The notes beneath the pieces were generated by a model that saw nothing but the letters and a program-made list of their open reading frames with translations, was not told the origin of the DNA and did not search any database. The translations under genes were made by a program, and so were the position numbers. Shown here piece after piece: positions 1 through 64,000 of a DNA stretch of 64,000 nucleotides. Source of the stretch: a virus (taxonomy: Duplodnaviria; Caudoviricetes); the IMG/VR virus record IMGVR_UViG_3300020050_016625, positions 70,864 through 134,863 of that record. One strand, given 5' to 3'. Positions within the stretch are counted from its first letter, which is position 1. The number at the start of each line of letters is the position of its first letter.

Positions 1-268
1 ATTGAAAGATAGTTATAGTGTTTTATTGAATAAGTTTTTGGAGAGTTACGAAAACATATTTCATATACCACGCTATCCATGTTATTTTTTGCATTATAAG
101 GAATGGATTCAATATACTACATAAGTGTATGGAGTTTATATATAGCGGCAAAAGAATTAAATGCAGACAAATTAGCTTGCTATGAATTAATGAATAATAT
201 AAACCAAAATGTAGGGAATAAGTTCTTTTATTCATTTTTTAACCGTATCAAAACAGATATTTTTACGT

Positions 269-727
269 ATGAATGATATTCAAGTCTTACTAAACAAAAC
301 AAAAAAGGCTGCAAAAAAATACAAGCCTAAACAGGAAGCAAATTGGGTTTCCTATTACGATAAAGAAGGTTATACACATACCTTTGAAGACTTAAATGAT
401 TATACTTACTGCGAAAGTTGTATAGCGGGGGCAATAAGCGATGCCGAAAAAATGGAACTGCCCGATGATTTTGCAGAAATGATTTATCAAACTGAAACAA
501 GTGTAGAAAAAGAAAATTTTCTAACTTGTGAAACGTGTGGCGAAATAATCAGCTGTTCAAGTATCATTACCATGCAAGAAATACAGCATTGGTTAAACTT
601 AGAAAAGTTTGATATTACAGACATTAAAGACTGCTACGAATTACACGTAGTATTACTTGAAGGTAAGCATGAATTTGAAAAGGAATGTAAATTGATAGCA
701 AAGCATATCCTTAGTTTAATAGCATAA
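269..727 (+). CDS. Hypothetical protein with two CxxC motifs
   Basis: CESC and CETC; followed by a terminator. Confidence 0.6.
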   Translation: MNDIQVLLNKTKKAAKKYKPKQEANWVSYYDKEGYTHTFEDLNDYTYCESCIAGAISDAEKMELPDDFAEMIYQTETSVEKENFLTCETCGEIISCSSIITMQEIQHWLNLEKFDITDIKDCYELHVVLLEGKHEFEKECKLIAKHILSLIA

Positions 728-764
728 AATTAGCCCCAAACAAACGCTATTTGGGGCTAATTTT
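726..764 (+). terminator. Intrinsic terminator
   Basis: AAAATTAGCCCCAAA...TTTGGGGCTAATTTT hairpin. Confidence 0.7.
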
Positions 765-902
765 ACTTACAATCTGTGAAAACGCTTATTACTTTTTGTC
801 CTGTTATCTCATATCTGCATATTTCTATGTTTGAATAGATAGGGGTAAATTGCAAGCATTTAATCAAACACATATTTTTAGCTACCATAATAAAAAAACA
901 TA

Positions 903-1355
903 ATGAAATACATTAGATTCAAGTTTTACGGCAAAATATGGAAATACAGGGCTGTATTTGCGGCATTTACTAAAGAGATTTTTAGGGCATACCCTATCTA
1001 TCAAACAGAAAGTGATTGTTTACATGAGGTAGATTTGAATATCCCAAAAAGAGAAGGTGCGTATGTGGTTGTGTTTGGTAGAAATGACAGAAAAATGGTT
1101 TTCTGCATTAATGGCATTTTTTACTATTATACAGCATACACCGAACCGCTTTTTGCAGATATAGAAAAGCCTATAAATCCTATTATAAATGTAAATGACT
1201 GCTATTTGAATATGCAGGGCATAGCAAGGAAGAATTATGAAATACAATTTAAGCGATTAATCGAAGGAAGCCAAAGACTTGTTTATAAAGCAGATTTTAG
1301 ATTAAGATTAATATTTTTCAAAAGAAGGAAAAAACATAAAACTTTAATTAGTTAA
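903..1355 (+). CDS. Hypothetical protein
   Basis: 150 aa ORF with A-rich upstream region. Confidence 0.55.
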   Translation: MKYIRFKFYGKIWKYRAVFAAFTKEIFRAYPIYQTESDCLHEVDLNIPKREGAYVVVFGRNDRKMVFCINGIFYYYTAYTEPLFADIEKPINPIINVNDCYLNMQGIARKNYEIQFKRLIEGSQRLVYKADFRLRLIFFKRRKKHKTLIS

Positions 1356-1365
1356 TTGCGTATAA
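1338..1365 (+). promoter_or_regulatory. ECF-type promoter (AAC-N16-CGT)
   Basis: AAAACT...GCGTATAA. Confidence 0.6.
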
Positions 1366-1384
1366 GTGTAATACAAAGGGCGCA

Positions 1385-1409
1385 ACCGAAAACCCAAAAT
1401 AGAGTAGGT
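1385..1409 (+). ncRNA. Putative bulged-G (loop E) leader hairpin
   Basis: ACC-GAA...AGTA-GGT; four copies in the window. Confidence 0.5.
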
Positions 1410-1432
1410 ATTATTTCAATGTAAAATTTATT

Positions 1433-1765
1433 ATGAATGACTTATTTTACCACCAAGCTACAAAAGTATTATTTTGGGTAGCAGGTTATTGCGGAAATAG
1501 CAATAACGTACAAGAAATTATTAATGAATATAAAAAAGATGCGAAAAAACTCGCAGATTTAGCAGGCATTACGTTTGAAACAATAAAAACCGCAGAAATA
1601 CCAAAATCAAGTAGGTATAAGTACATGAGAGTGTATTATATAGAAGACTTTGATAGCGCAAAAATACAGGATAAAGACGAGCATTATAAAAAAATGGGTA
1701 ATCAATCAGTATTCATGCTTACAAAAGAAAACTTTAAAAGCATGTGGGAGTGGTTAGAAAATTAA
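1433..1765 (+). CDS. Hypothetical protein
   Basis: ORF between ECF promoter and terminator (1770-1805). Confidence 0.65.
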   Translation: MNDLFYHQATKVLFWVAGYCGNSNNVQEIINEYKKDAKKLADLAGITFETIKTAEIPKSSRYKYMRVYYIEDFDSAKIQDKDEHYKKMGNQSVFMLTKENFKSMWEWLEN

Positions 1766-1815
1766 ACCTAAATGCAGCTAAATTTAACCATTTAGCTGCA
1801 TTTTTCACAAAATAC

Positions 1816-1909
1816 CTACATGAATATGTAGTTTCTATATAATTATTTTTTTTATCCAAAATAACCCTATATCTTTGTGCAAGCAATAAGGGAAATAAAT
1901 TCCTTATTC
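1816..1909 (+). promoter_or_regulatory. Palindrome-linked promoter cassette
   Basis: CTACATgaatATGTAG, 38 bp, TATCTTTG, then AATAAGG/CCTTATT hairpin. Confidence 0.8.
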
Positions 1910-1923
1910 AAACAACTAAAACG

Positions 1924-2226
1924 ATGGCAAATTTATCAGATATAAAATGGGTAACATTAAACGTAGTAGCAGGTGATAAAGCTGTGCGTTTCGGTACAAG
2001 AACAAACGCTACCTACAACGGTACTGAAAAATTAAACAACGGTAAAAAAGTTATGAGTAAATCAGGTAGCGCACTTTATGTTTTTAAAGGAGAGACTAAC
2101 GGAACTCCTTACCACTTTGAAAAGTGGATTCATACATGGAATAAAGAAGTTGGACTTACAGACGTTAGCGCAAGTTACAACATGAAGGAAACCGAAATAT
2201 TCGACAACTACACAAAACAAATCTAA
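1924..2226 (+). CDS. Hypothetical protein in its own transcription unit
   Basis: Cassette promoter upstream, terminator 2228-2260 downstream. Confidence 0.7.
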   Translation: MANLSDIKWVTLNVVAGDKAVRFGTRTNATYNGTEKLNNGKKVMSKSGSALYVFKGETNGTPYHFEKWIHTWNKEVGLTDVSASYNMKETEIFDNYTKQI

Positions 2227-2282
2227 CAAAAAAGGCTGCAAACAAAATGCAGCCTTTTTTGTTATTCTATAAAACTTATATT

Positions 2283-3161
2283 ATGATTGATACTACATTG
2301 ATTAACGGTATTTTTATTAAGATATGTAATAAATATCTTAGCACACAAATGGGATTAAGGCTTAAAAATAAGCAGGTAGTGAGTGTAAGTAACATGCGTT
2401 TGCATAAAAACACATGTTTTGACAATACTATCCTTAATATCATTTCGGGTGGTAAATCTTTCAGTGTAAAGAAAAGCACACTTTTAGACGATTCTTTTTT
2501 CAGCACATATAAGGCATTTGAAAAAGAGTTTTTAGGCTTAAAAGCAATTGCTGACGATAAGGCACATGAAATATTCAAGGCTTATCTTGTAGATATAAAA
2601 GCCTGTAATATAGAGATAGCAGAAATTAACATAGGATACTATAATGCTATGTGTAATGATATTTCAGGTTGTAAAGAAGGTTTATTTTTTAATCATTTCT
2701 CAAGTATTTATGAGATTGAATGGCAAGCCCTTTTTCCTATTTTTGGAAAATGTGCGCTTGCACATATTCAAGATATGAGAAATATTGAAGTACATAATTT
2801 ATATGGAGCAATATTTAAAGTGGAATCGTTTAAGCAAAAAATAAGTTCACTTACTTTATTGGACAATGCAGCTGTTATAGATACATGCAATGTGCAGTTA
2901 TATTCAAATAGTCATACTATTGTAGTGAACGCATCTGAATTTTTCTATTATCATACAAATCCTTTTTTCGAAGAATACAGGGCTGCATTAGAAAAAAGCG
3001 ATACTATTATGAGAAAGTATTTTCTTGCATATAATTTCAAAAAGGATAAAATAGAATTAATTAAGTCTATTTATAAAAATAATGAGAAATTAATATGTAT
3101 TGATTTTGAGGCAAAAGTAACAGAACTTATTTACACTAAATTTATTTCATTGTTAGGTTAA
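2283..3161 (+). CDS. Hypothetical protein
   Basis: Long ORF; start moved to the ATG after the terminator. Confidence 0.6.
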   Translation: MIDTTLINGIFIKICNKYLSTQMGLRLKNKQVVSVSNMRLHKNTCFDNTILNIISGGKSFSVKKSTLLDDSFFSTYKAFEKEFLGLKAIADDKAHEIFKAYLVDIKACNIEIAEINIGYYNAMCNDISGCKEGLFFNHFSSIYEIEWQALFPIFGKCALAHIQDMRNIEVHNLYGAIFKVESFKQKISSLTLLDNAAVIDTCNVQLYSNSHTIVVNASEFFYYHTNPFFEEYRAALEKSDTIMRKYFLAYNFKKDKIELIKSIYKNNEKLICIDFEAKVTELIYTKFISLLG

Positions 3162-3177
3162 AAATAAAAACTACATT

Positions 3178-3789
3178 ATGGAAAACGAATTTGATATTGG
3201 ACTCGGCAATATAACTTGTATATTTTCTGAAAAAATGCAAAAGTTAGTAGATTATAGAGATAATTTCAAATATGAAACGCCACATAAAAAGCCATTTTTA
3301 TTTGATTTTACTTATTTTGGGAATCAAGACTGCCCACATGTACTAAATAATGAGGCTTTAGAGATAGTGAAAGATAAGATAGAAAAGTTTGAATCGGTTA
3401 TTATTTTGTTGAAAGTAAATAACAGGAATAAGAGAGGCTTGGATAATTTAATTGAAAGCATTAGCAAAATACTGAATAATAAAAGTGCTGTATTGTTTTT
3501 ATGTAATCCTTTTGATGGCTTACAATCACTGTTTAAAGACATATACAACTTGGATAAAGAAATATCTAATTCAAGTATGGAATATTCAGGCTTAAAGCCA
3601 TATATGTCAAGTATTGATATGAAAAGCCCTTTATACTTAAAGGTTATGAATGATTATAGTTACACAGAAATTGCAAAGATGTTAGATATAACAGTGCCTT
3701 CTGTAAAGAATAAGCTATACTGCCAAAAAAGAAGATTAATAAATCAAATAATTAAAAATAACGATGAAAAAGGTGCAATTAGTGAATAA
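3178..3789 (+). CDS. Protein with C-terminal sigma-70 region 4-like HTH
   Basis: YSYTEIAKMLDITVPSVKNKL. Confidence 0.65.
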   Translation: MENEFDIGLGNITCIFSEKMQKLVDYRDNFKYETPHKKPFLFDFTYFGNQDCPHVLNNEALEIVKDKIEKFESVIILLKVNNRNKRGLDNLIESISKILNNKSAVLFLCNPFDGLQSLFKDIYNLDKEISNSSMEYSGLKPYMSSIDMKSPLYLKVMNDYSYTEIAKMLDITVPSVKNKLYCQKRRLINQIIKNNDEKGAISE

Positions 3790-4099
3790 TACAGATAGTA
3801 CAAACACAAACTATCTACGTTCCCGTTTAGCGCAAATTAGGGCTAAACACAATGATAAGAGAATCATTATTGATAACCTGCATTTTTACAGCATGGGGCG
3901 CAAATATGCAGATATTGAAACGATTACAAACGCTGTGATAAATTTCAATAAACAGGGCAGCTATATTTTCTTTGCATCTATTTCGCCTAATACAGTGCAA
4001 CCTGAAATAGATGATATTAGGGCAAAGGTAGGCGAAATAGTAAACGATGATAGCATGGTTATGCTTGTTATTATCGGTGGCAATAAAGACTTAAAATAA
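3764..4099 (+). CDS. Short protein resembling a DnaB helicase core fragment
   Basis: LRSRLAQIRAKHNDKRIIIDNLHF resembles the DnaB H2 region; no Walker A. Confidence 0.4.
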   Translation: MKKVQLVNNTDSTNTNYLRSRLAQIRAKHNDKRIIIDNLHFYSMGRKYADIETITNAVINFNKQGSYIFFASISPNTVQPEIDDIRAKVGEIVNDDSMVMLVIIGGNKDLK

Positions 4100-4107
4100 C
4101 CACATAT

Positions 4108-4893
4108 ATGCGTAAATGGGAAAACGAAAAGGAGACATACCTAATTGATAATTTTCATAAAAAGCCTATTTCTGAAATAGCAGCCGTAATAAATAAAACA
4201 GATGCAGCAGTAAAAACAAAGGCTTTAAAATTAGGTTTGAAAAAGGATAACAAGCACATTTGGACTGAAAAGGAAATATCCTATTTGAAGGCTAATTATG
4301 AGAATGAGAGAATAGAAGTTTTGTGCAATTATTTAGGTTTAACAATAGGGCAAATTTACCACAAGGCAAATTTTTTAGGCTTAAAAAAATCTAAGGAACT
4401 TATTGCGCAAATGGCAAAGGAAAATATTTCAAGTAGCTTCTTATCTCATTCAAAGAAAAAGGGCGATATACCACATAATAAAGGCGTTCAAATGAGTGCA
4501 GATGTTTATGAGAGAGTAAAGCATACTATGTTTAAAAAGGGTAACAAGCCCCCAAATACAAAGGAAAATGGTTTTCTTTCTACACGCAATAGCAAGGGTT
4601 TTAAAAGTATTTATGTCAGGATAGAACTAAGTAAGTGGATTCCTTTGTCAAGGTATTTATGGGAAAAGGAATACGGCACAATACCAAGTGGGCATGTAGT
4701 TTCATTCATAGATGGAAATTGGCAAAATTGCACACTTGAAAACTTAAAACTATTGTCAAGAGCAGAAAACATGGAAAGAAATTCTTTTCATAGATACCCA
4801 AAAGAGATTCGTAATTTAATATCATTAAGGGCTGTAATAAGCCGTAAAATCAATAAATTTTCAAAATGGAAAACAAAATCAGCGCAACAATAG
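4108..4893 (+). CDS. HNH endonuclease-like protein with N-terminal Myb-like repeats
   Basis: WTEKEISYLK-type repeats; IPSGHVVSFIDGNWQNCTLENLKLLSRAENM. Confidence 0.75.
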   Translation: MRKWENEKETYLIDNFHKKPISEIAAVINKTDAAVKTKALKLGLKKDNKHIWTEKEISYLKANYENERIEVLCNYLGLTIGQIYHKANFLGLKKSKELIAQMAKENISSSFLSHSKKKGDIPHNKGVQMSADVYERVKHTMFKKGNKPPNTKENGFLSTRNSKGFKSIYVRIELSKWIPLSRYLWEKEYGTIPSGHVVSFIDGNWQNCTLENLKLLSRAENMERNSFHRYPKEIRNLISLRAVISRKINKFSKWKTKSAQQ

Positions 4894-5165
4894 GAATTGA
4901 TGCCGTTCTTTCACAAATGATGCAAACGATTCAGTCGTTAAATAATCTTGAGCCACAAGATGTAAAGCCAGAAGTCTTGCAATCGGAGGTAGAAAAAGCC
5001 AAAACGCTAAATTCTCTTTATGCTACATACGCAAATTTCGCTATTGCGGAAGTGAAATTTCACGACTTGTGTCTGAAAAGAGATGAACTTGTTTCAAAAG
5101 GCGATTTTATAGAACAAATAGCTAAACGGAAAATTCAAAGCAACTTTTTCAAAAGTTTGGAATAA
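4866..5165 (+). CDS. Hypothetical helical protein
   Basis: Overlaps the end of the HNH gene. Confidence 0.6.
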   Translation: MENKISATIGIDAVLSQMMQTIQSLNNLEPQDVKPEVLQSEVEKAKTLNSLYATYANFAIAEVKFHDLCLKRDELVSKGDFIEQIAKRKIQSNFFKSLE

Positions 5166-5179
5166 TTTTCATTTATCAC

Positions 5180-5209
5180 AACCTTTTGCGATTAAATACG
5201 TAAAAGGTT
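5180..5209 (+). promoter_or_regulatory. ECF-type promoter embedded in a palindrome
   Basis: AACCTTTT...ACGTAAAAGGTT, AAC-N16-CGT. Confidence 0.6.
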
Positions 5210-5236
5210 GTATAATTATTAATCAAATTTTATTTT

Positions 5237-5929
5237 ATGGCAAAGACAATTCAAGACTATGTCGCATGTGGCGATATACGTAGCGCAATTAATGCACTAC
5301 CCGATAGTTTAAGTAGCGAGAAAATCATAATTTATGCCCGATTTTCTGAATTAGAAAAAAGTGTACGCATGGGCGTTATTAGTGATTCTAATGAGAAAAT
5401 GGAACGTAATAAGATTGCGTATGCTGTTTTATCTTACGGCAAAGATGCAAGTTTAGTTAGCGAAGACTACACGCCCGAAAAACCACAGGAAAAAGAAGCT
5501 ATCAAAACGCAAACCTTAATGAATATCATTAAAGAAAACAGAAGGCGTAGGGCTGAATACTGTTACAGGATAGAAACATTTCTTACAGATTATCAAGAGT
5601 ACACAAAAAACAAGGCTACCATGCCCACATTTGACCCTGCTGGGCGTAGATATAAGGCATTATTAACAACTTACAATGCTTTACTTGCGGAATTAGAGGA
5701 GAAAAAAGACGATGATTTAGAGGCTATTTTGGCAAAGGTAGATAGTTTACTTATTGCGGTTTGTCCTGAATATGAGCATTTGGAGGAGGCTTATAAATTG
5801 GTTTGCGGTCGTGGCTTTGTAGATAAGTGGATTGAGGCGCAACTGCAAAACAAAACAGATGATAAGGAAATACGTTATACTATTACAGAAAGAATAGAAG
5901 CGTATGCAGCAAGCATTAGAAAAGTGTAA
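5237..5929 (+). CDS. EAD11 (effector-associated domain 11)-containing protein
   Basis: GDIRSAINAL...IIIYARFSELEKSVRMGVISDSNEKMERNKIAYAVL matches the EAD11 pattern. Confidence 0.65.
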   Translation: MAKTIQDYVACGDIRSAINALPDSLSSEKIIIYARFSELEKSVRMGVISDSNEKMERNKIAYAVLSYGKDASLVSEDYTPEKPQEKEAIKTQTLMNIIKENRRRRAEYCYRIETFLTDYQEYTKNKATMPTFDPAGRRYKALLTTYNALLAELEEKKDDDLEAILAKVDSLLIAVCPEYEHLEEAYKLVCGRGFVDKWIEAQLQNKTDDKEIRYTITERIEAYAASIRKV

Positions 5930-5948
5930 TTTATTTCTCACTAAGTAC

Positions 5949-5978
5949 AACCTTTTATGCTACTATGCGTAAAAGGTT
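5949..5978 (+). promoter_or_regulatory. ECF-type promoter embedded in a palindrome
   Basis: AACCTTTT...GCGTAAAAGGTT. Confidence 0.6.
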
Positions 5979-6022
5979 ATATAATTTACAATCCAATACC
6001 GCCAAATAACAAACATTTACAC

Positions 6023-6388
6023 ATGCTAAAAGTTATCAAATGTAAAAACTATGCAAAGATATATGAAAATCTAATTGCCATATTTGAGGCTAATAAAGCG
6101 TTAGGCGATAATAAAAAGTTTTTCTTTGCAAACACTACCTTATTTGATAAAAGCGAAATTACGCCATTATCGAAGGTTGTCGCTAACATAAATGAGAGAT
6201 GTATAGAAAACTCAATTTATGTACACCAAGTAGAATGGGAAGGTAGTAGCAAATTTGTAGATTTTCAAAACAAACTTATTGCTATCCTTGAACCAAACTG
6301 CGATGTAATATTACTCACTCTATCAAATTCAAAAAAGTTTGATGCTTACGTAGAAAACGCCTATTTGTATTTAAACAATCCTACTTAG
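6023..6388 (+). CDS. Possible degenerate fragment of the TerL ATPase domain
   Basis: IYVHQVEWEGSSKFVDFQNKL...CDVILLTLSN...YLYLN aligns with TerL FWIEEATDGGITFDDIKQL...CDSRIIFTYN...YFWLN. Confidence 0.4.
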   Translation: MLKVIKCKNYAKIYENLIAIFEANKALGDNKKFFFANTTLFDKSEITPLSKVVANINERCIENSIYVHQVEWEGSSKFVDFQNKLIAILEPNCDVILLTLSNSKKFDAYVENAYLYLNNPT

Positions 6389-6456
6389 TAAGTCGTTATA
6401 AATACAAATGAAAAAAAATATTTTCACTTTTATTTGGTGGTTTGATAAATGTTACA

Positions 6457-6565
6457 TACCTTTGTGCATTGTCTCCCCAAAGCAGTAAATAAGGACTAAC
6501 GCCTTCGGGCTTTTTTCATATAGGTAGTTACAAATCTTGGGGGAGACTTTGTAACTACTTTTTTT
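6457..6565 (+). promoter_or_regulatory. Promoter plus attenuator-like leader
   Basis: TACCTTTG; GTCTCCCCAA is complementary to the loop of the terminator GTAGTTACAAA/TTTGTAACTAC. Confidence 0.6.
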
Positions 6566-7366
6566 ATGCAGCAAACGCAAATCAACATAAACGGCAAATT
6601 ATATAACTCATGCTTTGAAAAAGGCGAGTTACGTAGTTTGGCGTTTTTTGTTTGTTTATCCGATTTGTTTACGCATAAAGTGTTTACTTCAAATGATATT
6701 GACTTAATCGCAGATAAATTAGGTAAGTCAAAACAAACTATTTACAGGCTTATTGATAAATGTAGAAAATTAGGCTTAATTTCGTATGATTGTGCAAAAT
6801 ACGCACTCATGGCTAATTATAGTATTCATACAAAATTTGGCGGCAAATATACATTTTCATGCTATGTAAATAGAAATGTTTTAGACAATGGCTTTATAGC
6901 TGTTTATAATTTTCTGCGTACTATACCGATAATCTCAAATATTCGTAACCAAGTAAAAAGGATTAAGAAAAAGCAAGATTTAACTTACAAAATGGCACAA
7001 TCGCAAAAAGATACTTATCTTAGCTACAAAGATGCTAAGGCTGTGAACAATGCGAAAAAACAAGGTTTTGACTTTAAATTTAATCCAAGTACAACGTTAT
7101 CAATTTTGAAGGGTAGTGAAATAGCTAATATCTCAAAACCTACTTTTTGCTTCTTAAAAAGAGAACTTGTTAAATTGAATATCTGTAACATCAAAAGAAT
7201 TTACGAAACTGTTTTAGAGAATATCTCTTTTGATAAATACATTTACATAATGAGTAAAGGAGAAGCTATTTTTGAATCTATGAATATCCCTTGTTATGCG
7301 AAATATGATAATGTAAAACAAGCTATTTATATTGACAAAGCAAGTGAGTTTATTTTACTTATATAG
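6566..7366 (+). CDS. HTH DNA-binding protein, possible replication initiator
   Basis: IADKLGKSKQTIYRLIDKCRKLGLI winged HTH; basic protein. Confidence 0.5.
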   Translation: MQQTQININGKLYNSCFEKGELRSLAFFVCLSDLFTHKVFTSNDIDLIADKLGKSKQTIYRLIDKCRKLGLISYDCAKYALMANYSIHTKFGGKYTFSCYVNRNVLDNGFIAVYNFLRTIPIISNIRNQVKRIKKKQDLTYKMAQSQKDTYLSYKDAKAVNNAKKQGFDFKFNPSTTLSILKGSEIANISKPTFCFLKRELVKLNICNIKRIYETVLENISFDKYIYIMSKGEAIFESMNIPCYAKYDNVKQAIYIDKASEFILLI

Positions 7367-7503
7367 TTATATACACTATAACACAATATAATATTTTGGC
7401 ATAAGTGCCATAGAAGTATCAAAAAAATGAGAATGATAAGAAAGTGTTTAAATTAAACATTTAGGGATAGCTATGTGTTATTATAAAAAAAACACCAAAG
7501 AAT

Positions 7504-7531
7504 GAAACCTTATTTATTCACAGCCGTATAA
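7504..7531 (+). promoter_or_regulatory. ECF-type promoter
   Basis: GAAACC...CCGTATAA, AAC-N16-CGT. Confidence 0.55.
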
Positions 7532-7582
7532 TAGGCATGAATAAGAAACAATTTACAGAGCATCTCAATATTTTCCATTTAG

Positions 7583-7708
7583 GATAGTGCAAGGGAAGCA
7601 GCACTATCTTTGGGATTAAAGAAATACAGAATATTAGTAGTATCTAAAACGGAAAATGTAGGGAAATTATTTTGTGGTGGTTTTATATGGAAAAGACTAC
7701 CAAAGTAA
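7583..7708 (+). pseudogene. NUMOD1-like remnant
   Basis: DSAREAALSLGLKKYRI...GGFIWKR preceded by an in-frame TAG, no start codon. Confidence 0.45.
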
Positions 7709-7760
7709 GCGTAAAAAGCCTTAAATCTAAACAATTTAGGGCTTTTTTGGTTATTTATAT

Positions 7761-10760
7761 ATGAAATACAGCATATTAAACGAAACTATCCCAAAAAACC
7801 AACGTGCCGAAATAAACAAACAATGTTTATCTTTGGTACGTACAAATAACCTGCAAGGCTTAACACCTAACGACATAGCAAATGCCTATACAGGTATAGG
7901 CGGTTTGCATGAATTAAATTTCAAAGACTTTACTTCTTATAATGCTTATTCAACTGCAAAGAAGGAAATAGAAAACGGGCAGTTTCTTACACCTATGCAA
8001 GTGTGTAATGATATTGTAAAATTGCTACCAATTAAAAATACAGATATTTGTGCAGATTTAACGTGTGGTATAGGACATTTCTTTAATCCCTTACCAAATG
8101 AATCAAACGTGTACGGCTGTGAATTAGATAACGATGCTTATACAATAGCAAAGTTTCTTTATCCAAACGCCAATATAGAAAATGCAGATATACGTAATTA
8201 TACGCCAAACACAAAGTTTGATTATATCGTAGGCAATCCTCCGTTCAATCTTTCATGGCAGATAGGGAGAGAAACACAAATAAGCCAAAATTATTTTACC
8301 TTCAAAGCAAGTAGCCTTTTGAAACCTGCTGGCATATTAGCGTTTATTGCGCCCGAAACATGGCTAAATGATAGCATGTATTACAGCAACCTGCTTATCC
8401 AAATAAATAACGAATTTAGCTTTATAGGGCAATACCTTTTGCCTACAAATACCTTTGCGCAATATGGTACAGATAACTTTGCTACCAAAGTGTTATTTTT
8501 CGCAAAGAAAACAAAGCATATTGCAGCTAATGAGTATATCCCTACGTATAATACCTATTCAGAAATAAGCGAAAAAATAGGCGTTTATATGCGTTTAAAG
8601 GAAAAGGCAAAACATTTCATTCATAAAGAGTTTTTAGCCCAAAATGACATAAAGCAACATGAAATTGATAGGGTAAAAAAATACTTATATGAGATAAAAA
8701 TACATGCTGTTTTGCAGCCGTTCTACAAAGAAGCGTTAAAGGCATATAATGACATGTTAAACCCTATTATGCCCGCTTGGATAGCAAATATTAAAGATTA
8801 TGAGGAGCGTTATAAGGAATGGGAAAAACTACGTGTAACTATGCCTAAACTTTTGCGTATGCTAAAACGCATAATCAAAAAACAATCTGCAAAACATGTT
8901 GATAAAATAGAGTGGGTAAAAATAAAGTCAGGCTATAAATTAAAGGCATACAGCCCGAAAATGCAAGCAAGTTTGAATAAGGAGAAATGTATTAAGCTAT
9001 ACATTACAAATGACTGTATAGCAAACGGCATTACGCCCTTAATTCCTAAACATCTGTTAAAGTCATTTAACCGCAAATTAAACGACCTTAATAAAACATC
9101 TATACCGATAAAGCAAATAGAAAGAGATGCTTCTATTGATAAATATGTAAGTGAATTTAGCTTTTTAAATGCAAGCAATACACAATGCTTTTTTGCGGAA
9201 AAACAAAAACACGATATAGGGCTAATTATTCAAAGGGATAGGTGTTTGCTTGCATGGCAGCAAGGTATAGGAAAAACGGCTGCTACTTATTGCTATGCGA
9301 AATATCATAACCAAAGAGTAAATTTTGTTTTGTCAATTTCGATAAGTGTACATATCACTTGGCGCAACTTCTTTGAACAACAAAACGAAAGTTATGCCAT
9401 TATCGAAAAGCGCAAAGATTTGCCTTTAATAATGACAAAAAAGAATATTGTCATTAGCTTGCAAATGCTTATCAAATACAAGAAAGAAATACGCAAATAC
9501 ATCAAACTGCTAAACAAGAAAGTTACGCTAATTTTTGACGAGTCAGATACCATTACGAATAGAAATACAAAAAGCGCAAAGGCTGTATTTGATTGCTTCA
9601 AAGATGTAAGCAGAAAAGTTCTTGCAACAGGCACAACGACACGTAACCGTATAAGTGAGTATTACCCACAATTAGAGTTGCTTTATAATAATAGTTACAA
9701 CCTTCTTTGCACCTGCGAAACTATCTACGTAGAATCTAAGGACAAAAAAATACAGCCCAAAGTAAACGATTATTATAATATGCCTTTTGATGCAAAGCAT
9801 GGAATGAGTTTATTTATTAAATGCTTTAATCCTACAAAAGCGACTGTATTTGGTGTACAAAGGGGCGACCAAAGTATTTACAATGAAAAGCATTTACGTA
9901 ACTTAATCGAAAAAACCGTAATTTCAAGAAAGTTTAAGGACGTGGTAGGCGATAAATACACAATAGAAAATGTGTTGTTTTCGCAAAGTGCGGAGGAGAA
10001 GGAAATATACTTGGATTTAATTACAAATATTCACAAGTATATACCAAAGGAATTAAACAAAAAAGACAGAATGTTTAGGGCTTTAAAGCAGCTAAATTTG
10101 CTTTTAAAGGCTACATCTATGCCACAAGCGATAAAAGGAAATTTCGTACCTACAAAAGCCTACGAAATATTCGATAAGGTGCATGAATTTAGCGACAAAA
10201 AAGTAGCAATAGGGGTAGGTAGCCATGAATCTATACACTACTACGAAATATGGCTAAAAGAACGTTTTGCAGATAGGGAGTTGTTTATCATTACAGGTAA
10301 CGACAAAGCAACAAAAGGTAAAAAGCAAATTTGTTCAGATAGGGAGAAAATTATAAAGGATTTTGAAGCAACAGAAAATGGGATTTTACTTTGCATACAA
10401 GCGAGCTTGTCTGCTTCTGTGAATATTGGTAGCTGTGATATTGTGTTGATTGAATATAAGCCGTACAATATACCAAAATTAGAACAGTTTATTTTTAGAT
10501 TCATACGCTATGATTCGTTAAACAAAAAGAAAGTATTTATATTTTCTTACACAGATACAATAGAAATGAATTTATTAGCACTTCTTTTGGATAAGGAAAA
10601 AGCAAATGAATATGGGAAAACATTAGAGTATAAAACAACAAATGAAATATTTGAAGACTTTAATGTGGAAACAAGCATTTTAGAAATGTTACTTTCAAAA
10701 GAAATAGATAGGGCAGGTAAAGTGTCTATTTCGTGGGGCGGTGGGCAGGTAGTTGAATAA
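7761..10760 (+). CDS. N6-adenine DNA methyltransferase fused to SNF2-type helicase (DarB-like)
   Basis: QFLTP, DLTCGIG, GCELD and NPPF MTase motifs; QQGIGKT, IFDESD and ATGT helicase motifs. Confidence 0.85.
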   Translation: MKYSILNETIPKNQRAEINKQCLSLVRTNNLQGLTPNDIANAYTGIGGLHELNFKDFTSYNAYSTAKKEIENGQFLTPMQVCNDIVKLLPIKNTDICADLTCGIGHFFNPLPNESNVYGCELDNDAYTIAKFLYPNANIENADIRNYTPNTKFDYIVGNPPFNLSWQIGRETQISQNYFTFKASSLLKPAGILAFIAPETWLNDSMYYSNLLIQINNEFSFIGQYLLPTNTFAQYGTDNFATKVLFFAKKTKHIAANEYIPTYNTYSEISEKIGVYMRLKEKAKHFIHKEFLAQNDIKQHEIDRVKKYLYEIKIHAVLQPFYKEALKAYNDMLNPIMPAWIANIKDYEERYKEWEKLRVTMPKLLRMLKRIIKKQSAKHVDKIEWVKIKSGYKLKAYSPKMQASLNKEKCIKLYITNDCIANGITPLIPKHLLKSFNRKLNDLNKTSIPIKQIERDASIDKYVSEFSFLNASNTQCFFAEKQKHDIGLIIQRDRCLLAWQQGIGKTAATYCYAKYHNQRVNFVLSISISVHITWRNFFEQQNESYAIIEKRKDLPLIMTKKNIVISLQMLIKYKKEIRKYIKLLNKKVTLIFDESDTITNRNTKSAKAVFDCFKDVSRKVLATGTTTRNRISEYYPQLELLYNNSYNLLCTCETIYVESKDKKIQPKVNDYYNMPFDAKHGMSLFIKCFNPTKATVFGVQRGDQSIYNEKHLRNLIEKTVISRKFKDVVGDKYTIENVLFSQSAEEKEIYLDLITNIHKYIPKELNKKDRMFRALKQLNLLLKATSMPQAIKGNFVPTKAYEIFDKVHEFSDKKVAIGVGSHESIHYYEIWLKERFADRELFIITGNDKATKGKKQICSDREKIIKDFEATENGILLCIQASLSASVNIGSCDIVLIEYKPYNIPKLEQFIFRFIRYDSLNKKKVFIFSYTDTIEMNLLALLLDKEKANEYGKTLEYKTTNEIFEDFNVETSILEMLLSKEIDRAGKVSISWGGGQVVE

Positions 10761-10787
10761 AAAGAAGGTTTCAATATTGATTTATTG

Positions 10788-10815
10788 AAACCTTTTTATT
10801 TTGAGTGCGTATAAG
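10788..10815 (+). promoter_or_regulatory. ECF-type promoter
   Basis: AAACCTTTT...GCGTATAAG. Confidence 0.65.
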
Positions 10816-10835
10816 CAGGGTAAAATAATAATCGT

Positions 10836-11657
10836 ATGAATATCAAAAATCAGTTTGATTTGTATAAATTTATCATAGATAACAAAATTTATGCAAACTC
10901 TTTATTTTGGCTTTTTAGAAAGCACTTTGAAGGAATTGCCTTCAAAACGCCAAAGGGTAAAAGTATTTTAATTCAGGATATAAAAAGTGTAAAAGATATG
11001 AATATTACCTTTGGCGGTAAATCGTATGGGATTACACCATTTATAAGAAAGAGATTCTTTGAAAACGCAAATAAGGATAGTGATTTTATAGCCTATTTGG
11101 AGAAAATAAATGCAGCCTTAGATAAATGCGAGAAACCTATTAATGCTATGAATAGTTATAGTAAGGTTGTTTACTCAAATAAGGATTTAGATATGCAGGT
11201 AGAACAATATAGGGCAGTTGCTGAAAATAAATACGCTGGTAGTTTGTTTGATAGTTATTCAAATCTTACTGATTTTTTGAATAAGCAATACTATACAACT
11301 ATCATAAATTACATTTTAAAAGAAATAGTTTATGATAATGGTGTAAAAATAAAGGATATTAAGAAAAGTGCAACAGTAGGCTATATACATGTTATTTTGG
11401 CAGATAAAACCGCTTATACTGTAAGTTTTGTAGATTTTATAGGTGGTGGTAAGAAATTGAAAGAAATAGAAGATAGTAGTTACTTTGATTTTTATAGGAA
11501 AATAAAGAATGATTATGATTTAAGCCTATATTTCGATGCAAAAAAGAAAAAAGCTAATGAGATAAATAAGATAAATGAGATAAATATTAAGGCACAAAGA
11601 GAACTTGAAATAAATGCAAATGCAGCTTTATATGAAATAAGAAAACTGCTTTATTGA
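10836..11657 (+). CDS. Hypothetical protein
   Basis: 273 aa ORF; weak similarity to 2283 (GGKS motif). Confidence 0.6.
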   Translation: MNIKNQFDLYKFIIDNKIYANSLFWLFRKHFEGIAFKTPKGKSILIQDIKSVKDMNITFGGKSYGITPFIRKRFFENANKDSDFIAYLEKINAALDKCEKPINAMNSYSKVVYSNKDLDMQVEQYRAVAENKYAGSLFDSYSNLTDFLNKQYYTTIINYILKEIVYDNGVKIKDIKKSATVGYIHVILADKTAYTVSFVDFIGGGKKLKEIEDSSYFDFYRKIKNDYDLSLYFDAKKKKANEINKINEINIKAQRELEINANAALYEIRKLLY

Positions 11658-11684
11658 AACCTTCTTATTTTGAGTGCGTACAAG
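11657..11684 (+). promoter_or_regulatory. ECF-type promoter
   Basis: 33/35 identical to the copy at 10781. Confidence 0.65.
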
Positions 11685-11700
11685 TGCAATATAATGGGCA

Positions 11701-11725
11701 GCCGAAAACGTTTAATAGAGTAGGC
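11701..11725 (+). ncRNA. Putative bulged-G leader hairpin
   Basis: GCC-GAA...AGTA-GGC. Confidence 0.5.
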
Positions 11726-11749
11726 GTAATTAATTTTAGAATTTATCGT

Positions 11750-12031
11750 ATGCAGCCAAAAGATTTTTCAAAAAAAGTACCGCTTAGTAGTGTGTTTCAA
11801 AGAGCAGAATGTGAAAATTTAGCGTGTAGAATTTTGCATTTTACAGAAACATGGGAAAAACCCCTTACATGGGAAGAGTATTACGAAACAATGACACAAG
11901 CAGACAAAAATGTAGCAAGTGCAGTAAAGAGAGACTTTGAAAGAGTAATGCCTTATTTAGCAAGTGCAGAAAAATGCGCTACATTTTCGCCTGCATGGAG
12001 AAAGTTATTTGAAAGTAACCAAGCAGGGTAA
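11750..12031 (+). CDS. Hypothetical protein
   Basis: True start is likely ATG 11750, downstream of the promoter and leader. Confidence 0.65.
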   Translation: MQPKDFSKKVPLSSVFQRAECENLACRILHFTETWEKPLTWEEYYETMTQADKNVASAVKRDFERVMPYLASAEKCATFSPAWRKLFESNQAG

Positions 12032-12100
12032 AAACAGTTTGGATAGTTTAATGTAGATACTGCATGTTTGTGTAGTATCTACTTTTTTTAGCTTAAATTG

Positions 12101-12128
12101 AAACCTTTGCAGATAGGTTGCGTTTAAG
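12101..12128 (+). promoter_or_regulatory. ECF-type promoter
   Basis: AAACCTTT...GCGTTTAAG. Confidence 0.6.
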
Positions 12129-12143
12129 TATGTATAAGCAGCA

Positions 12144-12169
12144 GCCGAATAGCTTTTGATATAGTAGGC
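12144..12169 (+). ncRNA. Putative bulged-G leader hairpin
   Basis: GCC-GAA...AGTA-GGC. Confidence 0.5.
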
Positions 12170-12195
12170 AATAAGTTTTTTAAGTATTTATTTAT

Positions 12196-13083
12196 ATGCA
12201 AATCGTAGAATTAAAAACGAAATTACAAGCTATTTATCCGCAAATAAAAGGCTTCCAATATGATTTTCAAGTGAAAGATTTTCTTTCTAATGAATCGTAT
12301 TTAATACGTGAGTTAGCCTTGAATATGTTTCGTAACAATGGAAATGTCTCCTATAAAGAATCGCAATATCCGCTATTTCCAATGGATAGACAGGCAAGTG
12401 TAAAGCCCGTTATTAGACAGCTTAGAGGTTATGGAGACTTCTGTTTTGCAATAGGCGAAATAGAACACTATGATGCAGGTCAATATAATTATTGGGATAG
12501 CGTAGTTTGCCTACCAAGAGAGTTGGCAAAACTTTTTGTATGGAAATTTAACGATTTTTCAGGAATAGAAATTGAAAACGAAAAAGAAGTTTTTGAGTTT
12601 TTGGGAATCAATAGAAAGCCGCTATCTGAAAAAAGAAACCGCCCCGAAGTTTACTTAGAAAACATACTAATATCACGTCTCCCCGAACAAGCCATAAATA
12701 CTATTCCCGAAATAGGGTGGTGGAGTAGCGACTTTTCGGGCTACGGTAGCTTAATTAGACGACCTTTTGAAGGCGAAATAACAGAAGATGTTATACATGA
12801 GTGTATAAGACAAATAGGCTATACTGCAAAAGATGTCGTAGATTTCAATGAGGCTAAAAATGAGTATATGCAGTACCATTATCAAAAAAAGTTTTTAGAA
12901 GAAAGAATCTTACCATTCATGTCAAAATTTTCATATACTATTGCAGAAGGGCATTACAAGGGTCGCCCAACAGGAATGAAAAGAGGTGCAGAAAATCAAC
13001 AAACTATATCTCCAAAAACATTACAAGATTTAACTCTCTTTGCAGGTTTAGGTGTATTTGTTGTAACTCATAAAAAACAATAA
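12196..13083 (+). CDS. Hypothetical protein
   Basis: 295 aa ORF. Confidence 0.65.
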   Translation: MQIVELKTKLQAIYPQIKGFQYDFQVKDFLSNESYLIRELALNMFRNNGNVSYKESQYPLFPMDRQASVKPVIRQLRGYGDFCFAIGEIEHYDAGQYNYWDSVVCLPRELAKLFVWKFNDFSGIEIENEKEVFEFLGINRKPLSEKRNRPEVYLENILISRLPEQAINTIPEIGWWSSDFSGYGSLIRRPFEGEITEDVIHECIRQIGYTAKDVVDFNEAKNEYMQYHYQKKFLEERILPFMSKFSYTIAEGHYKGRPTGMKRGAENQQTISPKTLQDLTLFAGLGVFVVTHKKQ

Positions 13084-13173
13084 TTTCGATAGGGTTTTAT
13101 TGGTTAAAACAAATCTCACAAACAAATTAAACAGTTATCAGTTATTCCCATATAACTATTAACTGTTTTTTTT

Positions 13174-13725
13174 ATGAATAAAGTAGAATTTGACTTACAA
13201 GCGCATCAACTAAGGATTGATATTCTCACGTATGCAGAAAAAGCGTATCAGGATATTAACAAGCATATCAATTTAGTAGCAGAAAACCTACGTAGGATTG
13301 AAAGAGAGTTTGAATTATTAGGCGTTAGTGCCACAAGTTGCAGCGTTACCCAAAGCACATCTATTCGAGTATGCAAAGCAGATTGCTTAAACACATGGGA
13401 AATTGCGCCAAACTTTGTGATTGTATTAGAATATCGCTGCATAATCAAACTTGCAATAAGCGACCTGTTCAATGGAATTGATAAGCAGGTAGATATAAAC
13501 CCTTTTGATAGTTCCGCAGATATTTATTCAAATGTATTGTACGATATTTCAAGCCACAAGCCATATATTGAGTGTAAGGTATTAAGCAATGAGTACCTGC
13601 ATACACTTAGTAGTGCAAAATTACGCCTTTTAAACATGCCAAAGTTCACAGATAGTATTTGTAAGGAAATACAGGAATCAAACGAAATACAGGCTATAAA
13701 AGACATGTATGTTAATTTAGGATAA
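13174..13725 (+). CDS. Hypothetical protein
   Basis: 183 aa ORF. Confidence 0.6.
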   Translation: MNKVEFDLQAHQLRIDILTYAEKAYQDINKHINLVAENLRRIEREFELLGVSATSCSVTQSTSIRVCKADCLNTWEIAPNFVIVLEYRCIIKLAISDLFNGIDKQVDINPFDSSADIYSNVLYDISSHKPYIECKVLSNEYLHTLSSAKLRLLNMPKFTDSICKEIQESNEIQAIKDMYVNLG

Positions 13726-13779
13726 GTAAACAAATCAATGAGTTATTGGTTATTCATATATAACTAATAACTGTTTTTT

Positions 13780-14058
13780 ATGACAAAAAGCACAAAGAAG
13801 CTAATCACTTATTTAGAGAGTATAGGCTATAAAGAATATTACGAAGGCGAAAACCTAATTATGCTACAAAATGCAGAAAAGGAAATACATGTAGGGGTAG
13901 ATACAGCACTTAGCATATTCCAAATACTGCCTCAAAAAACAATGCAAACAAATGCAGTCGTATTACCCATTAAAACCGTATCGCAGTTATCTATGATACT
14001 TTCTTTGGCAGAAAACCTGCCTAAAAACGACTTATCAGAAGCGAAATATTTATTTTAG
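13780..14058 (+). CDS. Hypothetical protein
   Basis: 92 aa ORF. Confidence 0.6.
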   Translation: MTKSTKKLITYLESIGYKEYYEGENLIMLQNAEKEIHVGVDTALSIFQILPQKTMQTNAVVLPIKTVSQLSMILSLAENLPKNDLSEAKYLF

Positions 14059-14102
14059 TAGTCAGCTCAATAATTATAAAAATATTAAATCAAGTTTGTA
14101 AA

Positions 14103-14576
14103 ATGAAAACAAGAAAAGAAATTAAAAGCCTATATCTATTTGAGGCTATGGCTATTATAGAGCAGGAAATTAATAGTAAGAACATTCTCAATATTACGAA
14201 TGAGGCATTAAGTATATTAAACCAAATAAAAGCAAATGATTGCCGTACTGTATTTGAGTTTGATATGGTTAATAGACACGACTTAACGCCAAAGAATATA
14301 GCAGCAAAAGCTATTACTTATATCGTTCAATATACAGATAATTTTTTGTATGATACTATTGCAGGTAAGTTTGTATTGTATGATAAATATGCTATTGCAT
14401 ACAAAGGTGTTGTATCTGAAAAAACAAATATACACGTTTCATTAACAGATATTCTAAACCCTACATATCCTTCAAATGGCAGCAAGCATGAAAGTGAATT
14501 AGAGAATATATTAGGATTTGATAGGGTAGCGTTTGAAAATTACGACTTATTTTGTCAAATCAATAGCAATAGGTAA
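14103..14576 (+). CDS. Hypothetical protein
   Basis: 157 aa ORF, coupled to the next gene. Confidence 0.6.
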   Translation: MKTRKEIKSLYLFEAMAIIEQEINSKNILNITNEALSILNQIKANDCRTVFEFDMVNRHDLTPKNIAAKAITYIVQYTDNFLYDTIAGKFVLYDKYAIAYKGVVSEKTNIHVSLTDILNPTYPSNGSKHESELENILGFDRVAFENYDLFCQINSNR

Positions 14577-14995
14577 TGGAATATCATAATAACAATCATT
14601 TCGATATAAAGCATGTTAAGGAAATAACAGATATAAAACCAAAAACTATATCTGTTATTTTCTTTCAGATGCTCTATGTAGAAAATACAGGGTATTTTCC
14701 TATATTTGTGCGTAAATCTGAAATATCTATCAAGCATTTCAGCATAAAGAAGGTAGGCGAAATAAAAAACATTTCGCTTAAACGTCAATCTTTGGAAGGC
14801 TACTTAAATAGCTTTAAATGGGCAAATATAGGTACTAATCATTTTACGTGTGTACAATACAAAGAGTATCTATTATCACTATTTACGAGTTATCATGCAC
14901 TAATTGAGGAGGCTAATAGTATTTCAGTAAAACAGTCAAACATACCTGCATTTAAGGAGTTATTTGTAGCTTATTTGGCATTAAATTTTAAGTAA
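14576..14995 (+). CDS. Hypothetical protein
   Basis: TAATG overlap with the previous gene. Confidence 0.6.
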   Translation: MEYHNNNHFDIKHVKEITDIKPKTISVIFFQMLYVENTGYFPIFVRKSEISIKHFSIKKVGEIKNISLKRQSLEGYLNSFKWANIGTNHFTCVQYKEYLLSLFTSYHALIEEANSISVKQSNIPAFKELFVAYLALNFK

Positions 14996-15144
14996 TATGG
15001 CAAAAACAAGAGTTTTATTTATCGGTGGCGATAATTTCGCAGCCTTAGCATTTCAAGAAAAGTATAATGGTTCTTTAATCAGTGATGTTATCCCTAAATT
15101 AGATTTTGAGAATGGGGAAAATATTGCTAATTACGATGAATCTG

Positions 15145-16501
15145 TAGTTCGTAATACCATAGAAAACTATGTCATTACTTTATAGTCAAAACTATTGGGC
15201 TAACTACTAAGCCCTCTACACCATTGTTAAAAACGTTTGATGCTACCTTTTTAAGTATCTGCAAAGAACCATTCAAGTCTGCATTAATAACCTTACCGCT
15301 ACTACTTTTAAACAACCCCCTTTTTACCCTGCGACCTTTGTATTTATCCTTTTTAGTAGGACTTTCTTTGTCAAGAAAACTTGTTTTTGAAGTATATGAT
15401 TCTTCTGTTTTAATGACTGAAATACCTTGTAAGTCGCATTTGTATTGCAACATATCAATAGCCTTTGCAAATGGAATTTGCGTAAAATTTTGGTTATTCT
15501 TTACACCTATATTTATCCCTTGTTTCCATTCTTTATTATATCCTACTATTAAAGTAGTTATATCATTTGAAACTAAGTGGCTAACAACCTTAGATGTGGC
15601 TTTATGCAAATAATCGCTAATTTTCCTATTCCTTTTTGCAGTAAGTTTACTTAATTTTTTACTATTCTTTCTGTTTTCTCCAAATTGTTTATTTAACTTT
15701 TCTTGTATATCTGCCTTCTTTTTATTGTAATACTGATTCATTGATTTTAAGGGTTTGCCGTTTATGATTATAGGGCTTATTATATTACTACCAATAGTCA
15801 TAAAGTTGTTTACCCCAAAATCAATAGCACAGTATCTATTATTATTTTCTTTCTTTTCTACATTTTCAACTCTATATACAACCTCAATAAAATAGGTCTT
15901 ATCCTTATTTGGAATAACTCTTATTTCATTTATATTTTGCTTTTTGGTTATTACACTAATGTTTGTTCCTGATAACTTATTTCCTTTATTTATCGCTTGC
16001 TTATTGTAAATCAATATAAACCTACCCTTTTCTTTATGTTTGAATTTTGGCTGTTTCGGAAGTCCTTTGAATTTACTTGCATCTTTCTTGTATGCCTTTA
16101 ACGCTGCAAAATATGCTTTATAGGATTTATCAAGTTTTATCAATACCTGCTGACTGACTTTTCTTGGTAATGCAGTAAAACATTCATGGTCTTTCATTAG
16201 GTTAATCATATCAAAACCACCTAAATACTTATTACCATTTTTGTGATTTTCCCTTAGTATATACAAAGCACTATTATATAGATTTTTAGCCTTAAATGCT
16301 AAACTATCTATTTCCTTGTAAATTATGTTACTTGGTTTTATTAAGTGCTTTTCTACTAATTGCATGTTAGCCTTAAACTATTTTAGTTTTTATTCGTTAT
16401 CTATCATACAAATATACGAAAATTAATTTTCAATACCAAACTTTTCTGTAAAATTCTATTGAAAATTATTAACTTTACTCATACATGTTTCTTACGAACT
16501 A
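15145..16501 (-). mobile_element. Non-autonomous TnpB-only element (IS607/IS200-605 related) with 10-bp terminal inverted repeats
   Basis: TAGTTCGTAA (15145-15154) and TTACGAACTA (16492-16501); TA at both junctions; no transposase gene. Confidence 0.75.
15175..16365 (-). CDS. tnpB: RNA-guided endonuclease TnpB family protein
   Basis: KNLYNSALY, AIDFGVNN, DYLHKAT, EESYTSK and NADLNGS motifs. Confidence 0.93.
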   Translation of the reverse strand: MQLVEKHLIKPSNIIYKEIDSLAFKAKNLYNSALYILRENHKNGNKYLGGFDMINLMKDHECFTALPRKVSQQVLIKLDKSYKAYFAALKAYKKDASKFKGLPKQPKFKHKEKGRFILIYNKQAINKGNKLSGTNISVITKKQNINEIRVIPNKDKTYFIEVVYRVENVEKKENNNRYCAIDFGVNNFMTIGSNIISPIIINGKPLKSMNQYYNKKKADIQEKLNKQFGENRKNSKKLSKLTAKRNRKISDYLHKATSKVVSHLVSNDITTLIVGYNKEWKQGINIGVKNNQNFTQIPFAKAIDMLQYKCDLQGISVIKTEESYTSKTSFLDKESPTKKDKYKGRRVKRGLFKSSSGKVINADLNGSLQILKKVASNVFNNGVEGLVVSPIVLTIK

Positions 16502-16695
16502 AAAGAGTTCAATGTAGTTGCAGACGATAATTTATTATCTCTATTGCAAGCGGTAAAAGATGAATCGGATTACGATTATCTAAAAGGGAAGAATTATTAC
16601 CCTGAAAATCACATAGTAGGTAATAGATATAAATATTAAGCAATATGAGTGCAGATTAAAGAAGTAGTAGCATTAAAATAGTGCTACTACTTCTT

Positions 16696-17304
16696 TTACA
16701 TTATTCTCATAATATAACTTGTGTCATTATTTGACTTTAATACAACCCTATAAACTAAACCTAAATTAGGCTTATAATAAGATATTGAATTAGCTAAAAT
16801 AACGCCACATAATGTATCTTTAATTGTACTATATATAACGCAATTGTCATATATTTGCCCATTTACTGTTATGGTTGTATCTATATACAATGTCGTACTA
16901 TACTGCATTATTTGGCAGTTATTAGTAGTCCATAATGCAGATACAAATGTATCATTTACACTTGTAGGATATTTTATATAACTATAATTACCATTTCTTT
17001 CAGAAGTTAGTCCTGCTGTTGTATTTTGAAGTTTGTAATAAGCAATATAATTATCGCTTGTATATCTCATTTTGTATGCAGGCAGTCCATTTAAAACCGC
17101 CGTATCTACTATTTTTTCACTAATTGAATACAAATAGATTCTACTTGAATCATAAATACTTATTTCATAATTCCATACCATTGTCGTGTCCAATGGAACA
17201 ACACCAAATTGCTTTGCATAAAACCCATTAGGGTTTATTTCTGTATTTTCGCAGGAGAAAAAACAGAGGCAAAGGATAAATAATACTAAATTTTTCATAT
17301 CCAA
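16696..17304 (-). CDS. Putative lipoprotein (moron-like)
   Basis: SPII signal LVLFILCLCFFSC; beta-rich; opposite strand to neighbours. Confidence 0.65.
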   Translation of the reverse strand: MDMKNLVLFILCLCFFSCENTEINPNGFYAKQFGVVPLDTTMVWNYEISIYDSSRIYLYSISEKIVDTAVLNGLPAYKMRYTSDNYIAYYKLQNTTAGLTSERNGNYSYIKYPTSVNDTFVSALWTTNNCQIMQYSTTLYIDTTITVNGQIYDNCVIYSTIKDTLCGVILANSISYYKPNLGLVYRVVLKSNNDTSYIMRIM

Positions 17305-17435
17305 CTAATTAATATACAAACATAAACAACTTTTTAGTAAGTTGAGTAAAATCCTATATTTTATAATAACCAATACTGTAAAATATAAAAAAAATGATTA
17401 TATTTGTGCTTTAATCACAATTTAATACGCAAAAT

Positions 17436-17600
17436 ATGCTTAACGAAGCGACAAATCAAGAAAAATTAGAACTAATGAGAATCAAGTTAGAAGTTCTAAA
17501 AATCGCCGTAAACGAATCGAGTGGCTCACATCAAGATGCCTTGAAACTTTTTGAGCAGTACATAGAATTGGTTTCTGTAAAAACAGTAACATCTACGTAA
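17436..17600 (+). CDS. Small hypothetical protein (54 aa)
   Basis: MLNEATNQEKLELM...; TATATTTG promoter upstream, hairpin downstream. Confidence 0.5.
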   Translation: MLNEATNQEKLELMRIKLEVLKIAVNESSGSHQDALKLFEQYIELVSVKTVTST

Positions 17601-17672
17601 AATAAAAAGCAATGTGCCTAAAAACACATTGTTTTTTTAAAAAATATCAATACAAATAATTTAATAAAAAAT

Positions 17673-18143
17673 ATGCAAACAGTAAACGAATTTCCAGATA
17701 CGGAAAATAAACCAATAATAGCAATTAGTTCAGGATATAGCGAAACTTGTATTGTTAGGTCTTTGTTTTATAATAAGATACTATATGTGGAAACGCTATT
17801 AATTCAAAAACAGTCTTTTTTATCTGAAATGCTGCATAATCATAGCGATATTTTCAACACAGAAAATACCTATATTTTAGGTGCAGAATGTTCAAGTCAA
17901 AAGGCTTGTTTAAGAGAGCAAGGTTTTAATGTATCTTCTGTTATTTTAAGAGATAATATAATTCAAGATTTATTCAACTGTAAAATTATCGTAGTATTTA
18001 AAGGTAAGTATATTGAAACTTGTGCTATTTTAGATGATTTTAAAAAATGCAAAGATACTCATAAATACTATGCAGATAACAGGCTTTTATGGGTTTTGGT
18101 GTTAGCTTTGTCTTATTTCATAGATAAAAAGGCTTTAATGTAA
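17673..18143 (+). CDS. Degenerate stand-alone paralogue of the TerL RNase H-like nuclease domain
   Basis: YILGAECSSQKACLREQGF vs TerL YFISPEASSDKSDFRTAGY; FP...LYVE vs FP...LYVQ; catalytic Asp residues absent. Confidence 0.6.
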   Translation: MQTVNEFPDTENKPIIAISSGYSETCIVRSLFYNKILYVETLLIQKQSFLSEMLHNHSDIFNTENTYILGAECSSQKACLREQGFNVSSVILRDNIIQDLFNCKIIVVFKGKYIETCAILDDFKKCKDTHKYYADNRLLWVLVLALSYFIDKKALM

Positions 18144-18151
18144 GATAAGCC

Positions 18152-18213
18152 ATACACAAGTATGTAGTTTACGTATAAATATTTTTTTATCTCAAATAAA
18201 GCCTATACATTTG
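18152..18213 (+). promoter_or_regulatory. Palindrome-linked promoter cassette
   Basis: ATACACaagtATGTAG, 38 bp, TACATTTG; only a 20-codon ORF follows. Confidence 0.65.
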
Positions 18214-18290
18214 TCTCATAATCAAATGGCAATAACGCTAAAACAATTTTTAATGTTATTCAATTACTATAAGATAACTCATTATTAAAC

Positions 18291-18326
18291 AAAAAACGCT
18301 GCATATTAATTTATGCAGCGTTTTTT
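18291..18326. terminator. Bidirectional terminator, identical to 39075-39110
   Basis: AAAAAACGCTGCATATTAATTTATGCAGCGTTTTTT. Confidence 0.8.
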
Positions 18327-18895
18327 TAACTCCCACAACTATCACAAGTAGAACGTTCTCTATAATTAGGCTTATAGCATGGAATTTCGGTTGCAACAAA
18401 ACTACCAAACATACCACCAAAGGAATCAGTACAAGAGTTATTTAGCCACTGTAAATATAAATCCCTTACACAGTGCGAAAACGCTGCAATACTTTGACAA
18501 ATAACACCATTTGACAATGTTTTTAGGTATTGTTTTAATTTAGCCATTTTTGCCTCACAATCACAATCGCAATTCCCACTTGCTAAATTGGTATTGTAAT
18601 TATCTTTTGCGTAACGATACAAGCAAAATAACAGAAACGCCCTACGTATTATACCCTGCTGTTGTACTGAAAACGCTGCCCCTGTAATATCATCTGTTAT
18701 ATTGCAATTCATTAGCCACGTATTGAATAAATCCCTTGTTTCAGATTCAATAGATGGCATATTATTAGCTAAATTATAGGCAATTTCATTATCTATTTGC
18801 GCAATAGTCAATGTGCCTATTTCATTACTTGCATTACCTGAAACCCACATAATTTGAGTGCCTGTTGCAGGTACGGTTATTTGATATATTCCCAT
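18326..18895 (-). CDS. Putative head completion/connector protein, Cys-rich
   Basis: Directly downstream of the capsid gene; helical; many Cys. Confidence 0.4.
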   Translation of the reverse strand: MGIYQITVPATGTQIMWVSGNASNEIGTLTIAQIDNEIAYNLANNMPSIESETRDLFNTWLMNCNITDDITGAAFSVQQQGIIRRAFLLFCLYRYAKDNYNTNLASGNCDCDCEAKMAKLKQYLKTLSNGVICQSIAAFSHCVRDLYLQWLNNSCTDSFGGMFGSFVATEIPCYKPNYRERSTCDSCGS

Positions 18896-18970
18896 AAAAA
18901 TGTCATTAAAAAAGGCAGTAATAATACGAATATTACTACTACCTTATATCACAAACTATAACCGCCTATT

Positions 18971-20392
18971 TTAAGCACCCGTTGCAAGTGGATTAGTACT
19001 ATTTTCAGGCGCAGGAACTAAGTTTTTAATCCAAAGTCTTTGGTTTTCAGGCGCAAATACTGTGAATAATTCGTAGGCAATGTAAGAAACCGTATCAGTA
19101 TCAGCAGCCACAGACGTAAATGTGTACATTTCTTTGTTGATACCAAAGATGTTATACAACTTAGGAATAACCAACATTACGCCAAAAGAACTGCGAGAAA
19201 AAGCGTCAATACGTTTTTGGAATTTATTTTTATCCAAAACAACTGCGCCAGTTGAGTCCTTTTCTGCTACCCATGCGCCCGAAGGCATCTGCCAGCGTGT
19301 AGCATGGAAAATGATATTAGAATCAAGGGTAACACCAAACATATCACGAGCCAAAGCACGTCTCAACCAACCAATAACTTCTGAACCTGCGGCACTTGGA
19401 TTGTAAACACAGTGTACTTGTGGTAAGATTTCGCCTTCAATATCAACGCCTTCTGAAATTGCAGTATCAATAAGTTTTTGATAACCTTTTTGCAAGTTGT
19501 GAGCCGCACGTACTGTTTTTGCTACCATTTTGTCAGTAAAGCCATCAAACCCACCTGAAACAGGCGCATCTGCAATGTTTTCCGCTTCAAAAACGTATTT
19601 ATCGCTTGGCTTTTTGGTAATTTCAACGTATGCTTGGTATGACTTATTTTTAGCCATTTTGTTACGGAAAGCCGCAAATACACCGTTTACACCACCGATA
19701 GAAGTAAAGAAAGATGTCAATTCTTGCTCAACATTACCATACATCAAACAAGCCCCAAATTTACGAAACTCGGTTGTTTGCAACTTACCAAGTTTGATTG
19801 TTTGGCGTGGCTTAATCGGTTCGTGGTCAATGATTTCTTGCACCTCAATATATTGATTAATATCAATAATTTTAGCGGAGGCTTTTCCGATTAATTGACT
19901 TGTGATTGTGTACAATTCCACATAACCCAAATCAACTTGTGTTTGTGTGCTACGTGGCATGGTTAAGTTCACTTCTGTTGCACCTGCAATAATGCCTTGT
20001 GCTTCTGTTGAGAGTGCTTTTTGACGTGCTTGTAACAAGCCATTTGTTTCCCCCAAAAGGAATGAGGCTTCCAAAGATGCAGATTGCATAGCGAGTGGCC
20101 CGTAGAAGTTTTCAAATGTTTTTTCAACATGATTAACTCCCGTTGCTTTAGGGTCATCTTTTGCTGCTTTACTTTTTATAGATTCACTTGCAACATAGTT
20201 GAAGTCATCGGCAGTTTTATAGAAAAAATCTTCTGAAAAAGATTCTTTTTTCTGCTTAATAGCGTGTTCGATACCTCTTGCATCTTCTGTATTTACAATG
20301 GTAGGCAAATCCATTAGAACTGCGTGGTATGCTTGCATTTTCTCTCGGTGAGTTTGAAATGCTAATGTATTTTGAAAAACAAAATGTTCCAT
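18971..20392 (-). CDS. Putative major capsid protein (HK97 fold)
   Basis: Position after protease and decoration genes; 473 aa; E-loop/backbone-like TTEFRKFGACLMY segment. Confidence 0.65.
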   Translation of the reverse strand: MEHFVFQNTLAFQTHREKMQAYHAVLMDLPTIVNTEDARGIEHAIKQKKESFSEDFFYKTADDFNYVASESIKSKAAKDDPKATGVNHVEKTFENFYGPLAMQSASLEASFLLGETNGLLQARQKALSTEAQGIIAGATEVNLTMPRSTQTQVDLGYVELYTITSQLIGKASAKIIDINQYIEVQEIIDHEPIKPRQTIKLGKLQTTEFRKFGACLMYGNVEQELTSFFTSIGGVNGVFAAFRNKMAKNKSYQAYVEITKKPSDKYVFEAENIADAPVSGGFDGFTDKMVAKTVRAAHNLQKGYQKLIDTAISEGVDIEGEILPQVHCVYNPSAAGSEVIGWLRRALARDMFGVTLDSNIIFHATRWQMPSGAWVAEKDSTGAVVLDKNKFQKRIDAFSRSSFGVMLVIPKLYNIFGINKEMYTFTSVAADTDTVSYIAYELFTVFAPENQRLWIKNLVPAPENSTNPLATGA

Positions 20393-20474
20393 GTTTATCT
20401 TAAAATAAGTGATTTAGATTTTTTTAAGTAAGCAGTTTTTAGGCTGCTTACTCTGATATATTATTGTTCAATTA

Positions 20475-21740
20475 CTATACAAATGTCTCAAAGTCCCAAG
20501 TTTGGTCAGAGCCATCAACCGTTACCACCAAAGAAGCAAGGTCAGATTTAGTGTTACTTACGATTACAGAAACCGTTTCATTATCTCCGTTTCCTGGTGC
20601 TTCTACAATTACTACATATACACCAGTGGTCGTAAATCCTGCCCCAAAAATAGCGGCTTTAATAGCATCTGCGATTTCTGTTTCGTTGCCATTTTCAACT
20701 ACAATTACAGGTGAAACACTGTAAGGGTCGCTATCATCAAACAAGACTGTATTGAATTTACGTGTAGTTGCAACAGTTGTAACAGGGTACGTAATATTAA
20801 GTCTGAAATTTTGGAATGTAGGCGAAGGTACACATACAGGTTCGGTGTAAGGGGTTGTTGCGACTGTATAAACAATCGTTTCACAACAATTAGAGCTACA
20901 AGATTCACAACTTGCACCGCTACCCTCTAATTGTGGCGTTGCTTCCAAATACAAAGAAATATCGTAGCTATGACTTGATAATTCAAACACAAATGACTCG
21001 TTAGGCATAGTTCTTTTCACGACACCACTATCATCTGTATAAACCCACTTAGTCTTGCTAATCTGGAATAAAGGATTTTCCGCAAACGCATTGGAATTAA
21101 TATCTACTAAGCGACCCTCTTGGAATGTGATTTCAGGAAACGCAACAATATCGCAGTCGCCAAAACAGCAGTCAGTAGAAACAGAAGGCATGGTAACAGT
21201 AGCACTATTCAATGTGCTATACTCCTCCTCAATGTTTACCATTACGAAACGACTACCCCATGTAATGCCATTAGGTCTAAACTGGATAGATTCTACAAAC
21301 CTACCAATTACAATACCCTTAACATCTCCAGCAGGCGCAACATCTGTAACACCCCATGAATCCGTATCACCTGCACCATCGTCAGTGATAAGGTAAGCTA
21401 ACTTACCCTTCCAAGTGTTAGATTCTTTACGTGTTGTTTGAACAGACTTATGAACAGGCAAATAACAAGTACCTTCTGTACGATACAAGCCTTGTTCGCC
21501 GCAAACTGTATCAGCAGAAAGAATGCCCAAAAATGGCTTACCTGCATTATCAAATAAACGCATTGTGCCACCACAAATATACTCACGCCCCATGTATTTG
21601 AAATGCGAATACTTGTAAGGTTTTGCCATGTTTGCAGGTAGCACAGTGTCTGTAATTCCTTTAATTTCCATATCTACAAACAAGCGGTCGGCAGTAGGGA
21701 AATTATGTGCGTTTACCGCACTTCTATCAGTAAATCTCAT
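20475..21740 (-). CDS. Putative capsid decoration/cement protein (DUF2190-like N-terminus) with Cys-rich extension
   Basis: GILSADTVCGEQG...EGTCYLP...GKLAY...IVIGRF pattern; located between protease and capsid. Confidence 0.5.
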   Translation of the reverse strand: MRFTDRSAVNAHNFPTADRLFVDMEIKGITDTVLPANMAKPYKYSHFKYMGREYICGGTMRLFDNAGKPFLGILSADTVCGEQGLYRTEGTCYLPVHKSVQTTRKESNTWKGKLAYLITDDGAGDTDSWGVTDVAPAGDVKGIVIGRFVESIQFRPNGITWGSRFVMVNIEEEYSTLNSATVTMPSVSTDCCFGDCDIVAFPEITFQEGRLVDINSNAFAENPLFQISKTKWVYTDDSGVVKRTMPNESFVFELSSHSYDISLYLEATPQLEGSGASCESCSSNCCETIVYTVATTPYTEPVCVPSPTFQNFRLNITYPVTTVATTRKFNTVLFDDSDPYSVSPVIVVENGNETEIADAIKAAIFGAGFTTTGVYVVIVEAPGNGDNETVSVIVSNTKSDLASLVVTVDGSDQTWDFETFV

Positions 21741-21765
21741 TTTATTTTATAATTTTGAATGTTGA

Positions 21766-23256
21766 TTAAAATAAAGGTTTATCGTTTTTGCGTTTGATTA
21801 GTGCCGCTTCTTTTTCGGCTTGTACTGCATCTTGCTTGCTTTTTTCGCTTAATTCAATAAGTAAGCCTTCAATATCAGTACGTAATTCAGACATAGACTT
21901 TTGCGCAGCTTCTGTTCTCGCTAAATCCAAATCAAGCGAGTTTAATCGCTTTAATTGAGACTTAATAGCAACATACTTTTGCACGTAAATGTCTTTTTCA
22001 ATAGCCATTTCAGATTGCAATGCAGTAAGCGATTTATTTGCAGTTACTAAATCGGTTGTACTTTTTTCTAATTGCTTAGTAAGTTCAACTTTTTCAATGC
22101 CTAATAACTCATTTTTATCAGTCAATAGAGAAGAAGAACGTTCTAAGTTAGACTTATCTAACTTTAAAGCCTCAACTTCCAAACTAACATTTGTGAGTTT
22201 TTTGTCCAAAATTTCAAACTTTTGCGCAATTTCAGTAGTGGCATCAAAAGGGGTTGTATCTGCTAAATTTTTAGCCACCACTTTTACCCATGTTGCAGTA
22301 TGCAAGTGTGCAGGTAGAGTATTAAAAACAGATTTCATTAATGCAATTTCAGTAGCATTTGCATCTGTATTAGCAGGGGTTTTCACTTCTTTTTCGGTTT
22401 CTAATGCCTTTTCAGTGGGCTTATTTTCAAGCGTATTTTCACTTGTAGGTGCAGGTGTATTATCAATTACACGCACTTCGTACATTTTCTTTTTCTCAAT
22501 TTGCCCACTACCATTTGCACCAATATCTACCAACGAAATTTCCATTGTCTCAACTCTTGCATTAGTTCCATACAAGTAATAAGAAACTGGTGTTGTATAG
22601 CCTTCTGGAATATAGTTTGAGCGGTCGCTACCAATATATTCAAAACCGCTAATCCATGCAGAAATAGAAACTTTTGAAAGTGTGCCTATGTCAATATGTC
22701 TTGTAACAAGTGAGCCATGCCATTGTGCCTGCTTATCAATATACGCATATACGATAAGTTTACGAACAACCTGCCCGTTTTCATCTAATGCCACAACGTC
22801 ATTTTCAACCATATCCACAACTTCGTATGAATAGGTTTTACCTACCATTTCATAACGATTGTGCATAATACACACATTTGTACCACCTGCTTTGTTTTCA
22901 CCCCAGCCTTTTGAATAACCATCTCCCAAAAGTTGTAATACATATTCTGTAAATTTATCCCTATCAGAATCAATTCGAGTATCAGAAGCCGCAAGTTTTA
23001 GAAACAAAAGGTTTTCCTTTACCCATGCTACGGATTTAGCAAGACCCGAAGCAACGAGTGAAATATGTGCATCTGTGGGCGTATATAGTTTTTGAGCAAC
23101 ATCTGCGCCTTCTGAAACCCCTACAATTTCAACACCCTTCTCTCTATTCTTTTCAAGATAAGCAGTTATAGCCTCCTTTTCTTGTGTAGATAAAGTAGCA
23201 TTACCCGTATCTAAGACACGACTTGCCCCCTTTTCTTTTATATGTTCAAAAATCAT
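21766..23256 (-). CDS. Prohead protease fused to coiled-coil scaffold
   Basis: IDSDRDKF, MHNRYEMVGK, KVSIS and EISLVDIGAN HK97-type protease motifs; coiled-coil C-terminus. Confidence 0.75.
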   Translation of the reverse strand: MIFEHIKEKGASRVLDTGNATLSTQEKEAITAYLEKNREKGVEIVGVSEGADVAQKLYTPTDAHISLVASGLAKSVAWVKENLLFLKLAASDTRIDSDRDKFTEYVLQLLGDGYSKGWGENKAGGTNVCIMHNRYEMVGKTYSYEVVDMVENDVVALDENGQVVRKLIVYAYIDKQAQWHGSLVTRHIDIGTLSKVSISAWISGFEYIGSDRSNYIPEGYTTPVSYYLYGTNARVETMEISLVDIGANGSGQIEKKKMYEVRVIDNTPAPTSENTLENKPTEKALETEKEVKTPANTDANATEIALMKSVFNTLPAHLHTATWVKVVAKNLADTTPFDATTEIAQKFEILDKKLTNVSLEVEALKLDKSNLERSSSLLTDKNELLGIEKVELTKQLEKSTTDLVTANKSLTALQSEMAIEKDIYVQKYVAIKSQLKRLNSLDLDLARTEAAQKSMSELRTDIEGLLIELSEKSKQDAVQAEKEAALIKRKNDKPLF

Positions 23257-23281
23257 ATTATGAGTATATGTTATGTATTAA

Positions 23282-23324
23282 TTTCGCACAAAAATATAGT
23301 GCTTACATGTATGTTGTATTTTTT
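23282..23324 (-). promoter_or_regulatory. Putative late promoter of the head operon
   Basis: 35/43 identical to 42688-42730; contains TATTTTTG. Confidence 0.6.
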
Positions 23325-23371
23325 GTAAACAAAATATATATTTAGTAGTTATATATGTTTAAATCATAAAT

Positions 23372-24085
23372 ATGGGAACATTACAATATTCAAAAGTACA
23401 AGTTTTAGATATGCTAAATAAGAAAGTAGCTGCAAAAATGCTAAGCTCTTGCGCACTTAGGCATTGGCATAATCAATACATTCCTTTTAAAAATAGGAAA
23501 AGGTTTATACTTGACAAAATGTATATAGAGAAAATAAGTGCAGTCTTTGGCAAAGAAAGCGATATAATAGGCTACAATGTGATTGTTTCTTATCCTGAAA
23601 AGAAAAGCTACTACGTAAAAGCAGATAAGGTATTGCATGAGTTTAGGGCAAATATAGAGTTGTTTAGAAAAGAAGCTATTGAAAAGATAGATAAGCTATT
23701 TGCGGATTTAGAAAACAAATTGAACAAAGCATTACAAAATAGAGGTATAGAATTAAATAGCTTTTACGATTATCGTTATAGGATTGAAAGACTTGCGAGC
23801 GCAAGACTATTGCAGATATATACATTAGACGAGTTTGTAGTTGATAGAATTATCAGGGATAAAGAAAACAATAAAATAGAAATATTAAAAGTTTTAGATG
23901 CAAAAAGTCTGCAAGAAAAATGCCATTCCGCAGCTACAAATATGGATATTGCTTGTTATATAAAGCTATGTGAAATAAACGACAATCTATTAGCAGAAAT
24001 AGATAGTAGATTAAATGAGAAAGTAGATTATATCTACCAAGCACACGATAAGAAAATAGCTGCATTAACGCAATGGTGGCAATAA
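23372..24085 (+). CDS. Hypothetical protein
   Basis: 237 aa ORF followed by terminator 24085-24119. Confidence 0.6.
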   Translation: MGTLQYSKVQVLDMLNKKVAAKMLSSCALRHWHNQYIPFKNRKRFILDKMYIEKISAVFGKESDIIGYNVIVSYPEKKSYYVKADKVLHEFRANIELFRKEAIEKIDKLFADLENKLNKALQNRGIELNSFYDYRYRIERLASARLLQIYTLDEFVVDRIIRDKENNKIEILKVLDAKSLQEKCHSAATNMDIACYIKLCEINDNLLAEIDSRLNEKVDYIYQAHDKKIAALTQWWQ

Positions 24086-24150
24086 AAAAAACGGCTGTAA
24101 TTTCTTGCAGCCGTTTTTTATTTGTATCTTTGCGTATAAAATAATAAAAC

Positions 24151-24921
24151 ATGCAAAACACAATCATTATAGACGACCTTATACAAGGTGCAACTTATCT
24201 AAATTGGCGTGAAATTAGCGTATTTCAGGGCGATTTAAAGACACAATCGCAGGAACAATTAAATAGATTGGTTTTATCATTAGAAACAGAAGGCTTTTTC
24301 GATGTGGCAAAGGTTTGGTACGACAAAGAGGAGGGTATAAACTACTTTGCAGATGGACACCAAAGAAAAGGTACACTTACTTACCTATCTACTTTGGGCT
24401 ATAAATTTGTTAAAAAAAGCAATGGAGAAAAAACGGATTTAATACCATGTACTTATATTAATGCAGAAAATAAAACAGATTTAGCTCGTAAATTATTAAT
24501 CATAAACAATCAATACGCTACAATTACAAGTGAGGGTTTAAGCCACTTTACGGAACTATATGGAGTTAAAACGGATTTCATGCAAAGTATTGTGAACTTT
24601 TCGCAATTTGTACCACCGATAATTGAACAAAAAAACGTATGGAGTGCGCCAGAAGTTGAAACACCACCTTTTATAATGCCTCAAAAACCTGTAAAGGAAA
24701 TTGAGTATAAAGCAGATAATGGAGAAAGTGAAAATAGTAGTAGTAGTAGTGATAATGAAAAAGATAGTTATACGGAGCTTAACCTAATACTTAGAAATGG
24801 AGATTATAAATATATTATGGATATGATTTATCGAATCAAAAAGGATAGGGAAATAGATAGCAATGCGGAGGCACTCGTGTATATCTGTGAACAATATGAG
24901 ATGTATTGTGGTAACATATAA
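24151..24921 (+). CDS. ParB/Srx-like domain protein
   Basis: FQGDLK...LVLSLETEGF...ADGHQR. Confidence 0.7.
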   Translation: MQNTIIIDDLIQGATYLNWREISVFQGDLKTQSQEQLNRLVLSLETEGFFDVAKVWYDKEEGINYFADGHQRKGTLTYLSTLGYKFVKKSNGEKTDLIPCTYINAENKTDLARKLLIINNQYATITSEGLSHFTELYGVKTDFMQSIVNFSQFVPPIIEQKNVWSAPEVETPPFIMPQKPVKEIEYKADNGESENSSSSSDNEKDSYTELNLILRNGDYKYIMDMIYRIKKDREIDSNAEALVYICEQYEMYCGNI

Positions 24922-24931
24922 TAACTTTTTT

Positions 24932-25171
24932 ATGGAAGATTTTTACAGAAATGCAGTATTGGTAGATAGTATGAATAGTCTTGGTAGATGTATTAAGGTA
25001 GGCACTATAATTAACGTGCAAGACTGTGTTAATTTAGTACCTAATCAGCAAATTGATAAAGCTATCAATCTTATTAATAAGCAATTAAGCGGATTACCTA
25101 TATATGGCACTCTCTATAAAATACAGCTTGATAATGATAAATTAGGCTTTTTTAGTGTAATAAGTAAATAA
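24932..25171 (+). CDS. Hypothetical protein
   Basis: Likely start MEDFYRN. Confidence 0.5.
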   Translation: MEDFYRNAVLVDSMNSLGRCIKVGTIINVQDCVNLVPNQQIDKAINLINKQLSGLPIYGTLYKIQLDNDKLGFFSVISK

Positions 25172-25259
25172 CATAGCGTATTTGTGTATATTATCGAAAA
25201 TATCGGGTATTCGATACGCTTATTCTGCAAATTGTATTTTTGTTTTGCGTATTAATTAG

Positions 25260-25351
25260 CTACATAAATATGTAGTTTCTATATAATTATTTTTTTTATC
25301 CAAAATAACCCTATATCTTTGTGCAAGCAATAAGGAAATATATTCTTATTC
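25260..25351 (+). promoter_or_regulatory. Palindrome-linked promoter cassette
   Basis: CTACATaaatATGTAG, 38 bp, TATCTTTG, hairpin; near-identical to the 1816 copy. Confidence 0.8.
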
Positions 25352-25369
25352 ATTAATCACTTATCAATT

Positions 25370-25720
25370 ATGGCAGATAGAATAATAATCACAAAAGCAT
25401 TAGCAAGTTTTAAAAGAGACTGCAAACAAGCAATCGCAAATGGGAAGGCTATAAATATCAAAACGATTATTTCGTTTATGTCAAGTTTAGGCATTACCGT
25501 AACGGAAACAAAGACAGAAAAAACAATCGAAACAGGCAAAATGTCTTGCGGTGTTGTTTTTAGCCGCAAATATAAAATTAGCAAAGGTTATGAATTTATA
25601 TTTGATGGCGTAAAATACGCCTATAATTCATTAGAACAAAATAGTAGTTATTCAATAACATCTAAATTTGCTAATATAGATGTTTTATTAGTAATGAGTA
25701 GAAATTTTCTAAATAATTAG
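25370..25720 (+). CDS. Hypothetical protein
   Basis: Downstream of the cassette promoter. Confidence 0.65.
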   Translation: MADRIIITKALASFKRDCKQAIANGKAINIKTIISFMSSLGITVTETKTEKTIETGKMSCGVVFSRKYKISKGYEFIFDGVKYAYNSLEQNSSYSITSKFANIDVLLVMSRNFLNN

Positions 25721-25952
25721 TCAAACAAACAGCCTACTACCTAAAAAAATAGTAGGCTTTTTCGCAACACCTCGAAGATGTAAAAACAGACACAGCCGAG
25801 CGAAAACGTCTTGGATATAGTGAGATTGAAAAGTATGTACCACTAACATAACTCAAAATACAAGCAATAAACAGCCTTTTGTAGCAATACATAAGGCTGT
25901 CTTCTTAAACAAAAAACCTATCTAATCGTTATTATCAAAATGTTTTAATACT

Positions 25953-26636
25953 ATGATAAATGTAATAGCAGCCGATTATGCAGGTGTTAGGCAATTAGAA
26001 ATAAGAACTACGAATGTAATTATTTCCCACAAAAACAATACCTTTGCTATTGAGTTTGAATGTCGCAGATTATTTCTTGCATGTGGGAAATTAGGTGCAA
26101 AATTCAATCCAAACAATATAAATTATAGCGAACTAATCTTAGATTATAAAGCTAAAAAAGCTGCATTAAATGGCTTTTTAAGAACCGAAAAAATAGACAT
26201 TGAATTACCTGCTTTGCCTGAAACGTTAGCAAATACCTTTATAGTAAACAGGAATAATGAGTTTGGCGAAGTACTAAACATAATCAATCAATGCAAGTTC
26301 TATATAAGGTCGTTATTAGCCTATTGCACAAAGGAACGCATAGCTGCAATACAATCATTGTTTGAAGTAGTTAAGGCGCAAATAACGCTAATAGACTACG
26401 ATTATATAGAAAATAAAAACGAATATATAGTGATTGACTTAGATAATGTATTAAGAGATAAGGGTATTGCTTGGTTAATCATAGAATTAGGGGCAGAAGG
26501 AAATAGTTATGACAAAGTAGGTTATGATTGGGTTTACACAAAGATAGATACAATAAGATTTACACACTTAGATAATGTCTTTTCAATCACAGTCGAATAC
26601 GATACACAAGAAATCGGGGAAATAAAGTTGATATAA
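25953..26636 (+). CDS. Hypothetical protein
   Basis: 227 aa ORF ending at convergent terminator 26638-26670. Confidence 0.6.
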   Translation: MINVIAADYAGVRQLEIRTTNVIISHKNNTFAIEFECRRLFLACGKLGAKFNPNNINYSELILDYKAKKAALNGFLRTEKIDIELPALPETLANTFIVNRNNEFGEVLNIINQCKFYIRSLLAYCTKERIAAIQSLFEVVKAQITLIDYDYIENKNEYIVIDLDNVLRDKGIAWLIIELGAEGNSYDKVGYDWVYTKIDTIRFTHLDNVFSITVEYDTQEIGEIKLI

Positions 26637-26675
26637 TAAAGGCTGCTAAGCTAATCCCTTAGCAGCCTTTATTCT

Positions 26676-27191
26676 TTACCCTAATGTCGCTTTTATTGCC
26701 TTAATATCCCCATCGCTTGCGCCTATTAATTTAATAATTTGAATGTCGTATTTACTGAATATACTACATATACGGTCGTACTCATTTAGCATTACCTCAA
26801 AATTATCTTTACTTTGCATTTTCCTTTGCCAATCAAAATAATCTCTTGTATGAATTAAGCTATAAAGCGCAATTTGCGTATCACTTGGCTTCTCTGTTAC
26901 TATAAATTCTTTTTGAATCAAGTCGTAATGTATATCGAAATTAATAACATCTAATCTTTTTGAAGGGTGTACAAAGCACCGCAATAAAAATACAAGTATA
27001 TCATTACCAGAAACAATTACATTCGTATCAATGGCAATACTATTTATAGGGTATTTTTTACCAATATAGCCTAAAAGATACAATACTTTTTGATAATCAA
27101 AAGAGAAATCAGCAAAATCTACTGAAATTTCGCTAAAATAAAACATCTGCACTATATCCGTTATAGTTTCGGTTGTGTATTTCGTTTTCAT
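26676..27191 (-). CDS. Degenerate DUF262-like protein (tandem paralogue)
   Basis: Clear paralogue of 27188 (KYPINSI, YDL, PSDTQIA); QR and DGQQR motifs lost. Confidence 0.5.
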   Translation of the reverse strand: MKTKYTTETITDIVQMFYFSEISVDFADFSFDYQKVLYLLGYIGKKYPINSIAIDTNVIVSGNDILVFLLRCFVHPSKRLDVINFDIHYDLIQKEFIVTEKPSDTQIALYSLIHTRDYFDWQRKMQSKDNFEVMLNEYDRICSIFSKYDIQIIKLIGASDGDIKAIKATLG

Positions 27192-27724
27192 ACAAATAAA
27201 TTAATACGTTCTTTTATAGTTTGAATATCTTTGTCGCTTGCACGATATAAAGTAAATATTGAAATATTGAATTTATCTACCATATCGCTTATTCTTTGAT
27301 ACTCTTTTAATAGCATTTCAAACCCTGCTATATCTTTCATTTTACGTTCCCATAAAAAGCAGTCTCTTGTATCTAACAGACTTTGTACGGCAATTTGTGT
27401 ATCGCTTGGATTTTCCGTGAAAAGAAACTGCTTTGTATGCAGGTCGTAATATACTTTGTAGCCTACTATTTTCAATTCGTGTTTCGGGTGAGCAAAACAT
27501 TTCAGGATAGCAACTAAGGCGTTAATACCTAATACAGCCGTTACATCCCCTTCCTTGTCTTTGTTTAAGGTAATGCCATTAATAGGATAGTGTTTTGAAA
27601 TACTATCTAACATAATAAGCACATCTTTTTCAGTCCATGTGTAGCTGCTGTTTTCAGGAAAAGTAAAATCTTTTCTAATAAAATCAATAACCAAATCAAT
27701 AATGCCTTTTTTGCGATATGTCAT
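27188..27724 (-). CDS. Degenerate DUF262-like protein
   Basis: FPENSSYTWTEKDV..MLDSISKHYPING, AVLGINAL in place of DGQQRL, IKERIN in place of IFERIN. Confidence 0.55.
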   Translation of the reverse strand: MTYRKKGIIDLVIDFIRKDFTFPENSSYTWTEKDVLIMLDSISKHYPINGITLNKDKEGDVTAVLGINALVAILKCFAHPKHELKIVGYKVYYDLHTKQFLFTENPSDTQIAVQSLLDTRDCFLWERKMKDIAGFEMLLKEYQRISDMVDKFNISIFTLYRASDKDIQTIKERINLFV

Positions 27725-28779
27725 AAATAGAGTTTGATAAGTGAGATGTAAGTAGATATACTAATTTGTTCTAACAACTTGAACTCATCGCCTACTTTTT
27801 TGAGTTGAAATAATACTTTATTGAAATTAGAATCTTTAGCATACAAACCAAGTTCTTTGCCTTCTAAATCGCTAATGTTTTGTAACTCGTCTTTCAAGTC
27901 GTTCAATAAGCAACGTTTTGCCCTAACGATAACAATAAATATTTCTTTCAAGTCGTAACGGTCTTGCAAGAACTTATTGAAATCAATATGAAATTTGTCG
28001 AAATACTTGCTTACCTTAATAAGTATTTCTTTATTGTGAGCGTAATTTTCATCGCCTTTTTTCAACAAAGCAAGCAAGTCGTATGCAGGGCTTTTTAGTT
28101 TCAATCTATTGAAATTTTCATCTACCAAAACATAGCCCTCACAAGTAACAGGATTCATATCCTTTACAATCTGTTTTAGCGTATCAAAATTATAGCATAC
28201 ACTTTCTGTCATAATATGAAATTCTCGCAATGTTTCATTATCCCTTTCACCTATTAAACTAATACTTTCGGTTGCGGCTTGCGTAATAAATTGCGTATCG
28301 CTTGGAAACTTAAATTCAAACATGTGTGTGCAATCTTTATCCAACTCATACCCATACCCTAACTTATTCCACACATGCCAAAAATAATCAGCATACGATA
28401 TACCTTTATGCCTAATCATTCCACTTGCATCTGCACTGCTTTTTGTGGATACATTCCAAGTGCCATTATAAAACCAAACGTTGCAAAGTGAGCCATCTAT
28501 TTTTTCAGTAAAATAAAACTCATTGAAATCAAAGTTTGTCTTTACATTTTCGTTGTAATCAAAAAATCTATCAAACGGATAACAAATAATTTCAAAGGTA
28601 TCTTTATTGACAATAATACCCCTACAACTATTCGTAATTTCGTTTTTAGGCGACTTTGTGTGGTGGTAGCATAAACATACTAATTCAGGATAAATAAGGC
28701 TATAATCAGCCTTTATATGAAATTCACTACATAGTGTAGCTATTCCCTTTTCCTTTAAATAATTAATTAATGGAATCAT
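27721..28779 (-). CDS. RNA ligase, T4 Rnl1-like
   Basis: CRGII...PFDRFF, EKIDGSL, EGYVL and LKLKSPAY nucleotidyltransferase motifs. Confidence 0.85.
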   Translation of the reverse strand: MIPLINYLKEKGIATLCSEFHIKADYSLIYPELVCLCYHHTKSPKNEITNSCRGIIVNKDTFEIICYPFDRFFDYNENVKTNFDFNEFYFTEKIDGSLCNVWFYNGTWNVSTKSSADASGMIRHKGISYADYFWHVWNKLGYGYELDKDCTHMFEFKFPSDTQFITQAATESISLIGERDNETLREFHIMTESVCYNFDTLKQIVKDMNPVTCEGYVLVDENFNRLKLKSPAYDLLALLKKGDENYAHNKEILIKVSKYFDKFHIDFNKFLQDRYDLKEIFIVIVRAKRCLLNDLKDELQNISDLEGKELGLYAKDSNFNKVLFQLKKVGDEFKLLEQISISTYISLIKLYL

Positions 28780-29753
28780 AAATATTGTATTGCTAATTTT
28801 GAATTTATTTGGCGTATTTCGGTAAAATCGTTATCTGTGTATTTACATACAATGCAGGTATCATAATCGGAAATAATGCTTTTTAGCGTTTGCATGAATA
28901 AGACTGTATTTTCTTTGTATTTTTCTAATACTACAATGTCTTTTGTCTCGCAATCAATTAGCAAGTAGGTAGAATCAACTATATTTACTAATAAGTAGTT
29001 AGCACCTGCTTTGGTTACTACATGCGAAAACTTTTCAAAAATCGGTGCAATATCGAAATATGTAAATGGTAGCCATTTATCATATAAATACTTAAAATCG
29101 TAGATATTTTTAGGCACATCTAAAATGTAAAAATCTGTCTTTTCAAGTATTTCATTTGCGATATATTCCATTAGATTAGGAATCTCTAAACTATCATAAC
29201 TATTTGAGTATGCATCTCCGTATAAAAGTACTATAAACCAATCATAAAATAAATGAAATTCGATTTCATTCTTTATGTATTTAACGCCTGTATAATTGCC
29301 ATATTTAGCGACCTCACTACTTAATTCAAATCCTATTTTAAGCAACTCGCTAACAAGCATTTCATAGACAAACTCATTTATGTTCACTATATCAATAGTA
29401 CCACCGTCCCACTCATAAGCAGGGTAGTCTTTGTAACCGTTTTTCTTTTCTTGCTTTGTCCAATTTTTCATTTCTTCTTTGTCTCCCTTATCGCAATCGG
29501 TTAGCCATTTGCGCCCGAAATCGCTTTCAATTTGTTGGTGTATTTCATCTTCATACTCGTCTTGCTCACTTTCTCCCATTAGCAAGTAGCTGCTATCAAT
29601 AAGGATATACCAAGTTTCAGGACGTGAACCAATAGGCGTAACTTGCGCCAAAAGTTTGCCATCGCCCATTGTTTGCGCCAAAACAGGTGTAATGGTTTTA
29701 CCTTCCCATTGTCGTGGCTTTAATAAATCTGCTAAATATTGCTCTATTGTCAT
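28776..29753 (-). CDS. Hypothetical acidic protein
   Basis: 325 aa ORF in operon. Confidence 0.6.
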   Translation of the reverse strand: MTIEQYLADLLKPRQWEGKTITPVLAQTMGDGKLLAQVTPIGSRPETWYILIDSSYLLMGESEQDEYEDEIHQQIESDFGRKWLTDCDKGDKEEMKNWTKQEKKNGYKDYPAYEWDGGTIDIVNINEFVYEMLVSELLKIGFELSSEVAKYGNYTGVKYIKNEIEFHLFYDWFIVLLYGDAYSNSYDSLEIPNLMEYIANEILEKTDFYILDVPKNIYDFKYLYDKWLPFTYFDIAPIFEKFSHVVTKAGANYLLVNIVDSTYLLIDCETKDIVVLEKYKENTVLFMQTLKSIISDYDTCIVCKYTDNDFTEIRQINSKLAIQYL

Positions 29754-29812
29754 AACAAATCGTTTTCTTTATAACAAAAAACACCTACAAATGTTTATGC
29801 AGGTGTTTTTTG

Positions 29813-30031
29813 TTAAACCTTTTCTGTTAATTCTAACGACTCCTCATATTGAGTGCGCCACCAATCCGCAGCCTCTTTTTCATAACAAGGCTCGCCTAAA
29901 ATTATTCCATGTGGAAATAGTTTTGTTTGAATAGTGCAGATTCTAAGGTAATACATAGCAGTTTCGCCTTCAAAATTTTGATAAATGGTAATTGTCATTC
30001 CATTTGTGTAATACTTTATGTTTTCTATCAT
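29813..30031 (-). CDS. Hypothetical protein
   Basis: ORF in minus-strand operon. Confidence 0.5.
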   Translation of the reverse strand: MIENIKYYTNGMTITIYQNFEGETAMYYLRICTIQTKLFPHGIILGEPCYEKEAADWWRTQYEESLELTEKV

Positions 30032-30369
30032 AATAATTCAATATCATTTATTTCGGTACTATTTTCACTTAATAGATATAACTTATTACCCTCAACTATG
30101 CGTTTTATGTAAACGTCTTCTTTTGTTCTTTTCTGCCAAAACTCTAAAACATTATTCAATTCCCTTACCGCCTCACGTTCTTTATTTTTGGCATTTTCGT
30201 AGGCTTTTTGAACTGCCTCAAATTCACGTTCTGCTTGCTTAAATCTATCTGCTAAATCTAATAACAACTTGTTTAGGTTACTATCTATATTTTCAGTTTG
30301 ATTGATAATATCAGTAATTGTAGAATACGACATGCCTACTTGCTCATATTCTCCTTTTAAAATTCTCAT
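30028..30369 (-). CDS. Hypothetical coiled-coil protein
   Basis: ORF in operon. Confidence 0.55.
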   Translation of the reverse strand: MRILKGEYEQVGMSYSTITDIINQTENIDSNLNKLLLDLADRFKQAEREFEAVQKAYENAKNKEREAVRELNNVLEFWQKRTKEDVYIKRIVEGNKLYLLSENSTEINDIELL

Positions 30370-30381
30370 ATATTAAATTGA

Positions 30382-30723
30382 TTATTGGTTACACATTTCT
30401 ATTGCCCTGCCCAAAAACGGTTGTAGCTTTTCGGTACACAAAGCTATCTTTGAGAAAGAAGGCAAAATAAGCGTTAATTTGCCATTATTTTCTATCTTTG
30501 AGGGATTTATACTATCTGTAAATACGATTGATTTTTGATAGTCTAAAACCTTTAAATCTAAATCCGTATCACTTGTATAATAAGCAATACTATACTGCGA
30601 AATATCACATTTATGCTTTGTGAAAAGTGCAGTTAAGCCTCCGCCCAATAAGATTTGATTATCAAATTCATGCTTAGGAAATACAAGTATTTTTGTAGTA
30701 TTAGCTTTGTGTAGGATTGTCAT
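30382..30723 (-). CDS. Hypothetical protein
   Basis: ORF in operon. Confidence 0.55.
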   Translation of the reverse strand: MTILHKANTTKILVFPKHEFDNQILLGGGLTALFTKHKCDISQYSIAYYTSDTDLDLKVLDYQKSIVFTDSINPSKIENNGKLTLILPSFSKIALCTEKLQPFLGRAIEMCNQ

Positions 30724-31018
30724 TATCTATGTAGGCTTTAGCTTTTATTGTGATATAAGCAGATATATATGTGATTGTCTTTAACGGTAGCGTTAATTCA
30801 AAGCTAAATAGATTGACAAATAAAGGCACATTGAAATAATTGTCTTTACTATTAAAGAAAGAGATAAGCGTAACAACCTTTATAGCAAAGGCAAATCCCA
30901 CAGTTAATAGACATACAAACCAGTTTGTATAAAATCCCACATAAATAAAGCCATACATGCAAATATTTGAGAATATCGCAGCTAATACAGAAATAAGGTT
31001 TATTTTTCTTTGTCTCAT
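30701..31018 (-). CDS. Putative membrane protein
   Basis: 2-3 hydrophobic segments. Confidence 0.55.
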   Translation of the reverse strand: MRQRKINLISVLAAIFSNICMYGFIYVGFYTNWFVCLLTVGFAFAIKVVTLISFFNSKDNYFNVPLFVNLFSFELTLPLKTITYISAYITIKAKAYIDNDNPTQS

Positions 31019-31548
31019 AAATTTAACAAATGGTTAAAGTCGCTTGTGTTATGAACATAATTGAACGGGTGTATTGATATGCCTACCTTTGTGGCAAAAT
31101 AATAAAAGTTGTATAACTGCATTATATTGCTTGGTGTTTTATCCATTACTTTGCCTTCAAAAAACGCCTTTACACGCTTTTCCATTACATCATTAAACAT
31201 TAATTCAAGTGGCTTTTGGGTATGTAATGAATCTATTTTCTCATACATATTGAATTGATTTTCATACCTGAATTTCTGCCACCAATCAAAATCAATCAGC
31301 ATGAAATAAGGCGAAAACCTATCGCCTAATCTTTCTATCAATACATGAAAATTAGGATATTCCATATTATTGTAGGCTATTGAATCACTTTCATAAACCA
31401 TTTCACAAGTAATAGGACTTGTCGTGCTAAAACGCCAGCACTCCATAAAATCAAAAATGCTATTATTGTCGTTTGTGAGCGCAAATTTTAAGGGAATGAG
31501 TAATGCCCTATTTTTTATCGGTTTATGTGTTGCTTGACAATGATACAT
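31015..31548 (-). CDS. Hypothetical protein
   Basis: ORF in operon. Confidence 0.55.
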   Translation of the reverse strand: MYHCQATHKPIKNRALLIPLKFALTNDNNSIFDFMECWRFSTTSPITCEMVYESDSIAYNNMEYPNFHVLIERLGDRFSPYFMLIDFDWWQKFRYENQFNMYEKIDSLHTQKPLELMFNDVMEKRVKAFFEGKVMDKTPSNIMQLYNFYYFATKVGISIHPFNYVHNTSDFNHLLNL

Positions 31549-32045
31549 TTTTTAAATATGTTTAGTTTGTGTATGGTTGCGTTATTAAGCAGATTTATAC
31601 AAGGCTTTTCGCCTAACGTATCTAAATCCAAATACGGGTGTAAACGTGTTTGCTTGCATCTTACATTGTTTTCTTTTGTTTTCGATAATAAAGCCTTATA
31701 TAAGCTGCTACATCTAAAACCAAAGTTTTGTACAAAGATATTCGTTTCAATCGCTAATGGCTTAAATCTGCTTTCATTGTCGAAATAAGCTAATGTACGT
31801 GCTTGTTTCTCAAAACCTATTGCTGTATCAATAGCACTATGTGAGTACTTATTAAGCATGTGCGGAAATGACAAACCGATTGCGCCCGAAAATGAATCAT
31901 ACATATCTGCTAATGATATTTGAGGAGGATATGCAGTATTAATAACGGCTTGTTTATGCCTATCGTAGTTTTTTAACTCCCAAAGTAAATGCCTTATTTG
32001 TGGCGTAATTTCTATTTTAGGTAAAGTGAAAAATAAGTCTTTCAT
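31515..32045 (-). CDS. Hypothetical protein
   Basis: ORF in operon. Confidence 0.55.
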   Translation of the reverse strand: MKDLFFTLPKIEITPQIRHLLWELKNYDRHKQAVINTAYPPQISLADMYDSFSGAIGLSFPHMLNKYSHSAIDTAIGFEKQARTLAYFDNESRFKPLAIETNIFVQNFGFRCSSLYKALLSKTKENNVRCKQTRLHPYLDLDTLGEKPCINLLNNATIHKLNIFKKCIIVKQHINR

Positions 32046-32046
32046 A

Positions 32047-32460
32047 TCAAAACAATGATGTTTGTTTAGGATTTTCGTAAAAACGTGCTATTTCGCCAAA
32101 ACCGTAATAAGCAACATCTAATGGAGTTAAATCCCCATTTTCAGTAAGATATTCATAATCGCTAACTGATAAGGCTTTTAGTAAATCAATAAAAACAAAC
32201 ACATCTATGCTAAAACGGGCATAATATGGACTATCTAAGTTTGTACTTATTAATTTCATATCGTAATTTACGTATGCTTTACCATTCCAAATAACAGCCC
32301 TGCTGACTATATTATTAAAATGAATAAAGTCTATCTTTTTGCGAAAACAAATAAGCCCTTCAACTCTATTTGCATAAAATTGTACTGCGTTAAAATAGCT
32401 TTTCATACCACCATTTTCATGCAAGCAATTCAAATCTATTGTAATTTTTGGATTTGCCAT
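32047..32460 (-). CDS. Hypothetical protein
   Basis: ORF in operon. Confidence 0.55.
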   Translation of the reverse strand: MANPKITIDLNCLHENGGMKSYFNAVQFYANRVEGLICFRKKIDFIHFNNIVSRAVIWNGKAYVNYDMKLISTNLDSPYYARFSIDVFVFIDLLKALSVSDYEYLTENGDLTPLDVAYYGFGEIARFYENPKQTSLF

Positions 32461-32981
32461 TATCTTGCTATAATTTCTATTTTTTTAGGCTCATTCTTTC
32501 TCCAATCAATGTCAGGAATAGGAAACACCTCGCCATACTCTTCCGCAAAAAATACAGTCCAAATATCAATAGCCTCCTGCAAACGTTTATTGCTATCGCT
32601 TTTTGAAAAAGATATAATCTTTGTGTCAAAACAGAAAGATATTTTACCCTCACTATCTGCTGTGTGCGTTTCAATATCTTTCTTGTAAAAATCATATATG
32701 GCAATAAGTAGCTTTTTACCAAAGTCCTGCAAATTTGTACCTTTTTTGAAATCTATGCCCCTATATTTTGCATGAATATTTGCAGCCCAAACAAATACTT
32801 TTCCATAAAAGAATTGTCTTTGTTTGTCGCTTATCGCAGCCTCAAATAAATCACAAGCAGCCTGTATTTTTTTGCCGTTATCGGTGTAAAAATCAAACTC
32901 GGCTTTCTCGTAAGGTTCTAATAGTAGTTGATAAATACCTGCTTTGTTTCGCCATAATGGCAAATAGTGTCCTAATAGCAT
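32460..32981 (-). CDS. NinB-like protein (tentative)
   Basis: ISDKQRQFFYGKV and FFAEEYGEVFPIP resemble NinB-like phage proteins. Confidence 0.4.
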   Translation of the reverse strand: MLLGHYLPLWRNKAGIYQLLLEPYEKAEFDFYTDNGKKIQAACDLFEAAISDKQRQFFYGKVFVWAANIHAKYRGIDFKKGTNLQDFGKKLLIAIYDFYKKDIETHTADSEGKISFCFDTKIISFSKSDSNKRLQEAIDIWTVFFAEEYGEVFPIPDIDWRKNEPKKIEIIAR

Positions 32982-33059
32982 ATTTTTGTTTATTTGATTA
33001 TTATAATAACAAAATAAGGCGTATTTTGTTTTAAAATGCGCCTTATTCTTAGTGTTTGA

Positions 33060-33548
33060 TTATTGCTTAATAATTACCCTTAGTTTATTCATTGCCGTAT
33101 GAATACGGTGTTTAACCGTACCTAATGGGATTTGCAAATTTTCTGCTATCTCTTCGTATTTATAACCTTCGTATCGAAACATATACAACGGCTTATATAT
33201 TTCGTAGGGTAACTGCATGAGTGCCTTCTCCATTGATTCTTTTTCTGCCGCAATAACATACGGGTCTGCATCTAAAATACTATATTGAGACTCGCCAATA
33301 GCTTGTGTATTGCGCACTGATAATTTTTTTACGTAGCTATACAATTCGTTGTTTACAAGCCTTGTAATTAAGGCAATAGGCGTTTCCATTTCGGGCGTGT
33401 ACAATTTGTACATTTTTACCCACGCTTCTTGTACCAAGTCCTCACAAACGGCAGGGTCTAATCCTGACTTCTTTTTGCGCATGTGGGCATTGATTTTCGT
33501 GTAATTTGCGTTATAAAACGCTGTAAAGTCTTGTTTAATTGCTTGCAT
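33060..33548 (-). CDS. ECF-type RNA polymerase sigma factor
   Basis: EDLVQEAWVK (region 2) and EGYKYEEIAENLQIPLGTVKHRIH (region 4). Confidence 0.88.
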   Translation of the reverse strand: MQAIKQDFTAFYNANYTKINAHMRKKKSGLDPAVCEDLVQEAWVKMYKLYTPEMETPIALITRLVNNELYSYVKKLSVRNTQAIGESQYSILDADPYVIAAEKESMEKALMQLPYEIYKPLYMFRYEGYKYEEIAENLQIPLGTVKHRIHTAMNKLRVIIKQ

Positions 33549-33692
33549 GATAATTTATAAAGTTTTGCCGCCTTTTTGGTAAGAGCGACCGTTAATAATG
33601 AAATGTAAAGCTAATCCAAGTGGGATAGCTACTAAAAATAAAAATGGATTTGAAATAAGTATGTTTGCCATTGCTTTGTTTAAATTGATGTG

Positions 33693-33811
33693 CAAATCAA
33701 TTAATAAAAAAGCATATAAAAAAATATTATTTCAATTACTACATGTTTATGTCTTAATAGCCTACCTACAAAGGATATATGTATTTATACGCTATTGTTT
33801 GGAAAAGGTTT
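33693..33811 (-). promoter_or_regulatory. Tandem promoters upstream of the sigma gene: ECF-type (33786-33811) and degenerate palindrome cassette (33693-33754)
   Basis: AAACCTTTT...GCGTATAA; CTACATgtttATGTCT 38 bp from TTGATTTG. Confidence 0.55.
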
Positions 33812-33848
33812 TAATAAAATAAAAAAAGGTAGAATTATCTACCCTTTT

Positions 33849-34142
33849 TTATTCGATAAGATTGTTTAGCCTAAAACTTCTTATATCATTTGCGCCCACA
33901 TCTTTGTAAGTAATGATTACTTCTTTGTCCTTAGAGACATAGTAGCCATAATCGCCTTCTGTGTTTCTTTCTGTTTTATACTTGCTTTCATTTGCCACTT
34001 CTGTTTTAGGTACAACACGCCAAAAAGATACGCTTTTCTTACCCTGTAATTTAGCTATTTTCCAAGCTAAAACCATTGCACTAACTTGTGTAACCCCCAT
34101 TTTGATTAGGTTACGAAAAATGCTGTTAAAAATCTGCTTCAT
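33849..34142 (-). CDS. WYL_2 / DUF2693-like SH3-fold protein
   Basis: AMVLAW...VSFW...ITYKDVGANDIRSFRLNNLI. Confidence 0.6.
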   Translation of the reverse strand: MKQIFNSIFRNLIKMGVTQVSAMVLAWKIAKLQGKKSVSFWRVVPKTEVANESKYKTERNTEGDYGYYVSKDKEVIITYKDVGANDIRSFRLNNLIE

Positions 34143-34210
34143 AATAATGTAAGTAATTGAATTATATATACTTATACGTAAAATAAGGATTTTGAGTTGC
34201 TACATTAATA

Positions 34211-34304
34211 CTACATGTATATGTGGTTTCTATATAATACTATTGTATATCAAAATAAAGCATTTACATTTGTGCAAGCAATAAGAGAAACGGTTTTCTT
34301 ATTC
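34211..34304 (+). promoter_or_regulatory. Palindrome-linked promoter cassette
   Basis: CTACATgtatATGTGG, 38 bp, TACATTTG, hairpin. Confidence 0.75.
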
Positions 34305-34316
34305 AATGTTTATATT

Positions 34317-34553
34317 ATGACTGCAATGCAATTTACTCAAAAACTACTTAGTGAAATGGCTTTTTTCTTTGCATGTAGCAAGGTAAGGAAACACCCTATA
34401 AAAGGGCTTATATCTGCCGAAATACAGAAAGATAAATTAGCCCTTGTTACGCATGTAATACTCAAAGAAAGTGGAATAACAGTTAAAGATTTTCAATTTA
34501 ATGCAAATGAGTTGATAGAATGTTTGGCTAAAAATAAAGTAAAGGTAATATAA
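34317..34553 (+). CDS. Hypothetical protein
   Basis: True start MTAMQF after the cassette. Confidence 0.6.
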   Translation: MTAMQFTQKLLSEMAFFFACSKVRKHPIKGLISAEIQKDKLALVTHVILKESGITVKDFQFNANELIECLAKNKVKVI

Positions 34554-34622
34554 AAAGCATGTACAACTTCTCAGCCGTACATGCGAAAAAAATAATCATG
34601 AGTAAACAAAACTTATCCTACT

Positions 34623-35042
34623 TTATGTATTTTTAGGCATAATTGCAGTATCTTTTTTGGGTGCTGATTTTTGCCTATTATCATTTTTATCTGCTGCATA
34701 GTGATTTACACCAAAGATATAAACGGTCTCATCTGCTAATTGTTTAAAATGTGTATCTTTAAACTTGCTTAATACAATACATTTATCAATTTCGCAGATA
34801 TTTATGTAGTTTAATTCGTTGCATGGTTCGCATGGAATGATATTATATTCTAATACAAAACTATCATAAACGAGTTTAAAAGACACGTTTTTTTCTTTTC
34901 TCAAAAAATAATCATCTACTAAACCTGAGAATCTAATATCTCTTCTTGTTATTTCTAAGATTATTAAATCATCTGCCCAAGCCTCTACAATAGCTTGCTG
35001 TCTATCCTGTAAATATATTTGAAAAATATCGTAACTATCCAT
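34623..35042 (-). CDS. Hypothetical protein
   Basis: ORF in operon. Confidence 0.55.
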   Translation of the reverse strand: MDSYDIFQIYLQDRQQAIVEAWADDLIILEITRRDIRFSGLVDDYFLRKEKNVSFKLVYDSFVLEYNIIPCEPCNELNYINICEIDKCIVLSKFKDTHFKQLADETVYIFGVNHYAADKNDNRQKSAPKKDTAIMPKNT

Positions 35043-35045
35043 TTT

Positions 35046-35405
35046 TTATGTTGTTTTAGGTTGTGGTATATTGTCTCTCATATCGCTTGCAACGGTAAAA
35101 CACCCTGCAATTAATTTCAAGTCGTGGCTATGAAACCAAATATTAGGAATGGTAGTATTAAAATTATGTCCTTTTACAGAAACAATCCTACCATGAAAAA
35201 CTACTGTACAGTCATTATTTATATCTCTATCAATAGACTCACAGCCTTTATTTGTAAAGGCGTAAACTGTATTATTTGTAGCCACCAAGCAAGCAGTACC
35301 AACAGGAGGTAAATCAATAAGGCTTAAAAACTCTATTTGCGTTTCTACTTGTGCAGCCTTTTCGCATAATGTAGCGTAATATGCCGATAATTTTTCTATA
35401 TTCAT
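35046..35405 (-). CDS. Hypothetical protein
   Basis: ORF in operon. Confidence 0.55.
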   Translation of the reverse strand: MNIEKLSAYYATLCEKAAQVETQIEFLSLIDLPPVGTACLVATNNTVYAFTNKGCESIDRDINNDCTVVFHGRIVSVKGHNFNTTIPNIWFHSHDLKLIAGCFTVASDMRDNIPQPKTT

Positions 35406-35417
35406 GTGTTTGATATT

Positions 35418-35825
35418 TTAAACATCTTTAAACTCATTTGCTATTTTTATTAAGGTTTGTAACTCATTCCATTCATTAATCCCTTCTTTTGTTTTACCAA
35501 TTAAGATATTTACAATATCTGCATTGCATTTTTGGCAGAATAATTTGCACGCCTTATCTAAATTGCCATTTTTTGCATTTACAGCCTCCGCTAAATACAT
35601 ATTTTCTGTTTTGCTGTAAACAAAGCCTTTTTGTATAAATAAATTTACATCTCTTTCTTGTTTATCGCAATTTACCGTACTTGCTAAAACAAGTAATTGC
35701 TTATCATTATCTATGCTAATTTCTTGCTGTATAGAGTTTCCTATAAGTTTTAGCGTATATGTCAATACGGCTAACTTTTTACCATTTTGCAATAAATCTA
35801 CATTTTTTGTATATTTACTTCTCAT
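35418..35825 (-). CDS. Hypothetical protein
   Basis: ORF in operon. Confidence 0.55.
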   Translation of the reverse strand: MRSKYTKNVDLLQNGKKLAVLTYTLKLIGNSIQQEISIDNDKQLLVLASTVNCDKQERDVNLFIQKGFVYSKTENMYLAEAVNAKNGNLDKACKLFCQKCNADIVNILIGKTKEGINEWNELQTLIKIANEFKDV

Positions 35826-35871
35826 GTGTAGATAACAAATTATTTTGTATTTTGTTTAATTTGTTTTATAT

Positions 35872-36696
35872 TTGGGGATTAATTACAACTATATGCAGCA
35901 AAAAACCGTTAAAATTACGCTACAATGTAGTAGCGACCTTGCAAGTGAAATGCAAGAAATTGACTTATTAAATACATTCCAAAGTGATTACAATAAGGTA
36001 GAGTTAATGAAACTATCTTTTGAAATGTACAAATGGAACGTAGAAAATTTCCCACCTGATAGGCAAAAGAATGTTAATGAAATTTATAGGCTATTAAGTA
36101 AGGAAATTTGGAATAAAGAAGCGCAAAATGCAGATACGCATGACTTACTTAATATCAATATCGTAGATAATTTCCCTTGTGTAGATATTGCACCTATATA
36201 CTGTTTTTCATTGCAAGAAAACGGGCTTATTGCAGCTATTACAAAAGTCCTCATTATCGAGGAGGATATACCCGAAATTGCAAATAAAGGTGTATATGTG
36301 CAGGAAGTATATGTAAATACGATTAATGCAGATTTTGAGGCTATTTTTGAGTTTATCTCTATTCCTGAAAATGCGATTATCAAATTGCCGTATGTGGGAG
36401 ATGCTGCATTATACCATGCTTTGAATGGCTATTGTATTGAATTTTACAAGCCTGTTGAAAATATTGCAAGTTTGGAAATAATGCTTACTATGTCTCAAAT
36501 AAAATGCAAAGGATTGAATGTAGTAAGCGAAATAGGTAATTTAAGTAGGAATCTTTTGAGTGAATTGAAAGACGATAAGTTTGGGGCTTGTTTGCAGTCG
36601 CTTGCATGGCTGGGTATTATCGAAATGAATATAAAGGTAAGTGTTTATTCTGAAAATGAGTTACTGAAAAGCCAAACTATAAAGCAAAACCTTTAA
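35872..36696 (+). CDS. Degenerate paralogue of the TerL linker plus nuclease domain (start may be 35893)
   Basis: IYRLLSKEIW vs FYRVYALGEW; AITKVLIIEEDIPEIANKGVYVQEVY vs AVVKVAYLPIDIVENGEITAGRGLYVQEVV; NVVSEI vs NLISEL. Confidence 0.6.
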   Translation: MGINYNYMQQKTVKITLQCSSDLASEMQEIDLLNTFQSDYNKVELMKLSFEMYKWNVENFPPDRQKNVNEIYRLLSKEIWNKEAQNADTHDLLNINIVDNFPCVDIAPIYCFSLQENGLIAAITKVLIIEEDIPEIANKGVYVQEVYVNTINADFEAIFEFISIPENAIIKLPYVGDAALYHALNGYCIEFYKPVENIASLEIMLTMSQIKCKGLNVVSEIGNLSRNLLSELKDDKFGACLQSLAWLGIIEMNIKVSVYSENELLKSQTIKQNL

Positions 36697-36753
36697 CAGA
36701 AAAACACCTGCTAAGATTTATCTTAGCAGGTGTTTTTCTTAATTTCATAAACA

Positions 36754-37029
36754 CTATTTCTTATATTTTAAAATATAATCACATGTTTCTTTGTCTTCAA
36801 AGTCTGCATTAACGCAATGTTCAGATTCTAATAAAAACTCCAACCCTTCTATTACTTTTTTATATTTATCCATTTTTGAAGGTTTTGCAAGTCCCTGAAA
36901 TTCAAAAGAAGTTACACCTTCTAATACATTAGCAAGAGAACCTAATTTGCATACTACTACACTATGCTGGTGTTTGCTAACTTGTTTGATAACAGTTAAA
37001 ACTTTTGATATGTATATTGAAGCAGTCAT
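36754..37029 (-). CDS. Hypothetical protein
   Basis: True start MTASIY after the cassette. Confidence 0.6.
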   Translation of the reverse strand: MTASIYISKVLTVIKQVSKHQHSVVVCKLGSLANVLEGVTSFEFQGLAKPSKMDKYKKVIEGLEFLLESEHCVNADFEDKETCDYILKYKK

Positions 37030-37045
37030 AATATTGATTAATTTT

Positions 37046-37138
37046 AAATAAAGCACCGTTGCCTTATTTGTTGAAACAAAGGTAGGTGGTTATTTCCATA
37101 TAAAAAAATAGTTATAGGTAAACTACACTTTCATGTAG
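37046..37138 (-). promoter_or_regulatory. Palindrome-linked promoter cassette
   Basis: CTACATgaaaGTGTAG, 38 bp, TACCTTTG, hairpin (minus strand). Confidence 0.75.
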
Positions 37139-37300
37139 GTATTTAACTTTTAAAATAAAAATACAAATCACGGATTATTAAAGACAAACCCCCGATATTT
37201 TTAATAAAATATACAAATACGCTATGTTATTATGTAATTACTAACTATGTAAACAAGTACTTATATATTTTCGTTATTGAGGCTAATTAAATGACAATCT

Positions 37301-37768
37301 ATGACACATACAATTTTAGGATTAATTACAATATTTGGCTTCTTGATAGTCATATTCTATGCGTATAAAGCAAGAAAAAAGAGTTTTGAGGCATTTATGC
37401 GTAATAGGCGAAATAACAACTTTAAACTTTTATCTGAAATAAATAAGATTGATTATATTTTAGATATTAAAAACTATATTGCACCTTCTTTTTATGCAGC
37501 GTTCACAGCACACTATTGGCAAAATAATCAAATCGTATTTGAGAATGAAAGTTTGCTACATACTTTCTTGAATCAATACAATACGCTATTTTGGGGCAAA
37601 AATACGGGCTTTGATTTTATTTTAGCGGAAAACATAGATACCTGTAATTACATGAAAACAGAAAAGCAATACAATGGTATGACATTCGTAGGTAATAGCG
37701 AAAACGCAATACCACAAGGCTACACTTTTTTGAATGTTTTTATTTATCAATATAAGGTGCAAAAGTAA
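37301..37768 (+). CDS. Protein with an N-terminal membrane anchor
   Basis: Hydrophobic residues 4-21 followed by basic residues. Confidence 0.55.
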   Translation: MTHTILGLITIFGFLIVIFYAYKARKKSFEAFMRNRRNNNFKLLSEINKIDYILDIKNYIAPSFYAAFTAHYWQNNQIVFENESLLHTFLNQYNTLFWGKNTGFDFILAENIDTCNYMKTEKQYNGMTFVGNSENAIPQGYTFLNVFIYQYKVQK

Positions 37769-37795
37769 AACCTTTTTGATTGATAGGCGTATAAG
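37768..37795 (+). promoter_or_regulatory. ECF-type promoter
   Basis: AAACCTTTT...GCGTATAAG. Confidence 0.65.
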
Positions 37796-37837
37796 TCTAT
37801 ATAAGGCAATAAGGCTTTATATTTAATGTGAGATATT

Positions 37838-38257
37838 ATGAATATGCAAGAAATAAAAACCGCCCTAAATATTGACGTTTTGGTACTAATGATGCAAAGT
37901 AGAATTGTGAATAAAAGCCAAAATATAGGTACTTTTGGGCTTGGTGGCTGCGATTGTGCAATAGCAGAAAAGGGCGATAAGGTATATTTAGGACACTTCC
38001 CACCTACACATAAAGATAGATTAACAAGTGAATTATTAGCCTTTGGTGCAGAAAAGATAACTATTTTTACACTTGGTGAGTGGGTAGAAAACAACGGCAA
38101 ATGGGAAATGCAAGTAAGGTCAAAAGACTTTGGAGATAATGCAGTCTATATAGGTTATAGCGACCATGAAAACGAAGGCGAAACAATAGAAAGCAGGGCT
38201 GTATGTTGGATAAATGAAAAAATTACAAGTCATTTTTTATCATATAATCAAGCATAA
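37838..38257 (+). CDS. Putative CheD/CNF1-like Cys-His deamidase
   Basis: IGTFGLGGC...VYLGHFPP resembles CheD TxGLGSC...H. Confidence 0.45.
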   Translation: MNMQEIKTALNIDVLVLMMQSRIVNKSQNIGTFGLGGCDCAIAEKGDKVYLGHFPPTHKDRLTSELLAFGAEKITIFTLGEWVENNGKWEMQVRSKDFGDNAVYIGYSDHENEGETIESRAVCWINEKITSHFLSYNQA

Positions 38258-38280
38258 AATTAAACTTATCTCAAAATATT

Positions 38281-38754
38281 ATGGATAATAGACCGCCTAA
38301 TTTAGGCTTTAAAACAAACGGTGCTTATCGTGCTACAATCAATTCATTATATAACGAATTAAATACAGGCGATTTATTTGGCATGAAACTACCTGCATTT
38401 CAAAGGGGCTTAGTTTGGAGTGAAAAGCAAAATATTGCGCTTATCGAAAGTCTCATATTAGGAATTGAAATAGGTAGCTATATGGTAAATATTACAGGGC
38501 ATGGAAGTGTTTTTGATAATTTACTCATAGAGGGGCAGCAAAGATTAAACGCATTGCATCTGTATTTTAATAACGCTTTTCCTGTATTTGGGTTTTATTG
38601 GAAAGACTTGAATGTATATGAGCAAAGAGAAATAAGAATAAATAGGCTTTTTACAAAGAATGAAATTTGCATAAAGGACGATGCAAAGCTACGAGAGGTG
38701 TACAATCGCTTCAATTTTGGCGGTACAGCGCACAAAGATAGTGAACGGGCTTAA
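38281..38754 (+). CDS. DUF262 domain protein
   Basis: LPAFQRGLVW, IEGQQRL, YNRFNFGG. Confidence 0.8.
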   Translation: MDNRPPNLGFKTNGAYRATINSLYNELNTGDLFGMKLPAFQRGLVWSEKQNIALIESLILGIEIGSYMVNITGHGSVFDNLLIEGQQRLNALHLYFNNAFPVFGFYWKDLNVYEQREIRINRLFTKNEICIKDDAKLREVYNRFNFGGTAHKDSERA

Positions 38755-38799
38755 AAGTACATATATTTGTATTTTAATTACAAATCTAATACAAATAGT

Positions 38800-39072
38800 A
38801 TGAATACGTCATTTTTAAAAACATTTACAACGGTAACGGGTGAGGTTGTGCAAGGTCTTGCATTAAATGAGTCTCAATTAATGCTTAAATTTATTAAATA
38901 CCTTGAACTTAACCACAAAATAGAATCTCAAAAGGCTAAGTGTTTGGTCTATAATGGCAATGCAGAAAAATTAGCCGAGTTGAATATAAATGGGCAAATG
39001 GCAGCGATAATAGCTACTCAAGTGTCTGCCACCTTGCCAAAAGAATTTAACTTAAACCCGATTGGTAACTAA
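38800..39072 (+). CDS. Hypothetical protein
   Basis: Likely start MNTSF. Confidence 0.5.
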   Translation: MNTSFLKTFTTVTGEVVQGLALNESQLMLKFIKYLELNHKIESQKAKCLVYNGNAEKLAELNINGQMAAIIATQVSATLPKEFNLNPIGN

Positions 39073-39074
39073 TA

Positions 39075-39110
39075 AAAAAACGCTGCATATTAATTTATGC
39101 AGCGTTTTTT
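39075..39110. terminator. Bidirectional terminator, identical to 18291-18326
   Basis: 36-bp exact repeat. Confidence 0.8.
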
Positions 39111-39112
39111 AT

Positions 39113-40378
39113 TTATACAGTAGGTGTAACTGGCGTTTCAGTTGTAGTAGCATTTAACCCTGCTAACATAGTTTCATTTTTCTGCATATAGATTGTAACA
39201 TCGTCTTGTGGGTCTATGCCATACGAATTAAATATTTCAAGTGCAATACCTTTAAAGGTAGGGAACGTTTGTGGTCTGCCAAATTCACTCGCCCACGCCT
39301 CCATGAATAGTAATGCAGATTTTGATTTATCAGTATTCATACTACCACTTGTGGACATCATTAATTCAAATGGTACGCCAAAGCCCGAAACTGACAATTG
39401 AAATAAATCGTTAAATGTTGCGCTATCTACAAAGTTTATCTTACCTGCACCCCTACTTGAATTATAACTCGACAAAGCAGGAATACTACCAAACAAATGT
39501 ACACTTTCTCCTGCTAATGCTTTATTCGTGGATTTTTTAAAATCTTCTTTTAATCCCTTCAATGTCCTTTGTACGTCTAATTGGTCTTCGGGGCTTAATT
39601 CATTAAGTTTTTGTACATCTGTTGAAATTAAGGTAACATCAAAAGGATTCATATTACGCATTAAACCGTTTATTTGTGCGTTAATGAGTTTAACCATACT
39701 TTCAATAAGAAAAGAACTACCATAAATCAAAGGTTCTCCCCAATCATAACCACTAACTGTATTATAAACTGTAATATAAAGCGTGTTAATATCTATGATT
39801 TTATCCCCATTTTCAGACATATAAAGCAATTGTTTTTTACTATTTAGCGTATCGAAATAAAACAAGTCAGGCTTATAAACGATAATCTTTTCTGCATAAC
39901 CCGTTATTTCATTTCGCTGCACTTGAATAAATGACATACCCCATACATCGCAGTCCTTACTGCAAATATTAACAAGTGAATTTAAGCCCCTTGTTTTTGG
40001 AATAATTCCATTATAATCATAAACAGGTATTTCATCTAAAATATAAGTAGCTATTTTCTTTAATACCTTTTTGTTTTTTGCTGTCTCTGAAATATCTATT
40101 TTAACTGTACCTAAAAAAATACAGCGTATATTTATAGCCTTCTTATAGGGCGTAAAAATGAGATATATTAGATTAGAGAAGTTTATATGTAATCTTGGAT
40201 TAATTACATTTAAAAGGCTACCACACTTATTCAATGCCTTTATAAGATTATTTGTGTAATAATCTACATTTGGATTGTCAGTTAATTCAGTTGCACCAAT
40301 AACACCAGTTGTGGTGGTTATCATATCTTGCGAAAAGAATTTAGAGACACGTTTTCTTATATTTGATATAAAACTCAT
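39113..40378 (-). CDS. Putative portal protein
   Basis: Directly after TerL; 421 aa; DVWGMSFI, WGEPLI and GFGVPFELM portal-like segments. Confidence 0.7.
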   Translation of the reverse strand: MSFISNIRKRVSKFFSQDMITTTTGVIGATELTDNPNVDYYTNNLIKALNKCGSLLNVINPRLHINFSNLIYLIFTPYKKAINIRCIFLGTVKIDISETAKNKKVLKKIATYILDEIPVYDYNGIIPKTRGLNSLVNICSKDCDVWGMSFIQVQRNEITGYAEKIIVYKPDLFYFDTLNSKKQLLYMSENGDKIIDINTLYITVYNTVSGYDWGEPLIYGSSFLIESMVKLINAQINGLMRNMNPFDVTLISTDVQKLNELSPEDQLDVQRTLKGLKEDFKKSTNKALAGESVHLFGSIPALSSYNSSRGAGKINFVDSATFNDLFQLSVSGFGVPFELMMSTSGSMNTDKSKSALLFMEAWASEFGRPQTFPTFKGIALEIFNSYGIDPQDDVTIYMQKNETMLAGLNATTTETPVTPTV

Positions 40379-40417
40379 ATTTTCAGTAATTAATCGGCAA
40401 AGTTACATGAATAACTA

Positions 40418-41926
40418 CTACACCGCAAAACTAATTGTCTTACGTTTCAAAGGTGCAAAGGCTGTGTAGGCTGCATACCTAAAAGCATCTATTAAATCGT
40501 CATTCTTTTTCTCTATTACATCTGTGTACATTCCTAACTTTTTATCAATCCTATACTTGTATTCCATTAATTCAGATATAAGATTGATAGAATGATTTTC
40601 GCTATTGCAAACGACATAGATAGGCATATCCCTTAAATAATCTATACCATTTTTTACATCATTATTGCCATTCGTTATATAGTACCCTGCTGTTCTGAAA
40701 TCCGATTTATCACTACTTGCTTCGGGGCTTATAAAATATTGTGCGCTTGTAGGTAGTTTATCTTTATAGGTATTTATGATTTGATTTGCCGTAAAATGTC
40801 TTTGATAAACAACCTCTTGCACATATAAACCCCTACCTGCTGTAATTTCTCCATTTTCTACAATATCAATCGGCAAATAAGCGACTTTTACAACTGCATA
40901 CGGGTGTTCAAAACCCTTATCAACTCCATACACAATTTTATCACAAGCATTTGGAAATGCGTATGTTTTACTCCATTTTGGTATAATACAGCCCTCATTA
41001 TTACCACCCCACTCACCAAGTGCGTACACTCTATAAAAGTTTGTATCATCGTGCATTTTCGATTCCAACGAATCTATATAGTCTTGCGGTAAGAAGGCAT
41101 TATCTTTATAAGTAGTTTTGAGTTTGAAAACTTGTGTATTTAGACGTGCTATTGTTTCAGGCGCAAGGTCTTTATCTTCTTTAATATGCTTATTAAGCCA
41201 AAAATAGCGATTTAACCAATGTGCGCTGTGGGTAGGATTGTAGGTAAATATAATTCTTGAATCACAACCTACTACCCTTAAACGTGTTTCTAATTGCTTA
41301 ATATCGTCAAAGGTAATACCTCCATCTGTTGCCTCCTCAATCCAAAAACCCGTAATGTAAGGAATAGATTTTATCCTATCTGCACCTCCGCTACGTAACC
41401 CTGCGCAAAGTATTTCATTACCATTTTTCGATATTAAGCGGAGGTTACTCATATCTACATCTATATCCAAGCCACGTTCTAAAACCATTGAACGCAATAA
41501 CTCGAACTGTGAATATCTTACAAGGTTCTTTTGCGCCCTTAATAAAACAATCTTTTCCTTCCAAGTTCTAATGTTTGCTATCTTGCATTTTTTAGGGTTT
41601 ATTTCTCCATTTTGTAGTTTCTTATTGTAATCTACACTACCAAAACGCACCTGCATAGCTTTGTGAAACTCCTTTTCACTTGATGCAATTTTCCCAAATT
41701 TTCGCAAAGTATCAAACTCACTTTTTCCATACTTATACTGCATAGCAGATTCCCATTCCTTTACAGACTTGTAAGGCAACATGTAAACATCTAAAATCTT
41801 TTGGGCTGCTGTATGCGATTTTGCGCTACCTGCACCGCCCATGAGATGTTGATATTTGTGTTTTGAACGAAAAAAGGGAATGTATGCTGTATTATATAAA
41901 GCAAGTTTATTTTGCGCAATATTCAT
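40418..41926 (-). CDS. terL: Terminase large subunit (PBSX-like)
   Basis: GGAGSAKS Walker A, FWIEEA Walker B, FTYNP, TYKDNAFLP, ALGEWG, GVDKG and DDLIDAFRY. Confidence 0.93.
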   Translation of the reverse strand: MNIAQNKLALYNTAYIPFFRSKHKYQHLMGGAGSAKSHTAAQKILDVYMLPYKSVKEWESAMQYKYGKSEFDTLRKFGKIASSEKEFHKAMQVRFGSVDYNKKLQNGEINPKKCKIANIRTWKEKIVLLRAQKNLVRYSQFELLRSMVLERGLDIDVDMSNLRLISKNGNEILCAGLRSGGADRIKSIPYITGFWIEEATDGGITFDDIKQLETRLRVVGCDSRIIFTYNPTHSAHWLNRYFWLNKHIKEDKDLAPETIARLNTQVFKLKTTYKDNAFLPQDYIDSLESKMHDDTNFYRVYALGEWGGNNEGCIIPKWSKTYAFPNACDKIVYGVDKGFEHPYAVVKVAYLPIDIVENGEITAGRGLYVQEVVYQRHFTANQIINTYKDKLPTSAQYFISPEASSDKSDFRTAGYYITNGNNDVKNGIDYLRDMPIYVVCNSENHSINLISELMEYKYRIDKKLGMYTDVIEKKNDDLIDAFRYAAYTAFAPLKRKTISFAV

Positions 41927-41928
41927 AA

Positions 41929-42675
41929 TTATTCATTTTCTGCCAAAGCATCTGAAATATCCACTACACTAATGCGTATTTCCTGCGATTTATCTAATTT
42001 GCCATTATTATTAGTTTTACCGTAAACGTCAGGCTTCATAGCTGTTAAGCCAAACATTAGCAACCTATCATTAATAAGTGTCTCCCCTATTTGCACACGC
42101 CTAACTTTTGGTGTAAGTTCTCCATATTCATCTGTAATCATAATAACATTACCATCATCATCATAAACTTTTTCCCATGCGTAAATAGGCATACCCCCTG
42201 TTGCAGCCTTATCCATGAGATTCTCATAGTGTTCTAATCTATACTCATTAGCCTTACCTAAAGCCGCACTAATATGCTCTGCAAAGTCAATATCCCTATA
42301 CCATTTATCACATTCTGCAATAGTTAATGACTTCTTTTTCTCATTTTCTTTTGAAATTATAGTCATAGCACATGCAGAGCGTTTACGCCCAAAGCACTCA
42401 ATTAAATTATCAATAAACCTTGTTTGTAATTCAGATAAAACCTTTTCAACCACTACGGTTGTAGGAAGTGATATATCACCGTTTTTATCCTTTACTACAA
42501 TGTCGTAACATTTGCCGTATAAGTCTTTAAAGTAGTTATCATACTGAAATGTCTCGCCTGCATCTATGCTGTATTTATAAGGCTTTTTACCACCTGTTGC
42601 AGCTATTGTAATAGTGCCTGTTGAATATGCGTAATTCGTATGTGTTGCAACTGCTTTTACAGAAATTGTCTCCAT
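41929..42675 (-). CDS. Putative terminase small subunit with N-terminal SprB-like repeat
   Basis: Directly upstream of TerL; DRLLMFGLTAMKPDVYG TerS-like tail; GTITIAATGGKKPYKYSID...YDIVVKDKNG N-terminus. Confidence 0.65.
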   Translation of the reverse strand: METISVKAVATHTNYAYSTGTITIAATGGKKPYKYSIDAGETFQYDNYFKDLYGKCYDIVVKDKNGDISLPTTVVVEKVLSELQTRFIDNLIECFGRKRSACAMTIISKENEKKKSLTIAECDKWYRDIDFAEHISAALGKANEYRLEHYENLMDKAATGGMPIYAWEKVYDDDGNVIMITDEYGELTPKVRRVQIGETLINDRLLMFGLTAMKPDVYGKTNNNGKLDKSQEIRISVVDISDALAENE

Positions 42676-42687
42676 AATTTTGTTTTT

Positions 42688-42730
42688 TTTCTCACAAAAG
42701 TATAATCATTATATGTATATTGTTTTTTTT
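42688..42730 (-). promoter_or_regulatory. Putative late promoter of the packaging operon
   Basis: Matches 23282-23324; TACTTTTG -7 box. Confidence 0.6.
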
Positions 42731-42782
42731 ATGCAAAAAATTGCGTATTATTGCAGGGTAATTATAAGGAATATATAAAAAT

Positions 42783-43298
42783 ATGTTGTTTTTAGTAGAA
42801 ATATTAGACTTCAAAAAAGGTACTTGGACAGAAGTAAAGCCTACTAAGTATATTATGAATAGGTATATGGAGTTTACGGCTAATTCACAAAGCCTTACGG
42901 AAACTATGTATAATTGCTTATGTTTTATTAGTAACGATTGTAGGAACTCATTCAAAGAACATAGCCCTATTAGACGTGTAAGGCTATTTAAGAACATGGA
43001 AAAAAGTTATGACTTACTTTATAGTTTTGATTTACGTGGGTTTTATGATAGATTAGGGGAGGTTATTGTACCATTAGGGGCAGAAAATGGAGACTACGAA
43101 GTGGTTTTCCAAAGATATAAAAGTGATTACGATTCAAAGAAATGTAAAAATATGTTCTTTGCCTTTAAGATACTTTTACGCAAAGCGGTTTCTGTATTAG
43201 TGCCTATTTACCTTAAACATAATGGCAAGATAATCTATTATATACGCAAGCGGAAACTATACAACGCCCAAAACAAACTTATTTTAAGACTATGTTAG
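42783..43298 (+). CDS. Hypothetical basic protein
   Basis: 171 aa ORF. Confidence 0.55.
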   Translation: MLFLVEILDFKKGTWTEVKPTKYIMNRYMEFTANSQSLTETMYNCLCFISNDCRNSFKEHSPIRRVRLFKNMEKSYDLLYSFDLRGFYDRLGEVIVPLGAENGDYEVVFQRYKSDYDSKKCKNMFFAFKILLRKAVSVLVPIYLKHNGKIIYYIRKRKLYNAQNKLILRLC

Positions 43299-43648
43299 TA
43301 ACATTTGAAGAAATTACAGCAGACATGCAGAAGGGAGAAATGAGAACCCTATCAAACTTACTCATTAATCACATGTTAGATACCTGCATTATGCAGGGTA
43401 AAATCATTAAAAACGCAGAAATTAGGCGTTTTTTCAATGAAAAAGGATATACAGTAGCAGATACGCAGGTAAGGCAAATTATTCACAATATAAGGGTAAA
43501 TTACGTGTTTAGTAATAGCTATTACATTTGCGCAAGTCAAAAAGGCTATTTGCTTACAAATGACATTGCAAAAATTACTTTATTCAAAAAATCGCTGGTA
43601 CAAAGAACACAATCTATTAACGAAGTTATCAATTCAATAAATATATGA
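43292..43648 (+). CDS. Winged-helix DNA-binding protein
   Basis: DTQVRQIIHNIR...ICASQKGY pattern. Confidence 0.55.
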   Translation: MLVTFEEITADMQKGEMRTLSNLLINHMLDTCIMQGKIIKNAEIRRFFNEKGYTVADTQVRQIIHNIRVNYVFSNSYYICASQKGYLLTNDIAKITLFKKSLVQRTQSINEVINSINI

Positions 43649-44148
43649 TACATTTACAAAATATCGCAGACTTATTAGCCGCATCAAAAGACAATAAAGT
43701 CTATGTAATTCTCACAGAAAGAAGTGAGGATAGTTTTCAACACTTGTTATTGTCAGTCATTGATAACGACAATAACGGCAATATCCTATCTATTTCTTTT
43801 GGTAACAATAGAAGGGATTTAGCATTTGCGGCACAAAGCGCAATTATTGAAAAATTAGGGCAAAATGGCTACAAAGTAATTTCGGGACGTATAGGTGCTG
43901 AAATGGGTTTAACTACTTCTTTTGGCTTTATTTTTGATAGTAATGGAGAAATGTTAGTAGATATACAGCCGTACCATGAAACAGAAGTGTTTTTTAATGC
44001 AGATTGCAATTCACGTAATCTACAAGACATAGATAGTGAAATCCTTTTAAACATTAAAAAAGAAATGAAAGACCTTGCAGAAAATGGTGGCGTTATAACA
44101 GAAGGTGTACCCGAAAAACGCAAAAGAAATACCAAAGATACCAAATAA
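43645..44148 (+). CDS. Hypothetical protein
   Basis: Coupled ORF. Confidence 0.55.
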   Translation: MIHLQNIADLLAASKDNKVYVILTERSEDSFQHLLLSVIDNDNNGNILSISFGNNRRDLAFAAQSAIIEKLGQNGYKVISGRIGAEMGLTTSFGFIFDSNGEMLVDIQPYHETEVFFNADCNSRNLQDIDSEILLNIKKEMKDLAENGGVITEGVPEKRKRNTKDTK

Positions 44149-44272
44149 AGAAATCACAAGCCGCCTATTTTTTTTAGCCACGCACGTTCCCAAATAGTGT
44201 TGTGGCTTTTTTAATTAAAAACACCCACTAATTAAGTTTAGTAGGTGTTTTTTTATTAGTAATATGTAGTAA

Positions 44273-44410
44273 CTACTTAGAATCTGCATAGTAGCCACAA
44301 TTATTACACTTAATGTAGTAAGTATAGCCATTGCCACCTGTTACAATGTCTGTTGATTTGCAAGCAGGGCGTTCGTGCTTTGCAAATAGATTTAGAATAA
44401 ATTTCAGCAT
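44273..44410 (-). CDS. Small Zn-ribbon-like protein (45 aa)
   Basis: RPACKS...KCNNCGY; ECF promoter at 44442-44467. Confidence 0.45.
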   Translation of the reverse strand: MLKFILNLFAKHERPACKSTDIVTGGNGYTYYIKCNNCGYYADSK

Positions 44411-44740
44411 AATAAATTGATTAATGATTAATAATAGCCATTTTACGTAAATGTACGGAAAAGGTTTTAATATAAATAAAAGCAGGTTACATAAACTTAC
44501 AACCTGCTTTTATTTTATTTATTCTTTGCTTCTTTCTCGAATAGTTCTACATAGCCTTTTACAGCCTTATCATTCGATTGCATCTAAGATAACCATATCA
44601 ATAGCTGCTTTTGTGATTGCTTCTTTACTTGCTTGCATGGGATTGAAATTAAGTATCAACAAAAGCCTTATCGCCTTTACATATCAGTACAAAAGTAGGG
44701 GGTTTCTCAATACTGTACAACTGCATAAAAGGGTGGTAAA

Positions 44741-45118
44741 TTACACAAACCTAATAAATCCTATCTTTTCAAGCAATACGGCAGCCGTAATGAGCAAAAA
44801 CAAGTATCTAAGCAACACGCAAAGATTCAAAACACTTGCAAGTATTTCCACAATTATAAAATTCAAGTCGAAAAATTCTGTATAACCACTTACATATTCG
44901 GGTTGTGGCGCATGAAATGGCTTAAAAATCACATGTAACGTTTGTTCCATTACATACGCTGCTAAAAACTTTCTATGCCAGTAAACGCTTAATTTACCTT
45001 CTTTCATAGTTTTTTGTATTTCATTACATCTATGTTGTGCCGTAAAAGAAGTTATGCCTATTTTGTATAAGGAATTTATCTTATTTTTATCGTATTTCAG
45101 GATATATAATGTAGTCAT
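44741..45118 (-). CDS. T5orf172/GIY-YIG-like domain protein with C-terminal hydrophobic tail
   Basis: LYILK, YKIGIT, R..EI, EQTLH and TEFF. Confidence 0.7.
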   Translation of the reverse strand: MTTLYILKYDKNKINSLYKIGITSFTAQHRCNEIQKTMKEGKLSVYWHRKFLAAYVMEQTLHVIFKPFHAPQPEYVSGYTEFFDLNFIIVEILASVLNLCVLLRYLFLLITAAVLLEKIGFIRFV

Positions 45119-45182
45119 GTAATTTAATTTGCGTAATAACTGAAAATGAATTACTTTTGTTTAAATTTTAATAAATCATACA

Positions 45183-45638
45183 ATGAAATTCATTCAGGCT
45201 TTTTTCTACATTATTGCGCTATCTTTTGTAGGTATAGCGTTCGGGCTGTTATCGCCCTTGCTTTTTGTATTAAGCGTTCTTTCTCCAAGTATGAAAAAGA
45301 GAATTGTTAGCTTTGCAAATAGGTTTGAAGATGGCGAGGAGGTTACTGCTATTTTATTCACTATTTATACATTAGTAGATAACGAAAAAGCCTTGTACGA
45401 AAACATAAATAAGGTTATGATAGTTTGTGAGGATAGCGACTTGCTGAATACAATAGAAAGAGAACATGGCGAAGTGGAAAGTGAATATGAATTTAGTTTA
45501 ATGACTTTGGCAGATTATAATAGTAATTTAGAAAGCAGAAATACTACTTACTCATATTACTACATTGGTACGGACATTTCGATACAACCACCCGTAGGCG
45601 TTTTAGAATCATTCTATTTTCACGTAAATAATCAGTAA
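45183..45638 (+). CDS. Putative membrane-anchored protein
   Basis: Hydrophobic N-terminus. Confidence 0.55.
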   Translation: MKFIQAFFYIIALSFVGIAFGLLSPLLFVLSVLSPSMKKRIVSFANRFEDGEEVTAILFTIYTLVDNEKALYENINKVMIVCEDSDLLNTIEREHGEVESEYEFSLMTLADYNSNLESRNTTYSYYYIGTDISIQPPVGVLESFYFHVNNQ

Positions 45639-45679
45639 ATAAATAAGCCATAAAGCATTACACTTTATGGCTTATTTAT

Positions 45680-46114
45680 TTAAAATAGATGCAAGAAAAA
45701 GTAAATCGTATCTATTACAAAGTATTTCAGTCTTTCTGCCACAATGAGCATTTCGGGCTTATTCGTTACGTAATATAAGGCTAAAATTAAGCAAGCGTAA
45801 GAAATGAAATGATAATCTACATTTAACTCATATTTTATTTTTCTGCTTAATATGGAATATACGGCTGCTTTAAAAATACTTACAAATAATATACTACCAA
45901 GTAAAAAAGTAATACAGTAAAGAATCAGCGTAAGTTCTCTATTATAAAGCATAGGCAAAGCAAGCGCAGTAAGAAGTGATATGTAGTAAGTATCAATATA
46001 CTTTTGTGCCTTTATAAAGCCTTCTTTCAATAAATTAATATCGAAAGTCATTGTTACGGCTTCTGTAATTTTAAGTAAAGCCCCTACAAAAATAAGTGTT
46101 TTTAAAATAATCAT
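45680..46114 (-). CDS. Putative multi-pass membrane protein
   Basis: Several hydrophobic segments. Confidence 0.55.
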   Translation of the reverse strand: MIILKTLIFVGALLKITEAVTMTFDINLLKEGFIKAQKYIDTYYISLLTALALPMLYNRELTLILYCITFLLGSILFVSIFKAAVYSILSRKIKYELNVDYHFISYACLILALYYVTNKPEMLIVAERLKYFVIDTIYFFLHLF

Positions 46115-46117
46115 AAT

Positions 46118-46822
46118 TTATTTAGTTTCAACAAAACAATCGCCACCGTATTTATTCAGTAAATGCGTTGTAATTGACATTATACGCTGTAAACATTCTA
46201 ATGTATCTATTCTATCATTATCGCTCTCAATAAGACAATAGGCTGCATAACAATTATTATTTACAAATTTTACCCATTGTATGAAATTATCAAAACTTTG
46301 CTTCTCATTTATTAAATTATCAATAGTCTCAAAGAAGTAGCCTAAATTTTGCGGCACAACTACTTCCACTGTCATCTTCTTAGAATCTATTTCAATCAAT
46401 TGTAGCTTATTTTTAGCTAAAACAATATCCTTTGCATTATATTCTTGTGTTTTTACTTGCTGTGTATCTTGCGTAATTTCTTTTGTAACTTCTTTACCTG
46501 TTATTCCTTTGGTTTCTTGCTTATACTCACTTGAATCTGCAAAATTAAGAAATATGAATACAACCGATAAAAAGGCATAAACACACATAAATTCAGAAAT
46601 TAAGGCTATGCCTAATATACTCGCTACTGTACAAAATAAAAAAGACCATGAAAATGCGAACTTATTATTATCGCTATCAATTGCTAAATTATAGCCTAAT
46701 ACAGAAAAGTAAACGCATACCACACCAATAATCTGCATCTCACTTGCTGCGTTAAAATGGAGCAATGTAAGCGCAAGCAGTACGCCTAACATAGAAAAAA
46801 TAATAAATCTATTCTTTTTCAT
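46118..46822 (-). CDS. Membrane protein (4 TM plus soluble tail)
   Basis: Likely start MKKNRF. Confidence 0.55.
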   Translation of the reverse strand: MKKNRFIIFSMLGVLLALTLLHFNAASEMQIIGVVCVYFSVLGYNLAIDSDNNKFAFSWSFLFCTVASILGIALISEFMCVYAFLSVVFIFLNFADSSEYKQETKGITGKEVTKEITQDTQQVKTQEYNAKDIVLAKNKLQLIEIDSKKMTVEVVVPQNLGYFFETIDNLINEKQSFDNFIQWVKFVNNNCYAAYCLIESDNDRIDTLECLQRIMSITTHLLNKYGGDCFVETK

Positions 46823-47306
46823 AAATAGCCAAAATAGTTTGTTGTGTAAATTGTGAAACCCCAAAGATAATATTATTACTATTGACTTTCTTTGTCCAAA
46901 CTGTAAAATTGTTAGCAATTTGCTCACGCTTGTAGTCGAAGTCGCTAATTAACACATGCTCATTAATAAAGCCTTTTCCAGTAAGATAAGCAAGCATTTC
47001 GCTATCTTTCTCCATATCCACTTTCATTTGCTTAAAAACCCAGCTAACGTACTTAAATGCAGATTCGTAAGCTAATTGCTTTGGCGCAAACGATACGATT
47101 GTATTTGTATTCACATGCGTTTGAATAAGCACCTTACATCTTTGCTCATAAATAGACTGTACTTGTGCATCATATTCGTGCGGCTTATCTAAAAAGTTTT
47201 GCATTGCAGTATTAACACCTTCTCTAATACCTAACTGCTTAATAATTTGATGAGCCATATCAGCCTCAATTACTTTTAGGGTTTTACTTACGATAAATTT
47301 GTACAT
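46809..47306 (-). CDS. Hypothetical protein
   Basis: ORF in operon. Confidence 0.55.
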   Translation of the reverse strand: MYKFIVSKTLKVIEADMAHQIIKQLGIREGVNTAMQNFLDKPHEYDAQVQSIYEQRCKVLIQTHVNTNTIVSFAPKQLAYESAFKYVSWVFKQMKVDMEKDSEMLAYLTGKGFINEHVLISDFDYKREQIANNFTVWTKKVNSNNIIFGVSQFTQQTILAIYEKE

Positions 47307-47310
47307 AATC

Positions 47311-47580
47311 TTACTTCTTTGAAATTAAGTAATGCAATATTTGAAAACCGTTCGCAGTCTGTGTATTTAACTGCTTTACCTGTGTAAGTAAGGAGGTATT
47401 ACTAAGATAGATAGTATCATTTCCATTTAGCCCGAAAACTACATTTCTTTTCAAATTACTATCAAAAGTAGTATCAACACAGCATACTTGCAAATCGTCT
47501 ATGTAAGTAGTTGTAATTTCGGTACTTGCACATGAATATGCAAATGTAGCGAAAAGTATTAATATTAGTTTGTTTTTCAT
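47311..47580 (-). CDS. Putative lipoprotein
   Basis: MKNKLILILFATFAYSC lipobox. Confidence 0.55.
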   Translation of the reverse strand: MKNKLILILFATFAYSCASTEITTTYIDDLQVCCVDTTFDSNLKRNVVFGLNGNDTIYLSNTSLLTQVKQLNTQTANGFQILHYLISKK

Positions 47581-47644
47581 AGTTTAATAACAAAAAAAAC
47601 GATAAATTGTTTATTTTAGCGTTTTAGGTGGTGGTATTTTTCAG

Positions 47645-48001
47645 TTACTCATTTCTACCAAATGAGTTGTCAATATCCAAGTCATAACCCTTTTCTTTTT
47701 CCTCTTTGTCGTACAACTCCCTATAATACTCTATTAACGGGCTTTGTGGTAAAACAGCTTTGTTTTTCTCTACAAACTCTTTTGCATCTTTTTCTGCTTG
47801 TGTATAAGGGTCATTATGTCCTTGCGCCTCATATTCCGCTACACAATATAACTTATATCTATTTTGTGCGTAATCCCAAAACTCCTCATCTTTTTTCGCA
47901 GTAAGTTGTGCGAGTATTTCTTTTTTCTCTTTTTGTACAGAAGAAGTTAAATCTCCTTTTAGGGTATCTTTCGTAATAGAATATGAAAATTCGTTTGTCA
48001 T
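47645..48001 (-). CDS. Hypothetical acidic protein
   Basis: Downstream of ECF promoter and leader. Confidence 0.6.
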   Translation of the reverse strand: MTNEFSYSITKDTLKGDLTSSVQKEKKEILAQLTAKKDEEFWDYAQNRYKLYCVAEYEAQGHNDPYTQAEKDAKEFVEKNKAVLPQSPLIEYYRELYDKEEKEKGYDLDIDNSFGRNE

Positions 48002-48024
48002 AATGAATATATAAATAGTACTTT

Positions 48025-48088
48025 ACCTACTCTGTAATCTTTTCGGCTACCGATATTGATTTAAACGCAACTAAGATGAAATAGTTTC
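48025..48088 (-). promoter_or_regulatory. ECF-type promoter plus bulged-G leader
   Basis: GAAACT...GCGTTTAA, then GCC-GAA...AGTA-GGT. Confidence 0.6.
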
Positions 48089-48700
48089 ATTATATTGCAA
48101 AATTATATCGTTTATGTCAATAATTGTTTGAAGGCAATTTACTACAAAAAAATCCAAATCAGCTATTTGAGTAACCGCCCTTGCTTCGACTATATTATCT
48201 CCAAAGAATTTAAAAGTAGCTATTTCATTTGTAGCTGTTTTGTTTGTATAGGCGAAGTCAGGCAATGGCTGTTCAATACCTACTTTTCCCACATGTACAG
48301 TTGTGCAGTATAAATCCGACCCTACATAATTGCAAATAAGTGTTACATAAATATCGTAATCTTTACTCTCATTATGTGCTATTAATTCATACGCTATAAC
48401 AGTAGATTCTTTACTTATTTTGCCTTTATAATCTGCGATACGTGTTACACACTTATATTTACCTAAATCAATTTTATGGCTATTATTTTCGCTTATATAG
48501 CAGAAACATTTAAGCAGTTTAGGTAGCAACTTTGCTGCATACACTTTTGCAAACTTATCTAAGTAGTAACTATACATGCTACGTTCACTATATGACTTTT
48601 CAATCATAAAATCAGCAAACGATTCGATAAATTGATTTTCTTTTTCTGTGTCAATCATATTTTGCATATTCATAAACATAAACAAGTGGGTTTGTATCAT
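48071..48700 (-). CDS. Hypothetical protein
   Basis: ORF in operon; start uncertain. Confidence 0.55.
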   Translation of the reverse strand: MIQTHLFMFMNMQNMIDTEKENQFIESFADFMIEKSYSERSMYSYYLDKFAKVYAAKLLPKLLKCFCYISENNSHKIDLGKYKCVTRIADYKGKISKESTVIAYELIAHNESKDYDIYVTLICNYVGSDLYCTTVHVGKVGIEQPLPDFAYTNKTATNEIATFKFFGDNIVEARAVTQIADLDFFVVNCLQTIIDINDIILQYNETISS

Positions 48701-49316
48701 ACTTCCCTTTGCCGTTAATCGAATCGAATAGAGTTTGATAGGCTGTTTTTATGTCTGGACTTATAGATATATTGTCGCAAAATGGTTCACAATTAGGGTG
48801 CTTAATATAATTAGAAACACAACCAAAGAAATAAGCAAAATTCCCTGCCTTTTCACTTTTTGGGACATATAACTTGTAATAAGGTACGAGCGTACCGCTA
48901 TCATTTTTCAAATAATCATACGCCTCAATACCTTCTAACTTACAATCCTCCTCACTAATATCATTCAATCCTTCTACCCTTACACCTGTAATTTCAATCT
49001 TTTGTCTTGAAAAGTATTCAGGCATATACATAGGGCTGCGTAAAGTACCTGCATTTTCACACTCTTTAAAGTAAACTACATCTGCACCATTGAAATACGC
49101 TTGTTTTGGAGAAAAAGAATCGAAATTAATATGCAACCAATAAGCCTCTTTGATGTACAACACATCGCCTACCTTATACTTAGATTCCTTCAAAATTAAA
49201 TCCAAGTCATTGTTACATTTTGTAATAGTTTTTTGAGGCACAACACGTCTTGTTTGGGTTTTAATACCCTGCGAAGTTTTTTCGCTATGCTCATTAAGCA
49301 TTATGATTCCTTGCAT
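48651..49316 (-). CDS. ASCH/PUA-like phage protein
   Basis: GIKTQTRR, GDVLYIKE, SPMYMP, VRVEGLNDISEED..EG and NPLVYVYE. Confidence 0.75.
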   Translation of the reverse strand: MQGIIMLNEHSEKTSQGIKTQTRRVVPQKTITKCNNDLDLILKESKYKVGDVLYIKEAYWLHINFDSFSPKQAYFNGADVVYFKECENAGTLRSPMYMPEYFSRQKIEITGVRVEGLNDISEEDCKLEGIEAYDYLKNDSGTLVPYYKLYVPKSEKAGNFAYFFGCVSNYIKHPNCEPFCDNISISPDIKTAYQTLFDSINGKGKYDTNPLVYVYEYAKYD

Positions 49317-49391
49317 AATATTATGTTTTAGATATAACAGAAAACGACCTACTATTGTTTAGTAAGTCGTTTTTATAGGTTGTATTTGGCG

Positions 49392-49742
49392 TTATTTTAA
49401 TGAGTTGTAAATTCGTTCTAACTTATTATCAAAATACGTCTTACTCAATAAATTATCAAAACCACCTATATTATTCCTAAGTAAAAGAAATGTATAATCA
49501 TTATTTTCAAAAATAATCTTTTCGCCTTGCAAAATATTATCTACCAAAACTGTTTGATGTGAGATAGAAAGATTTTCGACACAAGTAATAGAATAAGTAA
49601 TTACTTCTTTCTCATTATCAAGATTAGGAATAATACGCAAACAGCCACCATTTACCAAATTCCAATACAAGGGTTTTTCAAGTAAATCAACTTCTTTTGT
49701 TGATTCTACCACCTTATAACTAACAATCATTGTTTTTTTCAT
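49392..49742 (-). CDS. Hypothetical protein
   Basis: ORF in operon. Confidence 0.55.
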   Translation of the reverse strand: MKKTMIVSYKVVESTKEVDLLEKPLYWNLVNGGCLRIIPNLDNEKEVITYSITCVENLSISHQTVLVDNILQGEKIIFENNDYTFLLLRNNIGGFDNLLSKTYFDNKLERIYNSLK

Positions 49743-50701
49743 ACGCTAAACAAGTTTGTGTTAATGTTGATTCTTTCTTTTGCTATCTCAATAGCTTTTG
49801 GGTTTACATCACAGCCTATATAATACCTACCTAATTTCTTTGCGGCTGCTAATGTAGTACCGCTACCACAAAAAAAATCTGCTACTACATCGCCTTCGTT
49901 TGAACTAACTTTAATAATTCTTTCAAGTAATTCAATCGGTTTTTGTGTGTCATATTGCGCCTTATACCCTTCGCAAAGGGGTAAATCACCCCAATACTCG
50001 CTTAATCTAATACCTTTGCTATCTGCTAAATAATACCTATATGCTAAATAACCTTCGCTATTTGCTTCAAAAATAACACCCTCACTAATACGCTTATAAA
50101 TTTCATTTTGCGAAATGGTAAAACCCATACCTTCTTTTGTAATAAACTTTTCATTTCCTACAATGCGAAAATCATTAGGGATATTTGGATTGTAGTTGTT
50201 TTTATTCATTATGTTTGTTAAGCAATAAGCACCTTTATTATCAGTTCTATTATATCGCTTTATAGTCTCCTCACTTAATTGAGTATAACCAAAATTAAAA
50301 GTATAGTCTTTGCTTTTTGTGTAGAATAAAATCCTATCTGTATTTTTGGTAAAATGGCGGTATTTAGAATTATTGCCCAAACTGCGCCTATAAATAATTT
50401 CATTCTTAAACCTATCATAACCAAAAATGTCATCTAATATGCAGCGTAACCAATGCGATATACGGCAATCCATTTGCAGATAAACACTACCTGTTGTTTT
50501 TAGTACCCTATACATTTCTGTAATACGTGGGATATAAAAAGATTCAATTACATGCTTTATAGGTTGCAAATCTGTGTAATCGTTAAACTTCCTACCAGTA
50601 CCATATAATATATCGCAGTAAATCAAATCAATACTTTCATTTTCTAATTTCTGCAATAATTCTAAGTTATCACAAAGATGTATCGTATTTTTCATTGTCA
50701 A
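49739..50701 (-). CDS. Beta-class N6/N4 DNA methyltransferase
   Basis: IDLIYCDILY (variant of DPPY), TQKPIELLERII, DFFCGSGTT. Confidence 0.85.
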   Translation of the reverse strand: MTMKNTIHLCDNLELLQKLENESIDLIYCDILYGTGRKFNDYTDLQPIKHVIESFYIPRITEMYRVLKTTGSVYLQMDCRISHWLRCILDDIFGYDRFKNEIIYRRSLGNNSKYRHFTKNTDRILFYTKSKDYTFNFGYTQLSEETIKRYNRTDNKGAYCLTNIMNKNNYNPNIPNDFRIVGNEKFITKEGMGFTISQNEIYKRISEGVIFEANSEGYLAYRYYLADSKGIRLSEYWGDLPLCEGYKAQYDTQKPIELLERIIKVSSNEGDVVADFFCGSGTTLAAAKKLGRYYIGCDVNPKAIEIAKERININTNLFSV

Positions 50702-51227
50702 TCATTAGAATAATACAGAAAACTGCATAGTTTAGAATATCAATATAGTTTGCCTCAATCCCTTCTGAAACAGAAGTAATACCACCATTATTTTCAATCT
50801 GTTTCAATCTCAATATTTTCATTAAGATTAAATCAGTAATTGATTCAATGCGTAACTCACGCCATGCCTCACCATAATCTGCATTTTTGATAAGCATTGT
50901 ATCGTATGCAGCAACTATGCAGGTATCGTAAATATTAGCTAAATTAGCCTGCAAATCCTTATCTGAAATAGTTGCGCCTACATTACATTGAATGAGTGCC
51001 ATTGTACAATAGTTTATCATACCAATAAACTCGCCAAACGTAGAATCACCCACAAGATTTTGATTCGTTTCTTGAATATTGCGCACCCTTTTTGCCTTTA
51101 TTGCTATTTGGTCTGTAATACTTGGTAGGCGCATAATACGCCACGACAAACCATAATCTGCATTTTTAGCAATAAATAGCGATTTGGCTTTTTCGATAAC
51201 CTCTTTGTATTGGTCAGATGTTTTCAT
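50670..51227 (-). CDS. DUF1599 (nucleotide modification-associated) tandem-domain protein
   Basis: Two KNADYG..WR...SITD.I..K..R repeats. Confidence 0.8.
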   Translation of the reverse strand: MKTSDQYKEVIEKAKSLFIAKNADYGLSWRIMRLPSITDQIAIKAKRVRNIQETNQNLVGDSTFGEFIGMINYCTMALIQCNVGATISDKDLQANLANIYDTCIVAAYDTMLIKNADYGEAWRELRIESITDLILMKILRLKQIENNGGITSVSEGIEANYIDILNYAVFCIILMIDNEKYDTSL

Positions 51228-51573
51228 TTATAGTATCGTTTAAATGTTGCGTAAGTTGTTTGATAGTATCAATCGGCAAAGAAAGACATAGCGTATTTAA
51301 GCTATCTTTTAGCTTATCAACTGCATTTAGTAGATTTTTTACTGCTAATTGCATTTCGTATGCCTCTTTCAATTTAGGCGTTTCTAATTCGTAATAGGTA
51401 TTACCATTAGCTACTTTATAACCAAACGCATTGCCATTTACTTGCACCTTTGTTTTATTTTTTAGGATAGCATGTGTTTTGGTAGTACTTTCTACTTCGT
51501 ATTTATAATGCCATGTGTTGCTACCTAAGTTAGTCGTGAGATATAAAATATCCCCTACTTGTAATGTTCTCAT
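51214..51573 (-). CDS. Hypothetical protein
   Basis: ORF in operon. Confidence 0.55.
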   Translation of the reverse strand: MRTLQVGDILYLTTNLGSNTWHYKYEVESTTKTHAILKNKTKVQVNGNAFGYKVANGNTYYELETPKLKEAYEMQLAVKNLLNAVDKLKDSLNTLCLSLPIDTIKQLTQHLNDTINENI

Positions 51574-52103
51574 AATTCAAATTTTGTTTCAGATTTCACT
51601 AATGTAAATTCGGGCGTAAACGCTACCCCTGCTTGATTTATTCTATCAAATGCTAATTGTATCTCATCGTCTGTACCTTCGTAAAAAACAGATACTAACG
51701 ACATATCTCTTATTTTCATGTATTCTGTATTCAACTTTCTACTTCTCTCAATATCTACCCTATCTTCATTTTCTTTTATGATTTGGATTACATAGTTAAA
51801 TTCCTTTGCATATTTGCTGTAATCAAAATCATTAGGATTTAAGGTAAATTTGCAGGTGTTGAAATTGAAATAAACACCTTTACCCAAAAGAATATTAAAG
51901 ATAGTTCTTATCCTATGTAAGCCATCTATAATCTCATGCTTTTCATTGTAATTGTAAAATACACGCCTAAATTGAAATACGCCTATGAATACACCTTTAT
52001 CTAAGCTATCAAGAAATAACTCAATTTTAGCTTTATCCCATGCGTATTGTCTTTGGTAATGTGGGATAAGTATATCGCCCTTTACTATTTTATCGTAAAG
52101 CAA
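51570..52103 (-). CDS. DUF262 domain protein
   Basis: IPHYQRQYAW, IIDGLHRI, FDRINQAG. Confidence 0.8.
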   Translation of the reverse strand: MLYDKIVKGDILIPHYQRQYAWDKAKIELFLDSLDKGVFIGVFQFRRVFYNYNEKHEIIDGLHRIRTIFNILLGKGVYFNFNTCKFTLNPNDFDYSKYAKEFNYVIQIIKENEDRVDIERSRKLNTEYMKIRDMSLVSVFYEGTDDEIQLAFDRINQAGVAFTPEFTLVKSETKFEL

Positions 52104-52139
52104 TGATATTCTATAATGAGAAGGCGAAATATTCGTTTT

Positions 52140-52395
52140 TCTATTATATTGATTATTTGTTGAACTAATAATAAATCTGCTTTATCGTCTTTAAAGTGCG
52201 AAAACCTTTGTTCTAATTGCCGCAAATAAAGTAGTGATTCTTTGATATTTTCGATTACAAAACCCGTTCCTTTGCATCTTTTACATTTCAGTGTGCTTGG
52301 AATGAGTAAGTAATAATCGGTTGTGATTTATACCTTGCATAGTAATGTGCAGGGTTTGAAACTGCGCCTGTACCTTTACATGTTTTACATGTCAT
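52140..52395 (-). pseudogene. Frameshifted DnaJ-type Zn-finger (CxxCxGxG) gene
   Basis: MTCKTCKGTG and KCKRCKGTG occur in different frames. Confidence 0.5.
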
Positions 52396-52669
52396 AATGA
52401 TTACTTCTTTTGCCGTTATTTGTATATGTATCATTAGCCTTTGGTGTATTTTCTATTATACCAAATGTAGAAAACAAACACCATTCATTACCATACCAAT
52501 CTTTTATTTCAAAGGCTAATCTATAATGTTTGGCTAACTCAATACATTGTTTTTTGTTTTGAGAATGTATTAGCTGTTGTAAAACATATTCTTTATTATC
52601 GAATCTGTTCATTAAACGCCCTATCTCAATGCCTAAAATAAAATTAGTGTCATTATTTAAGAATATCAT
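52385..52669 (-). CDS. Hypothetical protein
   Basis: ORF in operon. Confidence 0.55.
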   Translation of the reverse strand: MIFLNNDTNFILGIEIGRLMNRFDNKEYVLQQLIHSQNKKQCIELAKHYRLAFEIKDWYGNEWCLFSTFGIIENTPKANDTYTNNGKRSNHYDM

Positions 52670-52681
52670 AATACTTATTCC

Positions 52682-53233
52682 TTATTTATTCTTTATATAC
52701 TCATTGCACCAATTACAAAAAGCATCAACTAATCTATTCATGTAAGGGTCGTTAGCTATTACCTGCAATTTCATCACCCAAATAGCATTAGCGTATTGCC
52801 TTGCATTAGCATATTCAGATTCAATATAATCGCCGTTCTTTTTAGCTTGTAACCACAATTTCAAGTCTTCTCTTTTATAACGCCACGAATAAAGCCCTGC
52901 TAAACTCATATCTTTGAAAATAATAGCTACAAACTCGTCTAAATCCTTTGCGTTTGTTATTTCATTAATACGATTATTTTCATTTTCTGCAATCTGTTTA
53001 GCTACCATTTCATGCGTTAAACTATTTTCAGTCAGGATAGCATCTAATCTGAAATCGTAGCATCTTTGAGAACATGTGAAAATGTAGCTATCGTTATCAT
53101 CTTTGCTATGCCAGTTCTTTTTATTTACCCAGCCTTTTTCTTTTTTCAAATGTATTGCATCTGAAAGCGGATTGTCAGTAGGCGTAAAGCATGAATCTTT
53201 GCCGCAAGTTTGGCATTTTATTGTATTTCGCAT
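52682..53233 (-). CDS. Hypothetical Zn-binding protein
   Basis: CQTC...CSQRC. Confidence 0.55.
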   Translation of the reverse strand: MRNTIKCQTCGKDSCFTPTDNPLSDAIHLKKEKGWVNKKNWHSKDDNDSYIFTCSQRCYDFRLDAILTENSLTHEMVAKQIAENENNRINEITNAKDLDEFVAIIFKDMSLAGLYSWRYKREDLKLWLQAKKNGDYIESEYANARQYANAIWVMKLQVIANDPYMNRLVDAFCNWCNEYIKNK

Positions 53234-53249
53234 ATTTAAAATCCTATTA

Positions 53250-53891
53250 TTATACGAATTTTATAATTTTACATATTTTATTGTAATTTGTAGCAACACA
53301 ATCAAAAGGCTGCGGCATATTTGAGGAGGTGCTTATTGCTGTACCCTTTGGCATCTCAAGTACTAATGCTTTTCTCCAAAAACGTAAGCCATCTATATCT
53401 GCTTTTTTCTTGAAAAAGAAAAAACTATCATAACCGATGTAAGTATATGCAGCATCTAATATGCTATCGTAGTAATTTTCGTTTGCTGCAATATTAGTAA
53501 GAAAATCTTTTAATATATCCAAGTCTTCAAAGCGACACAAAATATCATTATCATAGTTTACGATAAAGGCAAATAAGCCTTTTAATGTATTTGCTTTATC
53601 TTGCACTAAACCTGCATAAAGAAATGGAACACCTTGCATAATCTTTGCGCCAAAGATATGCGCTTCGTGCTGTATATCTGAAATGCTTTCTCCAAACCAA
53701 TATAGCAACTCCTTACATGCTTTAATATCTAAACGTAATAAGGCATTATAAATATGGTCTGCATTTACAGCAGTCTGTCTATCTGCAATCAACTGTATAG
53801 TTTTTTTAATCAAAAACTTTTCAGGACTTGCCTTGTATGTAGCTAATATTTTTTCAAAATGTGTTTTGTTTTCCATATAATACATAAACAA
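53250..53891 (-). CDS. Hypothetical protein
   Basis: 213 aa ORF. Confidence 0.55.
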   Translation of the reverse strand: MFMYYMENKTHFEKILATYKASPEKFLIKKTIQLIADRQTAVNADHIYNALLRLDIKACKELLYWFGESISDIQHEAHIFGAKIMQGVPFLYAGLVQDKANTLKGLFAFIVNYDNDILCRFEDLDILKDFLTNIAANENYYDSILDAAYTYIGYDSFFFFKKKADIDGLRFWRKALVLEMPKGTAISTSSNMPQPFDCVATNYNKICKIIKFV

Positions 53892-53936
53892 AGTTGTATG
53901 CTGTTTTGTTTATACGACTGACAATAAGTATAATTT

Positions 53937-54620
53937 ATGAAGAAAAAATATGTGTTCAAAGAAAGTTATTTCGTTAGATGTAAAGTATTTGAAAGAAGTC
54001 TAACCTTTACCTGTATGGAAATAACATTTTCAGATGCTATGCTTTTTATCCCTATAAAGAATTTAAAATTAGTAACAGATAGGGTAGATTTGCGCAGGAA
54101 TAACAAAACAGAATTTTACGGTCGTATTGATAACGATTTGATAGACTTTTGTAATAAGCAACTTGAATTAGGCATAATCAACAACCTGCAAAGTTTCAAT
54201 ACATTAAATACATACGCCCTGAATAAAGGGCGAATCCAACGACATATACGTAGTGTAAGGGGAATATTAAACATACAAAATATACCATTTTTAGTAAAAA
54301 GAAACTTATTGCTATTTATCAATAAATTGCGATATGTAAGAATAATTTGCGAAAATTGTAAAAATATTGAGGAGGCTATACAATTCGTACATGAAAGACC
54401 GTTTGTTTGCGAAATAGTAAGTACAAGCACTGATATATGGCATGTACTCAATATAAACGCCACAATTAAAAAGACTGCTCAAGATAAATACTTAGTCGAA
54501 TATACAGAAGAAATGTTATTAATGTGCGAAAATAATGCGCAAATTACTGTAAACTCATTAGCAGATGCTAAATTGCACTGCGAAGACCTTGCATTGCGTG
54601 TAATGGAATTAAAAGTATGA
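53937..54620 (+). CDS. Hypothetical protein
   Basis: 227 aa ORF. Confidence 0.55.
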   Translation: MKKKYVFKESYFVRCKVFERSLTFTCMEITFSDAMLFIPIKNLKLVTDRVDLRRNNKTEFYGRIDNDLIDFCNKQLELGIINNLQSFNTLNTYALNKGRIQRHIRSVRGILNIQNIPFLVKRNLLLFINKLRYVRIICENCKNIEEAIQFVHERPFVCEIVSTSTDIWHVLNINATIKKTAQDKYLVEYTEEMLLMCENNAQITVNSLADAKLHCEDLALRVMELKV

Positions 54621-54689
54621 CATCAAAAGAAATAAACGCTATTATCGTAGATAGATATGGCAGTATGGATATGGTTATTGGGACAGGTA

Positions 54690-55262
54690 TCAAATACAAA
54701 AGTTGTCTAAATGTTCTTTATCTACTTTTGTGCCTGCAAAGTTCAGCATAACAAACCAATCGTAAATAGCTTTATCGCTAATTGGTTTATCATAGTAGGA
54801 TATAGCCATAAAGCCCGAAATGTTGGTTTTATTGAACTCATACAATGTATCGTCATCAAAGTCTCTATAATAAAACTCACTATCTTCTACGATAATAGAA
54901 AACTCATTATTGATAAATGAGATGATTGTAGATAGTCTTTGTTTGCCATCTATTATTTTGTAAATATGTTTTTGATTATTCCTATCGCTATCATCTATGA
55001 AAGAAACAACCGCAAATGGCGGTAACTTAATGCCTTTTAGTATAGAAATAATAAGTTCCTGCTTTTGCTGTAAAGTCCAACAAAAATCCCTTTGTAGGTT
55101 AATGCCTAATTTACCTGTTTTCTTATTAAGAATTGTAGGTAGAAATACATCAAAATCTATTTCGATTTTACTTCTTTTTATTTGGTCTAATCTGTAATAG
55201 ATAGAATAGTTTTCTGAAACCTGAAAAGGTAGGCTTTTACGTAATTTAGCTAAAATACTCAT
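54690..55262 (-). CDS. DUF262 domain protein
   Basis: NLQRDFCW, IIDGKQRL, FVMLNFAG. Confidence 0.8.
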   Translation of the reverse strand: MSILAKLRKSLPFQVSENYSIYYRLDQIKRSKIEIDFDVFLPTILNKKTGKLGINLQRDFCWTLQQKQELIISILKGIKLPPFAVVSFIDDSDRNNQKHIYKIIDGKQRLSTIISFINNEFSIIVEDSEFYYRDFDDDTLYEFNKTNISGFMAISYYDKPISDKAIYDWFVMLNFAGTKVDKEHLDNFCI

Positions 55263-55274
55263 AATGTTAATTGA

Positions 55275-55364
55275 AAATAAGAACCCGTTTCCTTATTTAA
55301 GACAAAGGTAACGGGTTAGTTTGGACATACAATGATTTTATGCAGAATCTACATTTTTATGTAG
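55275..55364 (-). promoter_or_regulatory. Palindrome-linked promoter cassette driving DUF262
   Basis: CTACATaaaaATGTAG, 38 bp, TACCTTTG, hairpin. Confidence 0.75.
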
Positions 55365-55582
55365 CAGATATATAATAATCTTGAAAACGTTTAAATACAT
55401 TTTCAAAGAAAGCCCTGTCAATTAAGATTTACGTTTTTTTCGTTAATCACTTCTTTAACCAATCTCACTTGTGTTATCTTGATTTCCATAATAAATTGAT
55501 TATGCAGACTTATACGGATATAATTTTAAAAGGTTACAAAAGAAGGCATGTTCACAAGTAGTTCGTAAATATGCTTTTAAAA

Positions 55583-56398
55583 TCACAACTCGTACTCACA
55601 GTTATAGTCTTCAATAAGAGACAAAATAGCTTGTTTTTGAGTATCTGTTACATTCTTAAACGTTACTACAAAGTCTTTGCGTTCTTTTGGTAATGGCTTT
55701 TCTATTTCCACATAGCTAACATTACTAATGTAGTCCACATGATAAATCTTATCGCTGTGGTTACTCCTTTCGCCTATTACTTCTGCCTCAATCGTAACGT
55801 AGTAAAATTTTGCGCCTATTTTCACTAAGATAACGACCTCATTTGTACTATAACCTATACCACAATCAAATAAATCATAAAAATCATTTTCAAAGAACCA
55901 TTCTTTTATTTGCTTTTCATGTTTCAAATCCTCATATTCATGCACACCGTAATCATCAACTAAGTACTGTTCCGTAGGTGTTAGTACAAAATCCTTTTCG
56001 ATTAACTCATTCAGGATTTTAGTTTCGTTTTCTTTGGCGATAAGATGATTGTATATATCGGTTACATCTTTGAATGTCTTTTTAATTAATTCTTTTTCGC
56101 TATACTTATCATTCATTCTAAGAATCTCGCTTTCTTGAAAACGTCTTTCATTTTCAATATTCTTTGAAAGTAAGTCAATATCTTGCGCCCCTTCTTTTAC
56201 GAACAAATCGCAGCAGGTATGACAAAGTGCCCTATTTGATATACCTTCAAATATACCAAAACCAATATGCGTTTCTGGCGTTTGGAGAAAAGGGGTTTCG
56301 CAGTTCTCACAGTTTGGAAATTTAGATAAAGCATTTTCGTTTGTCTTGACAAACATTAATCGCTTAATCTGTTTTGCAAGTGCAGTTATTTTTCTCAT
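55583..56398 (-). CDS. Hypothetical protein with N-terminal Zn finger
   Basis: CENC...CHTC. Confidence 0.55.
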   Translation of the reverse strand: MRKITALAKQIKRLMFVKTNENALSKFPNCENCETPFLQTPETHIGFGIFEGISNRALCHTCCDLFVKEGAQDIDLLSKNIENERRFQESEILRMNDKYSEKELIKKTFKDVTDIYNHLIAKENETKILNELIEKDFVLTPTEQYLVDDYGVHEYEDLKHEKQIKEWFFENDFYDLFDCGIGYSTNEVVILVKIGAKFYYVTIEAEVIGERSNHSDKIYHVDYISNVSYVEIEKPLPKERKDFVVTFKNVTDTQKQAILSLIEDYNCEYEL

Positions 56399-56399
56399 T

Positions 56400-56657
56400 T
56401 TATAATAATGATTTTAACAAGTTGAATTGAAAAGATTTGCCTAAAATAAAGATATGTGCAGGTGTTATTTCGCCTATATTCTTTGTTATCGTAACCTCAA
56501 AGAAATCATATTCTTTTAAGGGTAACGATGTATCTGTATCAGGTGGCAAACTTGCTGTAAAACCGCAATTTTCACAAACCGTTATCAGGTTTACGTATTG
56601 CGTTTGTAAAACTTTTACTGTAAATTCTTTCATAATAATTCGTTTATGTATTAACAA
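56400..56657 (-). CDS. Hypothetical protein
   Basis: Short ORF; likely start MKEFTV. Confidence 0.45.
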   Translation of the reverse strand: MLIHKRIIMKEFTVKVLQTQYVNLITVCENCGFTASLPPDTDTSLPLKEYDFFEVTITKNIGEITPAHIFILGKSFQFNLLKSLL

Positions 56658-56680
56658 TTTACGTAGTTAATTTGTTTACG

Positions 56681-56772
56681 CTACATAAAAGTGTGGTAAT
56701 TGTATAAATATTTTTTTATACGGAAATAAGCTACTACTTTTGTGCAAGCAATAAGGCAATAAGGCTTTATTT
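56681..56772 (+). promoter_or_regulatory. Palindrome-linked promoter cassette
   Basis: CTACATaaaaGTGTGG, 38 bp, TACTTTTG, hairpin. Confidence 0.75.
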
Positions 56773-56785
56773 AATCTCAATCAAA

Positions 56786-57136
56786 ATGGCTACTAAAAAA
56801 TTTACAGCATTAAAGGTCGAAGGTTCTATTATAGAATCTACTGTTACAAACCAAAAAGCATTTGCTTTGTACAATAAGATTATAGATAGCTACCACAAAG
56901 CACAAAGAGAAATCATTAAGGCAAATGAAAAGCCTTTTACGTCTATTGAAGATTTCTTTTCAGATGTTGAGCATTATAATCTAAATGCAGAAATGTTGAA
57001 AAAAGGTTATTCTTTTGAGAATGACACCTACACAACGCCAATCGGTACGGTAAAGATAGAGAAAGTGAACGATTTGAATACAGAAGCAATATTGTCTCAC
57101 AGTACAGAAGTGTACAAATTTACAATTACGCAATAA
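56786..57136 (+). CDS. Hypothetical protein
   Basis: Downstream of the cassette promoter. Confidence 0.65.
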   Translation: MATKKFTALKVEGSIIESTVTNQKAFALYNKIIDSYHKAQREIIKANEKPFTSIEDFFSDVEHYNLNAEMLKKGYSFENDTYTTPIGTVKIEKVNDLNTEAILSHSTEVYKFTITQ

Positions 57137-57528
57137 TGGAACGAATATATGTAAATGGAGAAACATATAGTTTCTTATACCAAAATCAAAAAGAAGTAGC
57201 TTGTATCGTAAATGATAAGACACTTGTATGTGAGTTTTCCGAAACATGGGAGAAAACTAAGCTACAACTTGCAAGCAAAATAGTAAATGAATTGAATGTA
57301 GCTTCAATCACATTTTATCATAGCAGGAATGTATTTAAAAGCACAATGCAGGGCGGAGGTTACAAATCATTTATTGCTAAGTATTTTGATAGTAATGTAA
57401 GATTTGAAGGCTTTGAATGTGGTTATTATGAGCCTACAATTACAGTCAGTAGAGAAGTATGGGAAAAAGCAAAAGAACGTGGGATATTGCAAACAAATTA
57501 TTTGAAAAATACTACGATTGTAGAGTAA
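57136..57528 (+). CDS. Hypothetical protein
   Basis: TAATG overlap with the previous gene. Confidence 0.6.
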   Translation: MERIYVNGETYSFLYQNQKEVACIVNDKTLVCEFSETWEKTKLQLASKIVNELNVASITFYHSRNVFKSTMQGGGYKSFIAKYFDSNVRFEGFECGYYEPTITVSREVWEKAKERGILQTNYLKNTTIVE

Positions 57529-57720
57529 GTTAGAAATACACAAAAAACGCCTGTATAGATTTATACGGGTGTTTTTTTTATATAAAATAATCTATTTAAA
57601 AATAAGAGTAAAAACCCGTATTTTTTGAGACTTAATTATGAATCTGTTTTGTTATATCAAAAGACTGCCACATTATCGCAACGTAGCAGCCCCAAATTTA
57701 TTATGAATCAATTTAACGTA

Positions 57721-58761
57721 TTATTTTTTAGCAGCCTTACCCCCTTTTTTACCGCTTTTCCTATTTACAAACGCATTACGCAAAGGTAAGCAAAACTTAT
57801 TCAATGTTTCTACTAATCCTGCATCTGTATCGAGTGCAAGGTACATAATTTCCATGAAACGTTTGTAGTCTTTGCGTTCTATGTAATTTTCAACAAATGG
57901 TAGTCCTGTGTTTTTCCAAATAGGTACACCTAATGTCTCCTCATTTACTTCTACCTTGCCATACAGATTGAAACCAACGCCATCTATATTTACAACTTTT
58001 TCAAGTTCCTTTATAGTTTCCGCAATGGCATTGTGTATTTGAATAAACTCACTTGAATGAATAGTTTCCATACACTCAAATAAAGTTTTGCCTTCTATAA
58101 ATAAAGGGTGTGGATTTTCCTTTAGATACTCATTTATAAACTCATTTGCATAATCAGCACGTTTTTGAAAGAATTGTTCTTTCAATTCATTTCCCATAAC
58201 TCCATACAATGCGTTTATAATGTCTTTTTCGCCTACTTTTTTCGCAGATTCCATTAACTCACTACCATTAGGCAAACTTTCAACAAATGCTGTTAAATCG
58301 CTTAATAGATAGGGTTTAATTCTTTCTGCATAACGCCCAGAAATAGTCATTTGATAGTCATACGGCAAAATGCCTTTTTCTTCCTCCATATAATCAAATA
58401 GAATATCTATCCACTCGAAAATAGGTTGATTAAGAGAAGCTACGTATGTATCTACCATTACGCTATTCATAATAACAGCAAAGGTAATATCCTCGCCCAA
58501 AGCAAGTAGCACCTTTACATGCTTATTAGGCGTATCAATAATATAAGTGCCTAAAAAGTTAGCCTTACTAATATTAATAGACGTACCAAAACGCCTAAAT
58601 AGATAAGCAAAGGCATTTAAGCCATTACCAATTGCCTTTTCGCCTAAATATACGTCTTGTGGCGTGCAATTGAAGCGACTTGAATACTCCAATACGGTTT
58701 CGCCTACTTCTAAATAGTGTTGTTTAGGCGTAAATATTTGTGCGGTTGTTTGTGTTTCCAT
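57721..58761 (-). CDS. Hypothetical protein
   Basis: 346 aa ORF coupled to dCTP deaminase. Confidence 0.6.
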   Translation of the reverse strand: METQTTAQIFTPKQHYLEVGETVLEYSSRFNCTPQDVYLGEKAIGNGLNAFAYLFRRFGTSINISKANFLGTYIIDTPNKHVKVLLALGEDITFAVIMNSVMVDTYVASLNQPIFEWIDILFDYMEEEKGILPYDYQMTISGRYAERIKPYLLSDLTAFVESLPNGSELMESAKKVGEKDIINALYGVMGNELKEQFFQKRADYANEFINEYLKENPHPLFIEGKTLFECMETIHSSEFIQIHNAIAETIKELEKVVNIDGVGFNLYGKVEVNEETLGVPIWKNTGLPFVENYIERKDYKRFMEIMYLALDTDAGLVETLNKFCLPLRNAFVNRKSGKKGGKAAKK

Positions 58762-59396
58762 TATGAAAAGTTTTCGTGATTTTTACTTGCTGTTACTGTA
58801 TTTTGGTCTTGATACTTTGCGCCCTTTTTTGCGCCATACGGAACAGTACAATTGCCATCGGTGCTATTAAAGCTAATTTGCGCTATTTTCATGTTAGGAT
58901 AAACTTTTGTAGGATAAGCTACTGTTATTTCAAGTGTCCAAGTGCCGTTAAATCCTATGTCTCCATAGCCTGCCGTTTGGTGTATATTCATACCTAAGCG
59001 TGCAATACTGCTTTTACCTTCTATAATACCTACACAGTCTTTTGTATATGTACGCTCATTTGTAGAAGCTAAATAAAGCGTATTAGGCATTAACCAATAG
59101 CCAGTTTCGGGAATGACAAACGATTGTGTTTCGTTTTTCTGTCTGCTATCTAACATTATCGTATCTCTAAATAGCAATAAATCCGCTAATTTTGAGATAA
59201 AAGGTTTTGGTATGCTATTACTTACCAAGTCTCTAATACGCTGCATAACGCTACGTTTTTCAGGCTTATAAACCATAAACTCACTTGCAAGTGTTAGGTC
59301 GTAACTATTGCTACCTAATTGTGTTGGATTAAACGGTGTGATTTGGATTGTACCGTTTTCGATTGCGTTTAAGATGTTTGTGTCTGTTGCTATCAT
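58761..59396 (-). CDS. dcd: dCTP deaminase
   Basis: NSYDLTL, EGKSSIARLG, TAGYGDIGFNGTWTLEI, KIAQI and KYQDQ. Confidence 0.9.
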   Translation of the reverse strand: MIATDTNILNAIENGTIQITPFNPTQLGSNSYDLTLASEFMVYKPEKRSVMQRIRDLVSNSIPKPFISKLADLLLFRDTIMLDSRQKNETQSFVIPETGYWLMPNTLYLASTNERTYTKDCVGIIEGKSSIARLGMNIHQTAGYGDIGFNGTWTLEITVAYPTKVYPNMKIAQISFNSTDGNCTVPYGAKKGAKYQDQNTVTASKNHENFS

Positions 59397-59415
59397 TTAT
59401 TAAAATTTGCTATGA

Positions 59416-59772
59416 TTACATTAAGGGATTGATAGTTTGCGCTATATACTGAAAATAGTTTTCAGGAATTGCCTTATCACTATCTTTACTATCTGCTAAA
59501 CTTGATACTGCTACATTTACCGAAAATCTGCTTGCATCAACACTAACATCTACATAATCATCTGTTAGCGTATAATCAAGTATTTCCTTTTTCTCTACCA
59601 AAGAAATTAAATCATTTTCATTAATGGCAGTACGCATAATTACATCTCCATTCGTATCAGGAACGCCAAAGGTAATAACTCTAAATTTGTATGCAGTTGG
59701 TTTGTCAGTCATTTTTACGTCTATTAATTCGTTTGAATTTACCCAAATATTCGGCAACTGCTGGCGTTGCAT
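59416..59772 (-). CDS. Small protein with an HK97 prohead-protease-like N-terminal motif (start may be 59712)
   Basis: ITFGVPDTNGDVIMRTAI; no catalytic His/Ser motifs evident. Confidence 0.4.
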   Translation of the reverse strand: MQRQQLPNIWVNSNELIDVKMTDKPTAYKFRVITFGVPDTNGDVIMRTAINENDLISLVEKKEILDYTLTDDYVDVSVDASRFSVNVAVSSLADSKDSDKAIPENYFQYIAQTINPLM

Positions 59773-60103
59773 CTATCTTTTTACGTTCAAAGTTTTTAAG
59801 AAATGCTTTTAGTTCTCTTAAATCGCTTCCTGAAAAATCAATAAACTTTATATAATCTGCCGTTTCTCCATATATCGAAATGACTGCCCAACTTTTCCCA
59901 TTCTCATGTACATCGGCAGAAATTTCTATGTTTCCAAATAGCTTATTTATTGCATCTTCTTTGCCTTGTAATCTATTCTCTAATTGCGATAAGTCTATTG
60001 ATAGCTGTTTAAGGTAGCCTATTTCTTTCTTAATCGCTTCTTTCTCCTTTGCTATTTGCTCACTAAATAACCATACGAATAAACGCTGTAATATTGATTT
60101 CAT
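59705..60103 (-). CDS. Hypothetical protein
   Basis: ORF in operon. Confidence 0.55.
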   Translation of the reverse strand: MKSILQRLFVWLFSEQIAKEKEAIKKEIGYLKQLSIDLSQLENRLQGKEDAINKLFGNIEISADVHENGKSWAVISIYGETADYIKFIDFSGSDLRELKAFLKNFERKKIDATPAVAEYLGKFKRINRRKND

Positions 60104-60540
60104 AAAGCAGTTAGTTTATAGGTGGTCTTACTATGATTTCTTGCTTTTTGCATTATGTAGTTCAAACGATTAGGGCAACATTCAGGAATAAAATTCAATT
60201 CATAATAAATTTCATAATTACCTGTCTCACCTATTTCGCCCGTTTTCTCAATAGTCAAGTGAGATGTACCCAACTTATAAATAAGAAAAGCACTAAATTC
60301 TTTTTTGTCTTGAAAGTCTTTATCTAAAGCACTAAATTTAGCTTTACCACCATTGTCTAATATCTCTATCGCTTTTCTCACTAAGTCTATTCTTTCAGAC
60401 GTAACCACAGCGCAATATGGCTTAACCTTATTGCTACTTGAAAGCCTATCAAAAAATTCTATTCCTTTTGTAGATGTAAACCTTACTACATTTCTCAATA
60501 AGGCTAACGACATTTCTTGCTGTTTTTCTAAATCATTCAT
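60100..60540 (-). CDS. Hypothetical protein
   Basis: ORF in operon. Confidence 0.55.
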   Translation of the reverse strand: MNDLEKQQEMSLALLRNVVRFTSTKGIEFFDRLSSSNKVKPYCAVVTSERIDLVRKAIEILDNGGKAKFSALDKDFQDKKEFSAFLIYKLGTSHLTIEKTGEIGETGNYEIYYELNFIPECCPNRLNYIMQKARNHSKTTYKLTAL

Positions 60541-60639
60541 TTTTTAGTACGTTTTAAAGTTTTGATAAATTACATATAATCAACGGTTTAATGTTTATAA
60601 CAGCGTAATATCTAAATAAATCATTTTTTGTTTTTCATA

Positions 60640-61260
60640 TTAAATTTGAATCCCTACCATTTGAATAGGTTGCGGATATTTCTTTTCGTATATGTCGGAT
60701 AAATTAGCTATGCCTTCAAAACTACAAACAATAGCTACATTCTTTTGTAGGTCTTCTATTTGTTCTAAGATAGGCGAAATAACACTTTTGTTCTCAATAC
60801 CTAATTTGTTCACAGCCTGTATTAGATATTCCATACTACAAAGCAGACGACTTCGGTACATATCAATATCTGAATTATTCTGCACTCTCAATAAATGCCT
60901 ATTTTTCAAAATATCGAAAACATCGCAATGTCTATCTATTAGCAATATTTCACAAATCCCATTCCATGTAGCATCGTCTATATCTGTGAGTAAGTGCATT
61001 TTTACATCTATGCCTTTATACGCCCGCTCCGTTACAATGTAATTCCTATTACCCATATCGAAAAAGAAAACCGCAGCAAAATCAGACTTTTTAAGCACAT
61101 AATCTTGTGGGTAGCATTTTTTAGAAAGCAAATCTGAAATAGCCCTATTTTCTAAAATAGCGTAATTTGTATCAATAAATGTAATGTCGCTTGTAATAGC
61201 TTTATTCCAAACACCTTTACTTGCAAATATATCTGCAAATATACTAATAATTTCTTACAT
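60640..61260 (-). pseudogene. Hypothetical gene with a nonsense codon at position 2
   Basis: ATG TAA followed by an open frame continuous with ORF 60640-61131. Confidence 0.5.
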
Positions 61261-61268
61261 AAACCTAA

Positions 61269-61640
61269 TTATTTTACAAATGATTTAATAAAATCGAAAA
61301 AAGTATCTTTCATTACCTTAATATTTTCAATTACCTTTAGCTGTTCACTTTTTTGAATGTTGGTAATTAAATAGGCTGTATTTTCTGCATGGTTTAAATT
61401 GCGAATAACCATATTATAGGCATTAAAATAAATGCCTATAAATCCAATCTCTTTTGCTGGCTTGTAATTTTTAGTTACCTGCATTTCATAGTAAAGAAAA
61501 TCGCTTTCTATGCTTTTGTCGTAGCAGGTAACCTTTGCGCCTAATCTCATTTCTGCCTTTTGCACATTTTCACTAATTTTTATCATTTGTGAAATTATGT
61601 CTTTATTATTTGTATTGAACTCGCTTATTATATCTCTCAT
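61269..61640 (-). CDS. Hypothetical protein
   Basis: Likely start MRDIISEF. Confidence 0.55.
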   Translation of the reverse strand: MRDIISEFNTNNKDIISQMIKISENVQKAEMRLGAKVTCYDKSIESDFLYYEMQVTKNYKPAKEIGFIGIYFNAYNMVIRNLNHAENTAYLITNIQKSEQLKVIENIKVMKDTFFDFIKSFVK

Positions 61641-62221
61641 TAGTATTCTATTTTTTCGGATAACCAAATTATATCTTTGTGTTTCAATGCAAAAACGCTG
61701 TGAGAAATACAAATCACTTGGAATTTAGTTGCAAGCAAAGGTAGGAAAACCGTATGAAAGTACCTTTGTTGTTCTAAATCTAAATGACTATCTAACTCGT
61801 CTAATAAAATAGTTGCTTTTCCTGAAAAGTCCTTACTTGCTACAAAGTCCCTTAGCTGCCAGTTATAATTTGTAGCCAAATAATTTTGTAGTGTTTCTTT
61901 GAATGTATCTAAATTCAATGTAAGTAATTCTTTTTGAATATACTTATTTAACTCTCCTGCACTTAGATTCATTTTATGTATTTCCAAATTAGATAAAGAA
62001 AATCCGTTTAGGTGATATACGCAGTTGTGAAAGTCTTGCATATACTCATTATCTAAATAGAAAACGTCTCGCCCACTCCATTGTAGCGTTGTATCGTTTA
62101 AACGTGAGTACCTATCTCTTTTCCATGTCAAAGCAGATGCACCGTAATTGTCAATATAGCAGGTATCTGCAATCGTTTTTAAAAGCAAGGATTTACCACA
62201 GCCATTTTTACCCATAATCAC
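61640..62221 (-). CDS. ABC/AAA-type ATPase, probably N-terminally truncated
   Basis: GKNGCGKS, LSAGE, ILLDE and ISHS; upstream frame has no ATG. Confidence 0.7.
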   Translation of the reverse strand: MIMGKNGCGKSLLLKTIADTCYIDNYGASALTWKRDRYSRLNDTTLQWSGRDVFYLDNEYMQDFHNCVYHLNGFSLSNLEIHKMNLSAGELNKYIQKELLTLNLDTFKETLQNYLATNYNWQLRDFVASKDFSGKATILLDELDSHLDLEQQRYFHTVFLPLLATKFQVICISHSVFALKHKDIIWLSEKIEY

Positions 62222-62324
62222 ATTTAGGTCTTCGTTAAATGTAATTATTGTTTTTTTTATTAGTTCGCTTAGTAATCCGTTCTATGCTACTACAAATATA
62301 AGAAATAATAGTTAATTTTACAAC

Positions 62325-63818
62325 ATGAAAAATAAACTTTTTTACGGGGACAACTTGGAAGTTTTGCGAGAAATAAAAAGCGAAACAGTAGATTTGTGCT
62401 ATATAGACCCACCGTTTAATTCAAAACGGAACTATAACCAAATTTACAATAATATAGGCAAAGAAGATAGGGCGCAAGCGCAAGCCTTTATAGATACATG
62501 GACTTGGGATAATGAGGCGGGCGATGCTTTATCGGAAATTAGAGATAATTCTCGAATGAGATACTCATTACAAACCGTAAAATTAATACATGGATTGCAC
62601 GAGGTTTTAGGTAAAGGGAGTTTATTAGCCTATCTATTGAGTATGACACAAAGAATTGTAGAAATTCATAGAGTTCTGAAACCGACAGGCTCATTTTATT
62701 TGCATTGCGACCCAACGGCAAGCCATTATTTGAAATTAGTTTTGGATAGCATTTTTTGTAGTCAAAGAGGAGACTTCAAAAACGAAATAGTTTGGCATTA
62801 TAGAAGATGGACAGGCAAGGCGCAGAAGTTTCAAGAATTACACGATATAATATTTTTCTACACCAAAGGGGAGGACTATACATTTAACGTTTTATATACT
62901 GATTATACTGAAAAATCTCTGAAGCGAAAAGAGCATTATCATACCCGAATAAAAAACGGTGAAACTTACGTAACCTCTGTTGATGAAAGAGGTGTAAGAG
63001 ATAATGATGTTTGGCAAATACAGCTTCTTAACTCTCAATCTAAGGAGAGATTAGGGTATCCCACCCAAAAGCCAGAAGCATTACTTGAAAAAATAATTCA
63101 AGCAAGTTCAAATGAAGGAGATGTTGTTTTAGATGCTTATTGTGGTTGCGGCACGACTATAGCGGTAGCACAAAAATTAAACCGTAATTGGATAGGGATA
63201 GATATAACCTATCAATCTATTTCACTAATCCTAAAACGACTATCTGATACGTATGGAGAAAGCGCAATGAATAATATAACTTTGTGGGGAATCCCCGAAG
63301 ATATAGACAGCGCAAAATTATTAGCGAATAAACAAGATGATAAAACTCGCAAGGAGTTTGAGAAGTGGATAATCTTAACTTATACAAACAATAAGGCATA
63401 CATAAACGAAAAGAAAGGCGGGGACGGGGGAATAGATGGTATTTCTATGATAGTAGATAGAGACGAAAAGCAAAATCAAGTATATGAAAAGGTTATATTT
63501 AGCGTAAAATCTAATGCAACCCTTAGCCCAACGGTTATTAGGGATTTATTTGGCACAATGGCAAGAGAAAAAGCAGTAATGGGGTATTTGCTTACGCTAA
63601 ACCCTATGCCTAATCTTGTGAAAAGCTGTAAAGAATATGGCGCTTATACAAATAATGTAATGGCAAGAGATTATCCAAAAATACAAGTTATTACGGCAGA
63701 AGAAATTTTAAATGGTAGTCGTTTTGATTTGCCCATAAGTATAGATGTAGTTAAATCTGCGGAAAGACTAAAAGCAGTTAAAGAAACGCCAACACTATTT
63801 GAACAAAAGCCCTCATAA
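62325..63818 (+). CDS. Beta-class DNA methyltransferase fused to Mrr-like endonuclease domain
   Basis: IDPPF, YPTQKPEALL and DAYCGCGTT; C-terminal DGGIDG...SVKS...IRDL. Confidence 0.85.
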   Translation: MKNKLFYGDNLEVLREIKSETVDLCYIDPPFNSKRNYNQIYNNIGKEDRAQAQAFIDTWTWDNEAGDALSEIRDNSRMRYSLQTVKLIHGLHEVLGKGSLLAYLLSMTQRIVEIHRVLKPTGSFYLHCDPTASHYLKLVLDSIFCSQRGDFKNEIVWHYRRWTGKAQKFQELHDIIFFYTKGEDYTFNVLYTDYTEKSLKRKEHYHTRIKNGETYVTSVDERGVRDNDVWQIQLLNSQSKERLGYPTQKPEALLEKIIQASSNEGDVVLDAYCGCGTTIAVAQKLNRNWIGIDITYQSISLILKRLSDTYGESAMNNITLWGIPEDIDSAKLLANKQDDKTRKEFEKWIILTYTNNKAYINEKKGGDGGIDGISMIVDRDEKQNQVYEKVIFSVKSNATLSPTVIRDLFGTMAREKAVMGYLLTLNPMPNLVKSCKEYGAYTNNVMARDYPKIQVITAEEILNGSRFDLPISIDVVKSAERLKAVKETPTLFEQKPS

Positions 63819-63872
63819 TTTGCAGATTACAAGGGGCTAATATATTTTTTTACTTTTAATTTTTGTTTATTT

Positions 63873-64000
63873 ATGAATGACAAATGGGAATTTTACAAAG
63901 ACACTCAAGGCGAGTGGAGATGGCGCAGAGCCGCACCAAATGGAAACATTGTTGGCGCAAGCTCACAAGGCTACGTTAATCGGGTGGATTGCGTAGCTAA
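63873..64000 (+). CDS. YegP/DUF1508 family protein (partial)
   Basis: WEFYKDTQGEWRWRRAAPNGNIVGASSQGY. Confidence 0.8.
   Translation, partial: MNDKWEFYKDTQGEWRWRRAAPNGNIVGASSQGYVNRVDCVA

Follow-up and report, generated by a model that had tools for sequence, protein, structure and literature searches.

A wastewater phage encoding one, and probably two, stand-alone copies of its own terminase nuclease domain without the catalytic triad

A 135-kb wastewater phage encodes, apart from its large terminase (TerL), at least one and probably two intact, selected genes that are stand-alone copies of the nuclease domain of that enzyme, each without its catalytic triad. PBSX-type large terminases have an RNase H-like nuclease domain, and ORF1 is a homolog of it that stands alone; ORF2 is probably another. 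We found both in a window of 64,000 nucleotides of this genome (Table 1), lying as the first-pass annotation had described them: on the plus strand, among minus-strand genes and outside the late operon. The best explanation overall, to which we give a probability of roughly 0.6, is that they are dead duplicates of the nuclease domain acting as binding mimics, with a partner outside the packaging core.

Few phage proteins are as conserved as terminase, and the pattern-recognition immune systems of bacteria (Avs1-3, Upx) have it as one of their main targets. To our knowledge, the literature describes no phage countermeasure made from the terminase. When a copy of the nuclease domain that does not cut is kept by selection in an accessory operon and varies from strain to strain, a concrete hypothesis suggests itself: that a phage might mimic its own sensed protein. 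Should the copies prove instead to serve packaging, or rivalry among phages, they would still belong to an undescribed class of terminase pseudo-enzymes, whose genes escape Pfam and PHROG annotation.

Table 1 Features discussed in the text, numbered from the first nucleotide of the window
Feature	Position	Strand	Remarks
Accessory cassette, 978 bp	17350-18327		Promoter, 54-aa gene, ORF1, promoter/operator element, bidirectional terminator (18291-18327)
54-aa gene	17436-17600	+	Upstream of ORF1 in the same cassette; own promoter
ORF1, 156 aa, family A	17673-18143	+	Homolog of the RNase H-like nuclease domain of TerL, standing alone and catalytically degraded
ORF2 promoter	35838-35892	+	Host-type (Bacteroidota-style); -7 box TATATTTG at 35867-35874; also drives the operon of 178-aa gene and ORF2 in relatives
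ORF2, 267 aa from ATG 35893, family B	35893-36696	+	Helical N-terminal region of ~90 aa and a probable, strongly diverged RNase H-like/TerL-nuclease-like core
Terminator hairpin	36700-36737		Strong, bidirectional; directly 3' of ORF2
TerL, 502 aa	40418-41926	-	PBSX/Terminase_3 type; reference for the ORF1 and ORF2 comparisons
TerL nuclease domain	40418-41038 (~residues 297-502)	-	Catalytic D, E, D kept

TerL itself is a genuine PBSX/Terminase_3 large terminase, with 608 phage TerL matches. It nevertheless scores only 24 bits against the Pfam Terminase_3C model, where the cut-off is 26.7, so that model is insensitive to this phage lineage. The relation of ORF1 to the C-terminal half of TerL had been spotted by eye, and it proved to be far above chance: the Smith-Waterman score is 77 against 34 ± 5 for shuffled sequences, a value that none of 1000 shuffles reached (Gumbel P 6e-6). 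The alignment is colinear, pairing ORF1 residues 6-89 with TerL residues 323-419, and it takes in the stretches first quoted for the two proteins, YILGAECSSQK and YFISPEASSDK. Among the 324 ORFs of the genome, TerL is the best non-self match of ORF1, the runner-up scoring 49. Unrelated TerLs are recognized too (P 4e-5 for L013 and 9e-4 for L010), and of all TerLs it is the phage's own that scores best with ORF1 and with ORF2 alike. A profile of TerL C-terminal halves (TerL-C) from which the phage's own TerL had been left out ranked ORF1 first of 327 non-TerL ORFs (E 1.4e-4), with a 178-aa protein of a related phage, L005, in second place (E 0.026). Profile-profile comparison with hhalign gave E 5-7e-5 for ORF1 against TerL-C. 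BLASTP with composition adjustment missed the relation (E 0.11); it takes full Smith-Waterman alignment or profiles to detect it.

Structure prediction pointed the same way. The ESM Atlas model of ORF1 (pTM 0.70) matches the terminase-type RNase H-like fold over residues 2-154, as the first-pass annotation had expected of such a comparison; the TM scores are 0.65-0.68, and all five of the matches listed are TerL/XtmB or Terminase_3C clusters. An AlphaFold single-sequence model was unusable (pLDDT 36). The protein starts about five residues ahead of the FP motif of the domain, and it is very unlikely that a 156-codon frame would stay open by chance in DNA of 32% GC.

Up to E 1-10, Pfam searches with ORF1, the 178-aa proteins and the orthologs of ORF2 brought up no terminase family, and searches of PHROGs and PDB sequences returned nothing for any of the three. 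ORF1 and ORF2 found no tblastn match in 50,697 phage records, ORF1 has no close homolog among 5.8 billion proteins, and scanning IMG/VR with TerL and with families A and B brought no further relatives; a metagenome scan added one ORF2 locus, L018. On a faecal phage contig the 178-aa protein had a weak tblastn match within an ORF of 703 aa that has a TIR domain; the match was discarded, its hhalign probability being below 1%.

What ORF1, and probably ORF2, share with the PBSX/XtmB-type nuclease domain (PF17288 Terminase_3C, the C-terminal half of Terminase_3 TerLs) is the fold, the order of secondary structure elements and a set of motifs: FP before strand 1, LYV.E in strand 3 and AG[FY] after helix 2. 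They differ from it in standing alone without an ATPase, in the replacement of catalytic acidic residues, in falling below the Pfam threshold (PF17288 or PF17289 Terminase_6C), in lying outside the packaging operon and in evolving much faster. An active terminase or other RNase H-like nuclease carries three metal-binding acidic residues, namely D on strand 1, D or E after strand 4 and D on the C-terminal helix. In our three-family alignment TerL has D, E and D at these positions, ORF1 has S, E and W, the 178-aa proteins T, D and K, and the ORF2 family L, P or Y, and Q. One acidic residue thus survives in ORF1 and one in the 178-aa proteins, all three positions are non-acidic in the ORF2 family, and the full set is found in none of them. 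The aspartate of GVDKG had been reported as replaced by serine in both copies; this holds for ORF1, whereas ORF2 has L at the aligned position and a serine next to it. The DDLID motif is degraded in both, as first described, the aligned D being W in ORF1 and Q in ORF2. With the metal-binding triad lost, the copies should be unable to cut DNA in the way that TerL does, and from their sequences we take ORF1, the 178-aa proteins and the ORF2 family to be inactive. Nor is either a whole terminase. Both lack the N-terminal Walker A/B packaging ATPase, and we found no ATPase similarity in ORF1 or ORF2, the N terminus of the latter consisting of the helical region only.

ORF2 is the harder case. Its listed start, a TTG at 35872, falls within the -7 box of its promoter and had to be given up for the ATG at 35893; the probable core spans about residues 94-250 in 274-aa numbering. 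Of its first-described alignment to TerL, the quoted match AITKV...GVYVQEV is genuine, but the pairwise statistics are at background: the Smith-Waterman score is 59 (P 0.0015-0.005), and an unrelated ORF reaches 65 against ORF2. That ORF, at 60493-60921, was rejected as a relative, for it matches only over a variable N-terminal segment absent from some orthologs. It is profiles, fold topology and gene context that make the homology of ORF2 to TerL plausible, and on these we judge it probable. The competing reading has real weight, though it is the less probable one: that only family A derives from terminase and that ORF2 is unrelated, perhaps RNase H-like of another origin or of a different fold, and merely an operon partner. 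HMMER gave no significant match of ORF2 to TerL profiles (E above 1), as that reading would have it, and there is no Pfam or PDB sequence match. hhalign comparisons give E 4.6e-4 to 0.015 overall (0.004 against family A), with probabilities of only 3-33%. Against it, the three ORF2 orthologs are the top three non-members among 197 ORFs when ranked with a combined TerL-C and family A profile (empirical P 2e-5 to 5e-4), all aligned at the identical position; the alignment of TerL, family A and family B is colinear, motifs included, across the entire domain; and the operon partner of ORF2 is a proven TerL-like gene. Structure speaks for both sides. The AlphaFold model shows an RNase H-like topology at low confidence (pLDDT 42), and its fold matches are consistently RNase H-like but generic, so with so poor a model they could reflect another origin. 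Foldseek found no match to the model at E 0.001 or better and the ESM Atlas no usable match. When 1.8 billion representatives were searched exhaustively with a profile, only ORF2's own small family came up, apart from a weak match of one hairpin segment to CARDB repeats; this match would suit an unrelated ORF2, and we take it as chance.

Gene order ties the two families together. In related phages a 178-aa homolog of ORF1 stands directly upstream of ORF2 behind a shared, conserved promoter, forming a two-gene operon. These genes (L005:3951-4487 and L001:9454-9990) encode proteins 25-28% identical to ORF1; they have no pairwise match to TerL and are linked to it only through ORF1 and profiles. 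Aligned across the window, L018, L001 and L005, the ORF2 promoter has a mean column identity of 86%. In our phage the 178-aa gene is missing from the operon and ORF1 lies 18 kb away in its cassette, while ORF2, with its terminator directly 3', is a self-contained unit. The promoter of the 54-aa gene in the cassette has a -7 box, TATATTTG (17399-17406), that resembles the promoter of ORF2, and a weak hairpin (17610-17638) separates the 54-aa gene from ORF1. The cassette is variable. Contigs from two wastewater/activated-sludge runs (X1 and X3) lack it, joining position 17349 to 18328 through 20 nt of filler; X4 has the body of ORF1 replaced, with loose ends at 17680 and 18125; X2 carries the 5' part of ORF1. 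L001 has the 54-aa gene at 81% DNA identity, and an unrelated 86-aa ORF stands in ORF1's place. What is new here is this pair of diverged families, A and B, forming an operon, one of which has moved into a cassette that varies between strains.

Selection across related phages, a check that the first-pass annotation had proposed, is purifying for ORF2 (dN/dS 0.22-0.27) and for the 178-aa gene (0.215); TerL has a value of 0.022 and portal one of 0.041. At the protein level, change is 10-25 times faster than in TerL and portal, which are 97-99% identical in the same genome pair. Neither ORF1 nor ORF2 has detectable nucleotide similarity to TerL, and therefore no recent duplication or gene conversion is involved. 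Could the copies simply be functionless, decaying relics of duplicated terminase fragments? ORF1, with its low GC, its absence from some strains and its lack of close homologs, might suggest as much. Yet the frames are intact in stop-rich, AT-rich DNA despite only ~25% identity to TerL, the dN/dS values are near 0.2 for ORF2 and the 178-aa gene, and promoter and terminator are conserved. Decay can hardly be the explanation.

We propose instead that the Terminase_3C-type nuclease domain of a PBSX-type TerL, most likely that of the phage lineage itself, was duplicated long ago with domain precision, giving rise certainly to ORF1 and probably to ORF2. The ancestral layout would have been a family A gene of 178 aa followed by a family B gene, ORF2, under one host-type promoter and with a terminator at the end; relatives keep this layout, whereas in this genome the operon no longer has its family A gene and a diverged family A member, ORF1, sits in the strain-variable cassette instead. 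Since the cutting residues have gone and selection nevertheless keeps both copies, they probably bind rather than cut, imitating the structure of the TerL nuclease domain. Their partner is more likely to lie outside the packaging core than within the phage's own motor, because they evolve faster than TerL and portal and vary in presence between strains; a fast-evolving factor would suit, for instance a defence of the host or a terminase-targeting component of a competitor.

SeAvs3 reads active-site residues of TerL and extensively binds the native nuclease domain, the EcAvs2 trigger is the TerL ATPase domain, and KpAvs2 can respond to nuclease domains (bioRxiv 10.64898/2026.04.30.721860). The premise of the first-pass annotation, that Avs sensing includes active-site residues, is therefore correct for SeAvs3, and it cuts against the decoy proposed there, since these are the very residues missing from the copies. 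As decoys, the copies would bind host terminase sensors (Avs1-3, Upx-like) without activating them and so shield TerL. The TerL nuclease fold and the binding by SeAvs3 and KpAvs2 would allow it, and host-type promoters set apart from the structural operons would permit expression before TerL. The accessory, strain-variable, fast-evolving locus agrees as well; such features fit an accessory conflict gene, however, without singling out a decoy. The copies also lack the ATPase domain and bound ATP on which EcAvs2 and SeAvs3 rely, and our literature search found neither a published account of dead terminase-domain copies nor a precedent for such a decoy. In this specific form we think the idea unlikely. 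We are similarly doubtful of its grander version, in which a two-gene operon of dead TerL-nuclease mimics would be a dedicated counter-defence module against host or competitor terminase-targeting systems, family A being swapped or relocated to keep pace with diversifying sensors.

A role closer to home would be that of a packaging modulator or dominant-negative subunit, docking at the portal, the TerL ring, TerS or DNA ends, and either tuning the phage's own headful cutting or poisoning the motors of co-infecting phages or satellites. An origin from the phage's own TerL favours this, as does the position of ORF2, which in every relative lies 4 kb away from portal and TerL. But so rapid a divergence would be unexpected for the partner of so conserved a machine, the ORF1 cassette is dispensable, and the copies are not in the late operon but on the opposite strand; we regard this role, too, as improbable.

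As a concept, a decoy of this sort has a parallel in viral mimics such as the poxvirus protein K3L, an eIF2alpha mimic that diverts PKR. Both would be non-functional mimics that could occupy a host factor, which for the copies is a proposal; K3L mimics a host protein, whereas the copies mimic the virus's own enzyme. Similar in length and fold to ORF1 (TM 0.65-0.66) are short Terminase_3C-only proteins of the "terminase large subunit family" in the ESM Atlas, in clusters of 159 aa (69 members) and 177 aa (51 members). Unlike ORF1 they still match the Pfam model, and they may stem from split genes, from fragments at contig ends or from genes that truly stand alone. Nuclease-domain-only gene products, at any rate, exist in viral data.

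What this phage appears to carry, judging by its sequence, are accessory copies of the nuclease domain of its own large terminase (TerL): non-catalytic, kept under selection and equipped with their own predicted host-type promoters. Taken from one 134,863-bp viral contig (32% GC), the window covers its right-hand 64 kb, and activated-sludge and wastewater metagenomes hold sequences near-identical and related to it. TAnnTTTG-type promoter boxes and lipoprotein signals suggest that the host is a member of the Bacteroidota. Two stand-alone genes, ORF1 and ORF2, concern us here.

Features of the window discussed in the text
Feature	Position	Strand	Description
TerL	40418-41926	minus	502 aa; PBSX/Terminase_3 large terminase
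ORF1	17673-18143	+	156 aa; TerL nuclease-domain homolog
ORF1 cassette	17350-18327		978 bp; ORF1 and a 54-aa gene
Transposase gene	15175-16365	-	396 aa; PHROG 506 (E 6e-48); 1.3 kb from ORF1 cassette
DUF262/GmrSD_N-like gene	38281-38754	+	stand-alone; equivalent in a related phage at L005:6742-7215

TerL itself matches Pfam Terminase_3 (2.8e-28; the Terminase_3C match is weak) and has matches in 608 phage records. We aligned 14 nuclease domains (alignment A2): the phage's own, one from a 98% twin, another from a metagenomic relative and 11 from unrelated phages. Catalysis falls to the D of GVDKG, the E of SPEAS (D in most TerLs) and the D of LIDAF. The Pfam match and most tblastn matches begin at residue 123; an apparent insertion of ~75 aa (residues about 46-122), with two similar KE[WF]..AMQ.. 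segments, separates the Walker A region from the remaining ATPase domain.

The first-pass annotation had aligned ORF1 with TerL by eye, and that alignment is real: the Smith-Waterman score is 77, where 1000 shuffles give 34 ± 5 (Gumbel P 6e-6), with ORF1 6-89 colinear with TerL 323-419. Among the 324 ORFs of the genome, TerL is the best non-self match of ORF1, the runner-up scoring 49. Nor does the signal hinge on this one TerL. Those from unrelated phages also match ORF1 (P 4e-5, 9e-4 and 6e-3), and when the own TerL is left out of the HMM, the top two of 327 non-TerL ORFs are ORF1 (E 1.4e-4) and its L005 relative (E 0.026). Profile-profile comparison with hhalign gives E 5-7e-5. The exact protein is present in the ESM Atlas (model pTM 0.70), and its structural neighbours over residues 2-154 belong to XtmB/TerL or Terminase_3C clusters in all five matches listed (TM 0.65-0.68), so the expected fold was indeed found. 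The FP motif of the domain boundary lies a few residues into ORF1. From the pairwise, profile and structure matches, we therefore regard ORF1 as a complete stand-alone terminase nuclease domain.

No ORF1 homolog came out of a word-based search of 5.8 billion proteins. With tblastn against contigs carrying ORF2 orthologs, we found a 178-aa gene 25-28% identical to full-length ORF1 (E 2e-12). Related phages of two groups (L001-L004 and L005/L006) have it immediately 5' of the ORF2 ortholog, in the same orientation and 10 nt away. ORF1 and the 178-aa genes form family A; ORF2 and its orthologs form family B. One conserved promoter region precedes the 178-aa gene in the relatives and, in the window and another related locus, L018, precedes ORF2 (alignment A6), so in the likely ancestral unit a promoter was followed by the 178-aa family A gene, then ORF2 as the family B gene, and a terminator. 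Both the window and L018 lack the family A gene at this site, with a clean junction at which the promoter meets ORF2. This direct junction places the ORF2 start at ATG 35893; the listed TTG start, 35872, falls within the -7 box (35867-35874).

The likeness of ORF2 to TerL, also first proposed by eye, held only in part. Smith-Waterman scores are 56-62 (P 0.0015-0.005), pairwise evidence that would be insufficient alone, since a different ORF scores 65 with ORF2 on a segment of its own, and HMMER with TerL profiles gave no ORF2 signal. The further lines of evidence are each weak but concordant. With hhalign, the same segment aligned each time (E 0.015 to TerL-C, 0.004 to family A). A profile of TerL-C plus family A placed three ORF2 orthologs as the top three non-members among 197 ORFs, with scores of 25.7-31.3 where the background peaks at 21.5 (empirical Gumbel P 2e-5 to 5e-4). 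In the three-family alignment, colinearity extends from the FP motif to the last helix, taking in strands 1-3 (with GVYVQEV vs GLYVQEV) and the N..SEL helix, and the operon partner of ORF2 in relatives is the TerL-like family A gene. We put the odds that ORF2 derives from a terminase nuclease domain at roughly two in three. ORF2 residues 5-42 (window 35893-36020) are an extra N-terminal segment restricted to the window and L001 variants. They resemble the C-terminal end of an unrelated ORF of 142 aa in the same virus, G000:C1:60493-60921 (Smith-Waterman 65, P 0.001), which may reflect a small shuffled segment or chance.

Of the 14 TerLs, the phage's own scores highest for both ORF1 and ORF2, which fits an origin of the copies within the phage lineage. 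Neither gene has nucleotide similarity to TerL, so the duplications are old. Where TerL has D/E/D at its catalytic positions, the three-family alignment gives S/E/W for ORF1, T/D/K for the 178-aa proteins and L, P or Y, and Q for ORF2; canonical two-metal catalysis should be impossible for all of them. The Asp-to-Ser change once claimed at GVDKG for both genes stands for ORF1; ORF2 has L. Across relatives, ORF2 is not evolving neutrally (dN/dS 0.22-0.27); the value is 0.215 for the 178-aa gene, 0.022 for TerL and 0.041 for portal. In the same genome pair, TerL proteins are 99% and portal proteins 97% identical, ORF2 only 64%. The genes are maintained despite the predicted loss of catalysis.

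Several observations mark ORF1 as an accessory, strain-variable gene: in contigs of two runs, from separate studies, position 17349 connects to 18328 through 20 nt of filler, contigs of another run have its body substituted, L001 has an unrelated 86-aa ORF at its position and a transposase gene lies nearby. The promoter box of the 54-aa gene in its cassette is similar to the ORF2 promoter. Directly 3' of ORF1 (18147-18281, +) is an inverted repeat, CATAC-N4-GTATG, with a TACATTTG -7 box ~35 nt past it and then a 19-codon ORF; 66 bp of this (18153-18218) are 77% identical, in opposite orientation, to an L001 segment downstream of ORF2. The stretch looks like a reused operator/promoter module. 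Related-strain metagenome contigs also join across 23347-24113 (765 bp skipped) and 25310-34280 (~9 kb skipped), which indicates further strain-variable blocks between ORF1 and ORF2. The DUF262/GmrSD_N-like gene belongs to a variable block, missing in L018, that separates ORF2 from the portal gene.

The role of ORF1 and ORF2 would be binding only, of a mimicry type. A modulating or dominant-negative part in packaging is the main alternative, and we consider it unlikely: the copies change fast and vary by strain, against a near-invariant TerL and portal, which argues for a partner that is not part of this phage's packaging core. We favour a factor, of the host or of a competitor, that targets terminase. 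Were the TATATTTG promoters active early, that would fit a pre-emptive binder. That the copies are decoys for terminase-sensing Avs proteins, as the first-pass annotation proposed, seems just as doubtful as the packaging role. SeAvs3 binds the native TerL nuclease domain and nuclease domains elicit a response from some Avs2 proteins, but SeAvs3 reads active-site residues and ATPase-bound ATP, and the EcAvs2 trigger is the ATPase domain (bioRxiv 10.64898/2026.04.30.721860); the copies lack all three.

Full-text literature searches found no account of catalytically dead terminase-nuclease paralogs or terminase-derived decoys. Distinctive here are the PBSX type, the two families in an operon and the relocation of one member into a variable cassette. 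A faecal phage contig (L019, MT836912.1) encodes, at 259-2370, a protein of 703 aa whose N-terminal part is a TIR domain (TIR_2, E 1e-11); it has no relation to the terminase copies.
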